DNA of 64,000 nt. Source: Stegostoma tigrinum (lineage: Eukaryota). Below the pieces are notes generated by a model. That model searched no databases, was not told the origin of the DNA, and was given only the letters and a program-made list of their open reading frames with translations. The position numbers were made by a program, and so were the translations under genes. Position 1 is the first letter of the stretch; every line of letters begins with the position of its first letter. Location: the NCBI RefSeq assembly GCF_030684315.1, contig NC_081370.1, positions 28,089,078-28,153,077 of the forward strand, read 5' to 3'. Of the stretch, positions 1 through 64,000 are shown piece by piece.

Positions 1-299
1 TGTTGTCGGCCTTGGAAACAGAGGCTGCAGCATCAGCAGCATTGTTGATGGTGTTGGCTGTACTGGAAGTGGAGTACCGGGCGGAAGCAGATGTGACGTC
101 ATCCGTGGGTGCTCCGACAGTAGCCACATGGACCATGGCAGTGGGGAAGGTCCTGGGTAGGGTGGCAGGCAACAGTAAGTTTAAAGTACTTTCAGTTTTT
201 AGTGTCCAATAAAGTCAAGTAGAATTGTGAGTTCAGATTGTGGATCCTACAAAGCATAAAAAAACAGGAGAGGTCCTTTGCAGGTCTGGGAGTGGGAGG

Positions 300-690
300 C
301 TCTGAGCTGGGATAGGCTTCATTGTAGTATCTGGAGATGCCGGTGCATTGCAGTGAGTGGGTATTTCAGGAGTTGCAGGGAGAAACGCTTCTGAAGGATA
401 TCAATGTTCTGAAGGTAACGATGATTACGGTTGGGACCAAATGGGGAAGGCTTAAATGTAGACTGTAGTCCATTGGGGATGATCTGGTTCCATAGGTGGG
501 TACTCAGAAAGGAAATGTGGCTGTAGTACCTGGTTTGCTTTAGGATGTGGTTGAGCAGTTTCTGAGCCGAAGAGATTACAAAAGGGTTGCAAAGGGAGAG
601 GGATACACTAAGGTTTTTCCAGAGGGCGGAGGGTGACTTCTTTAAGGTGGGCATCCTTAGAAGAGGCTTTGCAGTGGGGTTAAAATTGTT
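300..690 (-). mobile_element. Fragment of the N-terminal part of a Penelope-like element ORF
   Basis: ORF 319..654(-) contains RYYSHISFLSTHLWNQIIPNGLQ, resembling the H..FL..C....IP.GL N-terminal motif of PLE ORFs; abuts the PLE at 695. Confidence 0.5.
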
Positions 691-694
691 CTAG

Positions 695-2241
695 AGATAG
701 CAGGAATTGCCAATGCTGGAGAATCTGAGATAACAAGGTGTAGAGCTGGATGAACACAGCAGGCCAAGCAGAATGAGAGGAGCAGGAAAACTGACATTTC
801 GGGTCAAGACCCTTCTTCAGAAGTGGGGGAGGGTAAGGGGATTCTGAAATAAATAGGGAGAGAGGGGGAGGTGGATAGAACATGGATAGAGGAGAAGATA
901 GGTGAAGTGGAGACAGACAGGTCAAAGAGGTTAGGTTGGAGCTAGTAAAGGTGAACATAGGTGGGGAGTTAGGGAGGGGATAGGTCAGTCCAGGGAGAAC
1001 GGACAGGTCAAGGAAGTGGGATGAGGTTAGTGGGTAGGAGATGGGGGTTGGGGCTTGAGGTTGGAGGAATGGTTAGGGAGGCGGGGACGAGCTGGGCTGG
1101 TTTTGGGATGCAGTCGGGGGAAGGGAGATTTTGAAGCTTGTGAAATCCACATTGATACCATTGGGCTGCAGGGTTCCCAAGCGAAATTTGAGATGCTGTT
1201 CCTGCAGCTTTCGGGAAGCATCATTGTGGCAATACAGGAGGCCCAGGATGGACATGTAGTCCAAGGAATGGGAGGGGGAATTGAAATGGTTCGCGACTAG
1301 GAGGTGTGGCTGCTTGTTGTGAACCGAGCGTGTTCTGCAAAACTGTCCCCAAGCCTCTGCTTGGTTTCCCCAATGTAGAGGAGGCCACAATGGGAACAGC
1401 TGATACAGTATATCGCATTAACAGATGTGTAGGTGAACATCTGTTTGATGTGGAAGCTCTTCTTGGGGCCTGGGATGGGGTTTAGGTTAGCGGTGTAGGG
1501 GCAGGTGTAGCCTTGCTGCAGTTGCAGGGAAAAGTCCTGAGGGTGGTGGGTCTGGAGGGCAGTGTGGAGCGGACAAGGGAGTCACGGAGTGGGTGGTTCC
1601 TCCGGTAGGCACATAAGGGTGGGGAGGGAAAAATGTCTTTGGTAGTGGGGTCAGATTGCAGATGGGAAGATTGTGTCAGGTTATGTCAGGTCAAGGAGAC
1701 GGGGATGAGAGGGAGGGTTGGTCATCGCTTGAGGCCAGCGGTGATAATATTTTGAAACTGGTAAAGTTCACATTGAGACCATTGGGTTGTAGGCTCCAAA
1801 GGTGGAATATGAGGTGCTGCTCTTTATTCGCCTAGGGAGTGGGAGGCTGGAAGGAGCAGCACCTCATATTCTGCCTTGGGAGCCTACAACCCAATGGCCT
1901 CAATGTGGTTTACTAGTTTCAAAATCTCCCCACCCCCAAACTCATCCCATTACCAACCCTCCCTCTTATCCCCGCCTCCTTGACCTGACACAACCTGCCT
2001 ATCTCTCCCACTTATCCACTCCTCCCACCTCACTGACCAATCCCCACCAGTGTTGAACTGCATATACCTACCACGATCCCAGCTACCTTCTCCAGTCCCA
2101 TCCCATCTCTATCTATTTATTTCTGAGCTCTCATGCCCTCCCCCATTTCTGAAGAAGAGTTCCAACCTGAAACATCAACTTTCCTGCTCCTTTGATGCTG
2201 CCTGGCCTGCTATGCTCCTCCAGCTCCACACTGTGTTATCC
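695..2241. mobile_element. Penelope-like element family A (Neptune-like), inverted/fold-back insertion
   Basis: Left arm (-) encodes the GIY-YIG C-terminus (LQEQHLKFRLGTLQPNGINVDF); right arm (+) from ~1845 carries the same 3' end (..GAGCAGCACCTCATATT..TGATGCTGCCTGGCCTGCT..TTATC). Confidence 0.85.
793..820 (-). ncRNA. Minimal hammerhead-ribozyme-like motif in PLE terminal repeat
   Basis: Reverse complement reads CTGAAGA-A-GGGTC-TT-GACCC-GAAA-T-GTC: hammerhead core boxes around a perfectly complementary stem II. Confidence 0.65.
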
Positions 2242-2383
2242 ATTACTTGCATTCTGCTCCTCTGGCTGCTTCACTTTATTATTACAAATCCAAACAATCT
2301 GCTCCCTACCATATATCTGGATTTATGAAATGCTTTTGCTCATTCCTGAAGTTATTACATTTTCTTATAATCCCAACTGAATT

Positions 2384-3357
2384 TGTTACTGGACAAGTCC
2401 GATCCTAGACTGAAATCCAGCTTGACATTTTATTTTGATTTTGGTTTGAACAAGGAGGTCTTTCACTGAAATCCAAATACACAACGCTACAGATTTGGGT
2501 TTAACAATAAAGCAGAAATTTATTAGCAAAAGAAATGAATATATTATAGAATAGATCAAACTATTCACATATAACACATTTAAAGATTTTGAAATATTTA
2601 TTAAAATATGATCCTATTCATTCCAACAATATTCCATTATTGTACTCAAACATTAGCAAGAATGTTCTTCATTATCTCACATAGAATTTAACTTTGCTGT
2701 GGCTTTGGTTCCCAGTCTGATGAGGTGATAACTTCTTCCTTGATTCATCATGCGTTTGAACTTAAATTTTCTCAGCTTCAAAAAATCCTGTTGGGTTTTA
2801 ACCAAACACTTCTGCTCTGAAACCTTTAAACTAAACTCCTCACACCAAGGTAATCTAATCTTTAAACAATTCTAAACTATCCTCTCCTTTTCTAAGAGAA
2901 ACTGCTTTATACAATCAGCTTCATCCAAGACTTATGCAGAGCTACCAAACTGAAACTATAAAAAAAAATTCTTCCTGAAACATCAGCTTTTGTGCTCCTA
3001 AGATGCTGCTTGGCCTGCTGTGTTCATTCAGCACCACACTTGGTTATTTATTTTCCCCAAGATACGTGTGTTTCCTCTTAGACTCCCCCTCCAAAAATTC
3101 CAGAATCTTCTAACTGAAAACTTGATCCAGTATTCTCTACTTCGTTTATGTGCAAATTCTCAGACTGTAAATAAATTCAAAATCTATCTCTCATGCTGTT
3201 TTATTAAACAAAAAATACTATGGCTACTGAAATAATGGCGTTAGTTATTAAATCAATTCATACATATCAAAAACCCCAATGCCACTAGTTCAAATTTAAA
3301 CATCTAAAATCAAAATAAGTAATCTCATGATATATAAAGTACACATTTTACATCACA
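2384..3357. repeat. Possible solo-LTR-like or unclassified repeat containing a short PLE tail fragment (~2975-3040)
   Basis: TGTTAC...CATCACA ends; PLE 3' tail text CCTGAAACATCAGCTTTTGTGCTCCTAAGATGCTGCTTGGCC is embedded. No TSD recognised. Confidence 0.25.
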
Positions 3358-3429
3358 ATATATACATAGGATGTCTGACAGAGTTCTGCACTTTTAAGCT
3401 GTATTGCTAAGTAGTAAATGATGGACATA

Positions 3430-3745
3430 GCAAAATTGGTTTTAGCACCATCTTTATTGTGTGACATGAGCTCAAAATCATGATAGATTGAGGTAAAATA
3501 AGTAGGAGGAAGCTTTTCTCACTGATGGAAGGGTCAAGATATGAACTGAATGTCAAAAGAACCAATGGTGAGATGAGGAAAAATCTTTTTATGCAGCATA
3601 TGGTTAGAATTTGGGTTTTACTGCCTGAAAACATTTTGAAGGAAATCAAGACTTTCAATTTGCAGGTTAATGGTGACATTGTGGGGGAGCAGAAATTGTT
3701 TTTGCAATTAGCCAAGTAAGAATGAACCAAATGATCCTCATCTGT
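3430..3745 (+). mobile_element. Degenerate CR1 LINE 3' fragment
   Basis: Translation ..RKNLFMQHMVRIWVLLP matches the CR1 ORF2 C-terminal motif FF.QRVV..WN.LP. Confidence 0.65.
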
Positions 3746-4719
3746 GTTGAAAACATTCTAAGATTCCTTGCTGAATTGATCTGTGCCAGAGTGTTCTGAT
3801 TGAACAGGATTATTAAAATAGATCAGCAGCAACTTGAGCGGTGTCATTTGTAAGGATGGCCCATTTAGTCAGCTGAAATCTAGCAGCAATGACTTCAGAG
3901 AGTGGTGTTTTATTTCTGTGCGCCAAACCACACATACAATATGTCAGTCTTTACTAAATAATGCCATATAAATAACTATGTTTGACACATTTTAATGTAA
4001 AAATATGGTAGCCACTTTTTCAGGAACATTAACAAAGGTCTATATTGCTGATGCATTGTGAACCAACATGCAATTTGCAAAATAAAGCATTTAACCTTCT
4101 CTTGCTGGAGAGGTTGTCAAGATACTAATATTTTATAACCTGTATAATTTAATAACTGAAAATAAATCACTGGCATCATGAGATGCAAGGAGACGATTTG
4201 TATTTTATTTCATCTGTAAGTATTTGGAGCTGTGAAGTCCAGGCAAAGGCTCAGGGACAGTTCCATTTCCCCCCCATATTCTATCTACGAGGAAGTCATT
4301 CTCAGTGTTCTATTAATTCTACATCAGTCTGGTCTTTTGACGTCAATCAGTGCAAAGCACTGAAGACTGGTTCAATTCTGTAAAGCTAGTGACTATTATT
4401 AAAACAATTTTGAAGGTTTTTAAAGATTTAGCAAATTAGTTGCTGGTGGTGAGATACTTTGGATTTATGAATGTGCATAGTGCTAATGATCATGTTCTAT
4501 TATACATGCATTTTACCTAAATACTTAGGTATACATAGCATTATGAACTAATTTGCTAAAACATGCATTAAGGGAAAATGCAGTTAAAATTATGCTAATC
4601 AACAACTTAATGATTTACTCTTGAAGAAGTGCACTTATTCCTTGGTAGAAAATAAAACTGAAAATTCTGGAAATTATCAGCAGCTTACGCAGCATTGGGG
4701 CATGGAAGCATAGTATTTA

Positions 4720-5118
4720 TCTATTGGGCCGGTAATTCAGACATCTGGGAAAATCATCTGGAGATTTGAATTGCTAGGTGGGAAATTTAAATTCCATAAA
4801 TTAAATAAATCCGGAATTCAACTCAATATTGAATTATTTTATAAAATGTTAATATTATTAAACCAATTAATTGTGATTATGAAGCAAACATTTTTCGTAA
4901 AAACCTATCTGATTCTGTAGTGTCATTTGTGAAGGAATTGTGATATCCTAACCTAGTCTGGGTATATGACTCCAACAATGTGTTTGACTTTTAACTGCCT
5001 TTTGATATGGCTCCACAAATCACCTTTGTAGTCAAGAATGTGGGTCAATAATCCCTTTCAATAGCAGTTGGAGATCAGGATTAAGTTACCAGCGAAATCT
5101 CATGAGTGAATTTAAAAA
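4720..5118 (+). mobile_element. DeuSINE (SacSINE1-like) relic
   Basis: CGTAAAAACCTATCTGATTC..GAAGGAA..CCTAACCTAGTCTGG..GACTCCAACAATGTGTTTGACTTTTAACTGCC resembles the shark SacSINE1 sequence as I recall it; related relics at ~46440-46620 and ~53670-53726. Confidence 0.55.
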
Positions 5119-7084
5119 TCCGAAATAATAACTGATGAGTTTGTTATTTAGTTGTCTACCATTTATCACAATCCAAATGACAAGCATTTATACAAATTAC
5201 CATTGTCAAAATCAGAGATCAATTTAGAGTGACATTTTGGGTCTTTTGACATTTTAATCTGGCACACATTACAAACTGTCTGAACATATTGAGTTGTTTA
5301 TTCAATATGTGCACATTAAATTAGTCTTTTGTAACATCAAAAAATTAGCAATATTAGTATTTCCTTGTGGTTTAACACTGATGGTTGTTGAGCTGAGGAG
5401 GTAGGAACAGAGGTTGACAACTTCTTAGTCTTGGATTTCCAATGGCTTGTTGATTCCTGTCATTGTCCCACCTCTCATGATTTTGGACCTCTAGAACAGC
5501 AGCCCATCAGACAGTGGCTGATTATCATGCAAACAATATTTGCTGCTGTTTCCCCTTTAAACCAAGCTAGCCCCATCTAAGAAACTGCCTCCTCAAGGTA
5601 TCCATCATCCCTATCAAATGGTGAATGTGCCATTCTGCTACTAATTGGCCATTTCTTTGAAAATTGTATTGATAGTCAAGAGTCAATCAAAGTGAAGTCA
5701 GGACATGGAACTTTTTTTAAAGAATTACGACAAGTGTGTTAATTATGTCAGATGGATATTTGGGACATTATTGCTCTATAGATTTATAATAACATGAAAC
5801 TCAAGTGATTCTATCAATCTGCTAAAGTAGCTAAAGCTTTTCAGTTGAGTGCATGTAGATCACAGATCAACCTAGCCTGAAAATGATCAGCAAATTGCTG
5901 GAAGAGAAAATCAAAGACTTAGGGTAGACAGTTAAAACTGCAGCACACTAAAGAGAACAAGGAGGAAGATTTCAGTTACAAGAGGAAGTAATCAGCTATG
6001 TAACTATAGTTATATATAACCTATAGGATTATATTACTATAGGATATATTACAATAAATCACAATTTGCATTGGTAACAACTTTCAAAGCCAAAATGTTC
6101 TCCATTAAGAAAATGGACAGAAGTGGCATGCCAGCACCAACAATTCCAAATCACACACTTGGGTAAATATCACTCTGAGACAAAATGCTGAAATGCCCTA
6201 AGAACACTGTAGGAATATTTTCATCACATGAATTATAGGTTTTCACGGAGATGCGCTTAAAGACAACTATTACATGCTAGAATATTTATGTTAAAAATGA
6301 TCCAGGAACTAGAAGTTTTTTTCCTGTATTTTTCCATTAGGAATGATATTACCTCCCCAAGTGCATATTAAAGAGCTAATACAAATACTGGAGAAAATTC
6401 CTGCAATTTACAAGAGTCAGTAAAGTTAATTTTCCTCTACTGCCTCCCAACCTATCAATGAGCTTTATCATTCCCATCATCCTTAGTTCAATAGGCACTA
6501 CTTTCAATAATACTCTCTGTGCACTTCTTTTTACAACAGAATCAACACAAATAAAATAACAAATGTGAATAATAGTGCATTGCGTGTGATGCCAGTGCCA
6601 TTAGTGCAAGGCATTGGAAAGTGAAATGCTGGATGCCAAAAATAGAGAGCAAGCTGTTTCCTAGCATTGACATCCTAACAATAATATGTACTAAGATGAA
6701 ACAAATTTAAAAAAAATGAAATAATTGTTCCAGACTGAAGGAAGATTTTAGCATAAAATATTTGTTGGTAATTCAAGAAAAATATGACTTTTTTGAATAA
6801 CATTAAAAAATCTGATAAATAAGAATAGTTCAGTAACTTATAATAGGATTTAGATAGTGGAGAGTATTTTCCACTGCTGAAATCACAAAGACTGAATATT
6901 AATTTAATTGGAACAACTCTTGTTTAAAATGAATCATGTTTTAGCATTTATCCAACCTATTTCTGGCTCAAGGCTATTATTATACTTCCTTTCCTTACGT
7001 TGTATGCTTTCTGATCTAGTTTCTATGTCTTTGCTTTCACCTCCACATCAAATTGTACTGGAAATAGCCCCTTGGCTGGAATTA

Positions 7085-8990
7085 TAGAGATATACAGCAC
7101 AGACAGACCCTTCAGTCCAACTCGTCCAGCTATCCTAAATAAATATCGTCCCATTGCCAGCATTTGGCCCATGTCTCTCTAAACCTTTTCTATTCATATA
7201 CCCATCCAGATGCCTTTTAGATGTTGTAATTGTACCTGCCTCCACTACTTCCTCATTCCATACACACGCCACCTCCTGCATGAAAAAGTTGCCCCTTAGA
7301 TCCCTTATAAACATTTCCCCTCTCACCTTAAACCAAGTTTTGGACTCCCCAACCCCAGGGAAAAGACATTGTCTATTTACCCTATCCATGCCCCTCATGA
7401 TTTTATAAACCCCTATAAGGTCACCCCTCAGCCTCTGTCGCTCCAGGGAAAAAAGCGCCAGTTCCATTGAGCCTCACCCGAGAGCTCAAGGCTCCAATTC
7501 TGACAACATCCTTGTTAATCTTTTATGAACCTTTTCAAGTTTCACAACATCCTTCCTACAGCAGGGAGACCAGAACGGCACACAGTATTCCAACAGTAGC
7601 CTAACCAATGTTCTATACAGCTGCAACATGACTTCCCAACTCCTACACTCAGTGCACTGACCGATCAAGGCAAGCATACTAAACGTCTACTTCACTATCC
7701 TGTCTACCTGGGACTCCACTTTCAAGGAACAATGAACCTGTACTCCAAGGTCTGTATGATCAACAACACTCCCCAGGACTTTCCCATTAAGTGCATAAGT
7801 CCTGCCTGATTTGCCTTTCCAAAATGCAGCACCTCACATTTATCTAAATTAAACTTCATTTGCCACTCCTCAGCCCATTGGCCCATCTCATCAAGGTCAC
7901 ATCGTACTCTGAGGTAACCTTTCTGGCTATCCACTACACCACCAATTTTGGTGTCACCTACAAACTTACTAAACATACCTCCTACATTCACATCCAAATC
8001 ACTTATATAATTGTGATCAAATGCCACATCGATCCTTGTGGCACACTGCTGGTTACAGACCTCCAGTCTGAAAAGTAACTCTCCACCACCACTCTTTGTC
8101 TTCTACCTTTCAGCCAGTTCTGTATCCAAATTGTTAGTTTCCCCTCTATTTTGTGTGATCTAACCTTGCTAACCAGTCTACTGTGAGAAACCTCGTTGAA
8201 CGCCTTACTTACTTAGATCATATCCGCTGCTCTGTCTCCATCAATCCTCTTCATTACTTCTTCAAAAAACTCAATCATGTTAGTGACACACAATTTCCAC
8301 ACCCAAAGCCATGCTGACTATCCCTAATCAGTCTTCGCCTTTCCAAATGCATGTATATCCTGTGCCTTGGGATTCCCTTCAACAACTTGCCCACCACCGA
8401 TGTCAGGCTCACTGATGCATTGTTCCCTGGTTTTTCCTTCCCAACAGTCTTAAACAGTGGCAACACTTTAGCCAACCTCCAGTCTTCCAGCACCTCACCT
8501 GCGGCTATCAATGATACAAATATCTCAGCAACGGGTGCAGCAACCACTTCCCTAGCTTTCCACAGAGTCCTGGGGTATACCTGATCAGGTCCCAGGGATT
8601 AATCCACCTTTTGCATTTTAAGATGTTTAGCTCCTCTTCTAGTGTAATATGGACATTTTTCAAGATGCCGCTATTTATTTGCCCACATTCTTTTTCTCCA
8701 TGGAAAACACTGATGTAAAATATTCACTCATCTCCTGTGGTTCCACACATAGGTGGCCTTGCTGATTTTTATGGAGACCTATTCTCTCCCTAGTTAGCCT
8801 TTTGTCTTAATGTATTTGTAGAATCCCTTTGGATTCTCCTTAATCCTATTTGCCAAAGCTATCTCATGTCCCCTTTTTGCCATCCTGATTTCCTTCTTAA
8901 GTATACTCCCACTGCATTTATACTCTGCTGGGATTCACTCAATCTCAGCTGTCTGTACCTGAAATATTCTTCCTTCTTATCCTTAACCAT
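7085..8990 (-). mobile_element. 5'-truncated CR1 (HER1-like) LINE, RT and C-terminal region, disrupted
   Basis: ORFs 8275..8547 (EDWRLAKVLPLFK..SLTSVVGKLL..QHGF), 7722..8027 (SKFVGDTKIGG..FNLDKCEVLHFG), 7486..7677 and 7135..7467 (RLRGDLI..NFFMQ..WN). Confidence 0.92.
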
Positions 8991-10499
8991 GCTCTAAGGC
9001 AATGCATGCCATTCTAATGGTTAAGCAAGGTAATTAATTGGATATGAACTTGGATTATTAATAATGCAAAACTGGATTTATCATTTATAACTCACCTGCA
9101 ATAGCTCACGAATGATTGAATCTAATCACATTAACTATTTTTAGATCATAAATAATGAAAAACCGGCTGATAGTGTCGGCAAAAATGCTGTGTTTTCATC
9201 ACATATTTATTAGGAGTTAGAGGTCCAAGCATCAAAGTTGTGCAGGCATCTCATTTATTTCATTAGATGAACACCCTGTCAGAAGCCAGTTCAGTTCCTG
9301 AAATTAAATACATGTGTATTTTTTAAACCAGGTATGATTATGCTTCAATTCAACTTCAGCATTAGATTCAATAAATGCTGGACTATTATACTGATATTGA
9401 AGAGTCTTGAATAGTTGAGCACAGTCTCCATTTATCCAACACATGGGGATAAAGTGAGTGACTAATATTAGTTGGACCACTGTGCTGAGATTTGGCATAA
9501 ACTTGATGGAACAATGACTCACTGTACACTGACAAACAATCTGATGACCCTGTAGAAGTGTGCACATTACCTGAGAACAGGAAAGGCTGAACTGTGGTAT
9601 TTTTCACGCTTCAATGATTTGCTGGTATGCAATGTCATGGTTCAAATGATGTTCCTTTAGTTCTGGTACTGGAGGGTATTTGACATTGTTGATGCTGTAG
9701 CTCAGATCCAGCTCCATGAGCAGGAAAGATGATGAGAGAGGAGAAAGCTGCAGAAGGGGAGAAAAGGACTTAAATTTTTTGTACCCTCCCCACCCCCATG
9801 CATGACCAAGTCAAGGCAAAGGTCAGAAAGGGTTTTTTAAAAACTGAAAGAATTACTCAATAACACCTGCTCAAGCTGATGACTCAGTCTGAAGGTAAAC
9901 AGTGAAGGAAGGCATTCAAGTACAGTTGTCATAGAAACTTGAGATATGTAGGGCACTAACATGCTGCTTTTATAAATAATATAGCAGCAAGAATCAGCAG
10001 TTGTTGATATAATTCTGGATAAATCAATTTAGCTTTCTTTAAAAAATTATTATATTTAAAGTAACAATGGTACAAATAGTTATAAACTTATTCTTAAAAT
10101 TAAATATATACAATTTTGACTTCTTGAAATAGCGTTGCTCATTTAATCCACTTGCATTCTGTTGGTACGCTAAAAGGTTTAAAACCATAGAATTTCGCAG
10201 GAGACATATAGTCAACCCCACAATTCCGCAGGAAATTCAAAGAACAATTGGATAATTGAACTATTCCTTCCACAGACACTTTATGCAATTACACTTCCAT
10301 GAAAGGGATGAGACAGAATAACCCTATCATATCTGGTAAATGAGTAATGTATACGCAGCTGTTCACAGTGGAAGATCAATATATTCCAACTAAAACTGAC
10401 GTCTTGTCAATGTTGTTGCTCTCCACATGGACCATGTCAACTGGATCTTCCCCCTCCCACTGCTTAGGGAGCAAGTACCTCAAACCTGTTGGACAAGAT

Positions 10500-10830
10500 T
10501 CAAGAACTAAGGCTTATTCAATGCTAAATTCAAGATCTCTCTACTTGCCTCACATGTAGTCACATTCTACTGTCCCTGCCCACTGATAAAATCTGAAGTA
10601 TTTAACCTAGAGGTTCTGACTGCCTCCTGAAGCATAGCATGCAGATAACTCTACCCCTCCCTGACATATTGCAGCTTTCAAAGTTCAGACTCCAGCTCAT
10701 CAACTAGGAACTGGAATTGCTCCACCCACCAAACTTGCTGCAGATATGGTCACTATGAACCACAATGGAGTTTACCAGCTCCCATATCATGCAGGTACAG
10801 CACACCACCTTGCCTTGCATTTCCAAATTA
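10500..10830 (-). mobile_element. CR1 5'/ORF1 region relic (related relic at ~54700-55210)
   Basis: CAGACTCCAGCTCATCAACT and CAGCTCCCATATCATGCAGG read on the minus strand like the CR1 ORF1 N-terminal C..C.MWE / VDELES region. Confidence 0.45.
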
Positions 10831-12769
10831 TTCAATTAGTTTTTAATTTGTAGTTTTAAAATTTTCTACAGGAATTTAGGTTTCAATCTGTAAAACATTT
10901 CTCCAACTTACCTTTAATTGGAAAGCAATTTAGAATATTCAGTTTAGCAGTTACTCACCAACCAATGAACTTATGGGTTTTCCTGTGATGGGCACTTTTT
11001 CTCCCCAATGCTTCCAATCCCTGAGTGTCTCGTGGTGGCTCGTCTCTCTCTCTCCAGGTCCCAAGTAAGTGTGTAGACCTTGAATTTTATTTCCCACTCA
11101 GTCTCAGTGTCCTTCCCTGCTCACTCCTCTTTCCCCTTTTGCCCCAAATTCTTTCAGATATTATTTGGATGTAATGAGCAGATGTATTCACCAATGAGAA
11201 AAATGGAAGCACTTATTGCCTCCCTACCCCCTCCCCTTTCACCCAGCTCCCTATTTCACCAAACTCTAGTTACACTCTAATGCATTTGGAAAAAGAAAGC
11301 ATAAGGCTGAATTTTCAGCTCCCTCTCCCAAAAAGGAATGGAGCTAGATTGGATATGCAAAAATAATGATGAGGGTGGCATATCAATTTTCAGTGTTAAC
11401 AATAATAAGCAGTGTAGCAGGTGGATGGGTCAGGAATCCCTCCTTGCTTTCCTTTCTTCAGGTTTCAATGAATCACCCCTCATTCTTCAATACAGAGAAT
11501 ACAGGCCCTGTGGATCACACTTCATATGACAGTTCCACTACACCAGGAACAAGCCTAGTGAACCTTTGATGCAGTCCCTCTATGACAATAATCTTCCCTG
11601 AAATAAGGAGCTCAAACTGCACACATTCAAAATTCAAACAAGACTTCACTACACTTGTACTCAAATCAGGCAGAATAGATCGTGTGTCCCTTTCCATCAA
11701 TAACCTCATTCGGAAAACGTTAACCCATTGCTATTAGTCAAAGTAGGGCTTTATAGAATGATGAGTTAGCTTCTAAAAATGAAATGGTAAGGCATCCAAA
11801 ACAAGCCATACGCTAGTTTATAATAATTTTGAGTACAACTATGAAAAATCCCATATTTTTGGAAAACAAAATACTGAAAAAAATTAAAAGTTAAGCATTA
11901 TATTTTGAAATTTCCATCACTGGGTGATGCCAGGAACATTAAACTTTTTGATTTTAGCCATGCAACATCATGCAAACCTATGTGTTCTCTAGTGCAGGTA
12001 GATTTAAAAATTTTCTCATGAGTAAGGGAGGTAAACATTATCCTTGAGCTTGTAAAGCTAAAAAGATGAAAGTATCTTAGCAGTGAAGACTTTATAAGGC
12101 AGCAGCTATGACATTTTTCATAGTGAAAATATTGGAATGAATTCTAAAAAGGGATCCAACAACGACACCTATTGCGTGTTATATTGATAATAAGTCATTA
12201 TAAGATAACATGCACTCCACAATTTATAAAACCTGAGGATCAATATTACAGCATGAAAACAATAGATAGAGAATGGAGGGGTCTCCAAATTGAAATGGGT
12301 AGATAGCAGCTATCAGTCATCTTATTGTTTGTCAAAGAAAGCAACAAGTTTCAAGAAATTACTGGGCGCCCTAGACAAAGGGCCTTAGAACTTTATTATG
12401 CAAAAAAAAGGAATATAATGTGTTGTCATTTTCATATGTTTTGCTTGTTTTTAGATAAATCAACCATAAAAAATGAAAATTGGGAACACGTTAAAATCCA
12501 ATATGGTCTGAAAGACTGAACAAAAACAGAAATTGGAGAAACTCAGCAGGTCTGGCAGCATTTGTGGAGAGAAAGTTAATGTTTCCAGCATCTGCAACTC
12601 TTTGTTTTATTTTTGGTCTGAAGGACTGCCTGAGAGTTAATGGAATGAGGAGCAATTGATAGATATTTTAAGACTTACTTGGGTTGAATTGGGTGTAAAG
12701 AGAGTTAGTATTTGGTGAGATGTGTTTTACAGAATGTGGCAAACTGAAATAAAGCTCTTGCATAAAAAC

Positions 12770-13398
12770 ACAGACATAGAAACATAGGAGCAGGCCACTG
12801 GCCCTTTAAGCCTGCTCCACCATTCAATATAATCATTGTTGATCATCCAACTTGATACCCTGTTCCCACTTTCTCCCCATAACCTTAGACACTTATGGGC
12901 CTCATAACTATAATCAACTCCTTCTTGAAAACATTCAATAGTTTGGCCTCAATTGCTTTCTGTGGCAGAAAATTCCACATTGTCACCAGTTTCTGGGTGA
13001 AGAAATTTCTCTTCAACTCAGTTCGAAATAGCATACCTGCATCATTAAGCCATGACCTTTGGCTTTGGAGTCCCCAGAAGATCCTTCTTGCATTTAAACT
13101 ATCCTCTGAGCATTTTAGAGGAGTCTATGAGATCTCCCCTCATTCTTCTAAACTGTGGTGAACACAGTCCTAACTCATCCAGTCTCTATTCATACATCAG
13201 TCCTGCCAACCCAGTAATCAATCTAGTAAAGTTTAATTGCAATCCTTCCATAGCCAGAGCACTCTTCCTCACATAATGAGACCAAAACTGCACACAATAC
13301 TCTGGGGTGGTCTCACTCAGGCCCTGTATAATTTCAGCAAAACATCCCTGTTCTTGAACTCAAATCCAATCACTCTGAAAGCCAACATAACATTTGTC
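12770..13398 (-). mobile_element. CR1 LINE 3' end, abutting a PLE
   Basis: ACATAGAAACATAGGAGCAGGCC tail and TTCTGGGTGAAGAAATTTCT (reverse complement of RNFFTQ), CAAAACTGCACACAATACTC. Confidence 0.75.
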
Positions 13399-13399
13399 T

Positions 13400-14595
13400 T
13401 AGATAACAAAGTGTGAAGCTGGATGAACACAGCAGGCCAAGCAGCATCTCAGGAGCACAAAAGCTGACGTTTCGGGCCTAGACCCTTCATCAGAGAGGGG
13501 GATGGGGAGAGGGTTCTGGAAGAAATAGGGAGAGAGGGGGAGGCGGACCAAAGATGGACAGAAAAGAAGACACGTGGAGAGGAGAGTATAGGTGAGGAGG
13601 TAGGGAGGGGATAGGTCAGTCCAGGGAAGATGGACAGGTCAAGGAGGTGGGATGAGGTTAGTAAGTAGGAAATGGACGTGCGGCTTGAGGTGGGAGGAAG
13701 GGATGGGTGAGAGGAAGAACAGGTTAGGGAGGCAGAGACAGGTTGGACTGGTTTTGGGATGCAGTGGGTGGAGGGGAAGAGCTGGGCTGATTGTGTGATG
13801 CACTGGGGGGAGGGGACGAACTGGGCTGGTTTTGGGATGCAGTGGGGGAAGGGGAGATTTTGCAGCTTGTGAAGTCCACATTGATACCATTGTGCTGCAG
13901 GGTTCCCAAGCGGAATATGAGTTGCTGTTCCAGCAACCTTTGGGTGGCATCATTGTGGCACTGCAGGAGGCCTATGATGGACATGTCGTCTAAAGAATGG
14001 GAGGGGTAGTTAAAATGGTTCACTGGGAGGTGCAGTTGTTTGTTGCGAACTGAGCGGAGGTGTTCTGCAAAGCGGTCCCCAAGCCTCCACTTGGTTTCCC
14101 CAATGTAGAGGAAGCCACACCGGGTACGATGGATACAGTATACCACATTGGCAGACGTGCAGGTGATCATCTGCTTAATATGGAAAGTCATCTTGGGGCC
14201 TGGGATGGGGGTGAGGGAGGAGGTGTGCGGGCAAGTGTAGCACTTCCTGCAGTTGCAGGAGGACGTGCCGGGTGTGGTGGGGAAGTTGTCCAAGTTCTTC
14301 AAGGATTGCAACTTTCCCCCCGCAGTGGTCGAGAATGCCCTTGACCGCGTCTCCCGCATTTCCCGCAACACATCCCTCACACCCCGCCCCCGCCACAACC
14401 GCCCCAAGAGGATCCCCCTCATTCTCACACACCACCCCACCAACCTCCGGATACAATGCATCATCCTCCGACACTTCCGCCGTCTACAATCCGACCCCAC
14501 CACCCAAGGCATTTTTCCATCCCCACCCTTGTCTGCCTTCCGGAGAGACCACTCTCTCCGTGACTCCCTTGTTTGCTCCACACTCCCCTCCAACG
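13400..14595. mobile_element. PLE family A with internal inversion (minus arm 13400-14275, plus piece ~14285-14595)
   Basis: Minus: CNCRKCYTC linker, NVVYCIH..CGFLYIGET..RFAEH GIY-YIG, LLEQQLIFRLGTLQ. Plus: FFKDCNFPPAVVENALDRV..RDHSLRDSLV. Confidence 0.9.
13466..13493 (-). ncRNA. Minimal hammerhead-ribozyme-like motif
   Basis: Reverse complement CTGATGA-A-GGGTCTAGGCCC-GAAA-C-GTC. Confidence 0.65.
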
Positions 14596-17029
14596 CCCCC
14601 CACCCCCTTTACGAACTGTATACTTTGTGTTTTAAACTTTCTGTTTAAATACAGTTATCATTTGGTATGTAATAGCTGTCAGGCTTCTGAAACTGAGGTT
14701 TCAATGTTTGAACCAGTCTGATGGCACCCTCCAATGACTTCCTGCAAAGATCTTAATGTGATGGTTTGGCTGTGCCCTCCAATAACCTCTCCAGAGATCT
14801 TTGGACAGGAAGGCCTAGATGAGACAACTCATTAGGGGAAAAAGAAGTGTGAGAGGAGGAATTGGAGGAGGATGGAATACTCTCAACAGAAAGGTAAATC
14901 TGCCACAGGATAAAATGGCCTCCTCCTGCTACCTGCCCAGGAAGAGAATATCCCTCCTCTCACTCATTGTCTCCAACATTAGATCCAGGTGAGTAATGAT
15001 AAAGTAAGAGATAGCTCTGCCACAGGTGTAAATCCTCTGGCTCCTCATGACATCTTGCATCCTTCTAATGAAGTGAAAACTTTGGCACAAACATCAACCA
15101 CAGTGATAGTGTTTATAGTGTTTCTGAATGAGTTCCACACTTCATGTAAACTCCATTTCCATGCCTTAGATCTATCTAAGTAGCAAACGTTTCACCATAT
15201 CAATTGTGGATTGATCACTGTAAACATGTCAGTGTTCGTCAGATTTCCACTAGCAGAGAGTTTCTGGCTGAAAAGGGGGCCAAGGTTTTGTGTTTCCCAC
15301 GTAATGGTGGAAATTCACCTCATGGAAATAACCAAAAAAACAGAAAGTTGGACATTTTTATTAACTTCATACTGAAATTTCTATGAAATAATCCATTTCT
15401 GGAGTGGTTTCTAATTTGTAGTCAGTGCAGTGTGAACAATTGCCAGTTATGCTGTTGCATCTGTTCTGTTCTTCACACTTAAGATTTATCTCACAGCACA
15501 CAAGCAGATCAGTTAGACTATGTGCGTGATATGTCGTATCACTAAATCAATTTGAGGATGATGTTCCTTTGGCTTTTTTCCCACATTGCTCTCATTTCAA
15601 GTCACCACTTTTAATCCGGTGAAGGAAATAAATAACTCACACAAATTTTCCTTTTAAAGTACCAGAGAAACATTAAATGATAAACAAATAGTTTCATCTC
15701 AGGATTGCTTCAGGCATTTTGAAAATATGACTTCATTTTCCATTTCAGAATATCTTGAATTTAAGATAAAATATTCATTTTACTTTAAATGCAGTGAAAT
15801 CAGAAAAATACATTAAACTAAATGTTATGTTTCCATCTAACTTTCATGTGATGTAAATTTTTTTATCAGTTACATGATAGAGTTGAATTTGAAAGTAACA
15901 ATGACACAAATTTAAAATGTAATGAATAGAAAATAATGACACTTTTTTGCATGACAGTTTTGCAGGTGCTTTGTAAAAAAAAATGTATAAATCGGACACA
16001 TGGTGGAAATAAATTGGTTCCATTCTCTCTCTTTATCAGAAAACAGCACTGTAAATGATCTAGTTTGAGTAGGTGCTTGTTAGAGGATCTGCTCTCTCAT
16101 CTCTCTAGAAGTGATAATGGCAACAAAATGTTCTGTTCCTTGAAGGAGCATATAATGAGATCTATTTTAAAGATTTAAAAAGTGAACATTTTTCCAGTCC
16201 ACACTTCAACTTCCTAGCCATCCATCGGAGTCACTGCACTTGGAAAACATTTCTACTGACACAGCATGCCATCCAATGGCTTAGTGGGGAACTACCGAAA
16301 TACAAAATTGGGAAACTAAATGGAATTTATTTTCAAAAGGAATAAGGATAGTTATAAACTAATTTGGACGCAGTACAAGAACATAAAGTCTGAAAAGTCA
16401 TTCCTTTGATACCACACAATCTGAATCACAAAATCTAACTATTTTGAAGAGTGATATATATACTCCCTCTTGCTCTGCTTGAAAGATTACTACAAAGTAA
16501 AATTCCTAAAATATAGATTGTATCACGGATCAGAGGTAGCACCTTTAAATTACCTCCCCAAGACAAATTCACTTTCTGAATTAATCTAATGGTGAAACAA
16601 AATTTAGTAATACAAAATGCCAACTCTTATTAACATGCGTCTCTTCTAAGACATGGTCTCTCATCAGCTTGAAGCTAAGCCGGCAGCGTGGCAATGGCTT
16701 TGGATTTTTAATAAATTCTTCTGACCAGTCTTCTTTGTTGTCCACTCCTCTTTTTACTACTTTTGCCCCTTCCCTTCTTCCATTACATTGTTCTTCTGTG
16801 ACTCTTTTTGTCAGAGTTGATGTCATTAATTCAAAAGTGTACTTTCCATCTCTTCATATTCCAAGTCCATTCATTTTCCTCCTCTTACTCCATTCCTTTA
16901 CATATACCCATTCTTCATCTTACATGTTGGTTGCATTCAATTTCTGAGTAAGCTTTGGTATAACTCTTTCAATTCAGGATTTATCTGTTGCATTTCAATT
17001 AAAGAATTTGGGCTAAGTATGTTGGCCTC

Positions 17030-20000
17030 TGAGTGGTTGCAGAATATTCTGAAGGGGGAAAGCAAACAGTCAGAGGTCATTGTGCATATCGGTACAAATG
17101 ACACAGGTAGACAAAGGAATGGGGTCCTGTAAAATTAGCATAAGGAGTTAGGTAAGAAGTTAAAAAGCAGGACCTCGAGGGTAGTGATCTCTGGATTACT
17201 CCCAATGCTACAGTCCAGTGAGGACAGAAATAGGAAGATAGGCCAGATGAATGTGTGGCTGAGGTGCTGGCTGAGGGGCAGGGTTTTCAGTTCTTGGATC
17301 ATAGGGATCTCTTCTGGGGTAGAGGCGGCCTGTACAAGAGGGATGGGTTGCACCTGAACCAGAGGGGGTCCAATATCTTTGGGGGGAGTTTTGCTTGTGT
17401 TACCTGGCATAGCAGTTATTCAACAGAAGGTTCACTGGATGGATTTCAGGTATGGAGGAATTTTGTTCTGAGGGTTTAAACTAGTTTGGCAGGGTGTGGG
17501 ACTATGAATATGAGTGGGGCCATCGAGGAATCAGGGAAAATACATTATCTATTGACAGCAAGTTTACTATTCAGGTCAGCTGGGGCATTGTAAAGGGAAG
17601 GAAAAGACTTTGGATTTAAACTGCATTTATTTCAATGCACGAGGCCTGACTGGTAAGGCAGATGAGCTCAGAGAGTGGATCAGCTCTGGGGACTGGGATA
17701 TTGTAGCCATAACGGAAACATGGATGAGAGAAGGGCAATACTGGCAGCTCAATGTTCCAAGATATGAAGCTATAGGCGTGACAGAAGTACAAGAGGAGGG
17801 GGAGTTGCCCTTTCGATAAGGGAGGACACAACAACAGTGCTTAGAGAGGATATACTTAAAGGGTATTCAAATTATGCCATATGGTTAGAACTTAGAAACA
17901 AGAAGGGGATGGTCATTGTGTTAGGATTGTATTATAGGCCCCATGAATAGCCAATGGAAAGCAGAGGAGCAGATGTGTACAGAGATTGCAGATACTTGTA
18001 GGAATAATGGAGCAATATTGGTCGGAGACTTTAATTTCACTTGCATTGTCAGGACTACCCGGAGTGTAAAAGGTCCAGACGGGGTGGAATTTTTCAAATG
18101 GGTCCAAGAAAGTTTCCTAAATCATTATGTAGAGGGCACGACTTGGGAAGGTGCAACAATGGACCTCCTCTTAGGGCAACTGACTGAAATATCAGTTGGT
18201 GAGGACTTTGGGTCCTGTGACCATAACTTTCTTAACATAGTTATGGAAAAACTATGGAAAAAGATAAGGCGCTAAACTGGAGTGGGCCGATTTTGGGACC
18301 ATTAGGCAGGATCTAGCAGAGTCGATTGGGTGAGTCTGTTTCAAGGAATAGGAACAATTGGCAAATGGTAGGCTTTAAAAAGCATGATAACAAGAGTCCA
18401 GGGACAGTATTCCCTCTTAGGGTGAAGGGAAAAGCTGGCGGGTTTAGGGATCCCTGCCTGACAAGGGATATTGAGGCTCAAGTGAATCCTTAGATGACTA
18501 TAAGAAGTGTGGGAGCACACTTAAGAGGGATATCAGAAGAGAAAAAAACGGGTATGAGATGGATTTGGCAGATAAGGTTAGAGATAATCCCAAGAGGTTC
18601 TATAGCTATTTAAGAGTAAGAGGGTTGCTAGGGAGAGAATAGGTCCCCTTAAAGATCAGCTTGGCCATCTATGTGTGGAACCACAGGAGATGGGGGAGAT
18701 TTTTAATGAATATTTCTCTTCAGTGTTTACTGAGGAGAGAATCATAGATGCTAAGGAAATAAGGGAAACAAGTGGGGACGTTTTGGAACACATGTATATT
18801 ACCAAAGAGGTGGTGTTTGCAGCCTTAAAGTGCATTAAAGTGGATAAATCCCCTGGGTCTGATCAAGACGATCCTCAGATTTTGGAGGCTAGGAAAGAAA
18901 TTGTAGAGGCCCTTGCAGAAATTTTTCCTTCATCTTTAGCCACTGGTGAAGTTCCAGAAGACTGGAGGTTGGCTAATGTTGTTCCATTGTTGAAGAAAGG
19001 TAGCAAAGACAAGCCAGTGAACAACAGGCCAGTGAGCCTGACATCAGCGATAGGCAAGTTAGTGGAGAGGGTACTGAGGGACAGGACTAATGAACAGTTG
19101 GACAGTCAAGGTCTGATAAGCGATGGTCAGCATGGAACTGTGCATGGGAGGTCATGGCTAAAAAATCTTTTAGAGTTTTTTGAAGAGGTAACCAAAAGGA
19201 TAAATGAGGGTAGGGCAGTGGATGTTGTCTGTATGGATTTTAGTAAAGCCTTTGACAAGGTCCTGCATGGCAGGCTAGTCATGAAGGTTGGGTCACATGT
19301 GATTCAGGGAGAGATTAGCTAATTGTATTCAAAATTGACTTGATGGTAAAAAGGGTGATGGATGAAAGTTTTTTCTCGGACTGGAGGCCTGTGACTGGTA
19401 ATGTGTGCCACAGGGCACAGTGCTGAGACCTTTGTTACTTACAAAAATGATCTGGATGTGAATGTACAAGGCATGATTAGTAAATTTGCGGATGGTACAA
19501 ATTTAGGAGGCATTGTTGATAGTGAGAAGGGTTGTCAAAAATTACAGAGGGATCTTGATTAGATGGGGAAGTGGGCTGAGGATTAGCAAATGCAATTCAA
19601 TACAGATAAGTGTGAGGTGTTGCACTTTGGAATATCAAACCAAGGCATGATTTATACAGTAAATGGTAAGGTCCTGACGAGTGTCGTGGAACAGAGGGAC
19701 CTAGGAGTACAAGTACATATTTTGTTGAAAGCGGCGTCACAGATAAACAGGAAAGTGATGAAGGCATTTAGCATGCTGGCCTTCATCAGTTGAGACATTG
19801 AGTATAGGAGTTGGGATGTTATTGTTACAGTTGCATTAGTCATTGGTGAAGCCGCACTTGGAGTATTGTGTGCAGTTTTGGTCACCCCAGGAAAGACACA
19901 GTTAAACTGGAAATTATGCAAAGGAGATTTATGAAGATGTTGCCAGGACTAGTAGGTCTGAGTTATAGAGAAAGGGTGGCCAGGACAGGACTTTATTCTT

Positions 20001-20360
20001 TGGAACATAGAAGAATGAAGGCACAGATAGGATGAATGCAAATAGTTTTTTTTATCCCCAGGGATGGGGAATTGCAAACTAGAGGGCATAGGTTTAAGGT
20101 GAGTAAAGATAGATTTAAGAAGGACCTGAGGGGCAACTTCTTCATGCAGAGAGTGGTGCATTTGGTGCCAGACAAAGTGGTTGAGGAAGGTACAATAGTA
20201 ACTTTTATAAATATTTGGATAGGTACATGGATGGGAAGGGTTGAGAAGGATATCAATCAAATGCAGGCAATTGAAACAATTGAGTGTACACCAATATCGG
20301 CATGGACCAATTTGAGCCAAAGGGCCTATTTCCATGCTGTATTACCCTATGATTCTAAGA
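17030..20360 (+). mobile_element. Near full-length CR1 (HER1-like) LINE: ORF1 esterase part plus ORF2 APE-RT, multiply disrupted
   Basis: ORF1 SGNH motifs VIVHIGTND and LYKRDGLHLN; APE CIYFNARGL..DIVAITETW, VGDFN; RT EDWRLANVVPL, DFSKAFDKV, KFAD, FNTDKCEVLHFG; 3' tail GGGCCTATTTCCATGCTGT..CTATGATTCTAAGAT. Confidence 0.95.
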
Positions 20361-20364
20361 TCCT

Positions 20365-22515
20365 ACGGTAGCTTTACTCAATGCAAGCTTCCTGAATTTG
20401 TGCAAGAGCTACGAGCTGCTGATATATTTGATAGGGTTTGTCCTCATGGCTCAATGCACCCATATGTCTATGGGCTGTGCAAGACAAAAAAGTGGTGCTG
20501 TCAAGTCTCACTGGGGTAACATGCTGGAAATCAATAAAGCCCTACTATTCTTGGTGTCATCATAAAAATTAAATATTTTGAAAAGTACCAAAGATGCCTC
20601 AATTTACCTGGTTTTTAGACCAAGGTTGACAGAAATCATAGAGCGGGTTTCTGAACTTAACAAAAATTACTATTTATTATAAGCAATTAGAATCATGCTA
20701 TAGGAAAATGGCTATGAACGATCAGCATTAAAGTTTACAAACTGAAACTATATTCCCTTACACACAAAAATTGGCAGATAGATAGATAGGGGGAAAGAGT
20801 GGGTTATGGATGAAGGTATTACTGGGTTTCATGGTCCCTGTTCACAGGATCTGTTGAGATGTGTCATACATTTCTTGAGCTGGTCAGACCACTGCTTCTT
20901 AGTTGTCTTTTGTTGGATGTTTTCACTGGTTTGCAAGAGGTACAAGATGACTGTTTCACTTATAAAAGGTTTCTGGTTTGTTAATTAAACATCACAGCTT
21001 ACACCAACTGCTGAAGGAAACATAAACTGGAATGAAAACAAATTTCTGGAGAAATTCAGCAGGGCTAGCAGCATCATTGGAAAGAAAGCAGAGTTAGTGT
21101 TAAATCTGGTGACTCTTCTTCAGAACCAGATTCAAAATGTTAACTCTGTTTTCTTTCCACAGATGCTGCCAGAACTGCTGAGTTTCTCCAGCAATTTCTG
21201 TTCTTGTTTCAGATCTCCAGTATCAGTAGTTCTGTTTTATTATGAAAGATAAACTGTTTTCCTTCAGGTTTAAATTGGCTTAATACACAGAACAGAGAGA
21301 GAGAGGTCTTGGCTGGTAGAGACCCTGGTGGCTTCTTTGTATCTTAATCCCAGACCCAAGCTGTTCAGTTACCTGAAAACCAAACACATGGCTGTTGGCA
21401 GGCAGAAGGGTTTTGTCATTGATAACTGGTCACTAGTCCAAAACCAACCAAAGTTCTAATTTTACAGAACACCTTGGCTCTAGTTAATCAGCAAACAATG
21501 CTACAGCCCCAGCTGTACGTAGTTCACACTGAGTATCACATTACTCACTTTCAATCCTTGGTTTTTAAAGCAGTTCATTTTTTATTTCAATCCACAATTA
21601 GGAAAATACAAGAAAAATCATGGTATGACTCTATGACTCTATGTTCCCTCACATCCTATCTTATCTACAACTAGGTCTGCACAATATGAACTAGCCAAAT
21701 GATTGAATGAATTGCTTTAACCAGTTTTCACAAGCTCATTGAAGGATTCCTTTTCATTTGCATAGACTATACAGAATTTGCATATGTATAGAAATACAGT
21801 GTACATGTGCTTATTTAAGATTACTAACCATTCAAAAGTGTACTTCTCAAGGAAGCCACAGATTTTTGTAATGGAGCACTATGTCAAGGCAATTTAGAAC
21901 GATCAGAATTGTGTGAATCAGTATTCAATGATCTCAAGAACTCAGCAACCAGTAATTAAGTTCAGTTTTAACATCACATTGGGCAAAATAAATAATATTG
22001 CTATGGGATGCCCTCTAGGCTGAGTTCTTGCAAACATCTTTGTTGGATTCCATCAGAAATGTGCCTTCAATACACTGATACTCAACTTCCTATCCTTGCA
22101 TATTTACAAGGCATAGATTTACTTTAACTGAAGTTATAAATAGATGCAAGAATTTTCTTTCATGTATTAACAGGCTCCATCGCACAATCAATCAAACTAG
22201 CTCCCTTTCCTTGATGTCCCAGCAGAGAAATCAGCCAGGGGCTCTTGAGCTTTGCATACCACAAGCCTACTTTTATTGGGCAATAAATGCGTTGGAATTC
22301 CTACAGTTCCACATACTACATTATCAGAACCTTCAACTAGGGCCTAAGCCACTTGTTCATCATGCAAGCTTAATGCTGAAATAGGATGCATCAAAGACAT
22401 CTTGCAGGATGATGCCTATTCTGATCAGATAATTTTTTGTTATACATCCTGTAAACTCACAAATGGTCTAACACTGTCACTTTTGGTCCTAGCATGTGTC
22501 CAATCTATCTCCATT
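20365..22515 (+). mobile_element. Old degenerate PLE reverse transcriptase, interrupted by ~20510-21630
   Basis: IFDRVCPHGS.HPYVYGLCKT (P..YGLPK motif) at ~20420-20485; IAMGCPLG*VLANIFVGFH (AMGSPLGP.LAN motif) at ~21995-22055; LPFLDV at ~22201. Confidence 0.65.
21035..21238. repeat. Short fold-back element from PLE family C terminal sequence
   Basis: TGGAGAAATTCAGCAGG..GCAGCATC..GAAAGCAGAGTTA mirrored by TAACTCTG..AGATGCTGCCAGAACTGCTGAGTTTCTCCAGC; same text at 12520-12610, 22520-22625 and 63345-63470. Confidence 0.7.
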
Positions 22516-24139
22516 TTAGATTAGAAACAGAAACAGAAATTACTGGAAAAACTCAGCAGATCTGGCAGCATCTGTGGACAGAAAGCAGAGTTAACATTTT
22601 GAAACTAGTGACCCTTGTTCAGACTCTTTCTAGATTTCATGAAAACCAGTTACTCATAATTGTATAAATAGAGTAACATTTCAGATTCTGTTATATGTCT
22701 CAACCTCCAGATCCAGACCTTATCCATAGATTTTAGCAGAGCATATATAGAACATTACAGCACAGTACAGGCCCTTCGGCCCTCAATGTTTTTAGTTTGG
22801 CTTTGATATTGTGCAAACTGTCCCATATACAGTTTTCCTTGACTTCCATGGACAGGCCTTACCCATAGTTTTTAATACAGACATATATTTTCAATTTGGC
22901 TTGAATACTATGCATAGATAATGTCCTGTTTATGGAAAGCTAAGTATCTATTTCTGTCTTATATTGGGTTTGAAATGCTCCTTCTGTTGTTTTCTTTTGT
23001 TTGAGTGGACTTATCCTTTCCCTACCTACCCTCTTTCTTCTTATGTGCAAATAAAATGCCTTGGAATTTTCCTTAATCCTGTTTGCCAAGAATATTTCTT
23101 AGCCCCTTATAGCCCTCCTAATCCCTTGCTTATGTTAATGTAGCATTTTTGTTTGATACTTAGAGGCTCAAAGTTGTGATATATGGATTATTAATCTTTA
23201 ACTGAACCAAGTGATTCAATACTTCGGACTTGCGCTCAAAAGAAAATACCTTGAGATGGGTTAAGATACAGTATTGTGAAATGGCTGCAGAAGCCACTTG
23301 ACCTACAAGAGTGGCCCAGTTTCAAAATACTTCTGAAATGGATTACCATGAAGCACAAGTGGCCAGTTCTCCTGCAGAATTTCACATGTCATTCAACAAC
23401 TGACATCTTGTCTGCAGAAACTACCAGACATACAAGGAAAACTACCAAATCCATCAGAATGCAAAAAAGGTCGCTAAAGACTCCCTTGTCAGTTTCATTG
23501 ATAGTTTTGAAAATGGATTGTTCATACAGACTGTCCCCATTGTATGCCAATAGTCAGCTATCACAAATGTGCCCTTGTAAAAAGCTATGATCATAAACTT
23601 GTCTGCTTGCTACAGAGAGCAATAAAATCAAAAAGGTCTGAAATATGGAATCGGAATAGCAGCTGTCCACATTCAGGCACCACGTTTTTTGCAAGATGGA
23701 TCAAAGAGAAAGAAGAATTAAATACCAAAGGAACTTCAACCATTATAGCAATAGTTCTGGAAAATGATGTTACTAGTTTAAAAGAGATGATCTTTGGAAC
23801 AACTGCAATTGGGCCATTACATTATTCCAAGCAGCGTCAGAACTTCAAGATTGCCAAATGAACCTCAAAGTGTGTTGTAGGATCTGTTTCACCCTTTTTA
23901 TAAGTTTATACTTTACTTGAATGAATTTACAATAAAACTAACTCTTTATTTTCATCAACTCAACATCTGTCTGCCTTATTTCTTCATATAACTTTGCATG
24001 TGGCCAAAGACATAATGAATTGAAGAAAGTCATATTTTTGAAATTCAAACTCATTAGTAGCCAAACTTAAGAGTGTTCGAGAGGAATTTATTCAATCTTC
24101 CAGACTTGGTTGTAACATTAGTTGAGGTAATATCTGCCA

Positions 24140-25650
24140 CAAATGTACTATGGCTCAGCACATGCTAGCAATGATACTGTGGAGAAGGATTTTCTGGAGT
24201 TCATGTGCGACAGGTTTTTAGACCAATACTTTGTAGAACCAAACACAGCACAGGCCATTCTAGAATGGGTATGGAGTAACAAGAAAGGATTAATTTTTAC
24301 AATCATTTTGTGTGGGATCTCTTCGGAAAGACTGATTGCAACATGACAGAATTCCTCATTAAGATGGATAGTGAATAGTTGAATCCAAAACAAGGGGCCT
24401 GAATCTAAGTAAAAATAACTACGAGGATGTGAGGTGCGATTCAGCAAGGACGGACTGGAAAATTTTATGAAAAGGGTTAGAATTAGAATCAGCTTTATTG
24501 TCACGTGCACTCAAACGAATGCAGTGAAAAGTTTGCAATGTCACCACGTATGCCGGCGCCATCATAGATACAGGATACCTAGGTATAGATACTTAAGTAT
24601 TTGTTACAGAATTGAAAGAATAATAAGTAAAATCTAGCTCAGGAATACAAAGGTTTTAAAAAGTACTCAAATTACTTGAAGTCCAGCATAAGAATAAAAA
24701 GCTTTTTTTTAAAAAGTACTCAAATTATAGTACTTTTCATCAAGTCCGTGCCAGCACCTAGCATCCCGACCATGCCAGCCTTCAAAACTCAAAGCCTCGC
24801 TGACAGTCCACAAGGGACTTCCCTCCCTGCGACAGCTTCCAGGCTGTGACCCATCTCCTCGTGATGGCCTCCAGTTTGGGACTCACCTCCTCATGGTGGC
24901 CTCTGCTTTGGGAGTCACCCCATTTGATGAAGGATAGACAATGGATAATATTTGAAAGATTTAATTACAACTATTTTACATTCCTGTCTGGTGCAAAAAT
25001 AAAACAAAAACGGTGGCTCAACTATGGCTTACAAAAGAAATTAGGGATAATATTAGATCCAAAGAGGAAATAGACAAACTTGCAGAAAGCCTGAGAATTG
25101 GGAGCAGTTTCTTACAGTTAGAATGGGGAACTAAGAATTGTCAAAAGAAAATGAATACATACACTGCTCCTGTCTTCATCAAACAGGGCTCAGGTAACCA
25201 CCTGGAAATGTTCGGGAACTAAGGGGCTAGTGAGAGAGTGGTACTAATTAAAGAAAATCAGTATGAGTAAGACAACAATATTAGGGAAATTAATTGAAAC
25301 AAAGGCTAACAAATCACGAGGTCTGATGATCGACATCCCAAAATACTAAAGGAAGTAGCCCTGAATCTGTTTACAATATATATTACTACCTTGGAAATAA
25401 GCAAATGTACAGTAGCTAAATTTGCAGATGGTACAAAAACTGGTGTAAAGGCAAGTTGAGAGAGGGGAACATAACAGCTTCCAGAAAGTTATTGATACGT
25501 TAAGTATGCAAAATGTTTGCAAATGGAGTATAATGTGGGAAAAATGTGAAGTTGTTCATTTTGGAGGGGAGAACTAAAGAACAGAGTATTATCTAAATAG
25601 AGAAAAACTACAGAAAACTGCAACACAGAGACTTGGGGTACTTGTGCAAT
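24140..25650 (+). mobile_element. Fragmented CR1 ORF2 pieces with an unrelated insert at ~24478-24925
   Basis: FLEFMCDRFLDQYFVEP..AILEWV (APE region), WLTKEIRDNI, AKFAD, NVGKCEVVHFG-like segments. Confidence 0.7.
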
Positions 25651-25682
25651 AAGGCCAGACGGCCTAATCTTGTTCCTATGAG

Positions 25683-27413
25683 TGATAATGGGAACTGCAG
25701 ATGCTGGAGAATCCAAGATAACAAAGTGTGGAGCTGGATATACACAGCAGGCTAAGTAGCATCTCAGGAGCTCAAAAGCTGACGTTTCAGGCCTAGACAC
25801 TTCATCAGAGAGGGGGATGGGGAGAGGGAACTGGAATAAATAGGGAGAGAGGGTGAGGCGGACCAAAGACGGAGAGAAAAGAAGATAGGTGGAGAGAGTA
25901 TAGGTGGGGAGGTAGGGAGGGGATAGGTCAGTCCAGGGAAGATGGACAGGTCAAGGAGGTGGGATGAGGTGGAAGGTAGGAAATGGAGGTGCGGCTTGAG
26001 GTGGGAGGAAGGGATGGGTGAGAGGAAGAACAGGTTAGGGAAGGAGAGACAGGCTGGGCTGGTTTGGGATGCAGTGGGGGAAGGGGAGATTTTGAAGCTT
26101 GTGAAGTCCACATTGATACCATTGGGCTGCAGGGTTCCCAAGCGGAATATGAGTTGCTGTTCTTGCAACCTTTGTGTGGCATCATTGTGGCACTGCAGGA
26201 GGCCCATGATGGACATGTCGTCTGAGGAATGGGAGGGGGAGCTGAAATAGCTCGCGACTGAGAGGTGCAGCTGTTTGTTGCGAACCGAGTGGACGTGTTC
26301 TGTAAAGCGGCCCCCAAGAATACTAGAATACACTTCCTCCCACCCACCCTCCTGCAAAAATTCCATCCCCTATCCCCAATTCCTCCGCCTCCACCCCAAT
26401 TGCTCCCAGGATGAGGCATTCCACTCCCGCACATCCCAGATGTCCACGTTCTTCAAGGACCGCTACTTTCCCCCTGCAGTGGTCGAGAACGCCCTTGACC
26501 GCGTCTCCTGCATTTCCCACAACACATCCCTCACACCCCGCTCCCGCCACAACCGCCCCCAGAGGATCCCCTTCGTTCTCACATACCACCCCACCAACCT
26601 CCAGACACAATGTATCATCCTCCGACACTTCCGCCATCTACAATCTGACTCCAACACCCGAGCTATTTTTCCATCCCCAACCTTGTCTGCCTTCTGGAGA
26701 GACCACTCTCTCTGCGACACCCAGATGTTCACCTGCACATCTGCCAATGTGGTATATTGTATCCATTGTATCCGGTGTGGCTTCCTCTACATTGGGGAAA
26801 CCAAGCGGAGGCTTGGGGACCGCTTTGCAGAACACCTCCGCTCGGTTCGTAACAAACAGCTGCACCTCCCAGTCGTGAGCCATTTCAGCTCCCCCTCCCA
26901 TTCCTCAGACGACATGTCCATCATGGGCCTCCTGCAGTGCCACAATGATGCCACACAAAGGTTGCTGGAACAGCAACTCATATTCCGCTTGGGAACCCTG
27001 CAGCCCGTTGGTATCAATGTGGACTTCACAAGCTTCAAAATCTCCCCTCCCCCCACTGCATCCCAAACCAGCCCAGCCTGTCTCTGCTTCCCTAACCTGT
27101 TCTTCCTCTCATCCATCCCTTCCTCCCACCTCAAGCCGCACCTCCATTTCCTACCTTCCACCTCATCCTGCCTCATTGACCTGTCCATCTTCCCTGGACT
27201 GACCTATCCCCTCCCTACCTCCTCACCTATACTCTCCTCTCCACCTATCTTGTTTTCTCTCCATCTTCGGTCCGCCTCCCCCCTCTCCCTATTTATTCCA
27301 GTTCCCTCTCCCCATCCCCCTCTCTGAAGGGTCTCGGCCCGAAACGTCAGCTTTTGTGCTCCTGAGATGCTGCTTGGCCTGCTGTGTTCATCCAGCTACA
27401 CACTTTGTAATCT
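25683..27413. mobile_element. PLE family A inverted insertion (minus arm 25683-26318, plus arm 26319-27413 with internal deletion)
   Basis: ORF 26275..27327 contains LEYTSSHP..NVVYCIHCIRCGFLYIGETKRRLGDRFAEH..LLEQQLIFRLGTLQP; arms are highly similar inverted copies; flanks TAATCTTGTTC at 25665-25675 and 27408-27418. Confidence 0.93.
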
Positions 27414-27429
27414 TGTTCTTAATTGTTAA

Positions 27430-29130
27430 GGTCGTATGGAAATATTAGATGTAATGATAGTCATCTTCCAAAATTCTAGAGACGCTGGAGCAGATTTTAG
27501 AGACTGAAGAATGGTAAACGTAACCTTTCTTTTAAAAAGGAGTGAAAAAGAGAGAATTACAGACCACTTGTCTTACAGCAGCCGTGGGAAAACACCAAGA
27601 GTCCATTATTAAAGACATGATAACAGAGCATTTGGAACGCATTAATGGGATTAGACAATGCAAGCATGGGTTTATGAAAGGCAAATCATGCCTAAAAAAA
27701 TCTACTGGAGTTTTTTGACAATGTAACTAATAGAATAGAAAAGGGAAAACCAGGGTATGTGTATTTGGATTTTCAGAGGTTTTTGATAAATTTCCTTATA
27801 AGAGGTTAGTGAGCAAAATTAAAGCATATGAGATTGGGGGTAATATTGGGAGCATGGGCTGAGAATTGGTTGACACAGGACACAGAGTGGCAATAAATTG
27901 GTCTTTTCTACATGGTCGGCAGTGACTACTGGGGTACGACAAAGATGAGTAATTGGGCATCAGCTATTCATAACATATATGAATGACCTGGTTGAAAGAA
28001 CCACATGCAATATTTCCAAGTTTGCTGATGACACAAACTGGGTGGAATTGAGATAATAGGAACTGCAGATGCTGGAGAATCCAAGACAACAAGGTGGGGA
28101 GCTGGATGAACACAGCAGGCCAGGCAGCATCTTAGGAGCAGGAAAGCTGACATTTCAGGCCCAGATCCTTCATCAGAAAATCTGAAGGGTTTAGGCCCGA
28201 AATGTCAGCTTTCCTGCTCCTAAGATGCTGCTTGGCCTGCTGTGTTATCCAGCTCCACACCATGTTATTGTAGAATTGAGAGTTTTGACAATGCAGCAAA
28301 GAGGCTACATGGTGATTTAGACAAGTTGAGTGAATGGGTAAACATGTGGCATATTTGTACAACATGGGTAAATGTGAAGTCATACACTTTGGTGTGAAAA
28401 ATAGAAAGGCAAAGTATTATTTACACTGTAATATATTGGTAAAAGTGGATGCACAAAGGGATCTGAGTGTCCTTGTACCGAGTCATTGGAAGGAGACAGG
28501 CAGGTGCAAAAGCAATTAGAAAGGCAAATGATATATTGGCTTTCATTGCAAGAGCATTTAAATTACAAAGTAAGGATGCCTTACTGCATTTGTACAGGAC
28601 CTTGGTGAGACTACACCTGGAGTATTTTGTGCAGCTTTGATCTCTCAACCTAAGAAAGGATACCCTTATCATTGAAGGGAGTGCAGCAAACATTAACTAG
28701 GCTGAAACTGGGGATGGCAAGACTGTTGTATGATGGGAAACCGGTTTGACTGAGCCTGCATTCACCAGAGTTTGGAAGATCTGATTGAAAAGTATAAAAT
28801 TCTAACAGACCTGGGCAGACTAGATGCAGTCAGATTATTTTCCCTGATAGGAAGTGTGAACCAGGGATCACAGTCTTGGGACACGCAGTAGACTGTTTAG
28901 GATTGAAATAAGGAAAAAAATTTCTTTGCTCACAAGGTTGTGAATCTGGAACTTTTTAACCATGGAAGGCTGAGGAGGCCAAGTCAATATATTCAAGAAC
29001 GTTCTTTTTTTACATAAGAGACATTAAAAGCATTTAATGAGAAAGTGGGAACGTAGACTGAGATAGATGCTCAGCATGATTGTAATGAATGGCAGGGTAG
29101 GTTCAAAAACTTCAATGCTCCTGGTTTCTA
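27430..29130 (+). mobile_element. Degenerate CR1 RT to 3' end, interrupted by the mini-PLE at 28053
   Basis: HGFMKGKSCL..LLEFF, ISKFADDTKLGG, NMGKCEVIHFG, LYRTLVRLHLEY. Confidence 0.85.
28053..28269. repeat. Mini fold-back element made of two PLE 3' termini
   Basis: ~90 bp inverted arms meeting at ..CATCAGAAAATCTGAAGG..; TSD GTGGAATTGAGA / GTAGAATTGAGA (28042-28053, 28270-28281). Confidence 0.88.
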
Positions 29131-29952
29131 TATGGTTGCATGTTTATAAGACCAAGAACCATGTGGATGGAACCAGCTCCAGGAAGAATCTCAAAGCTAA
29201 CAAATTTCAAGGTGTGCCTTTTTAATGAAATCTTAATCATTGTTTCAACTTCTCAGGTACATGCTGCAAGTTGGTTTGACATTTAACAAAATTATATATT
29301 GAACGAAATAACCTCCTTAGCAATGTTTATTGTTCCTAACTCATGCTGAATCATGCATATCTCATACCAGTTAAATTATTTCACAGCTGACATGTGAATG
29401 TTACTGCTTGTTTACACTTGTTTTGCTCTACCACCCTTTAATAAAGGAACATAATTTTGGAAATTGTTTTGCATACACATATGAATTGACAATAATTAAC
29501 AAGGTGAGCTACACATTATGGGAAATCTGCAACATTCGGTACATTTATTTCAACTGCTGCACCTATTTTGGTTGATGTTTTGAAATCCATATGTCTCTTT
29601 CGGTTTTCACAGTGTTTGCTAGCCTTTATGCTGTAGCACTGTACTCTGTATTGTCCATAGTTAACACAAACTGGCCCACATTTTTTGGACTTGTACGTAG
29701 CAAACCACTAATTTGGAATGCTATAATCAACCTTGGATTTTTGACTGAATTTGACACATGTTAAAAGTAAACATACACAGTATATTTTAAGGAATTTGTA
29801 ATAGGTCTCATTGCAAACTTTCATTCATTGCTGTTTGGAGAATCTCAACATTAACTAAATTGTAAAAGGTTTAATAATGAGACGCCGGTAGTAGGGCCGT
29901 GTACACCATTTATTATTTAGATATTGATAAACGATATAAATGAAAATAGGCT

Positions 29953-30186
29953 TCAGCGATAGTAGGAACTGCACATGCTGGAGAATCTGAGATGACAAGG
30001 TGTAGAGTTGGATGAACACAGCAGGCCAAGCAGCATCAGAGGTGCAGGAAGGCTGACATTTCGGGTCTGGACCTTTCTTCAGAAATGCAATTCTGAAGAA
30101 GGATCTAGGCCCGAAACATCAGCTTTCCTGCTCCTCTGATGCTGCTTGGCCTACTGTGTTCATCCAACTCTACACCTTGTTATCCC
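29953..30186. repeat. Mini fold-back element made of two PLE 3' termini, in the TMEM9B promoter region
   Basis: ~95 bp inverted arms around ..TTCAGAA-ATGCA-ATTCTGAA..; perfect 18 bp TSD TATAAATGAAAATAGGCT at 29935-29952 and 30187-30204. Confidence 0.92.
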
Positions 30187-30204
30187 TATAAATGAAAATA
30201 GGCT

Positions 30205-30800
30205 CCGATTGCTGAAAACTTATGCGGCGCTGACTCTAATAACAATGCGAACATAAACTGGTGTAAACTAAAACAGCGAAAACTCATTCTTCCTTTTGTC
30301 TCACCTTTAACAATAAAGAAGAGATAAAAATAAAAAAATAGGCAGTACATGTTCTTGAAGACAAAATGCTGTCCGGTCTTCCCTCCTCAGACACACCGAC
30401 GGACTAGGCCTCAGGCATTGATCTCGTACTCGCCAGTCGGTTACCAGGGAAACGCTGTCTCCAGGAGAGGGAGCCCCGACAACGAGGAAGGGAGCGCTGG
30501 GTGGTGAGATGGCGGGCGCTTGTGGCTGTAGTATTGTTCTGTCCCTCTGGTTGCTGCTGTGTCTGCTTGTGCTGGCGAGGAGCGAGGAGAACAAGGTACG
30601 AAGGAATGAGTGAGGAAGCTGACCGCTGATGGATGTACCAGCGGCGCTGAACCGGGAAAATAGTCCTCTGCTGCTAAACGGAGGGTCGGTGGCCTCAGGC
30701 CCAAGTCATCAAGGGTTCATACACAGTGTGAACGGGTGATGAGTGGAGGCGGAACCCACACGTTTGGTCACTAACGGTGCTAGTCTGTGTAATTTACCAT
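30205..30800 (+). promoter_or_regulatory. CpG-enriched promoter / first-exon region of TMEM9B
   Basis: Local rise in CpG and GC content in non-repeat DNA around the ATG at 30509; the TSS cannot be determined from sequence. Confidence 0.7.
30509..30595 (+). CDS. TMEM9B: TMEM9B coding exon 1 (signal peptide MAGACGCSIVLSLWLLLCLLVLARSEENK)
   Basis: ATG in strong Kozak context (GAGATGG), hydrophobic signal peptide, phase-0 donor AAG|GTACGA joining in frame to NFED. Confidence 0.85.
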
Positions 30801-31804
30801 ACTGCTCTGTCTTACTGACAGCTTTGTTTTGCTTTGCTTTCTAAATGCGATCCACCCTAAATACAGCTTCCTTTGAACATTTTGCAGGCTGGGTCACTCA
30901 TCTGACCAGTAATGTCACTGTTGACAACTCTCCAAATTGATCTCTTTTAAATTTATTTCTACTCTTAATCATTTTAAAAAGTAAAGAGGCCTCATTCAAA
31001 GGTATAAATTCTAAGTAGATATTGATCTTTAAGAATCAAATAAAATCATACGTTTGTGGAACTGTTTGTTGGAAAATGATATCCGCTGGCACAGTTGTGG
31101 ATTTCGGCGTTGCATTAATAGTCCCGTAGATTTTAGGAAGTGACGTCCAAATTCAGCAGCAGGAAATCACAAATGGTGATCTGTGACTTGTTTATGAATT
31201 TTATAGCTGAGATGATAACTTTTACGAGTTTATTTGATGGAGTGTTGAAAACTTACTCTGTATAGTTTACAGTTGCATTTTAATATCCTCATTGTGTTAA
31301 CCGCTACTTCCTGGTGAATTAGCATCTTTAAGACAATCCTTTTTTTAATTCTATCTGCCTGTTTTAAAGCTGGGTATTTAAGCGACCCAAATGTAGGAAA
31401 TGTAAATATAATTGATTTGGCTGCTCTTTAATTTTGGATGGGAACCTAACAGTAAAACGTGTTCAACTGGAAAGTAGTTAATTTCACTAAAATGACTGGG
31501 ATTAAGCCTGATTTAATTGTCTAGGAATAAAAAAAGCAGAGTATTGATGAAATATATTTTACCTATATTCTGCCTAAAATTTAAGTGGGGTGCATCCAAC
31601 GCTGGAGTTCTGTGAGAAAGTGTAATCTTTGTGAGTTGATAAATAGAAAATTAATATAGAAAAACTGCCAGTGTAAAGGCAGAGCAACACTGGAGAAGAG
31701 ACAGTATGGAAGAAGTCTACCATGTCAGGTAAGAAGAGATTTCCCAAGTAATTAATGAAAACATGGGAAAAAAATCACTTCGTTACCAAGACATATTTTA
31801 ATAT

Positions 31805-31930
31805 GCAGTTCTAGTGTCCCTACCTATGAGCCTGGAGAGCCAGGTTCAAGTCCTACCTGCTCCAGAGGTGGAGTTCCAGAATTCCAGTCTGCTCAACGTC
31901 TCTGAGCAGGTTGATTAGAAAGTATCTACA
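31805..31930 (+). mobile_element. tRNA-derived SINE fragment (related minus copy ~58105-58175)
   Basis: B-box GGTTCAAGTCC; shared text CTGAGCAGGTTGATTAGAAA versus TTTCTAATCAACCTGTTCAG. Confidence 0.45.
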
Positions 31931-33099
31931 ACCCTGTTTTCTGGATTCAGACAAGTGTTCTGAATTTCTAACTGCTGAAAGACTAAGTTACACCTGGAAT
32001 GAAACATGAAATAAATGTTTTGTATTAAAATGAAAAAAATGGAAGAACTGTTCCTGTTTATCCAACAGTTTAAAATAAAAAGTGATGTAGTTGACACTTG
32101 TTAAAGCTTGTTCTCTCAAGCAGTCCAGTATTTCTTTAAAAAAACCCACAAACTGAAAAATGTTTTAGCATTCTGATTTGTGATTTATTTTTGATGAGTA
32201 AACAAACAAGATTTAAGAATTAAAGATTCTTTTTTTAAAGTGGATTTGATTACCCAAATAGTGTACATCCCATCTACTCTAGGATTTTAAGCAATTGAAA
32301 AAAAAATTATATTTTCATCTTTACACCACAGAACCCTTGTTATGAAAAGCCTTTTAAAACTTGTTGAAGAAGTGAAGAAAGTATTTTGAATGTCATATCG
32401 ATCTTTACATACAAAACTATACAAAAATATAAACAACCTGAATTGTTCATTTCAATATCAAGTTCCTATTGAGCTACATAGAATATTGCTGTGTACAACA
32501 AACGCTTGAAGATTTGTTTAGAAATTGATTTGAAATGAATCTGCCCTTAATTTCATACTGCGCATTAATTTCATTAAAATTTTATTACCATTTCCTGCAC
32601 TGCCTTGAAACAAGATTGAATACATTTAAAAATCAATTCTTGCAGGTATTACATTTGATAATTCTAATAGTGCAATGGTACTGCAAGGCATATAACTTGC
32701 CACTGAAAATTGATTCGTTGCTGTTATTAACGCTTCAACGCCCACACTCAAATCTTTTCACCTTGATTCCATGATTGGATGGTTGCAGACTGATACGATA
32801 TACTTGCTTCCACAGAGGTCTTGTACTTGCCCAAGCTATCTGATGATGATGTAATTGACATGCCATGTCCAAGATATTCATCTGAGGTGTCATGAATTTT
32901 CGTATGCTTCATTCTTTTCGGAGAACAGTGTACAGTGCTTTCTCAGAAATTTAACATTATGGAACCCAATGGGATTCCTGTTCTTCCAGATCATTCATGC
33001 AGCTCTAAAGCTTTTCCACTGTGATGTGAGTTGGAGGAGGATACCCAAATGGCAATGTTACCACTAAATAGCAAAAAAAGTCAACACTTTTTTAAAATG

Positions 33100-33990
33100 A
33101 GGAACGAGGATAGTCTGAGCATGTAATCCTGTTGAACCCTACCAATGTTGCAGATATGGTGCCGGTCAAGCAGGCTGCTTTGTTCTGGATTATGTTCTTA
33201 AGCTTCTTAAATATTAGAGCAAGTGGAGAATATTCCATCACACAGCTTACTTGTGCCTTAGAGATGATGGACAGACATTTGGGAAAGTGTTATTTGCTAC
33301 AATATTCATAGCCTCTCACCTGCTCTTGTAGCCATGCATTTATATGGGTAGTCAAGTTCAGTTTCTGGTCAGTGGTAATCTTCACGTTGTTGATAATGGG
33401 GATTCAGCAATGGTAATGACATTGAATATTCAGGGATGATAGTTGAATTCCCTCTTCTTGGAGGTGGTTGTTGTCTGGTATTTGTTGCATGAATGGTACT
33501 TGCCATTTGTTAGCCCAAATTTGCATATTGTCCCAGGTCTTGCTGCATGAGGACATGGACTGCATCATTATCTGAGAAGATAGGAATGCACTTTTTCACA
33601 AAGAGGGTGGTTCGTGTGTGGAATGAACTGCTGGAGGAAGTGGTAGATGCAAGCACAGTTACAGCATTTAAAAGACATTTGGACAGATATGTGAATAGGA
33701 AAAGTTTTGAGGGAAGTAAGCCAAATGCAGGCAAGTGGGTTTACTTTAGTTTGGTAAACTTAGTTTCGGCATGGATGAGTTGGACAGAAAGGTCTGTTTC
33801 TGTACTGTATGATTCTGTTTATCGTGGGGAGTCGGTGATATTAATGCCACTGAACGTCAAGAGGTGCTGATCAGATCTCTCGCTGGAGATGGTCATTGGT
33901 TGGCACTTGTGCGGTAAGAATGTTACTTGCCATTTATCAGCCCAAGCTGAATATTTTTCAGATTGTCATGGACAGCTTAACTATCTGAAG
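33100..33990 (-). mobile_element. Degenerate LINE (L2/CR1 group) endonuclease-region relics with a plus-strand CR1 3' end at ~33580-33815
   Basis: CR1 piece: HFFTKRVVRVWNELLEEVV..FKRHLDRY. Flanks are two diverged copies of the same LINE segment (~33390-33575 and ~33822-33990). Confidence 0.55.
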
Positions 33991-34216
33991 AGTCATGATG
34001 AAGATAAACAAGCACAGTAATATTTTTCCTTTCACTTCCTAGTTTGTAATTTATCTAGCTAATTTCCGATTTGCTTTATTAGTGTTAGCTTTTGGTTCAA
34101 TGATAAATTTTTAAATTCCTAATTGCAATTAATTTTAAAGACTTGACCGATCAATTATTAATAATTATTTTGCACTTGTTTAGATAGGCACCAAGCAGCT
34201 TTATTTTCTTCATGAG

Positions 34217-36699
34217 AGATAGTAGGAACTGCCGATGCTGGAGTCTGAGGTAACAAGGTATGGAGCAGGATGAACACAGCAGGCCAGGCAGCATTAGGGG
34301 AGCAGGAAAGCTGACGTTCCAGATCTGGACCCTTCTTCAGAATTGAGGGATAGGAAGGGAGCTCTGAAATAAATAGAGAAAGGGGGAGGTAATGATAGAA
34401 GGTGGATAGTAGAGCAGATAGGTGGAGAGAAGACAGACAGGTCAAAGAGGCAGGGATGAAGCCAGTACAGGTGAGTGTAGATAGAGAGTTGGGATGGGGA
34501 TTGGTCAGTGAGGAGGGAGGGATGGGTAAGCGGGAGGGAAGACAAACAGGTCAAGGAGTTGGGGATGAGGCTATTTGGTAGGATGTCGGAGGTGGGAGGA
34601 GTGGATAGGTGGGAGAAAAGACAGACAGGTTAAGGAGGCAGGGATGAGAGGGGGCGCTGGTCTAGGGATGAGGTCGGGGGTGGGGAGATTTTGAAGCTTG
34701 TAAAATCCACATTGAGACCATTGGGCTGCAGGGTTCCCAGGTGGAATATGAGGTGCTGTTCTTCCAGCCTTCGGGTGGCATCGTTGTGGCACTGGAGGAG
34801 GCCCAGGATGGACATGTCATCCAAGCAGATGAGGCAAAGAAATTGGGTAAAGAGGAGAGCATTTTTGCAGGAAGGTGAGTGAGAGGAGGTGTATTCCAGG
34901 TAGTTGTGGGAGTCAGTGGGCTTGAAATAGATATCAGTTTCCAGTCGGTTACCAGAGATGGAGACAGAGAGGTCCAGGAAGGGGAGAGAGGTATCAGAGA
35001 TGGTCCAGGTGAACTTGAGGTTGGGGTGGAAGGTGTTAGTAAAGTGGATGAGCTGTTCGAGCTCCTCGTAGGAGCACAAGGCAACGCCGGCACAGTTATC
35101 GATGTAACGGAGGAAGAGGTGGGGGATAGTGCCAGTGTAGCTGCAGAAGAGGGACTGTTCCACGTATCCTACAAAGAGGCAGGCAAATCTTGGGGCCATG
35201 CGGGTACCCATGGCCACCCCTTCATCTGTAGGATGTGGGAGGAGTTGAAGGAGATGTCGTTAAGAGTAAGGACAAGTTCGGTTAGGCAGATAAGGGTGTT
35301 GGTAGAGGGGGACTGGTGGGCCTGCGGGAGAGGAAGAAGCGGAGAGCTTTTATGCCTGGGGAATGCAGGTGTAAAGGGACTGGACATCCATGGTGAAGAT
35401 GAGGTGTTGAGGGCCAGGGAATCGGAGGTTTTGGAGGAGGTGGAGGCTATGGGTGGTGTCAAGGACGTAGGTGGGGAGTTCCTGGACCCCGGGGGGAGAA
35501 AATGGAGTTGAGATAAGTGGAGATAGGTTTGGTGGGGCAGGAGCAGGCAGAGACAATTCCCAATTCCTTTGCTTCTGCTGCATCTGCTCCCAAGATGAGG
35601 CGTTCCACTCCCAGACATCCCGGATGTCCTCGTTTTTCAAGCACCGCAATTTCCCCTCCACAGTGGTCGAAAACGCCCTCATCCACATCTCGTGTGTCTC
35701 TCACAGCTCAGCCCTCACACCCCTTCCCTGCAATAACAAGACAGAATTCCCCTTGTTGTCACATATCACCCCCATCAACATCTGGATTCACCACATCATT
35801 TTCCACCACCTGCAATCTGACCCCACTACCAAGGATATATTTCCATCTCCACCCTTATCTGCCTTCCAGAGGGACCGCGCTCTCTGTGACTCCCTCGACC
35901 ACTCCACACTCCCCACTAGTGAACCATCCCTGGCACTTTTCCCTGCAACCGCAGGACGTGCAACACCTGCCCCTATACCAACCCCTCACCTCCATCCCTA
36001 GCCCCAAGAAAACCTTCCACACCTAAACAGATGTTCACTTGCACACCTGCTGATGTGGTATATTGTATCCGCTGTTCCTGATGTGGCCTCCTCTACGTCA
36101 GGGAAACCAAGCAGAGGCTTGGAGACCGCTTTGTGGAGCACCTGTGCCCAGTTCGTGACAAACAACCACACCTCCCAGTCGCGAACCACTTCAACTCCCC
36201 CTCCCACTCCTTAAATGACACGTCCATCCGGGGCCGCCTCCAGTGTCATGATGATGCATGAAGGCTGGAGGAACCGCGCCTCATATTCCACCTGGGAACC
36301 CTGCAGCCCAATGGTCTCAACGTGGACTTTACCAGCTTCAAAATCTCCCCACCCCCGACCTCATCCCAAGACCAGCACTGCCTCTTGGCCCTGCCTCCTG
36401 TCTGTCTTTTCTCCCACCTATCCACTCCTCCCACTTGACTGACCAATCTCCATCCCAACTCTCTACCTACACTCACCTGTACTAGCTTCAGCCCTGCCTC
36501 CTTGACCTGTCTGTCTTCTCTCCACCTTTCTGCTCTACTATCCACCTTCTATCATCGCCTCCCCCTCTCCCTATTTATTTCAGAGCCCCCTTCCCCTCCC
36601 CCATTTCTGAAGATGGGTCCAGACCCGAAACGTCAGCTTTCCTGCTCCTCTGATGCTGCCTGGCGACCTGTGTTCATCCAGTTCCACACCTTGTTATCT
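34217..36699. mobile_element. PLE family A, largest inverted copy, with RT core
   Basis: Minus arm: IFTMDVQSLYTCIP, AMGTRMAP, LRYIDN (YIDD site), LPFLDL, YFKPTDSH. Plus arm 35557-36699: linker, GIY-YIG and 3' end. TSD CTTTATTTTC(T/C)TCATG at 34199-34214 and 36700-36715. Confidence 0.94.
36607..36634 (+). ncRNA. Minimal hammerhead-ribozyme-like motif
   Basis: CTGAAGA-T-GGGTC-CA-GACCC-GAAA-C-GTC. Confidence 0.65.
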
Positions 36700-39600
36700 C
36701 TTTATTTTCCTCATGCCTTTCTGCATTGTGCAACAGGTATAGAGCTGATAATGATTGAAAAAAAACAGAATGTTTCGGAAAATGTTGCTGTCTGTAGTTT
36801 TTTTCCCCTTGTCTCATTGGTGCCTCAGAATCTGAGGAGTTTAACAATTTACTGGGAATTTATTACTGAGGTTGTAAGAATATAATTAAGTGATCTGATT
36901 GCATAGCACCCTTTTCTGAACAGACAGACGGTATTGTGTATGGCATGCATTAACTTCAGATTGAATTCCAAATTGGTTGTTTGCACCCTGTGTTTATCCA
37001 GTCTGTCCACCTGAAATAGGCATTTGACTCATTGACTCTTCTGTCTTTGAAGTTGAAATTCATCTTTTGCTTCTCTCATTCTATCTCAAATCACTTCATT
37101 TGTAGCTGAATTCTATTCAGCTTGAACTGTGTTCTACTCGAGGTAGACACCTTTTCTTACAATTTCAGACATGGTGTTCTTACTTGAAATATATTTGCTT
37201 TCTTAGTCATAGCTTTTAGTTCTACGTCCAATTTTTTTTACTAATAGCATGGCCTCAGAAAATGTTTGCAAGTCATTCGGATAAATCTTCGCTTTCCAGA
37301 AAAATCATAGCAACTAAGAGCCATTTTGATTTTCAATATGTATCGTAGAATTCACCATGGAAATCATGAATCAGCCTCAATGTCAGTAAGTCACAGTATT
37401 CATATTTGTTTGTGGATTTTAAATTCTATAAGAATTCCCAAATTAGGTAATGATCCCAGACTCGGCCTCCAAATTGTGTTACAATTCAAGGTGAGCCCCC
37501 AAATTATGTTATGATCTCAGACCTGATTACAGACTTTATGATCTAAGACAGATACCCAAATTATGTTGTTACAGTCTGGTCAGAGACCTTTTATGTTTAA
37601 AGGGAGATGCAAGTTGAGATACTAGGAACTTTTTAAGAGAATAGACCCACATCGTCTGAACAACCAACAATACATTTAGTATTCAAGTTAGAACAATAAT
37701 GTAACCTACAGTACCTCTGAAACTCACTTAAATTTATTTATTTAGCTCAGAATTAACATGGGTAATGTACTGAAATTGAACACCTCAACATGCATAAATT
37801 AGAAAATATGGTGGTCAGTAAAGAAACTCAGCAACTCCCCCAGATGTCAATGATACAGAAGGTATTTCGGTAAACTTCACAAGAGATTAGAATTCCTCAC
37901 TTGCCAATCTGGCCTTGAAACTCTGTCTCAAACCAATCAGTCAAAGGTAGCCTCAACAACTCCTGTTCTGACTGATTACATTCCTTTCCTGGGTCTATGC
38001 TCCCTCAGAGTCCACAGACTACACTTCAGTACCTATTCAAAGTCACAACTCCAACATTTTGCTGACTGCTTACTTAACCAAATTAGATATATGTCCTACT
38101 GTGTTAACCAGGCTGCACTGCAACGTCTACTTATAGGCGCGACCGTTTTCTGAGCTATAATCTTGCTGGGGTGTATGAAACAAATACTGCTGCGGTTTTT
38201 CAACTCCCACTCTTGGTCATATTATCAGTGGCACCCTGCTTTTTCTATGCCATCTCAATTTCCAGTCTTTTCTTTTGCCCTAACTGTAGCACAACTGTAT
38301 AATAACTCCTAGAATGCAGCCTGAGTTCTAACAGCACTGAGATATCTAACTGCTCTTGGAACTTAATTCACGGTGTCCTTTACGTGGAACCCACATGATT
38401 CAAATGCTTCATATACAATTCAGCTAAAAATCAACAATTCTGATATCAAGCCCATCCTCTGACTCCATAACATATTACTCACCTTTGTCCACTGATTTAT
38501 CTTTTTATAGCTATTCAGTTACCCCTGAAATGATCCGAGTGACCTGTTGGAAACCTTGCAACAATCCCTTCCCCTGTTGCTGATCTGAATTGAATGTTGG
38601 TACCTCGCAATTTTTGGAACTTCCTGTTCCATAAATATTATCCGTCATCGACAGCTGGTTTACTCAGTCCAAAAAAAAGATATAACTAGAGCATTTCATT
38701 ACAATCCCTAAGTGAAACTCCAATTCCACATCCCTTCTACATCACAAAAAGTACTTGTTTCCGCACCTGTAACGTTATCCATTTCAGTCTGTCTCCTGCT
38801 AAGATTCTCATTCAGACCTTTGACAACTCCAAATTCAAGTATTCTTGTGGTCTCCTGGTCAGCCCTGTCTTCGCCCTTCTTAAATTGCAGACTTTATCTT
38901 AACCTATAATAATAATTCTCACCTATCAAGTTCTGATGACTCACTAAAATTGGAATTCTGCGAGATAATGCATTCACGTCTCACTCATGTATTTTAATCG
39001 TTTCAGCCTTTGTAATATCCTCTAAATGAACTGTAACAAAAAAAATCAGGCCTGCAAAGAAGTGAATGTTTGTGTACAAAATGGACAAACTTCCATGAGG
39101 AGGAAAGAAATGGCCTCTAAATCTAGAACGAGATAGATGACTTAAGGGGTAGCAATTAAAAAGAAACAGAAAAATAGGCATATGATCAATATTCTTAATA
39201 CAGCAGAGAATCAGACTGCATTTTAAAAAAAAGTGCAGCAGAAAACTTAAAAATGAGAGAATTGGAGTTAGTATCTGAGAACAGATAGATAGACAGGTAA
39301 CCTGAAAAGGAAATCCTGGGGTTTCATGAAAATGTAAATAGTAAAACTACAATTGATTAGGGACTAAAGTGGTGATTTTTAAAATATAGTTAAAAAGAGG
39401 CCCTGACTGAGGAATGAAATTAGATCTTTGCAGTGTTTTCACCTTAAAAAGGATGCTGCAAGTATCTAAGTAAGGTGGTTGTGAAGAAATAGGATAGGAT
39501 ACAAGTAGAGAGCAACAATCCACAGAAAAGTCACACAGCTGAGGAATGTGTGAGGGAAGCGAGGGTGAACATCAAACAGCCTGCATCCACCATCTTCCAA

Positions 39601-39766
39601 TCATCTTAATAATGGAGATGGTTCCAGTGATATGAAAAATTTAAAATGGAGTCTTAATTTCCATTTGATACTTGAGGAACAGAAACTGCAAGGCTATCTA
39701 GTTTGAAACCAGTGGGAGAGATTACATGTCTTGTTCCAAAAGAAAGTATCCAGCAGAGTCATTTGG

Positions 39767-40385
39767 GTGTATTGCAAAGGTAACCAGACCAAGGCCTCCA
39801 CAATCAAGAGATTGTAAATGAAAGTTTAATTCCTGAGAATAGCTGCAGCTGAGGAAGGTACTCTGTATGACCAGCTTGTGGGGTTCCTAGAGAAGTAACA
39901 ACCACTGTCAAATGTCTTTCTGCTGAAGGTAAATAGGGGTCCGTTCAGTTATAGGACCCTTGTAGCAGCTCAAATGTATGTAAGTTTGGTATTGTATGTG
40001 TAAGGGAGGTCTTTGGTCTTTTGAATAGAGTCAAACTACAGTGTTTCATTTTGTTTCTTTGAGGCACAGAACCAAACTGCATTTGTGACTGTATACATAC
40101 ATTATTCATAATAAATATCTTTGTATATTTTTGAAACAAAAAAATGTAAAATGAAAGATTGATGTGACTTAAGAGAATTCTTGGGTACTTAAGAAATAAA
40201 CCTGACTGCATAAAAATATGGCTTACATCCGAGTATGTAAAGTTAATGCTCATTCTATTTCTTCGCTACATGGTTAAGTTTGATTTGTTTACCACATGAA
40301 ATCTAGTGGCATAGATCTCTTGGTTTAAAAGGATTGTTCGGTTTTGTTTTTAAAAATATTAGTGATTTCTAATGGGATCGTAACA
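39767..40385 (+). repeat. Possible solo LTR
   Basis: TG start, internal AATAAA, and ..GGGATCGTAACA end typical of Gypsy-type LTRs; no TSD seen. Confidence 0.35.
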
Positions 40386-40469
40386 CTTTCTAAAGGGAAT
40401 TGAAGAAACACTCAAAAAAGAAAAGTTTACAGGCCCATGAGGAAAGAGTAGGGAATGAGGCTATTGCTA

Positions 40470-41460
40470 TCACCTGAGTCAGCATGGTTTTGTGAAAGGA
40501 AAATCATATTTGATTAATTTATTAGAGTTCTCTAAGAAAGTACACAGCAAGGTGGATGAAGGAGAACCTATAGATGGGATGCCTTTGGATTCCCAAATGG
40601 CAACCAATAAGTTACCACAACAAACGATTATTATGCAAAATAAGAACTCATAGGTTTGGATTACATTAGCTTGGATAGAGCTTTGCTTAATTAACTGGAA
40701 AAAATAGGGATAAAATGGGTCATTTTTGGGTTGTTAATCAGTAACTAATGGAGTTGAACAGGGATCAGTACTGGGGCATCAACTATTTCAGCTCTATTTT
40801 AGTTCTTTGGATGAAGGCACCTATGCTTGCTATATTTGCTAATAAGACAAAACTACGTTGGAAAGTAAGTTGTTTAGAAGACAAAAAAGGATTTACAATG
40901 AGATTTACATAGGTTAAATGAATAGGCAAAAAATTGTTTAATGGAGTATAATGTCGGAGAATGTAAACTTGTCCACTTTGGTAGCAAGAATAGAAAAGCA
41001 GTATATTTAAATGAAGGGAGATTGCAGAGCTGTGTATTAGAGGGATGTGTGTGTCCAGTACATGATTCACAAAAAGTTAGTATGAAAGTACGAGTGATTT
41101 AGGAAGGAAAATTGAATGTTGGAATTCATTGCAAAGGGAATCAACTGTAAAAGTGGGGAGTGTTCCTCTAGCTGTACTTATGATACTACATTTAGAGTAC
41201 TGTGAACGATTTTGGTTGTCTTATTTGAAAAAGGATATAACTGTATTAGAAACAGTTTAGACAAGATTCAGTCAATTAATTCCGTGAAGAAGACTGGTCC
41301 TATACTCATTGAAGCTTAAAAGAATAAGTAATCCTATTGAAACATATATGATCTTGAGGGGACTTGAAAAGGTATACGTTGGGAGAATGTGTCAATTTTT
41401 TGGGGTAGTCTACAACAATGGCGAACTGTTCTAAAAATTTCTCTTCCCATTTAAGATAGT
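40470..41460 (+). mobile_element. Old CR1 RT fragment
   Basis: SQHGFVKGKSYLINLLEF, QGSVLG, CKLVHFG motifs with many stops. Confidence 0.75.
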
Positions 41461-41842
41461 TTTTCCCTTCCTTCTTGTTCTATTTCCCAGAGAGCAGGAG
41501 TATAATCATTTTTCTTTATTGAAGACTCCTCTTAAGCTTTTCTGAAGGGCTATGTTTTATTCTTATTAAATCATTTATAAGGCACGGCTGACACAACAAT
41601 GCCTTCAGTATTTGTGTAGAATTACAGGGTATTTGGACTCTCACGAGCAGTATTAGAATAACCAATAATATCCTCAATTACCTAGCGTCCATCAAACTTA
41701 TACCCACATTTTGAAGGGAAAAGATGAATTTCTTAGACGCCACAATATTAAAATTTTAAAAGATAACAGGCATGATTAATAAAACATTTTTTTCCAAAAT
41801 AATGATGCACACTTCTATATTTGAAAAGCCATCACCCTAAAT

Positions 41843-42155
41843 GGGCAGCACGGTGGCTCAGTGGTTAGCACTGCAGCCTCACGGCGCCAGGGACCTGGGT
41901 TCGATTCTACCCTCGGGTGACTGTGTGGAGTTTGCACATTCTCCCCGTGTCTGCTTGGGTTTCCTTTGGGTGCTCCAGTTTCTTCTCACAGTCCAAAGAT
42001 GTCCTGGCTAGGTGGATTGGCCATGCTAAATTGCCACAGTGTTCAGGAGTATGTGGGTTATAGGGGGATGGGTCTGGGTGGGATACTCCAAGGGTCGGTG
42101 TGGACTTGTTGGGCCAAAGGGCCTGTTTCCACACTGTAGGGATTCTATGATTCTA
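41843..42155 (+). mobile_element. HE1-type tRNA-derived SINE (V-SINE)
   Basis: A box TGGCTCAGTGG, B box GGTTCGATTC, V-domain TGTGGAGTTTGCACATTCTCCCCGTGTCTGC, CR1-like tail GGGCCTGTTTCCACACTGTAGGGATTCTATGATTCTA. Confidence 0.9.
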
Positions 42156-42414
42156 AAGACATCTTCTGCAGTTTGATCAGGTCACTGCAAATGCATTTCC
42201 ATCACACGTGTACAAAGACAGAACATTTTAACCAAGCAGTTATAACCCTGTTCACTGCATCTGAGATCTCACTTTTGGATTTTAAATTTAACAACTGAAT
42301 ATGTGTTTATTTCAACGGGATCCAATACAGCTTTTCCAAGTATAGTAACTCCTGAACTTATAATGTCCTGAATTAGACATTCCACATTCATTCTCAGTAA
42401 CTTGAATTTTTCAG

Positions 42415-44518
42415 TTGTGGAGGGGTGCTTTTCTGACCGGAGGTCTGTAACCACTGGTGTTCCGTGACAATCAGAGCTGGGACCTCTGTTTCTATTATAT
42501 ATAAACGATTTGGATGAAAATGTCAGTCTGCTTAGTAAGTTTGCAGATAAAACAAAAATTCATGGAGTTGCAGATTGTAAAGAAGGATATCAAAAGATAC
42601 AGCAGGATATAAAAACTAGAGAGTGGGTGGAGAAATGGTAGATGGGTTAGGGATAGGCTTAGTTTAATCCAGACAAGTGATAGGTGATGCATTGGAAGAT
42701 CAAATGCAAGAGAAAAGTATACTGTCATTGGTTAAATTCTGAGTGGTATTAATTTACAGAGAGATCTTGGAGTCCAGGTCTATAGCTCCCAAAAGTGGCA
42801 ACACAATTGGACAATGTGGTAAAAAAGTCACACAACATGTTCGCTTTCATTGGCCAAGGCATTGTGTTTAAAAGTTGGCAAGTCATGTTGCAAATGTGCA
42901 AGAATTTGGTCAGGCCATATTTGAAGTATTTGCACAACCTTGGTCACTGCACTATAGGAAGGATGTAGAGGCTTTGGAGAGAGTGCAAAAGAGGTTTACC
43001 AGGATGTTAGATAATAAAATGTGAGGCTGGATGAACACAGCAGGCCCAGCAGCATCTCAGGAGCACAAAAGCTGACGTTTCGGGCCTAGACCCTTCATCA
43101 GAGAGGGGGATGGGGTGAGAGTTCTGGAATAAATAGGGAGAGAGGGGGAGGCGGACCGAAGATGGAGAGAAAAGAAGATAGGTGGAGAGGAGAGTATAGT
43201 TGGGGAGGTGGGGAGGGGATAGGTCAGTCCAGGGAAGATGGACAGGTCAAGGAGGTGGGATGAGGTTAGTAGGTAGGAGATGGAAGTGCGGCTTGGGGTG
43301 GGAGGAAGAGATGGGTGAGAGGAAGAACAGGTTAGGGAGACAGAGACAGGCTGGACTGGTTTTGGGATGCAGTGGGTGGAGGGGAAGAGCTTTGCAATAA
43401 ACAACTGCACCTCCCAGTTGCGAACCATTTCCACTCCCCCTCCCATTCTTTAGATGACATGTCCATCATGGGCCTCCTGCAGTGCCACAATGATGCCACC
43501 TGAAGGTTGCAGGAACAGCAACTCATATTCCGCTTGGGAACCCTGCAGCCCAATGGTATCAATGTGGACGTCACCAGCTTCAAAATCTCCCCTTCCCCCA
43601 CCGCATCCCAAAACCAGCCCAGTTCTTCCCCTCCCCCCACTGCACCACACAACCAGCCCAGCTCTTCCCCTCCACCCACTGCATCCCAAAACCAGTCCAG
43701 CCTGTCTCTGCCTCCCTAACCTGTTCTTCCTCTCACCCATCTCTTCCTCCCACCCCAAGCCGCACCTCCATCTCCTACCTACTAACCTCATCCCACCTCC
43801 TTGACCTGTCCGTCTTCCCTGGACTGACCTATCCCCTCCCTACCTCCCCACCTATACTCTCCTCTCCACCTATCTTCTTTTCTCTCCATCTTCGGTCCGC
43901 CTCCCCCTCTCTCCCTATTTATTCCAGAACCCTCATCCCATCCCCCTCTCTGATGAAGGATCTAGGCCCGAAATGTCAGCTTTTGTGCTCCTGAGATGCT
44001 GCTGGGCCTGCTGTGTTCATCCAGCCTCACATTTTATTATCCTGGATTCTCCAGCATCTGCAGTTCGCATAATCACCTTTACCAGGATGTTGCCTGATTT
44101 GGAGTGTATTAGCTATAATCAAAGGTTGGACAAACTCGGATTGTTATTGAGGTAGGCTGAAGGGTGACCTGGTAAAAGTATGTAAGATCATGAGGGGCAT
44201 GGATAGTCACAGTCTCTTTCCCAGGGTGGAAATATCAAATAATAGAGGTCATACGTTTATGGTGAGAGAGGGAAGAGATGTGTAAGGAATTTTTTTTTAA
44301 CATTGAGGGCAGTAGATGCCTGGAATGCTGTCTTGGGAGAAGTGGCAAAAACAGATGTTTAAGAGGCATTTAGCAGACACACAAAAAGGCAGAGGACAAA
44401 GGAAGACTGACCCTATACAGGCAGGTGAGATTAGTTTCGTATAGCATTGTCGTCAGCACAGTCATCGTGGGCCAAAGGTCCTGTTCCTTTGCTGTACTGT
44501 TCTTTATCTTTTGTTCTA
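42415..44518 (+). mobile_element. CR1 3' half split by a PLE insertion
   Basis: YINDLD..SKFADK..ALERVQKRFTRM resumes after the PLE as FTRMLPDLE. Confidence 0.85.
43009..44077. mobile_element. PLE family A inverted insertion nested in CR1
   Basis: Minus arm 43009-43391, plus arm 43392-44077; perfect 14 bp TSD TTTACCAGGATGTT at 42995-43008 and 44078-44091; hammerhead-like motifs at 43074-43101(-) and 43950-43977(+). Confidence 0.94.
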
Positions 44519-45546
44519 GTTAGCAGAATATTCCTTTGTTGATAGATCTAAAACTCTTATTCATTTGCAGCCTTCCTGTCCCCGCCCTCGACCCTTGCAC
44601 AAACCTCTCCCTACACCTCTTACTACCTCATTGTCTCCTCAATACCTCCTTTTTCTCACATCTCTTACAACTTCTTGACCCCTCCCCTCACACCTCTTGC
44701 AGCCTTTCTCTATCCATAAACTGTCCTCAAACCAGCATCTGCTACCCCTACTCATGACCTCCTCTGGCTGACAGTTCTCACCAGATTGAGCTAAAAGCCC
44801 TCATGATCCCAGCAAAAGGCCCCACACCCTGGTCAATGGTGCCCTCCTCTTTTCATGCCCAAAATAAAGCTCTTTGGCCAAGGTACAAGTTTCTTCTCTG
44901 GTGCCCCATTCCACCATCGTAAGTCCTGTTGCTGAATTTGTCTTTGCTACAACCAGCGTACATTCATTAATGGGGGGAGAAAAAAAGCACAATGACAAAT
45001 TTCAAATTGATTAATGCAAGTATGTACAGTATTGCCTTGTAATCTGCTCACCATTTTTGAGTATTGCCAGAAAGCTGTAGATGCTGAGTCATTGAATAAT
45101 TAAAGTGAAATAGATTTTTGATAGACAAGGGAAGTCAAGGGGTATGTGGGACTGGCAGGAAAGCAGACTTAGGTTGACAATTGGATCAGCCATGATCTTA
45201 TCAACTGGTGGAACAGGGTCAAGGGGGCACACAGTCAACCTATGCTCTTAATTTTTGTGTTCTTTAATGTCAAAGAATAGGCACAACTTGATGGGCCAAA
45301 TGACTTCCTTCTGTGTTATACCAATCCACGTTCTGACTTTTGCCAATTATGTTTCGATAAATGTACCAGACTTAAAGTTTTTAAATGTTGAAGCTCAGTT
45401 CTAATGCTGTATAGTATGTTAATTGAAAACTACATTATTGATGGTACATACTGATGGTACACAGTGCATGTTTACATGTAAGTAGTTCCTACACATTCAA
45501 TAATAAGCATCATATCTTAACACAAGTTTTGAATCAATACGCATGA

Positions 45547-45684
<138 letters not shown>

Positions 45685-48600
45685 TAAGTAGGCTTGTCAC
45701 AATTCTGCATCACTGCTATTTCTCATTAGCCTTTTCATCAGTTTTTCTTTAGAAGTTTGTGTGACTGCCACTTTCAATAAAAAGAAAAGGTCTAACAGTA
45801 ACCCAAGTCAATGAATTTGAATGCTCTTGTGCGGAGAATTCAGTTCCTCCGAAGTCATCAGTTCTTTCTAAATGGACATCTCAAAGGAAAATCTAATAAA
45901 CACTGAACCAGAAATTTGTTTTTAGTAACATAGTACTGAAAGTCATACATTAATAAGTTAAAATGCAAAACAAATAGGAGATAGAATTCATGAAACCAGC
46001 TCAAAGAAAGGTCATTATGATGACTTCATACTTCCCTGGGAGCTCCTTATGAATCTCAGTTTGAAAACCTGTGCCCTGTCAGTGTTGTTTTGAATGGTGT
46101 AAGGGCTGTCGATTTACAGTCGTTTGATCCAATGTTGATTTTCCTGTTGAAGTGAAATATCCAGAATGTTTTGGCCTCACACATGAAAGCCTGCTTCATA
46201 GATGCTGTTGAAATATTTTAATCAGACTAACAATTATCTTGTAAGTAATTTAGTTTGGCATAATTTGCCATCCTAATTTAAAGGGAAAACAAGTAAGTTT
46301 ACAATTATAGACTGAATCTAAATGTGAAGAATGGTAATGTGGCAATACTGAAACTGGACTAATAATACAAACGCCTGGTTTCATAAAGTAGACATTTGGA
46401 TTTGCTTTTTCCTCCTGCATTCTTTAAAGAAACTTTCAGTAAAAGTGACTATGATGCTGTCAGATGATTGTCAAAACACACCAGCTCATTAAGGAAACTG
46501 AAACCTTATTTCTTTTAGGTGGAAAGACGTGTAATTTCTATCCTGGCTGTCCAGCTTATCCAACTAGTCACACATCAATGTGGTTGGCTCTTAATTGCAA
46601 CCTAGAGTTCCTAGTAAGAATCAGTACTATTGCTTAAGAATCAGTATTTTGGGAGTACCTTCACCACTTCACTGTGGTAGTTTGAAAAAGAGGTTTTTCA
46701 AAGCAACAAGCAATAATTATCAATTTGCAATTAAAAACATCTATTCAATTTTCACTTTTAGTATCAGGCACACCAGGTGGAAAACAAAAGCTCCTCTACA
46801 ATGTCTCAATGTGTGCCTCAGATATAATTGCACCAATGTACCATTTCCTTTCTTCTACTACCGTTAAATAGTGTTAATTTTCTAAAGATGACTACAGCTA
46901 ATGAAATAAAAACATAAGTTATTGGAAATACTCAGATCTGAAGCAATTGTGGAATGTAAGAGTTAACGTTTCAACAGAACTGAACAAACGAGATGGGAAA
47001 GTGAAATCTATCACAACATAAAGTTAAAGAAAATATAAATCTTGTTTGAAGAGCAGAAATTCTTTCAGGTGGGCACTCCTGGAAATGAAATGGTGGTGAA
47101 CACTAATCTGAATGCAAAATACTACATTAATATAAATGTGGCATATCCTTTAAGATTTCTTCAGAATTCTTCTACAGAAAGATTTTTAAGGCGTGGCGCA
47201 GGGCTTCCCAAACTGATACTTACAGCACTGGCAATGGCTAGAGTGACTAACAACTGTAACAGAGTTTTAAATCCTTGGTTTTTTTTCAAATGCTGGTGTC
47301 CTAACTGACCAGTCTTTGTGGTGTGATTCCCATTCGAAAAAAGCCATTCAAAAGAGAGGTTTTTTTAAAAAAAAGTAAAATTAAACACTTTGCAACACCT
47401 TCCCAGTCCCATGGTAAAAACTGAGAGTCATGGCAATTCTCAAGCCTTGAAATGAGGTCATGGTGGAAAGATGTTTTAAGAAGCATCAGCATAATTTTTG
47501 CAGATGTTTCAGAAAACGGTCCTGAGAAGACGAGTAACTTTGATGCTACTGAACTAGTGTTGGTAATATTGGAATGTCAATGATCCCAGTTTTATATGTG
47601 AATGAAGAGAGATAATACACATACAGGTGCAGGCAGGTTTTTGAAACAGGAAGCCTGAAAGCACTGAGCGTCTGTGCTACATTATGCAATAGATAAATTC
47701 AGAAATGTTGGAAATTGGTTTGTTGAATTCAAATCAAATGACCCACTGATGTGAGGAAGTTCAGCATGTTCGTTATATTATTGGAAAATAAATTCTGGTG
47801 TTTGAGCTGTTAATCTGATAATAACAGCCATTCCATGTGTGTTCATTCCCTATGAAATAAAGCAGCAAATTATTTTGTATTGAACACCGCCTCATCATTT
47901 ATCTGTTTTTAGAGACCAAGGAAATGGATATGTAGACGTAGTCATCTATTTCAGGTAACAGGGAGGAACTGTCGTTACCCAGAGCCATGTTACTATATAA
48001 GCATCAAGGCCAAGACGTAGGCTCATTATGGGAGTTCTTTATATCAGTAATTCTGAGCAGGTATTTGTGGCAGGCCAAAACAGGCCAAAAAAATTAAATA
48101 AGACCTATCAATTAAATTTTGCTCTTTCAATCCTGTTCTATCACTGCTTACATTTTTAGAATGTAAAATATAGTATCCTTGCTCCTTTTTTTAAATCAAA
48201 TTTCTGTAAGGAAATAGTTTTGATTTCAGGCCTGTTGCACTTTAAATGACAACCTTTGAAGTGAAAATGTATAGCTCGTCTTTTCTACAAAATATATTTA
48301 TAACTATGACCATTAGATGGTGCTATTGCATACAGCATGCCAATTAAATAATGCTAATTTAAAGTAGATATCATTATGAATAATGTACTGTGAAATGATT
48401 TGTATCTATCCAGATGAAAAATTACTTCTGCACTTTTTCCCTGCAATACATCACTCCCATGCTGCCAGATTATTGCACTGATAAGCATTGGTGGTCTAGA
48501 GAATTAAACTAATGCATACCAAGTCATAACTTGGACCCATTTCATATTTGAGGCAATGGATCATCAGTGTTACGACTGAGTGGAAGATTTTTCCGTTCTT

Positions 48601-48729
48601 TATGCAGTACTCAGTTTTAACATTGTGTAAGTTTTTGTTTACTTCTATTTATCTTGCCTATGGACTGAAAGTGGGACAAATGGACCACTGCCTGTATAAA
48701 GAAGAGAAAGTAAGGAATCTGAAATTTTT

Positions 48730-50783
48730 AAGCAGATTTGTAGCTCAGGTTATGGATGAGGTTGCAGACTTGCTTGGTGAGCCGGTGTGTTTGATTGCAG
48801 ACGTTTCGTCACCCTGCTAGGTAATGTTGTCAGTGCGCCTCCGGTGAAGCATTGGTATTCTGTCCCGCTTGTTATTTATATGCCTCAGTTTGCTGGGGTG
48901 TTGGTATTTCTTCCAGTTTTGTTTTTCTGTGGTTTGAACTGGACCCAATATACAATGTGTATGTTGATGAAGTTCCGGTTGGAATGCCAGGCCACCAGGA
49001 ATTCCCTGGCATGTCTTTGTTTGGCTTGCGCTAATATGGATGTGATGCCCCAGTCGAATTCTTGCCCTTCTTTGTTCGTGTGTATTGAGATCCGTGAGAA
49101 TTGGATGTGCCTCTTGATGGCTATTTGGTGGTTGTTTCTCCTTATTGCCAGTTTTCTTCCAGTTTGACCTACGTTTCTCACAGTCCTTGTCACAGAGGTA
49201 ACAGCAGATCCATTCCTTTTAAAAACTACGTATAAGTGCTCTTGTTCTGCTTTGCACAATTGCTACAAGTTGCTACAGTGTTTTGTGGCCTTGTTTGAAT
49301 ACTGCCCTGATGCAGCCCCGTTTATGGGTGTTGGGGTGGCTGCTGGTGTTATTATCTGGCCCATAGTGTGGTTTTTTTCTGTATACGCTAGTCTGGAGTT
49401 CCCCGTTGTTCTTACATTCTACCATTACATCCAGGAAGAGTAGTTGGTTGTTGTTCTCTTCTTTTGTGAATGTTATTCTGGTGAGGATATTGTTTACGTG
49501 TCAATGGGTTTCTTGTAGTCTTGTGCATTTGATAATCATCTACAAAGTAGACGCAGAGTTTGGTTAGTGGGGAGCACTGTCCATTCTAATCTTTGCATTC
49601 CTGCTTCTGCTATCAGTCCAGATTATTGGGGATGCCATTGGTGTTCCATTGATTTGTTTAAATATTTGATCAATGAAGGTGAAATTGGGCCCAGTGGTTT
49701 CAGGGTGCTGTCCTTGTTGATGCTGTTGATGCAGTGGGGTGTCTGCCTTCCTGATTTGTCCAGCAGTTGTGGCAATTGTCCCTTTGGCTAGGTTGATGTT
49801 TATGGATGTAAATAGCGCTGTTGCATCGAAGGATACCATTACCTTATTATTATTACCATTATACAAGAGAACAAGAACTGACCACCCTTCCTGGACATAA
49901 TGGTGGACGTAAGAATAACGGGGAACTCCAGACTAGTGTATATAGAAAGACCAAACATATGGACCAGATACTTAATTACACCAGCAACCACCCCAGCATC
50001 CATATACAGAGCTGCATCAGGACATTCAAATGAGCAACAACACACTAAAGCAACCCAGAATTGCACAAAGCAGAACAGGAGCACTTATGCTGAGTTTTAA
50101 AAAGGAATGGATACCCAAAAAGCACAATCTGCTGTTACGTCTGCAACAGATCACAATAACAAGTCCCAACATGGCCAGACACACTAGTCACCCTGTTGTA
50201 CATAGGGACATATCAGAGATGACCACAAGACTACTTAGACCTCTAGGAATCAGGGCAGCCCACAAATCAATAACCACCCTCTGACGAATGTAAAGGATCC
50301 CATTACCCACAACCAATAAAACTAATGTAATATATAAAATACCATGCAAGGACTGTAAGAAACATTACATATTGCTAATTTTCTTCCAGTTTGGCCTAAG
50401 GATACATGAACACCAACTAGCCACCAAGCGATACGACCAATTCTCTCTGGTCTCAATACACATGGACAAAGAAAGACACAAATTCGACTGGGACAACATA
50501 TCCATAATAGCACAAGCCAAACAGAGACATGCCAGGGAATTCTTGGAGGCCTGGCATTCCAGCCGGAACTCTGTCAACAAACACATTGAACTGGACCAAA
50601 ATACAAACCACTGAAAAACAGAACCAGAAGTAATACCAACCATTCCAGCAAACCAAGGCATATAAATAACAAGCGGGACAGAACACCAAAGGTTCACCGG
50701 AGGTACACTGACTATGTTACCTAGCAGGGTTACAAATATCTGCAATCGAACACACCAGCTCAGCCAGCAAGTCGGCAACCCCA
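48730..50783. mobile_element. PLE family B (Poseidon/Penelope-like), inverted insertion
   Basis: Minus arm: VSFDATALFTSI, QINGTPMASPI, GQTGRKLAIR, AREFLVAWHS. Plus arm from ~49850: VYRK..MDQILNY.SNHP, NVIYKIPCKDC, RIHEH, AREFLEAWHS. Confidence 0.9.
48796..48836 (-). ncRNA. Decayed minimal hammerhead-like motif of PLE family B (partner at 50705-50744, +)
   Basis: GCA-CTGACAAC-ATTACC-TAGCAG-GGTGAC-GAAA-C-GTC-TGC; stem I GCA/TGC; departures from the consensus core look like CpG decay. Confidence 0.6.
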
Positions 50784-53700
50784 ATATAAGGATCATCTGG
50801 AGCTAACTGGTGCAAATATACCAGTGTTAATGGTGCGGACAATGTCGAGACAAATTGACCCCCACCTCGGTATGTTCAGGGTAAATTTTGCCTAGAAGCA
50901 GACTTGGTTTTCAGCTTGTGCTATGTTGTTGAGAGTTCATGAGAGCTCTGCATAAAAAGAAGCCTTTAATTGGTCAGGTTGCAGTTCAGACTCAGAGCAA
51001 TGAACTAGAAATAAACAAGAAACTTCAACAATATAGCTGGATCAAATCTTCATCTCTCTTGCCATTCTCTACAAAGTTGCTGTCTCCAATTATTTGCTGA
51101 AAGAGCAAGGCAGAAAAAATAAAGTGAGAAATGCTGGAAGAAATAATTCTAAAACCCCAAAACACCTAGAAAGACCCCAGATCAACTGAACAACTAGTGA
51201 ACTAATGACTGCATCTTTGCAAGTACTATGAGGCATCAAAGAAAGGAATTAAGAATTGTGGACTGAACCCATCTGTTTTGAGATTTTTGACTGGTCCTAC
51301 AGAAGTGTTTTTTTCCACGCCCTTCTACTGGGTGAGAGGGAGTGAGTTTTAAAAGGGGAAAAGTTAAGTTACATAAATTAACAACAGTAAAAAAATAGAA
51401 TTTCTACAGTAACAAGAGGTTTTTTTTGTTTAAGGAAAATGATCTGGTTGACTCTTATCCTGGGTATTAGTCGGAGGTAAATTGGATTCTTCCGAAGTTT
51501 CAAGAACTTTTAACATTTTTGATGATTCAATGGGGTTTGTTTTACAGCGCACTACCCTTATGAGTTGTGAAAATTGCATCTGTTCATGATTTACACAATC
51601 TCTTTCAAATAAACTTTTTTTTTACTGGGCTCCAGTTTTCGTAGAACACAAAGGTGAAAATTAAAATCTTCTGGTTAGATGGATGGAGTCCTGCGTACAT
51701 TCTGGACACCGCACTAACAATATTTAAGAATTGTGGACTGAACCCATCCTTAATTCCTTTCTCCAAATCTAGCATTCCAAGAATTGGACTTTAAGCGTAC
51801 AAAATGAATTTTAATTATTGTTAGATGAGTAAATAATTTATTGGATAGTTTGGCCAGATGCTATATTGCACAGTATTGTGCAAATTATTTAATCAGCTTT
51901 GCATGCCTGTCTTTTCCATGCTGTCCTGAGTGACCCTTGAACTGGTCTGGCCCAAACCACCCAACCCAAAGACTGGCATGTCTGAAATCTGGCACAGACT
52001 CAGCTCTGATTCCAAGATTTGAGATGTTTTACCTGTGTTGGCTTTGGAAAGAGTGCAGCATAGACTCACTAGAAATATTACCTTGGTTCCATGAATTAGA
52101 TTATGCAGAAATATTACATAAATAACTCTGTATATTTCAGGGAAAGCAAAAGGGCAATTTAATTCTTCAGACTGAGATTCAGAATTAGTAAGTTAAAAAA
52201 GGGAAACCTTTTTCTGCTGATGGGGAAAGTCTAGGGCATAGAGACAGACATTAAAATCATAACCAAGCCATCTGGATAGAAGTTAGAAAATACTGCACTT
52301 CAAACAAAAAGGGTAATAAAAATTTGGAATACCCTCTCATTAAAAGCAGTGACTGCTAACTCCATTTTAAATTTGAAATTATTTCTTTATGTACCTAAGG
52401 CCTTCGAGAGTTGTGGACCCACGGTGAGAGAATTGAGCAAAGACATAGATCAGCTTTAAGCGTGCTGAACAATGGAACATGTTTGAGGGGCTGAAAGGTC
52501 TACTCCTATTCTGCTTCATGCACCAGTTATTTCTGTGCTCCCAGAGCATGCATTCACAGTTAACTGCAGATTTGTGATAAGTTATAAATCTACTGTGGTT
52601 CTGTGTTCATTAGAAACTGCCTTGCAGTGACTGAGATTGGTTTTGTTAATTAGAATCTGATGACAGGAAACTTTTGTCAGGTTTTGTGGCTTTATTTCCC
52701 TTTGTCTGCAGCATTCCTACTGGGAAGGTCTAATGTTGATATTCATAGCCTGGATTTCCTTCAAAAGGGTGGTTAATTGCCTATACCTCCAATTCTACTG
52801 GCTAGCCAGTTTCTTCTCTTAAAAATCTGAAAGTCTGAGGATGTTTTGATGAAAGACAATTTCACTTGCATGACACAAATCTAATGGGATGGGGGAATTG
52901 TTTTTGGGGTGGGGTCGTTTAGGAAGTGGGAACAGGAAGAAAATGTGATCGAAGAACCAGTTACTGTTGAGACAAGCGTCCATCACAAACAAGATATGAT
53001 ATATTCCAAGGGTTAAGTGCAGAGTCATTTAGGATAGGTGTAATTTGCCATTTTACTATAGCAAGATTTCTAATGGAGACACATTTCTGTGGTAGATTAT
53101 ACAGTGAGCATTTCAGACCAATATAATTGTATCTGTGAGCTGACGGTCCAGCTGATGTTGAACTCGTAAGAGGTCTTCCGAAAGTTTGCCAAATTTAGTT
53201 ATGTGACATCTTTGTGGTCTGATCGTTTAGAAACGAACCAATGTCCCTAAGTCACAAGAGCTTCCCTAGCGGGAATCCTCAGCATTAATGCCAGGTCCAA
53301 TAGAATCTCATAGCATCAGTTCAAAAATGGGCAAGCGAACTCATGATCAGCAGGTACAATTTCCACCCCCCCCCCCCCCCCCCCCACCCCACCCCACTGA
53401 TGAATCAATACACCATGTTTAACACAATTTGAAGGAAAAATGGAGGTGGCAGTGGCACAGAAAGTACTCTGGATGGGGGATTTCAACAGCCATCACCTAG
53501 AGTAGCTCCACAGCATCACTCCAACAACTCAAAAAAAGGAGTTCTTTCCCTCATCCATTCTTGTAAAACAGTTTGTTTTTTCTAATCCTGTTCAGAATCA
53601 AAATAAAACAAGATATCAACAATGTTGTGTAAAGTTGTTCGAAATGACTGCTCTTGAGGTGGTGATCAGTTATGATGGATGGGCAATAAATACTAGCATA

Positions 53701-53961
53701 GCCCATATCCCATGAGCAGATCAAAAACTGCTGTGTTTCTAATATCCTTAAATAACAAACTGTTCAAATTACTACTGTTTCACATTACTATGCTGACTCT
53801 GTCTGATTTATATTGTGATTTTTAAAAAATATCCTGCTACTATCTCTAATAATTCTTGCAATTTTCCAATAACAGATATTTCAAACCAAGTTTGTCAAGC
53901 AAATTATGAAACTGACCCAGATACACTATAAATTCAGCCTCCAGGCCTGTTTTGCTAACTC

Positions 53962-54287
53962 AGAATCATAGAGTACTTACAGTGTGGAAACAGGCCCATT
54001 GGCCCAACAAATCCACATTAACCCTCAAAGCATCCCACCCAGACCCATCTCCCTTTTATCCACCTAATCTACACATCCCTGAACAATATGGGCAATTTAG
54101 CATGGCCAGTCCATCTACCCTGCACATCTTTGGACTGTGGGAGGAAACCGGAGAACCCAGAGGAAACCCACGCAGACACAAGGAGAACGTGCCAACTCCA
54201 CACAGACAGTCACCCACAGGTAGAATCAAACCCGGGTCCCTGACACTGTGAGGCAGCAGTGCTAACCACTGAGCCACCATGCTGTCC
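53962..54287 (-). mobile_element. HE1-type tRNA-derived SINE
   Basis: Reverse-complement copy of the 41843-42155 family (A/B boxes, V-domain, CTATGATTCT tail). Confidence 0.9.
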
Positions 54288-57200
54288 AGTCTATGAAGAT
54301 TTTAAAAAGTCCTAATTATTGTTTTATTCTTACAAGCCTCCAATATTTTGTCATTTATACTATCCTACAGTATTGCTTTTATCAGAAAACACAAAATACT
54401 CCCATCAGGCACTTTTCTTCTGCTAGTATTTATCTCTATCCAAACTTATTCTACATTTTAATCCTCTAAATCAAAATTTCTCATTTTTCTCATTTCACTG
54501 AGAGTCATCCCATCATTTTTTTCTTCCCAGTCTTCAAAAACTCATTTCTGCCCATTCACTCTTTGGACCACATTCAATTCTAATATTATTTAACTCATGG
54601 TAATTTGCATACAGCACAGCTAGAGATAAAGAGAACCTTTACAGTTCTGCTTTTAAATTTAAAATAATCCCACATCACAACCTCTTTCTTAGTATTGAAT
54701 ATGTCATTGGTGCCCATATGGACGAGGACAGAGAAGATTTCTTTAATGCTTTTTAACTTATGTTCTCAGATGCATAGAGCGAATTAAGTATCCCTATACT
54801 GTACATATCCCTACTTCAACTTCATTTCTTTTCACTCCCTATACTTCAAAGACTACTTGCATCATGGTACCAAAGTCAGTTTGCTGATCTACCTTCCCGT
54901 CCCTGCTACTGTCTACTCAAGCTTAAGGACCTTTAACCTGTTGTACGACTCCAGTCACTGAACCCCTCCATTGCTATCTCTGGGTTTTTGTACTTGCCTC
55001 AGCCCTAGCTGCGCCAACTTCAATCACAATTCAGTCAATGTACACAAATCTTAAATGTAGCTACATTCTGTTACCAAATGTAACTTTGTCAGAAGCTTGG
55101 ATCTCAGCTCATCAACTCTGAGCCAAAGTTCATTAATTTGCAGAGGAAATTGCTGTGCGTTACCAAGATATTCATCAACCTCCACATGTTAGAGCTGAAA
55201 CACATCACCAGCCCTACCAAGTTTAGAATTATCACTTAGCTGTTAACTAGTTAACATAGTTAAGCTATTAATTTAATTTTGAATATCACCAATCACTGAA
55301 CTGCTGGCCTAATTAATGCCTTTGAACACTCACCAGTTAGTTGAGACTGAAAAAATCATACAAAAAGCAGCACTTACGTCCCTCTTTGCAAATTCCAAAG
55401 TTATCTTGTGTTCCTTATTGCTGCCTTTCTGCGCAGTCACAGATTCTGATTGCCTGTACAGAGGGTGGGTGACTCACTGTCCAGTTATAACTGCTAAGTC
55501 AGCTGTCTTCTACAATAGTTAAAACTTATTCAAGCAACTGCATTCACTTAATTGATATAACAGCCACTTTCTGTTAAACCAGGCCATTTTAACAAGCTTG
55601 TAATTTTAAAGTCTCGAGTCAAAACTTGACTATTAATTCATAGCTCAAGAAAAATTTGAGATATCTCACCCGCGCCGGATTCGCATGTTAACACTTTTTC
55701 TTCATGACACAGAGGCCTTGTCTTTAATCGTGCTCCCACTTCCAGATCCTAACCTCCTGTTTTTTTAAAATTCACTCATGGTGCTTCTGGTTCTTTAGCC
55801 AATCAGTGTCCTCTGGTTATTGATCCTTCTGCTATTGTTCCAAACTTTCATGATTTTGGGCACCTTTAATTAAATTTCCTCTCAAGCTGCTGATGTCTAA
55901 AGAGAGCATCTCTAGCTTCTCCAGTTTTTCCATATTGACTGAAGTCTCTTATCCCTGAAGCCATTCTCATAAATTTCGTTTTGCACCCAACCAACGTCTT
56001 CATACCCTTTCTAAAGTGTGATGACCAGAATTCAATAAAGTACATTGTGCATATATACTCTAGCATTCTCTGTTCCTATAATTTCTTTCTAAATGTGCCC
56101 TTTATCTTTTATTTCCTGTCCTTATTCTTGCTACCAACTGTCTAATTTGACTAATCTGAACGAATCTCAGTGCCAACTCCAGCCCCTGCCACAGTCACTA
56201 TAACTGAAGCAATTTAACCATTTGAAATCACATAAGTATCCAGGAGCTCATGCAGGTCCTGCCCACTTGCAAAATTTTAAGGCCACATGACTAGATTTTG
56301 CTCCTGGTGCAGTCTACCTGAAATGGATTAAATAACAGGATAAGACCTACATTGATATGGTTCTGTCCTACATTCCTTCTAATTTCTGCTGCCACTGTAT
56401 GGACTCCTGAGATCCGTATGTAGCAGTGACTTCCAAAATTGGAAGCTTTACCTGAATTGAGGGGACACTGGTCCTGTTTGCAGGCCAAGTAATGACATCA
56501 GTCGCAAAGAGCATTGTCTTGCAAATTTAGACATCATGAATCCTTTCTCCTAACCTGGTAATGTGAAGTCTCATTATTAGCTGTGATTTCCACTATTTAC
56601 TTCAAAGAGGCACTGAAAGAGCAAATGAATTTATTGAGGTTGGTTACAGCAAGGAGATATTCAATAACTAATGTACAAAAATTGTTCCAAGTGTAGTATT
56701 TGTGCCTATACAGAGCACAAAATTTCAGTGTAGTTCTGGTGATTGGGATTACTTCGCCGAAACTAATTTTTTGTGGCTTAACTGCTTTAGGGTTTTCAGC
56801 TTGGATGCAATGATACTGAAAACTTCTTGTTGTCATCACTAAGATTGTAACAGTTAATTCAGAAGGTCAGAAATAGCAGGTTTCATTGGGGAACAGAAAA
56901 ATAAATTGTTTAAGCTGTCAACCTATTCTTTGAGCACTCTTGTCGTTTGTTCATAGGAAAGTTTATTAGAAAATTCTAACATTGATTGAAAAGTTAATTT
57001 ATCAAAAAGAACAACCTAGTTCCAGTTCTTATCTGTTGTTATTCTGACTATGGTTACAATTACTGTGAACTGTGCATCAAAATAACCATATTTACCAGAC
57101 GACTTCCCAATGAAGAAATTACCACATTAAGTTTCACATAACTTTGTGCTTTATGATTCAAAATCATTGTAAATTAACAGACAAATCATGTTGCAAATAG

Positions 57201-57577
57201 TTCAAATTATAAATGACACATGGAATAGCAGATAGAACAGATACTGTGGGATGGATCTTTTGTTTCTTTGGCTAAATGCAAGTTACATCAAATATTTTGG
57301 AGGGAATCTTGTTGCAAGAGCCAGAGAGTTTTCTCTTCCTATCTTATCAAACTTGCCACAGTAATTTCTAACCTTGCCCCTTGGGCATCATGCATATTTG
57401 ATTTCCATCCCATCTTACCATATGCCATTCCTGGAACAACTCACCACTCGGTGGATTTCTGCATCAAGACCTGCTTCCCTTGCATCAATGCCATCTTTGA
57501 AACCCTGCTGTGCATTTGGAAGCATGCAAGCATTTGGCAGTTGCCCTGCTCTTTTTTTTTTAGACACTGTAAGGAGA

Positions 57578-57797
57578 GGTGACTGAGAAAGGGAGGTTGG
57601 AATCACGTTTCTTCGACAGGTACTTGGAAATTCTGGATGGCCTGGTGACACAGTTAAGAGGTGTTCTTTTCCCTGAGAACTGTTAGGAAGCCACACCATC
57701 AGACAAACTCAGCCTGGTCGGAGATCACCAACTGGGCAATCCCAGGAGTACAGAGAACCGGGCTGCGGTGCTGAAAGAGACCGAATGACACCCTTAG
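57578..57797 (+). mobile_element. Myb/SANT-like (MSANTD/NAIF1-type) ORF relic, probably PIF/Harbinger ORF2
   Basis: With one frameshift and stops it reads EKGRLESRFFDRYLEILDGLVTQLRGVLFPE / KPHHQTNSAWSEITNW..QRTGLRC*KRPND, matching RF...LE.L..V....LF..AW.EI..RT..QC.KR.ND. Confidence 0.65.
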
Positions 57798-60258
57798 TCC
57801 ACCAGGGTAACAGCCATCATCTGCTTACTGCTATCTCACACTCGGTCTGTTTTTGCCATCGCACCCACCTCTTACCAAAGCTCGTGTTCTGATAACGTAT
57901 CTGTTGTATGCAGCACCTTTCCTTATTTGCTTTTGTTACATCCCTTTGTCCCACATGACAACCCTACAATACCACTCACTCCCTCAGAACACCTTAACAT
58001 CTTTCTGCCACATGTATAAGCACAAAAAACTGTGCTATTCACTTGTGACTTACTTATCCACACTCCTCCGCTCTTTTATGTCATCACCCTTTTTTTATTT
58101 AACTTATTTTTCTAATCAACCTGTTCAGAAATGTTATTGCACACTCCGGTGGAACAGGTGGGACTTGAACCTGGGTAACAGGATGGTGTGATATTGTACC
58201 TGTGTGAAGTGCCCAAAATCCATGTCCTCCCCTTCAATGAGCATAGAACTCCATCAGGGTAAGTGCACACCCCATCTGATTGTTACACTTGTCCAAAACA
58301 GCAACAACACCCAGATCCCGTAAGACTGGTGCCTGTGGATACAAGCAGCTGGAATGTGACCTGCTCACTGGACCTCAGAGGATGCCTGATGGGAGGCTAG
58401 TCTTGTTTAATCATGCTGGACCACCCAAATGAGGTGCACACATGGTCTTGCCCGAGAGACAGTGAAGTGGCATGATGCCATGAGGCAAGATGTACATGAC
58501 CTCATAAGTGGACTGGTAAGCAGCACATGACAGGCTGCCTGGTTGTGTGACTATGCAAATTGCACTGCAAGCTAAGGCATACATGTCAGTAGATGCCAGG
58601 AGAATGTTCACTAAAAGAGCAAGACAGCAGTCCTACTAGGCAGCCTGGTGCAAGCAGTAACCGGGCAGTGCTGGTTGCCAGTGTGCCCCACCTATGAATG
58701 TCCGTGCTTCCAGGGAACACTGCCAGTGAATTGGAGAAGTGCCAAGATGGTGGCGAGGGTTCATTGAATGTTGGATGCCAATGCCAATGGAGGAAGGATG
58801 CATGAGGCTTGTCACTGTGGATCATGGCCTCTGCTGCAGTTAGACCATGGGCAACATGGAGTCATTTAGAAGAAGCGGTGAGCAGAATGCACCAAGCACT
58901 TTCTCTGGTTTCCATGTATTGTTTTCCCAATGGCTAGTTTGTTAGGTGAGTTTGATAAGATCGGAATCAGAATATCAACAGGGTGAGTTGGGCCATCATT
59001 AGTTGTGTTAACAAAGCGTGTTAATCGTCATCAGTTAGCAATTTGCTGTGCCCAGTGAGAATCTTGCTATGCTGTTTGTGGAAAGTGTACAAGTTGGAAC
59101 AAAATATTTTTGACATTATGATTGGCGTCACCAGCCTTTTTGTCCAGTTCTGCCACACATCTTGCCATAGTCCATATTGCTCAGACCATTATAAGATAAC
59201 ATGTTACCTCACTATTACTTACGCCTTCCGTTCCTCCTGGTTCTAGTATGAGCTACAAGATTCTATCAGGTGAAAACTTCCAGTCTTTTTTCTTCAAATA
59301 GTTAGCCAATTCTCTGCAAGTATCAGCCTCTGTTTGAATAGGATTATGATCATGCAATCTTTAAGATATTGCTGTGGCTCTGTCCAGACTCTTCTCAACT
59401 CTGAGCTTCTGCTGTTAGTTATCTTTACACACTATTGCAGATTCTGGACATTCAATCACATGGATATGAAAGAAATCATGATAACAGCCTTAAATGTGTT
59501 TTCAGTATATCCTGCAACTGTTTTCTTTTCTCTTCTCAGCTGACCACCTGGTCCCTATGTTGTAACTTCTGTCCTGTTGGTGCTGCTTCCAAGTCAAGGA
59601 TCACCAGATTACATTAGTATTTCTTCTTAACCGAAAATTTACAGTTGATATCTTTACTAGAGGTGGACGAGGCCATATTCTTGGTAAAAATCAGTCTGTG
59701 GTCTAGTTTCTTCCTGTCAGTGTAATCTCCTCTAGTCCTACAACCTGTGACGTCTCTACACCTCTCCTGAAATTTCTGGTGTTTGCATATCCTGTATTTC
59801 AGTTACACCACCATTGGCTGTTGTTCTTTCAGACGCCTTGGCCCTAAGCCTAAGATTCGCACTCTATATCTGTCCATTTCTCTACTCCTCTCTTGTCATT
59901 TAAAATTTATGTATTTGGGTCAGCTGTCCCAATATCTCAATTTTTGACGATAATACATCTAAAACTACTTGACTAATTTTCTTTGTTAAAGCCACTACAA
60001 ATGCAGGTTATCATTTCCAGTTATATACAGAGCCAAAGTAGAAATTATTCTTTTCAAAATATGAATCTGCTAAAGTACTTTTGTTTTTATGTTTCAACAA
60101 TTAAAAGTTAACTACAATATTTTCAGTCATACTATTATTGTTATTTTTAATTTAGACATAAATATAGTTATCTTTCCCTCCACTGGCATAATTGGAAATA
60201 TCTGAACTAACGTCACATAATATTCCTCTACGAACCAAATGTCAGTGAGAGTTTATAA

Positions 60259-60411
<153 letters not shown>

Positions 60412-62009
60412 TAAAACAGTTTTGGTTAGCTCTGTTGGCTCCACGGCTGATTTGATGCCAACAGCAAGGGGTCAACTCGTGCCCCAGCTAAGGTTAGCAT
60501 TCTCAATTTCAACTGAGGCATGGTGACTTGTTTAATACTGTTTAAGTTTTACTGAAATTGATTTATTACTAATAACTAGTTGATATAACAGTCTTTCCTA
60601 TATTTCTGTTGAAATTGGCCAAATCATATAATGCCTTTTGAAGTTTGATTGTAAATTCTTTTTTTCATTCTTCCCATTTCAGTTACAAAATAGTGGTGAA
60701 AGTAGCTGGCTTTTGTTTTACTGCTTTTAGAAAATAATTTCTGTAGTAGTGTTTCTACTTTATAGTGATGGAAAAATGAAAACCCTGAAAGTTAGCTGTA
60801 TGATGCCCTTTTTTTTAGTACAATCACCATTTTTTTTGCCTCCAAAATAGCATCCATGGTACGTGGAGACATCCAATGTTAGTTACTTCAGAAAGCGCTT
60901 TGGTGAGGGCATTGGCATTTCTATAGGGAGTGTCCACTAAAGGTAAGTAGAGCAGACAGATCACATCATTGTTTGGTGTGTAGTGCAAGTCTGATGCTGC
61001 CTCTGCCATTTTGGAGTTCATTACTTCAGCTCCTTGTAAGCTACTTAACTGCATCAGCATTAAGGCACAATTCTCTCCACTTGATATACATTAACCAGCT
61101 CTGGAGATGACAGAGAATAGAAGGAAGCAACCAGTATGGTTCTTTTTGGGTTAGGCTGTCACTGATTGCCTTATCCAGTTGAGGCACCAAAAAGTGCAAA
61201 TCCATTCCCCCATTCACCAAAAGTCCCACATCTTCGTTGCTGATCATTGAAACATATTCTTGGCCACAGTTCCAAAAATTTAAAACACCACCAAAAAAAA
61301 AATTCAAATCTAAATTTAAAAGTCAAAAGGTGCTTACAAGTATCAACATCCTGTACATGTGCAAGCAATAAGTGCCTGTTATGGATGCACCTTGCCTGTC
61401 CGGGAGCCTTTGTGCAGTATTTCAGTGACTAAAGTATTGCTTCAAAGTTTCACTGTGAGAAACTGTAGATGACCTTTCAGAAGGACCTCAAGCGGGACTG
61501 ATCCAAGAAGGCCTAGCTTTGGACTGCACCAATTTGCCGTGGGTGACAGAAGTCTAGGCTTGATGGCTGACAGGCAACACCAGAGCTCTGGTGGGAGGAT
61601 AAATACTGTGATCCTGAAAGAGGACAAATAGATTGTTAAGAATGGTGACACTGCCAGTCTCTCAAAGATACTTAATCGTGGATGATGGACCTGTAAGTAT
61701 TCTTCTGAAGTTGCCCACTACTTCCAAGCTAAAGTGGACAAACACCAAGCCTTGTACAAAGCCTTTTGTTAGGTTCATGGCAGACCCCACCATATTCTTT
61801 AACATTAACAGGATTTTTGGCAGGTCTGCCAAGGCACCAAGTATTTCAGTGAGCATACCCACCATCCTTCCTCTGACTCCTCTGTGACAGAACTCTTGTG
61901 ACTTTGCCTTCTGTAGAAATACCCTTATCCCTGCACTGACTGTGGGGTAACTCTCACACACTATCACCAACCTGGATTTTACCAGCCCTCTCAAGATAAG
62001 CAATCTGAG

Positions 62010-62215
62010 CAGAAGAAGACTAAAACTAGCCATGGTTCTAACCAAGCTGTTCCACTAAGCTGCAATACTGTAATCTACATTACAATATAAAAGATTTCCC
62101 AGGATGTCCTGTGCACAAAAAGCAAGACAAATCCAACCTGGCCAATTACCATCTATTGGTTTATTCTCCTTCATAAGCAAAGTAATGAAAGTTGTTATAA
62201 TGGTAGTTATAATGA
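62010..62215 (+). mobile_element. LINE (L2/CR1 group) RT N-terminal relic
   Basis: CPVHKKQDKSNLANYHL resembles the P..K.....P.NYRPI motif. Confidence 0.55.
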
Positions 62216-62229
62216 GGAACTTCAATTAT

Positions 62230-63332
62230 TCAATGTAACCTGGGATACTTGTAGTGTACAGGGCAGCAAAGGGCAAGTATTCCTGGATTGCATTCAGAAG
62301 TGCTTCCTATAGCAGCATGCTCCCAATCCAACAAGAAAGGATACACTGTTGGATCTGATTCTTGGAAAAGAGGCGCACCAAGTGGATTATGTGTCAGTTG
62401 GGGATCATTTAAGAGACAATGATCATTGTATCATAAGGCTCAGATGATGATGGAGAATGACGTAACCATTCAGAGTGGGGAGAAATCAATTGGTGGAGAG
62501 CAGACTTCAGTGGGGCAAGAACAGAGCTGGGCAGGATTGAATGGATCAAGAGCTTAACAGGAAAAACAGCAGCTGAACAATGTGCTACCTTCAAAGAAGA
62601 AATGGTTTGGCCGCAGTCAAGGTATATCCTTCATTTGGGAAAAGTAGAAGAAACAAATCTTGAGCTCCCTGATGAAAAAGGAGAAAGAAATTAAGTTAAA
62701 GAAGGAAAGTGGTGCTTATGACAAGTATCAGATAGAAAATGAGAATCAAGAAAATATTGAAATTCAGAAGTGATGAAAAAGAAAGTTACAGAAGCAAGGA
62801 GGAATTATGAGAAAAGATTGGCAGCCAACATAAGGAGATGTCCCAAAGTGTTCTACAGTCATAGAAATAGTAAAACAGTTGGTGTAAGGAAGGGCAGGCC
62901 AATTAGGGATCAAAAAAGTAGATTTACACCTGGAGGCAGGGACATAGCTGAGATGTTAAATGTATACTTTGCGTCTGCCTTTGGTAAAGAGAGAGTTGCT
63001 GCTCAAGTCATGGTCACTAGAAGAGTTCAAAAGCTGATTGATTCAGAAATGGTGGATAGCTTGTTGACACTAGGGCTTGATGAGATGCATCCAAGGATTT
63101 TGAATGAAGTGAGAGTAGAAATTGAAGGGGCACCTTTGAGTCTAACCTTGACTTGGGGAAGGTTCCAAAAGACTGAAAAATTATAATCTTTATGGCCTTG
63201 TTCAAAAAAGATTATCAGGATAAGCCCAGTAATTACACATCAATTAGTTTAACTTCACAGGTGGGGAAGCTTCTAAAGACAATTATTCAGAATGGAATTA
63301 GTCGTCACATGGAAAAAGGTGGATTGATTAGC
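62230..63332 (+). mobile_element. CR1 ORF2 fragment (APE end to RT start)
   Basis: LLDLILG, YEKRLAANIRRCPKVFY, LNVYFASAF, GLDEMHPRILNE, LFKK..DKPSNYTSISLTSQVGKLL. Confidence 0.85.
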
Positions 63333-63344
63333 AAAGAAAAAAGC

Positions 63345-64000
63345 AAAAGAACTGAGGATGCTGTAAATCAGAAACAAAACCAGAAGTTGTTTGAGAAGTT
63401 CAGCTGGTCTGACAGCATCTGTGGAGAGAAATTAGAGTTAACGTTCTGGGTCCGATGATCCTTCGCCAGAACTGATGGTGGCTAGAAAAATGTCAGTTTG
63501 TACGCAGGAGATATGGTGGGGAAGGGGGAGGGGGTCAGGAGTAAATGACAGGTGGGGATAAACCCTAAAGACAGAAGAACAGTTGAACAGACAAAGGAGT
63601 GGTTAATAATCTGGTTAAGAGGGTGAATAGCTGTTAATGGAGACTGTTAGTGACTACTAACAGGTAGTGTATAATGGCAGACTATGTGACAATAAGACCT
63701 GGTGTGTGAGGTAGAGGGCTAGGACATGGGAGAGTTTAGGCCTTAAAACTATTGAACTCGATATTGAGTCCAGAGGGCTGCAGGGTCCCCAAGCGGAAAA
63801 TGAGGTGTTGCTCTTCCAGCCTGTGCAGAGCTTCACTGGAACACTACAGCAAGCTTAAGACTAAGATGTTGACAGAGAACAGGGTGGTGTGTTAAAGTGG
63901 CAGGCACCTGGAAGCTCAGGGTCTTTTTTGCAGACAAAACATAGATGTTTTGTGAAGTGGTCACCCAGCCTATGCTTCATTTATCCAATATAGAGGAGAC
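63345..64000 (-). mobile_element. PLE family C 3' end (runs off the window)
   Basis: Minus strand LEEQHLIFRLGTLQPSGLNIEF at ~63755-63820; decayed hammerhead-like text CTGGCGAAGGATCATCGGACCCAGAACGTT at ~63440-63470. Confidence 0.8.

Follow-up and report, generated by a model that had tools for sequence, protein, structure and literature searches.

A probable minimal type I hammerhead ribozyme in a Neptune-type PLE family of Stegostoma tigrinum, with mostly decayed copies

Minimal hammerhead ribozymes (min-HHRs) have been known since 2014 in the pseudo-LTRs (pLTRs) of metazoan Penelope-like elements (PLEs; PMC4209133). In the portion of that report available here, one extra nucleotide belongs to the PLE min-HHR consensus, helices I of 2 bp are known in Culex, Drosophila virilis, and Oikopleura (Fig. 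S3), the seen part of Fig. S3 has no shark row, and the words "shark" and "Callorhinchus" are absent from supplement file 2. The published min-HHRs are, as far as these excerpts go, weak cleavers. For the Anolis Poseidon element PAc, excerpts of PMC11167929 describe in vitro transposition without cleavage, with zero reads ending at its cut site, and cleavage of its motif when protein is present. According to partial texts, Naiad PLEs proliferate without canonical HHRs (PMC8557442), insertions with one long-end and one short-end arm have already been described (PMC8557442, PMC11167929), and non-LTR retrozymes have been reported in the one chondrichthyan sampled (PMC7229834; bioRxiv 10.64898/2026.07.22.740005). 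Our literature search, with subscription journals and Repbase outside its scope, found nothing on shark PLE hammerheads or cut-site truncations.

We analyzed a window of 64,000 nt from Stegostoma tigrinum, for which the original prediction had listed 13 copies of a hammerhead motif in the termini of one PLE family (family A). The motif was present at 13/13 of those sites, on the strands given (Table 1). The predicted pattern matched 10 of the 13 at ≤3 mismatches, 4 of them exactly, and matched 0/100 shuffles; a structure descriptor with a perfect core recovered 4 sites (793-, 13466-, 36607+, and 43074-) versus 0/20 shuffles. A 14th family A end, truncated at its 5' side, was missing from the earlier list (the solo end in Table 1). 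An Rfam search of the window gave no hammerhead match at E ≤ 1; its miRNA matches were inverted arms with scores far under gathering. Scans of metagenome contigs, viral contigs, and prokaryote genomes with the motif pattern gave no match.

Table 1. Coordinates of PLE features and host-gene exons in the window
Feature	Position	Strand
Next PLE ORF N-terminus (start Met 654, stop 321; homology continues beyond)	322..654	-
E1 main arm: linker/GIY-YIG end, pyrimidine-rich pLTR, HHR, leader	693..1665	-
Min-HHR with intact core and stem II; palindrome disrupted through a CpG change; pLTR/ORF junction of partial tandem	793..820	-
E1 inverted 5'-truncated arm, decayed HHR 2149-2176, short end	1844..2240	+
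Solo family A end, start inside stem II	2974..3050	+
E13: zinc linker and GIY-YIG, intact HHR 13466-13493, short end	13399..14605	-
Family B short head-to-head palindrome; decayed HHR starts 21123(-)	21034..21236	
Family B short copy, decayed HHR	22593..22622	-
E26, two-armed; HHR 25781-25808(-) decayed, 27324-27348(+) without 3 core nt; 11-nt end direct repeat	25680..27413	
E28, short head-to-head palindrome; HHRs 28149-28176(-), 28182-28206(+)	28050..28268	
E30, short head-to-head palindrome, 18-nt target duplication; HHRs 30055-30082(-), 30093-30120(+)	29955..30184	
Host gene, likely coding part of exon 1, signal-peptide-like, ends at GT	30510..30596	+
E34, two-armed with RT pieces; HHR 34313-34340(-) A13G, 36607-36634(+) intact, predicted misfolded	34213..36700	
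E43, two-armed, 14-nt target duplication; HHR 43074-43101(-) intact, 43950-43977(+) decayed	43007..44076	
Host gene exon 2	45592..45683	+
Third family (Penelope/Poseidon-like), decayed HHR; longer stem II, different helix I	48800..48833	-
Third family, second decayed HHR	50708..50740	+
Host gene exon 3; Pfam Tmemb_9 E=1e-11, PDB TMEM9 E=2e-16	60294..60402	+
Family B (second Neptune-type), decayed HHR; GIY-YIG remnant 63742-63998	63440..63469	-

All 11 core letters are kept in 10 of the 13 family A copies, and C17 in 13/13; two copies (27324 and 28182) lack 3 nt, and one (34313-34340) carries A13G. The extra nucleotide between A9 and position 10.1 is present. Pair 10.1-11.1 is G-C in 8/13 copies, G·U through a CpG change in 4/13, and A·C in 1/13, and the ACGT palindrome (15.1-16.1) is kept in 6/13, the remaining 7 carrying CpG transitions; helix III is absent. 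Stem I had been predicted to comprise only about 2 bp, which is the case in 12 of 13 copies, with a third pair formed in none. Stem II, described earlier as 5 bp with a 2-nt tip, is in fact 4 bp with a 4-nt loop. The earlier remark that in the best copies the hairpin tip varies while stem II pairing is kept does not amount to true covariation within family A: the sole pair-preserving subfamily change there is one-sided (U-A versus U·G at 10.4-11.4), and two-sided compensatory changes were not found. Core, stem II, palindrome, and 2-bp helix I occur together in 3/13 copies only (13466-, 36607+, and 43074-).

How does this motif compare with those described before? With metazoan PLE min-HHRs, as presented in the available part of PMC4209133, it shares CUGANGA plus one extra nucleotide, G10.1-C11.1, GAAA, a palindromic 15.2-16.2, the lack of helix III, a U-rich 5' flank, mostly dispersed copies, and opposite-strand pairs in truncated elements. 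The 4-bp stem II and 2-bp helix I lie at the short end of the range published there (helix I, 2 to 5 bp), and the motif departs from a canonical type I hammerhead, which has an Rfam match and a long helix I with loop contacts. Non-LTR retrozymes share a type I HHR of PLE origin, going by the retrozyme excerpts cited above, but form head-to-tail tandem arrays, whereas the copies here are dispersed or inverted and joined to ORF pieces; we found no same-strand neighboring units in the window, the pairs being inverted. The GIY-YIG and RT pieces in family A arms, their named relatives in Stegostoma, Rhincodon, Hemiscyllium, and Chiloscyllium, and the fit to the published consensus support the predicted shark PLE ribozyme family, with the motif as its putative minimal type I hammerhead.

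Family A has its closest relatives in carpet sharks and extends to these fishes a type of motif that has been recognized since 2014. The copy E13 has a CX2CxxC linker, and this zinc linker precedes a C-terminal GIY-YIG; Pfam matches to GIY-YIG are at cutoff in E26 and under cutoff in E13. Classified by its linker motif and not by a tree, family A would be a Neptune-type EN+ PLE. With Neptune/Nematis-type EN+ PLEs, in the parts of PMC8557442 and PMC3846280 available, it shares the CX2-5CxxC linker, C-terminal GIY-YIG, partial tandems, an inverted 5'-truncated copy, a tail at one end, and target duplications, although these are 11 to 18 nt here versus 8 to 10 bp in the rotifer examples. Unlike those elements, family A has very short head-to-head copies that start at the ribozyme 5' edge; the arms of E28 start 0 to 5 nt upstream of the core or inside it.

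At E1, the HHR sits in the pLTR between the end of GIY-YIG and the start of the next ORF, and E1 reads on into the N-terminus of that ORF, with the same start Met in 5/5 homologues examined. The predicted cut precedes the start codon by 139 nt and the insertion ends by 64 or 99 nt, the cut and both ends lying within the 138-nt leader ahead of the Met. We rejected a conserved ATG 19 nt past the cut as the start codon: homologues start at the Met 139 nt past the cut, and a stop intervenes before that Met in E1. In excerpts of PMC11167929, PAc likewise has an HHR at the pLTR-ORF junction, two downstream ends about 35 nt apart (tail), and unprocessed RNA as template; in contrast to family A, the PAc ORF begins at stem II and has the RT start within it, and family A is further set apart by its Neptune-type zinc linker. 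Family A displays a variant pLTR-ORF junction in which the ribozyme is located in the leader.

Analysis of the closed two-armed insertions revealed one long-end and one short-end arm in 5/5 and direct repeats of 11 to 18 nt at 4/5 (one overlapping the element end), those at E28 being weak. The youngest, E43, has arms identical at 147/151 positions, with the predicted cut at 43977/43978, the short end at 44041, and the long end at about 44076. Since 14/14 family A ends in the window span the predicted cut site, their templates were uncut at that site. We propose that the parent element carries the hammerhead in its pLTR, the predicted cut lying 139 nt before the ORF start, and that this ribozyme, acting as a dimer or assisted by the element's protein, is likely to cleave the tandem transcript at a slow rate. 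Reverse transcription would initiate 64 nt and 99 nt beyond the cut, with two start sites as shown for Anolis PAc, and would copy backwards through the uncut ribozyme; such starts and such copying would leave the motif on every insertion end and a 35-nt tail on one arm. The 13 window copies would then be passive and mostly decayed. Building on the observed motif, host element, ORF and end positions, inverted arms, target duplications, and CpG-led decay, we consider it highly probable that this is a PLE minimal type I hammerhead that cuts in the parent element and is passive here, the cleavage itself being a prediction. We also considered cDNA fold-back at the ribozyme 5' edge and discarded it, as folding of the antisense DNA did not surpass that of shuffled sequences.

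Many copies start at the ribozyme 5' edge, and in the public run X9, 3 of the 12 junctions listed fall exactly at the predicted cut site. One potential, though unlikely, explanation is that the shark genome is a fossil record of in vivo PLE hammerhead cleavage. Reverse transcriptase would run off a self-cleaved 5' end and jump templates, joining the element end to the first base after GUC, and the start hotspot at the 5' edge would reflect a transcript start or a barrier formed by the folded ribozyme. If true, whether and when PLE hammerheads cleave would, with so many copies, be countable from DNA alone. The motif would matter more if the junction signal held: the available part of PMC8557442 states that the in vivo role of PLE HHRs is unclear, and cut-site reads are absent for the biochemically studied element in the excerpts of PMC11167929. 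The very high copy number of the family (149,798 contigs of one sequencing run align to 401 nt) gives statistics for testing this signal.

Decay of family A copies is led by CpG mutation: CpG columns are changed in 11/52 cases versus 11/286 in the flank (P = 8e-5), and in run X9 the depth-weighted frequencies are 13.5% for G12>A and 14.5% for C11.1>T, its CpG partner. Non-CpG core letters are changed in 1/126 cases versus 11/286 in the flank (0.8% versus 3.8%; P = 0.12), a trend toward better conservation that makes weak selection on the core possible. The core letters are invariant in the family A consensus, and the same boxes are found again across three families whose stems differ. In the two further PLE families of the window, the boxes are decayed in 5/5 copies (aligned by eye, as MAFFT misaligned the motifs); helices I and II differ from those of family A yet still pair.

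Could the motif be a hammerhead-derived RNA signal near the RT starts, a protein-binding or folding element that has lost catalysis? Nearest-neighbor energies favor inactive folds, which also counts against the cleavage proposed above: the monomer is predicted to adopt a hairpin in which core and cut region are base-paired to each other (-11.4 kcal/mol, 81% of the ensemble), and the active dimer reaches -5.5 versus -38.0 for the best dimer, values that leave out tertiary contacts and protein. The 2-bp helix I competes with a 6-bp inactive pairing, and copy 36607, which the original prediction chose for a cleavage assay, is predicted to misfold. This competition, the uncut templates behind 14/14 ends, and the cleavage-free PAc transposition and HHR-free Naiad elements introduced above (PMC11167929 and PMC8557442, in part) would all suit a non-cleaving signal. 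However, an invariant consensus core shared by three families with different stems, the protein-assisted cleavage of the PAc motif (PMC11167929, in part), and the run X9 junctions at the exact cut site argue against it, and we regard such a signal as quite unlikely.

The original prediction placed the plus-strand copies 36607 and 43950 in sense in intron 1 of TMEM9B, and both do lie inside the interval 30597-45591 of a plus-strand TMEM9-family gene, presumably the B paralog. Their position, the E30 palindrome, which precedes the host ATG by about 325 nt, and the retention of all core letters by 36607 could suggest co-option to regulate this gene, for example by pre-mRNA cutting. However, each sense copy follows its own antisense arm and is predicted to pair with it (27/28 and 24/28 nt), which would sequester both in duplexes; stem II and the palindrome of 43950 are broken; the two copies are 7.3 kb apart; and intronic copies are expected by chance because the family is very abundant. 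Co-option is thus very improbable, and the copies probably have no function in the host gene. Contigs of three putative RNA runs, which cannot reveal transcription, strand, or transcript ends, showed no pile of begins or ends and no spliced joint among the 15 listed of 67 joints. A YAG that lies some 25 nt ahead of the core is a candidate splice site.

Chance likeness to a hammerhead would accord with the missing Rfam match and with hammerhead fold z-scores of about 0, but it is effectively excluded by the correct position in the PLE and the independent recurrence in two other families, and it sits poorly with the 0/20 perfect-core shuffles and with features beyond those that the published descriptor requires (PMC4209133, in part). 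Open frames through the motif are likely due to its pyrimidine-rich composition.

All 13 minimal hammerhead motifs that had been predicted in family A, a shark Penelope-like element (PLE) family, were present on the expected strands. The search pattern behind the original prediction matched 10 of the 13 sites with ≤3 mismatches (4 exactly) and had 0 matches in 100 shuffles. A structure descriptor requiring a perfect core found 4 sites in the window versus 0 in 20 shuffles; with one core mismatch permitted, it found 6 versus a shuffle mean of 1.45. Profile searches of the window added a 14th family A end at 2974 and five weaker matches in family B, a related family, and an Rfam search of the window returned no hammerhead match. 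The motif runs CUGA(U/A)GA, one extra base, stem II (4 bp with a 4-nt loop), GAAA, CGU, C17, and helix I, whose 2 bp agree with the short stem proposed. All 11 core letters are intact in 10 of 13 copies; consistent with the partial decay already described, the core, stem II, ACGT palindrome, and helix I are jointly intact only at 13466(-), 36607(+), and 43074(-) (3/13). The reported variation at the hairpin tip exists but consists of differences in the loop together with a one-sided U-A/U.G change. In family B and a Poseidon-like family, the boxes are as in family A and helix I and stem II differ, a comparison that favors a real motif and draws on five copies, all decayed and aligned by eye. 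Overall, the motif is real and had been read correctly. This kind of hammerhead is already published: Fig. S3 of PMC4209133 gives a consensus with the same layout, the extra base and palindrome being general there, with a 2-bp helix I in Culex, D. virilis, and Oikopleura. The window family adds a member. A 2026 preprint (bioRxiv 10.64898/2026.07.22.740005) describes hammerhead retrozymes in one chondrichthyan.

Insertion arms hold fragments of reverse transcriptase (RT), a CX2CxxC linker, and GIY-YIG. Linker plus GIY-YIG is the Neptune/Nematis mark according to PMC8557442, and by these features, rather than by a tree, family A would be placed there. The best relative found is a Stegostoma protein (69%). 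Insertions consist of a 3' piece and an inverted 5'-truncated copy. All five closed two-armed insertions pair an arm ending 64 nt beyond the predicted cut with an arm ending ~99 nt beyond it, and four of the five carry 11- to 18-nt direct repeats at their ends. The cut site is spanned by 14 of 14 family A ends. E43, the insertion near 43 kb, sits within an RT-bearing LINE-like repeat. Pyrimidine tracts resembling 3' splice sites lie 5' of the core; PLEs are known to have leader introns.

Coordinates of features in the window
Feature	Position	Strand	Remarks
Copy starts (many) ≤~5 nt 5' of core	43946-43949 (X9); 28177-28181, 30083-30092, 21124-21126, 22623 (window)		families A, B
Family B hammerheads	63469, 22622, 21123	-	helix I GTT/AAC; decayed
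Poseidon-like family hammerheads	48833(-), 50708(+)		helix I GCA/TGC; decayed
Poseidon-like PLE remnants (two)	48700-50800	opposite orientations	each with own decayed hammerhead
TMEM9-family exons	30510-30596, 45592-45683, 60294-60402	+
PLE ORF N-terminus, then Thr/Ala/Pro-rich low-complexity stretch	1-654	-
39-nt tandem duplications	13722-13855, 43588-43700		directly 3' of GIY-YIG end; younger subfamily
Pyrimidine tract ending YAG, family A	~43905-43925 and equivalents		~25 nt 5' of core
Pyrimidine/YAG tract, family B	63485-63500	-	~12 nt 5' of core
Decayed RT-bearing LINE-like fragments	7100-8900, 17900-20400, 33500-33900, 61660-63200		Pfam RVT_1 at 18606-19319
PLE palindrome, 230 nt	29955-30184		18-nt target duplication

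Where does the predicted cut lie relative to the ORF? The minus arm of E1, the insertion near 1 kb, continues beyond the long end and enters an ORF N-terminus that matched a full-length 889-aa relative (E=1.4e-4 in a window search, E=1e-7 pairwise). In a profile-free search, 28 relatives were recovered; nine of these have their residue 1 aligned with the Met at 654. This Met is the start in 5 of 5 relatives viewed; the four looked up were from Stegostoma, Rhincodon, Hemiscyllium, and Chiloscyllium. Because relatives begin at Met 654, the predicted cut would fall 139 nt 5' of the start codon, in the leader. The evidence is good but not final, since gene callers take the first ATG as the start. 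In Anolis PAc, in contrast, the ORF starts at stem II. The Thr/Ala/Pro-rich stretch also occurs in shark database proteins, some labelled mucin-2-like, and the gene model of a whale shark acid phosphatase (P0014) terminates in this PLE ORF N-terminal piece.

By analogy with PAc, RT would start at two internal sites and copy backwards through the uncut ribozyme, so that each end would carry the motif. Tandem transcripts may be cleaved slowly, as a dimer or with protein help, as PMC4209133 and the review PMC6765202 suggest. The monomer's preferred predicted fold is a hairpin pairing the core to the cut region, and in a model without tertiary contacts the inactive dimers far exceed the active dimer in predicted stability. 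These predicted folds count against easy activity. The copy at 36607 is a poor assay choice because a competing hairpin is predicted to form (stem II probability, 0.02 to 0.11).

Did cleavage leave a trace in element junctions? We compared contigs of X9, a public sequencing run, with a 401-nt family A stretch. In 3 of 12 joints with inserted letters (12 of 93 rows listed), an element end (44041, 44046, or 44070) was joined to 43978, the first base after GUC; among the same 12, the target was 43977 once and 43946 twice. With 100 positions taken as equally likely, a crude null, 3/12 gives p=2e-4 and 2/12, with two rows counted as one lineage, p=6e-3, for rows that were chosen by the tool and listed without joint type. 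These joints may be a fossil trace of cleavage in vivo. RT pausing at the inactive hairpin would leave nearly the same mark, because that hairpin is predicted to end at 43979. No loose-end pile at 43978 appeared among the 24 of 943 X9 rows listed, and no copy in the 64-kb window starts at the cut site.

A different hotspot lies at the 5' edge of the ribozyme. In X9, 377 contigs with unlike flanks start at 43949, one base 5' of the core; of the six X9 rows listed, only the short end has a larger pile (752). Window copies starting no more than ~5 nt from the core include E28 and E30 (family A insertions near 28 and 30 kb) and two family B copies. A transcript start, an RT barrier, or a short non-autonomous subfamily may be the cause; cDNA fold-back was rejected. 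Literature searches of limited coverage returned no paper on cut-site junctions or on 5'-edge starts.

The substitution pattern fits neutral decay after insertion. With deleted positions excluded, the share of differing cells is 11/52 in CpG columns and 11/286 in the flank (p=8e-5; six subfamily-diagnostic columns are omitted from the flank count, which is 39/351 with them). In the non-CpG core 1 of 126 cells differs, not significantly below flank (p=0.12). In X9, 13.5% of the depth carries a change of catalytic G12 to A, and 14.5% a change at the CpG partner of G12 (85% likeness; 40 of 77 difference rows listed). The 149,798 X9 contigs matching the 401 nt indicate great abundance but not copy number, and the run may share its source with the window, so its independence is not assured.

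Two sense copies had been assigned to the TMEM9B gene. TMEM9-family exons were found, and the gene is presumed to be the B paralog. The sense copies at 36607 and 43950 each come after their own antisense arm, to which they are predicted to pair over 24/28 and 27/28 nt; no sign of co-option was seen. The 230-nt PLE palindrome lies ~325 nt upstream of the host ATG and adjoins a CpG-rich promoter region.
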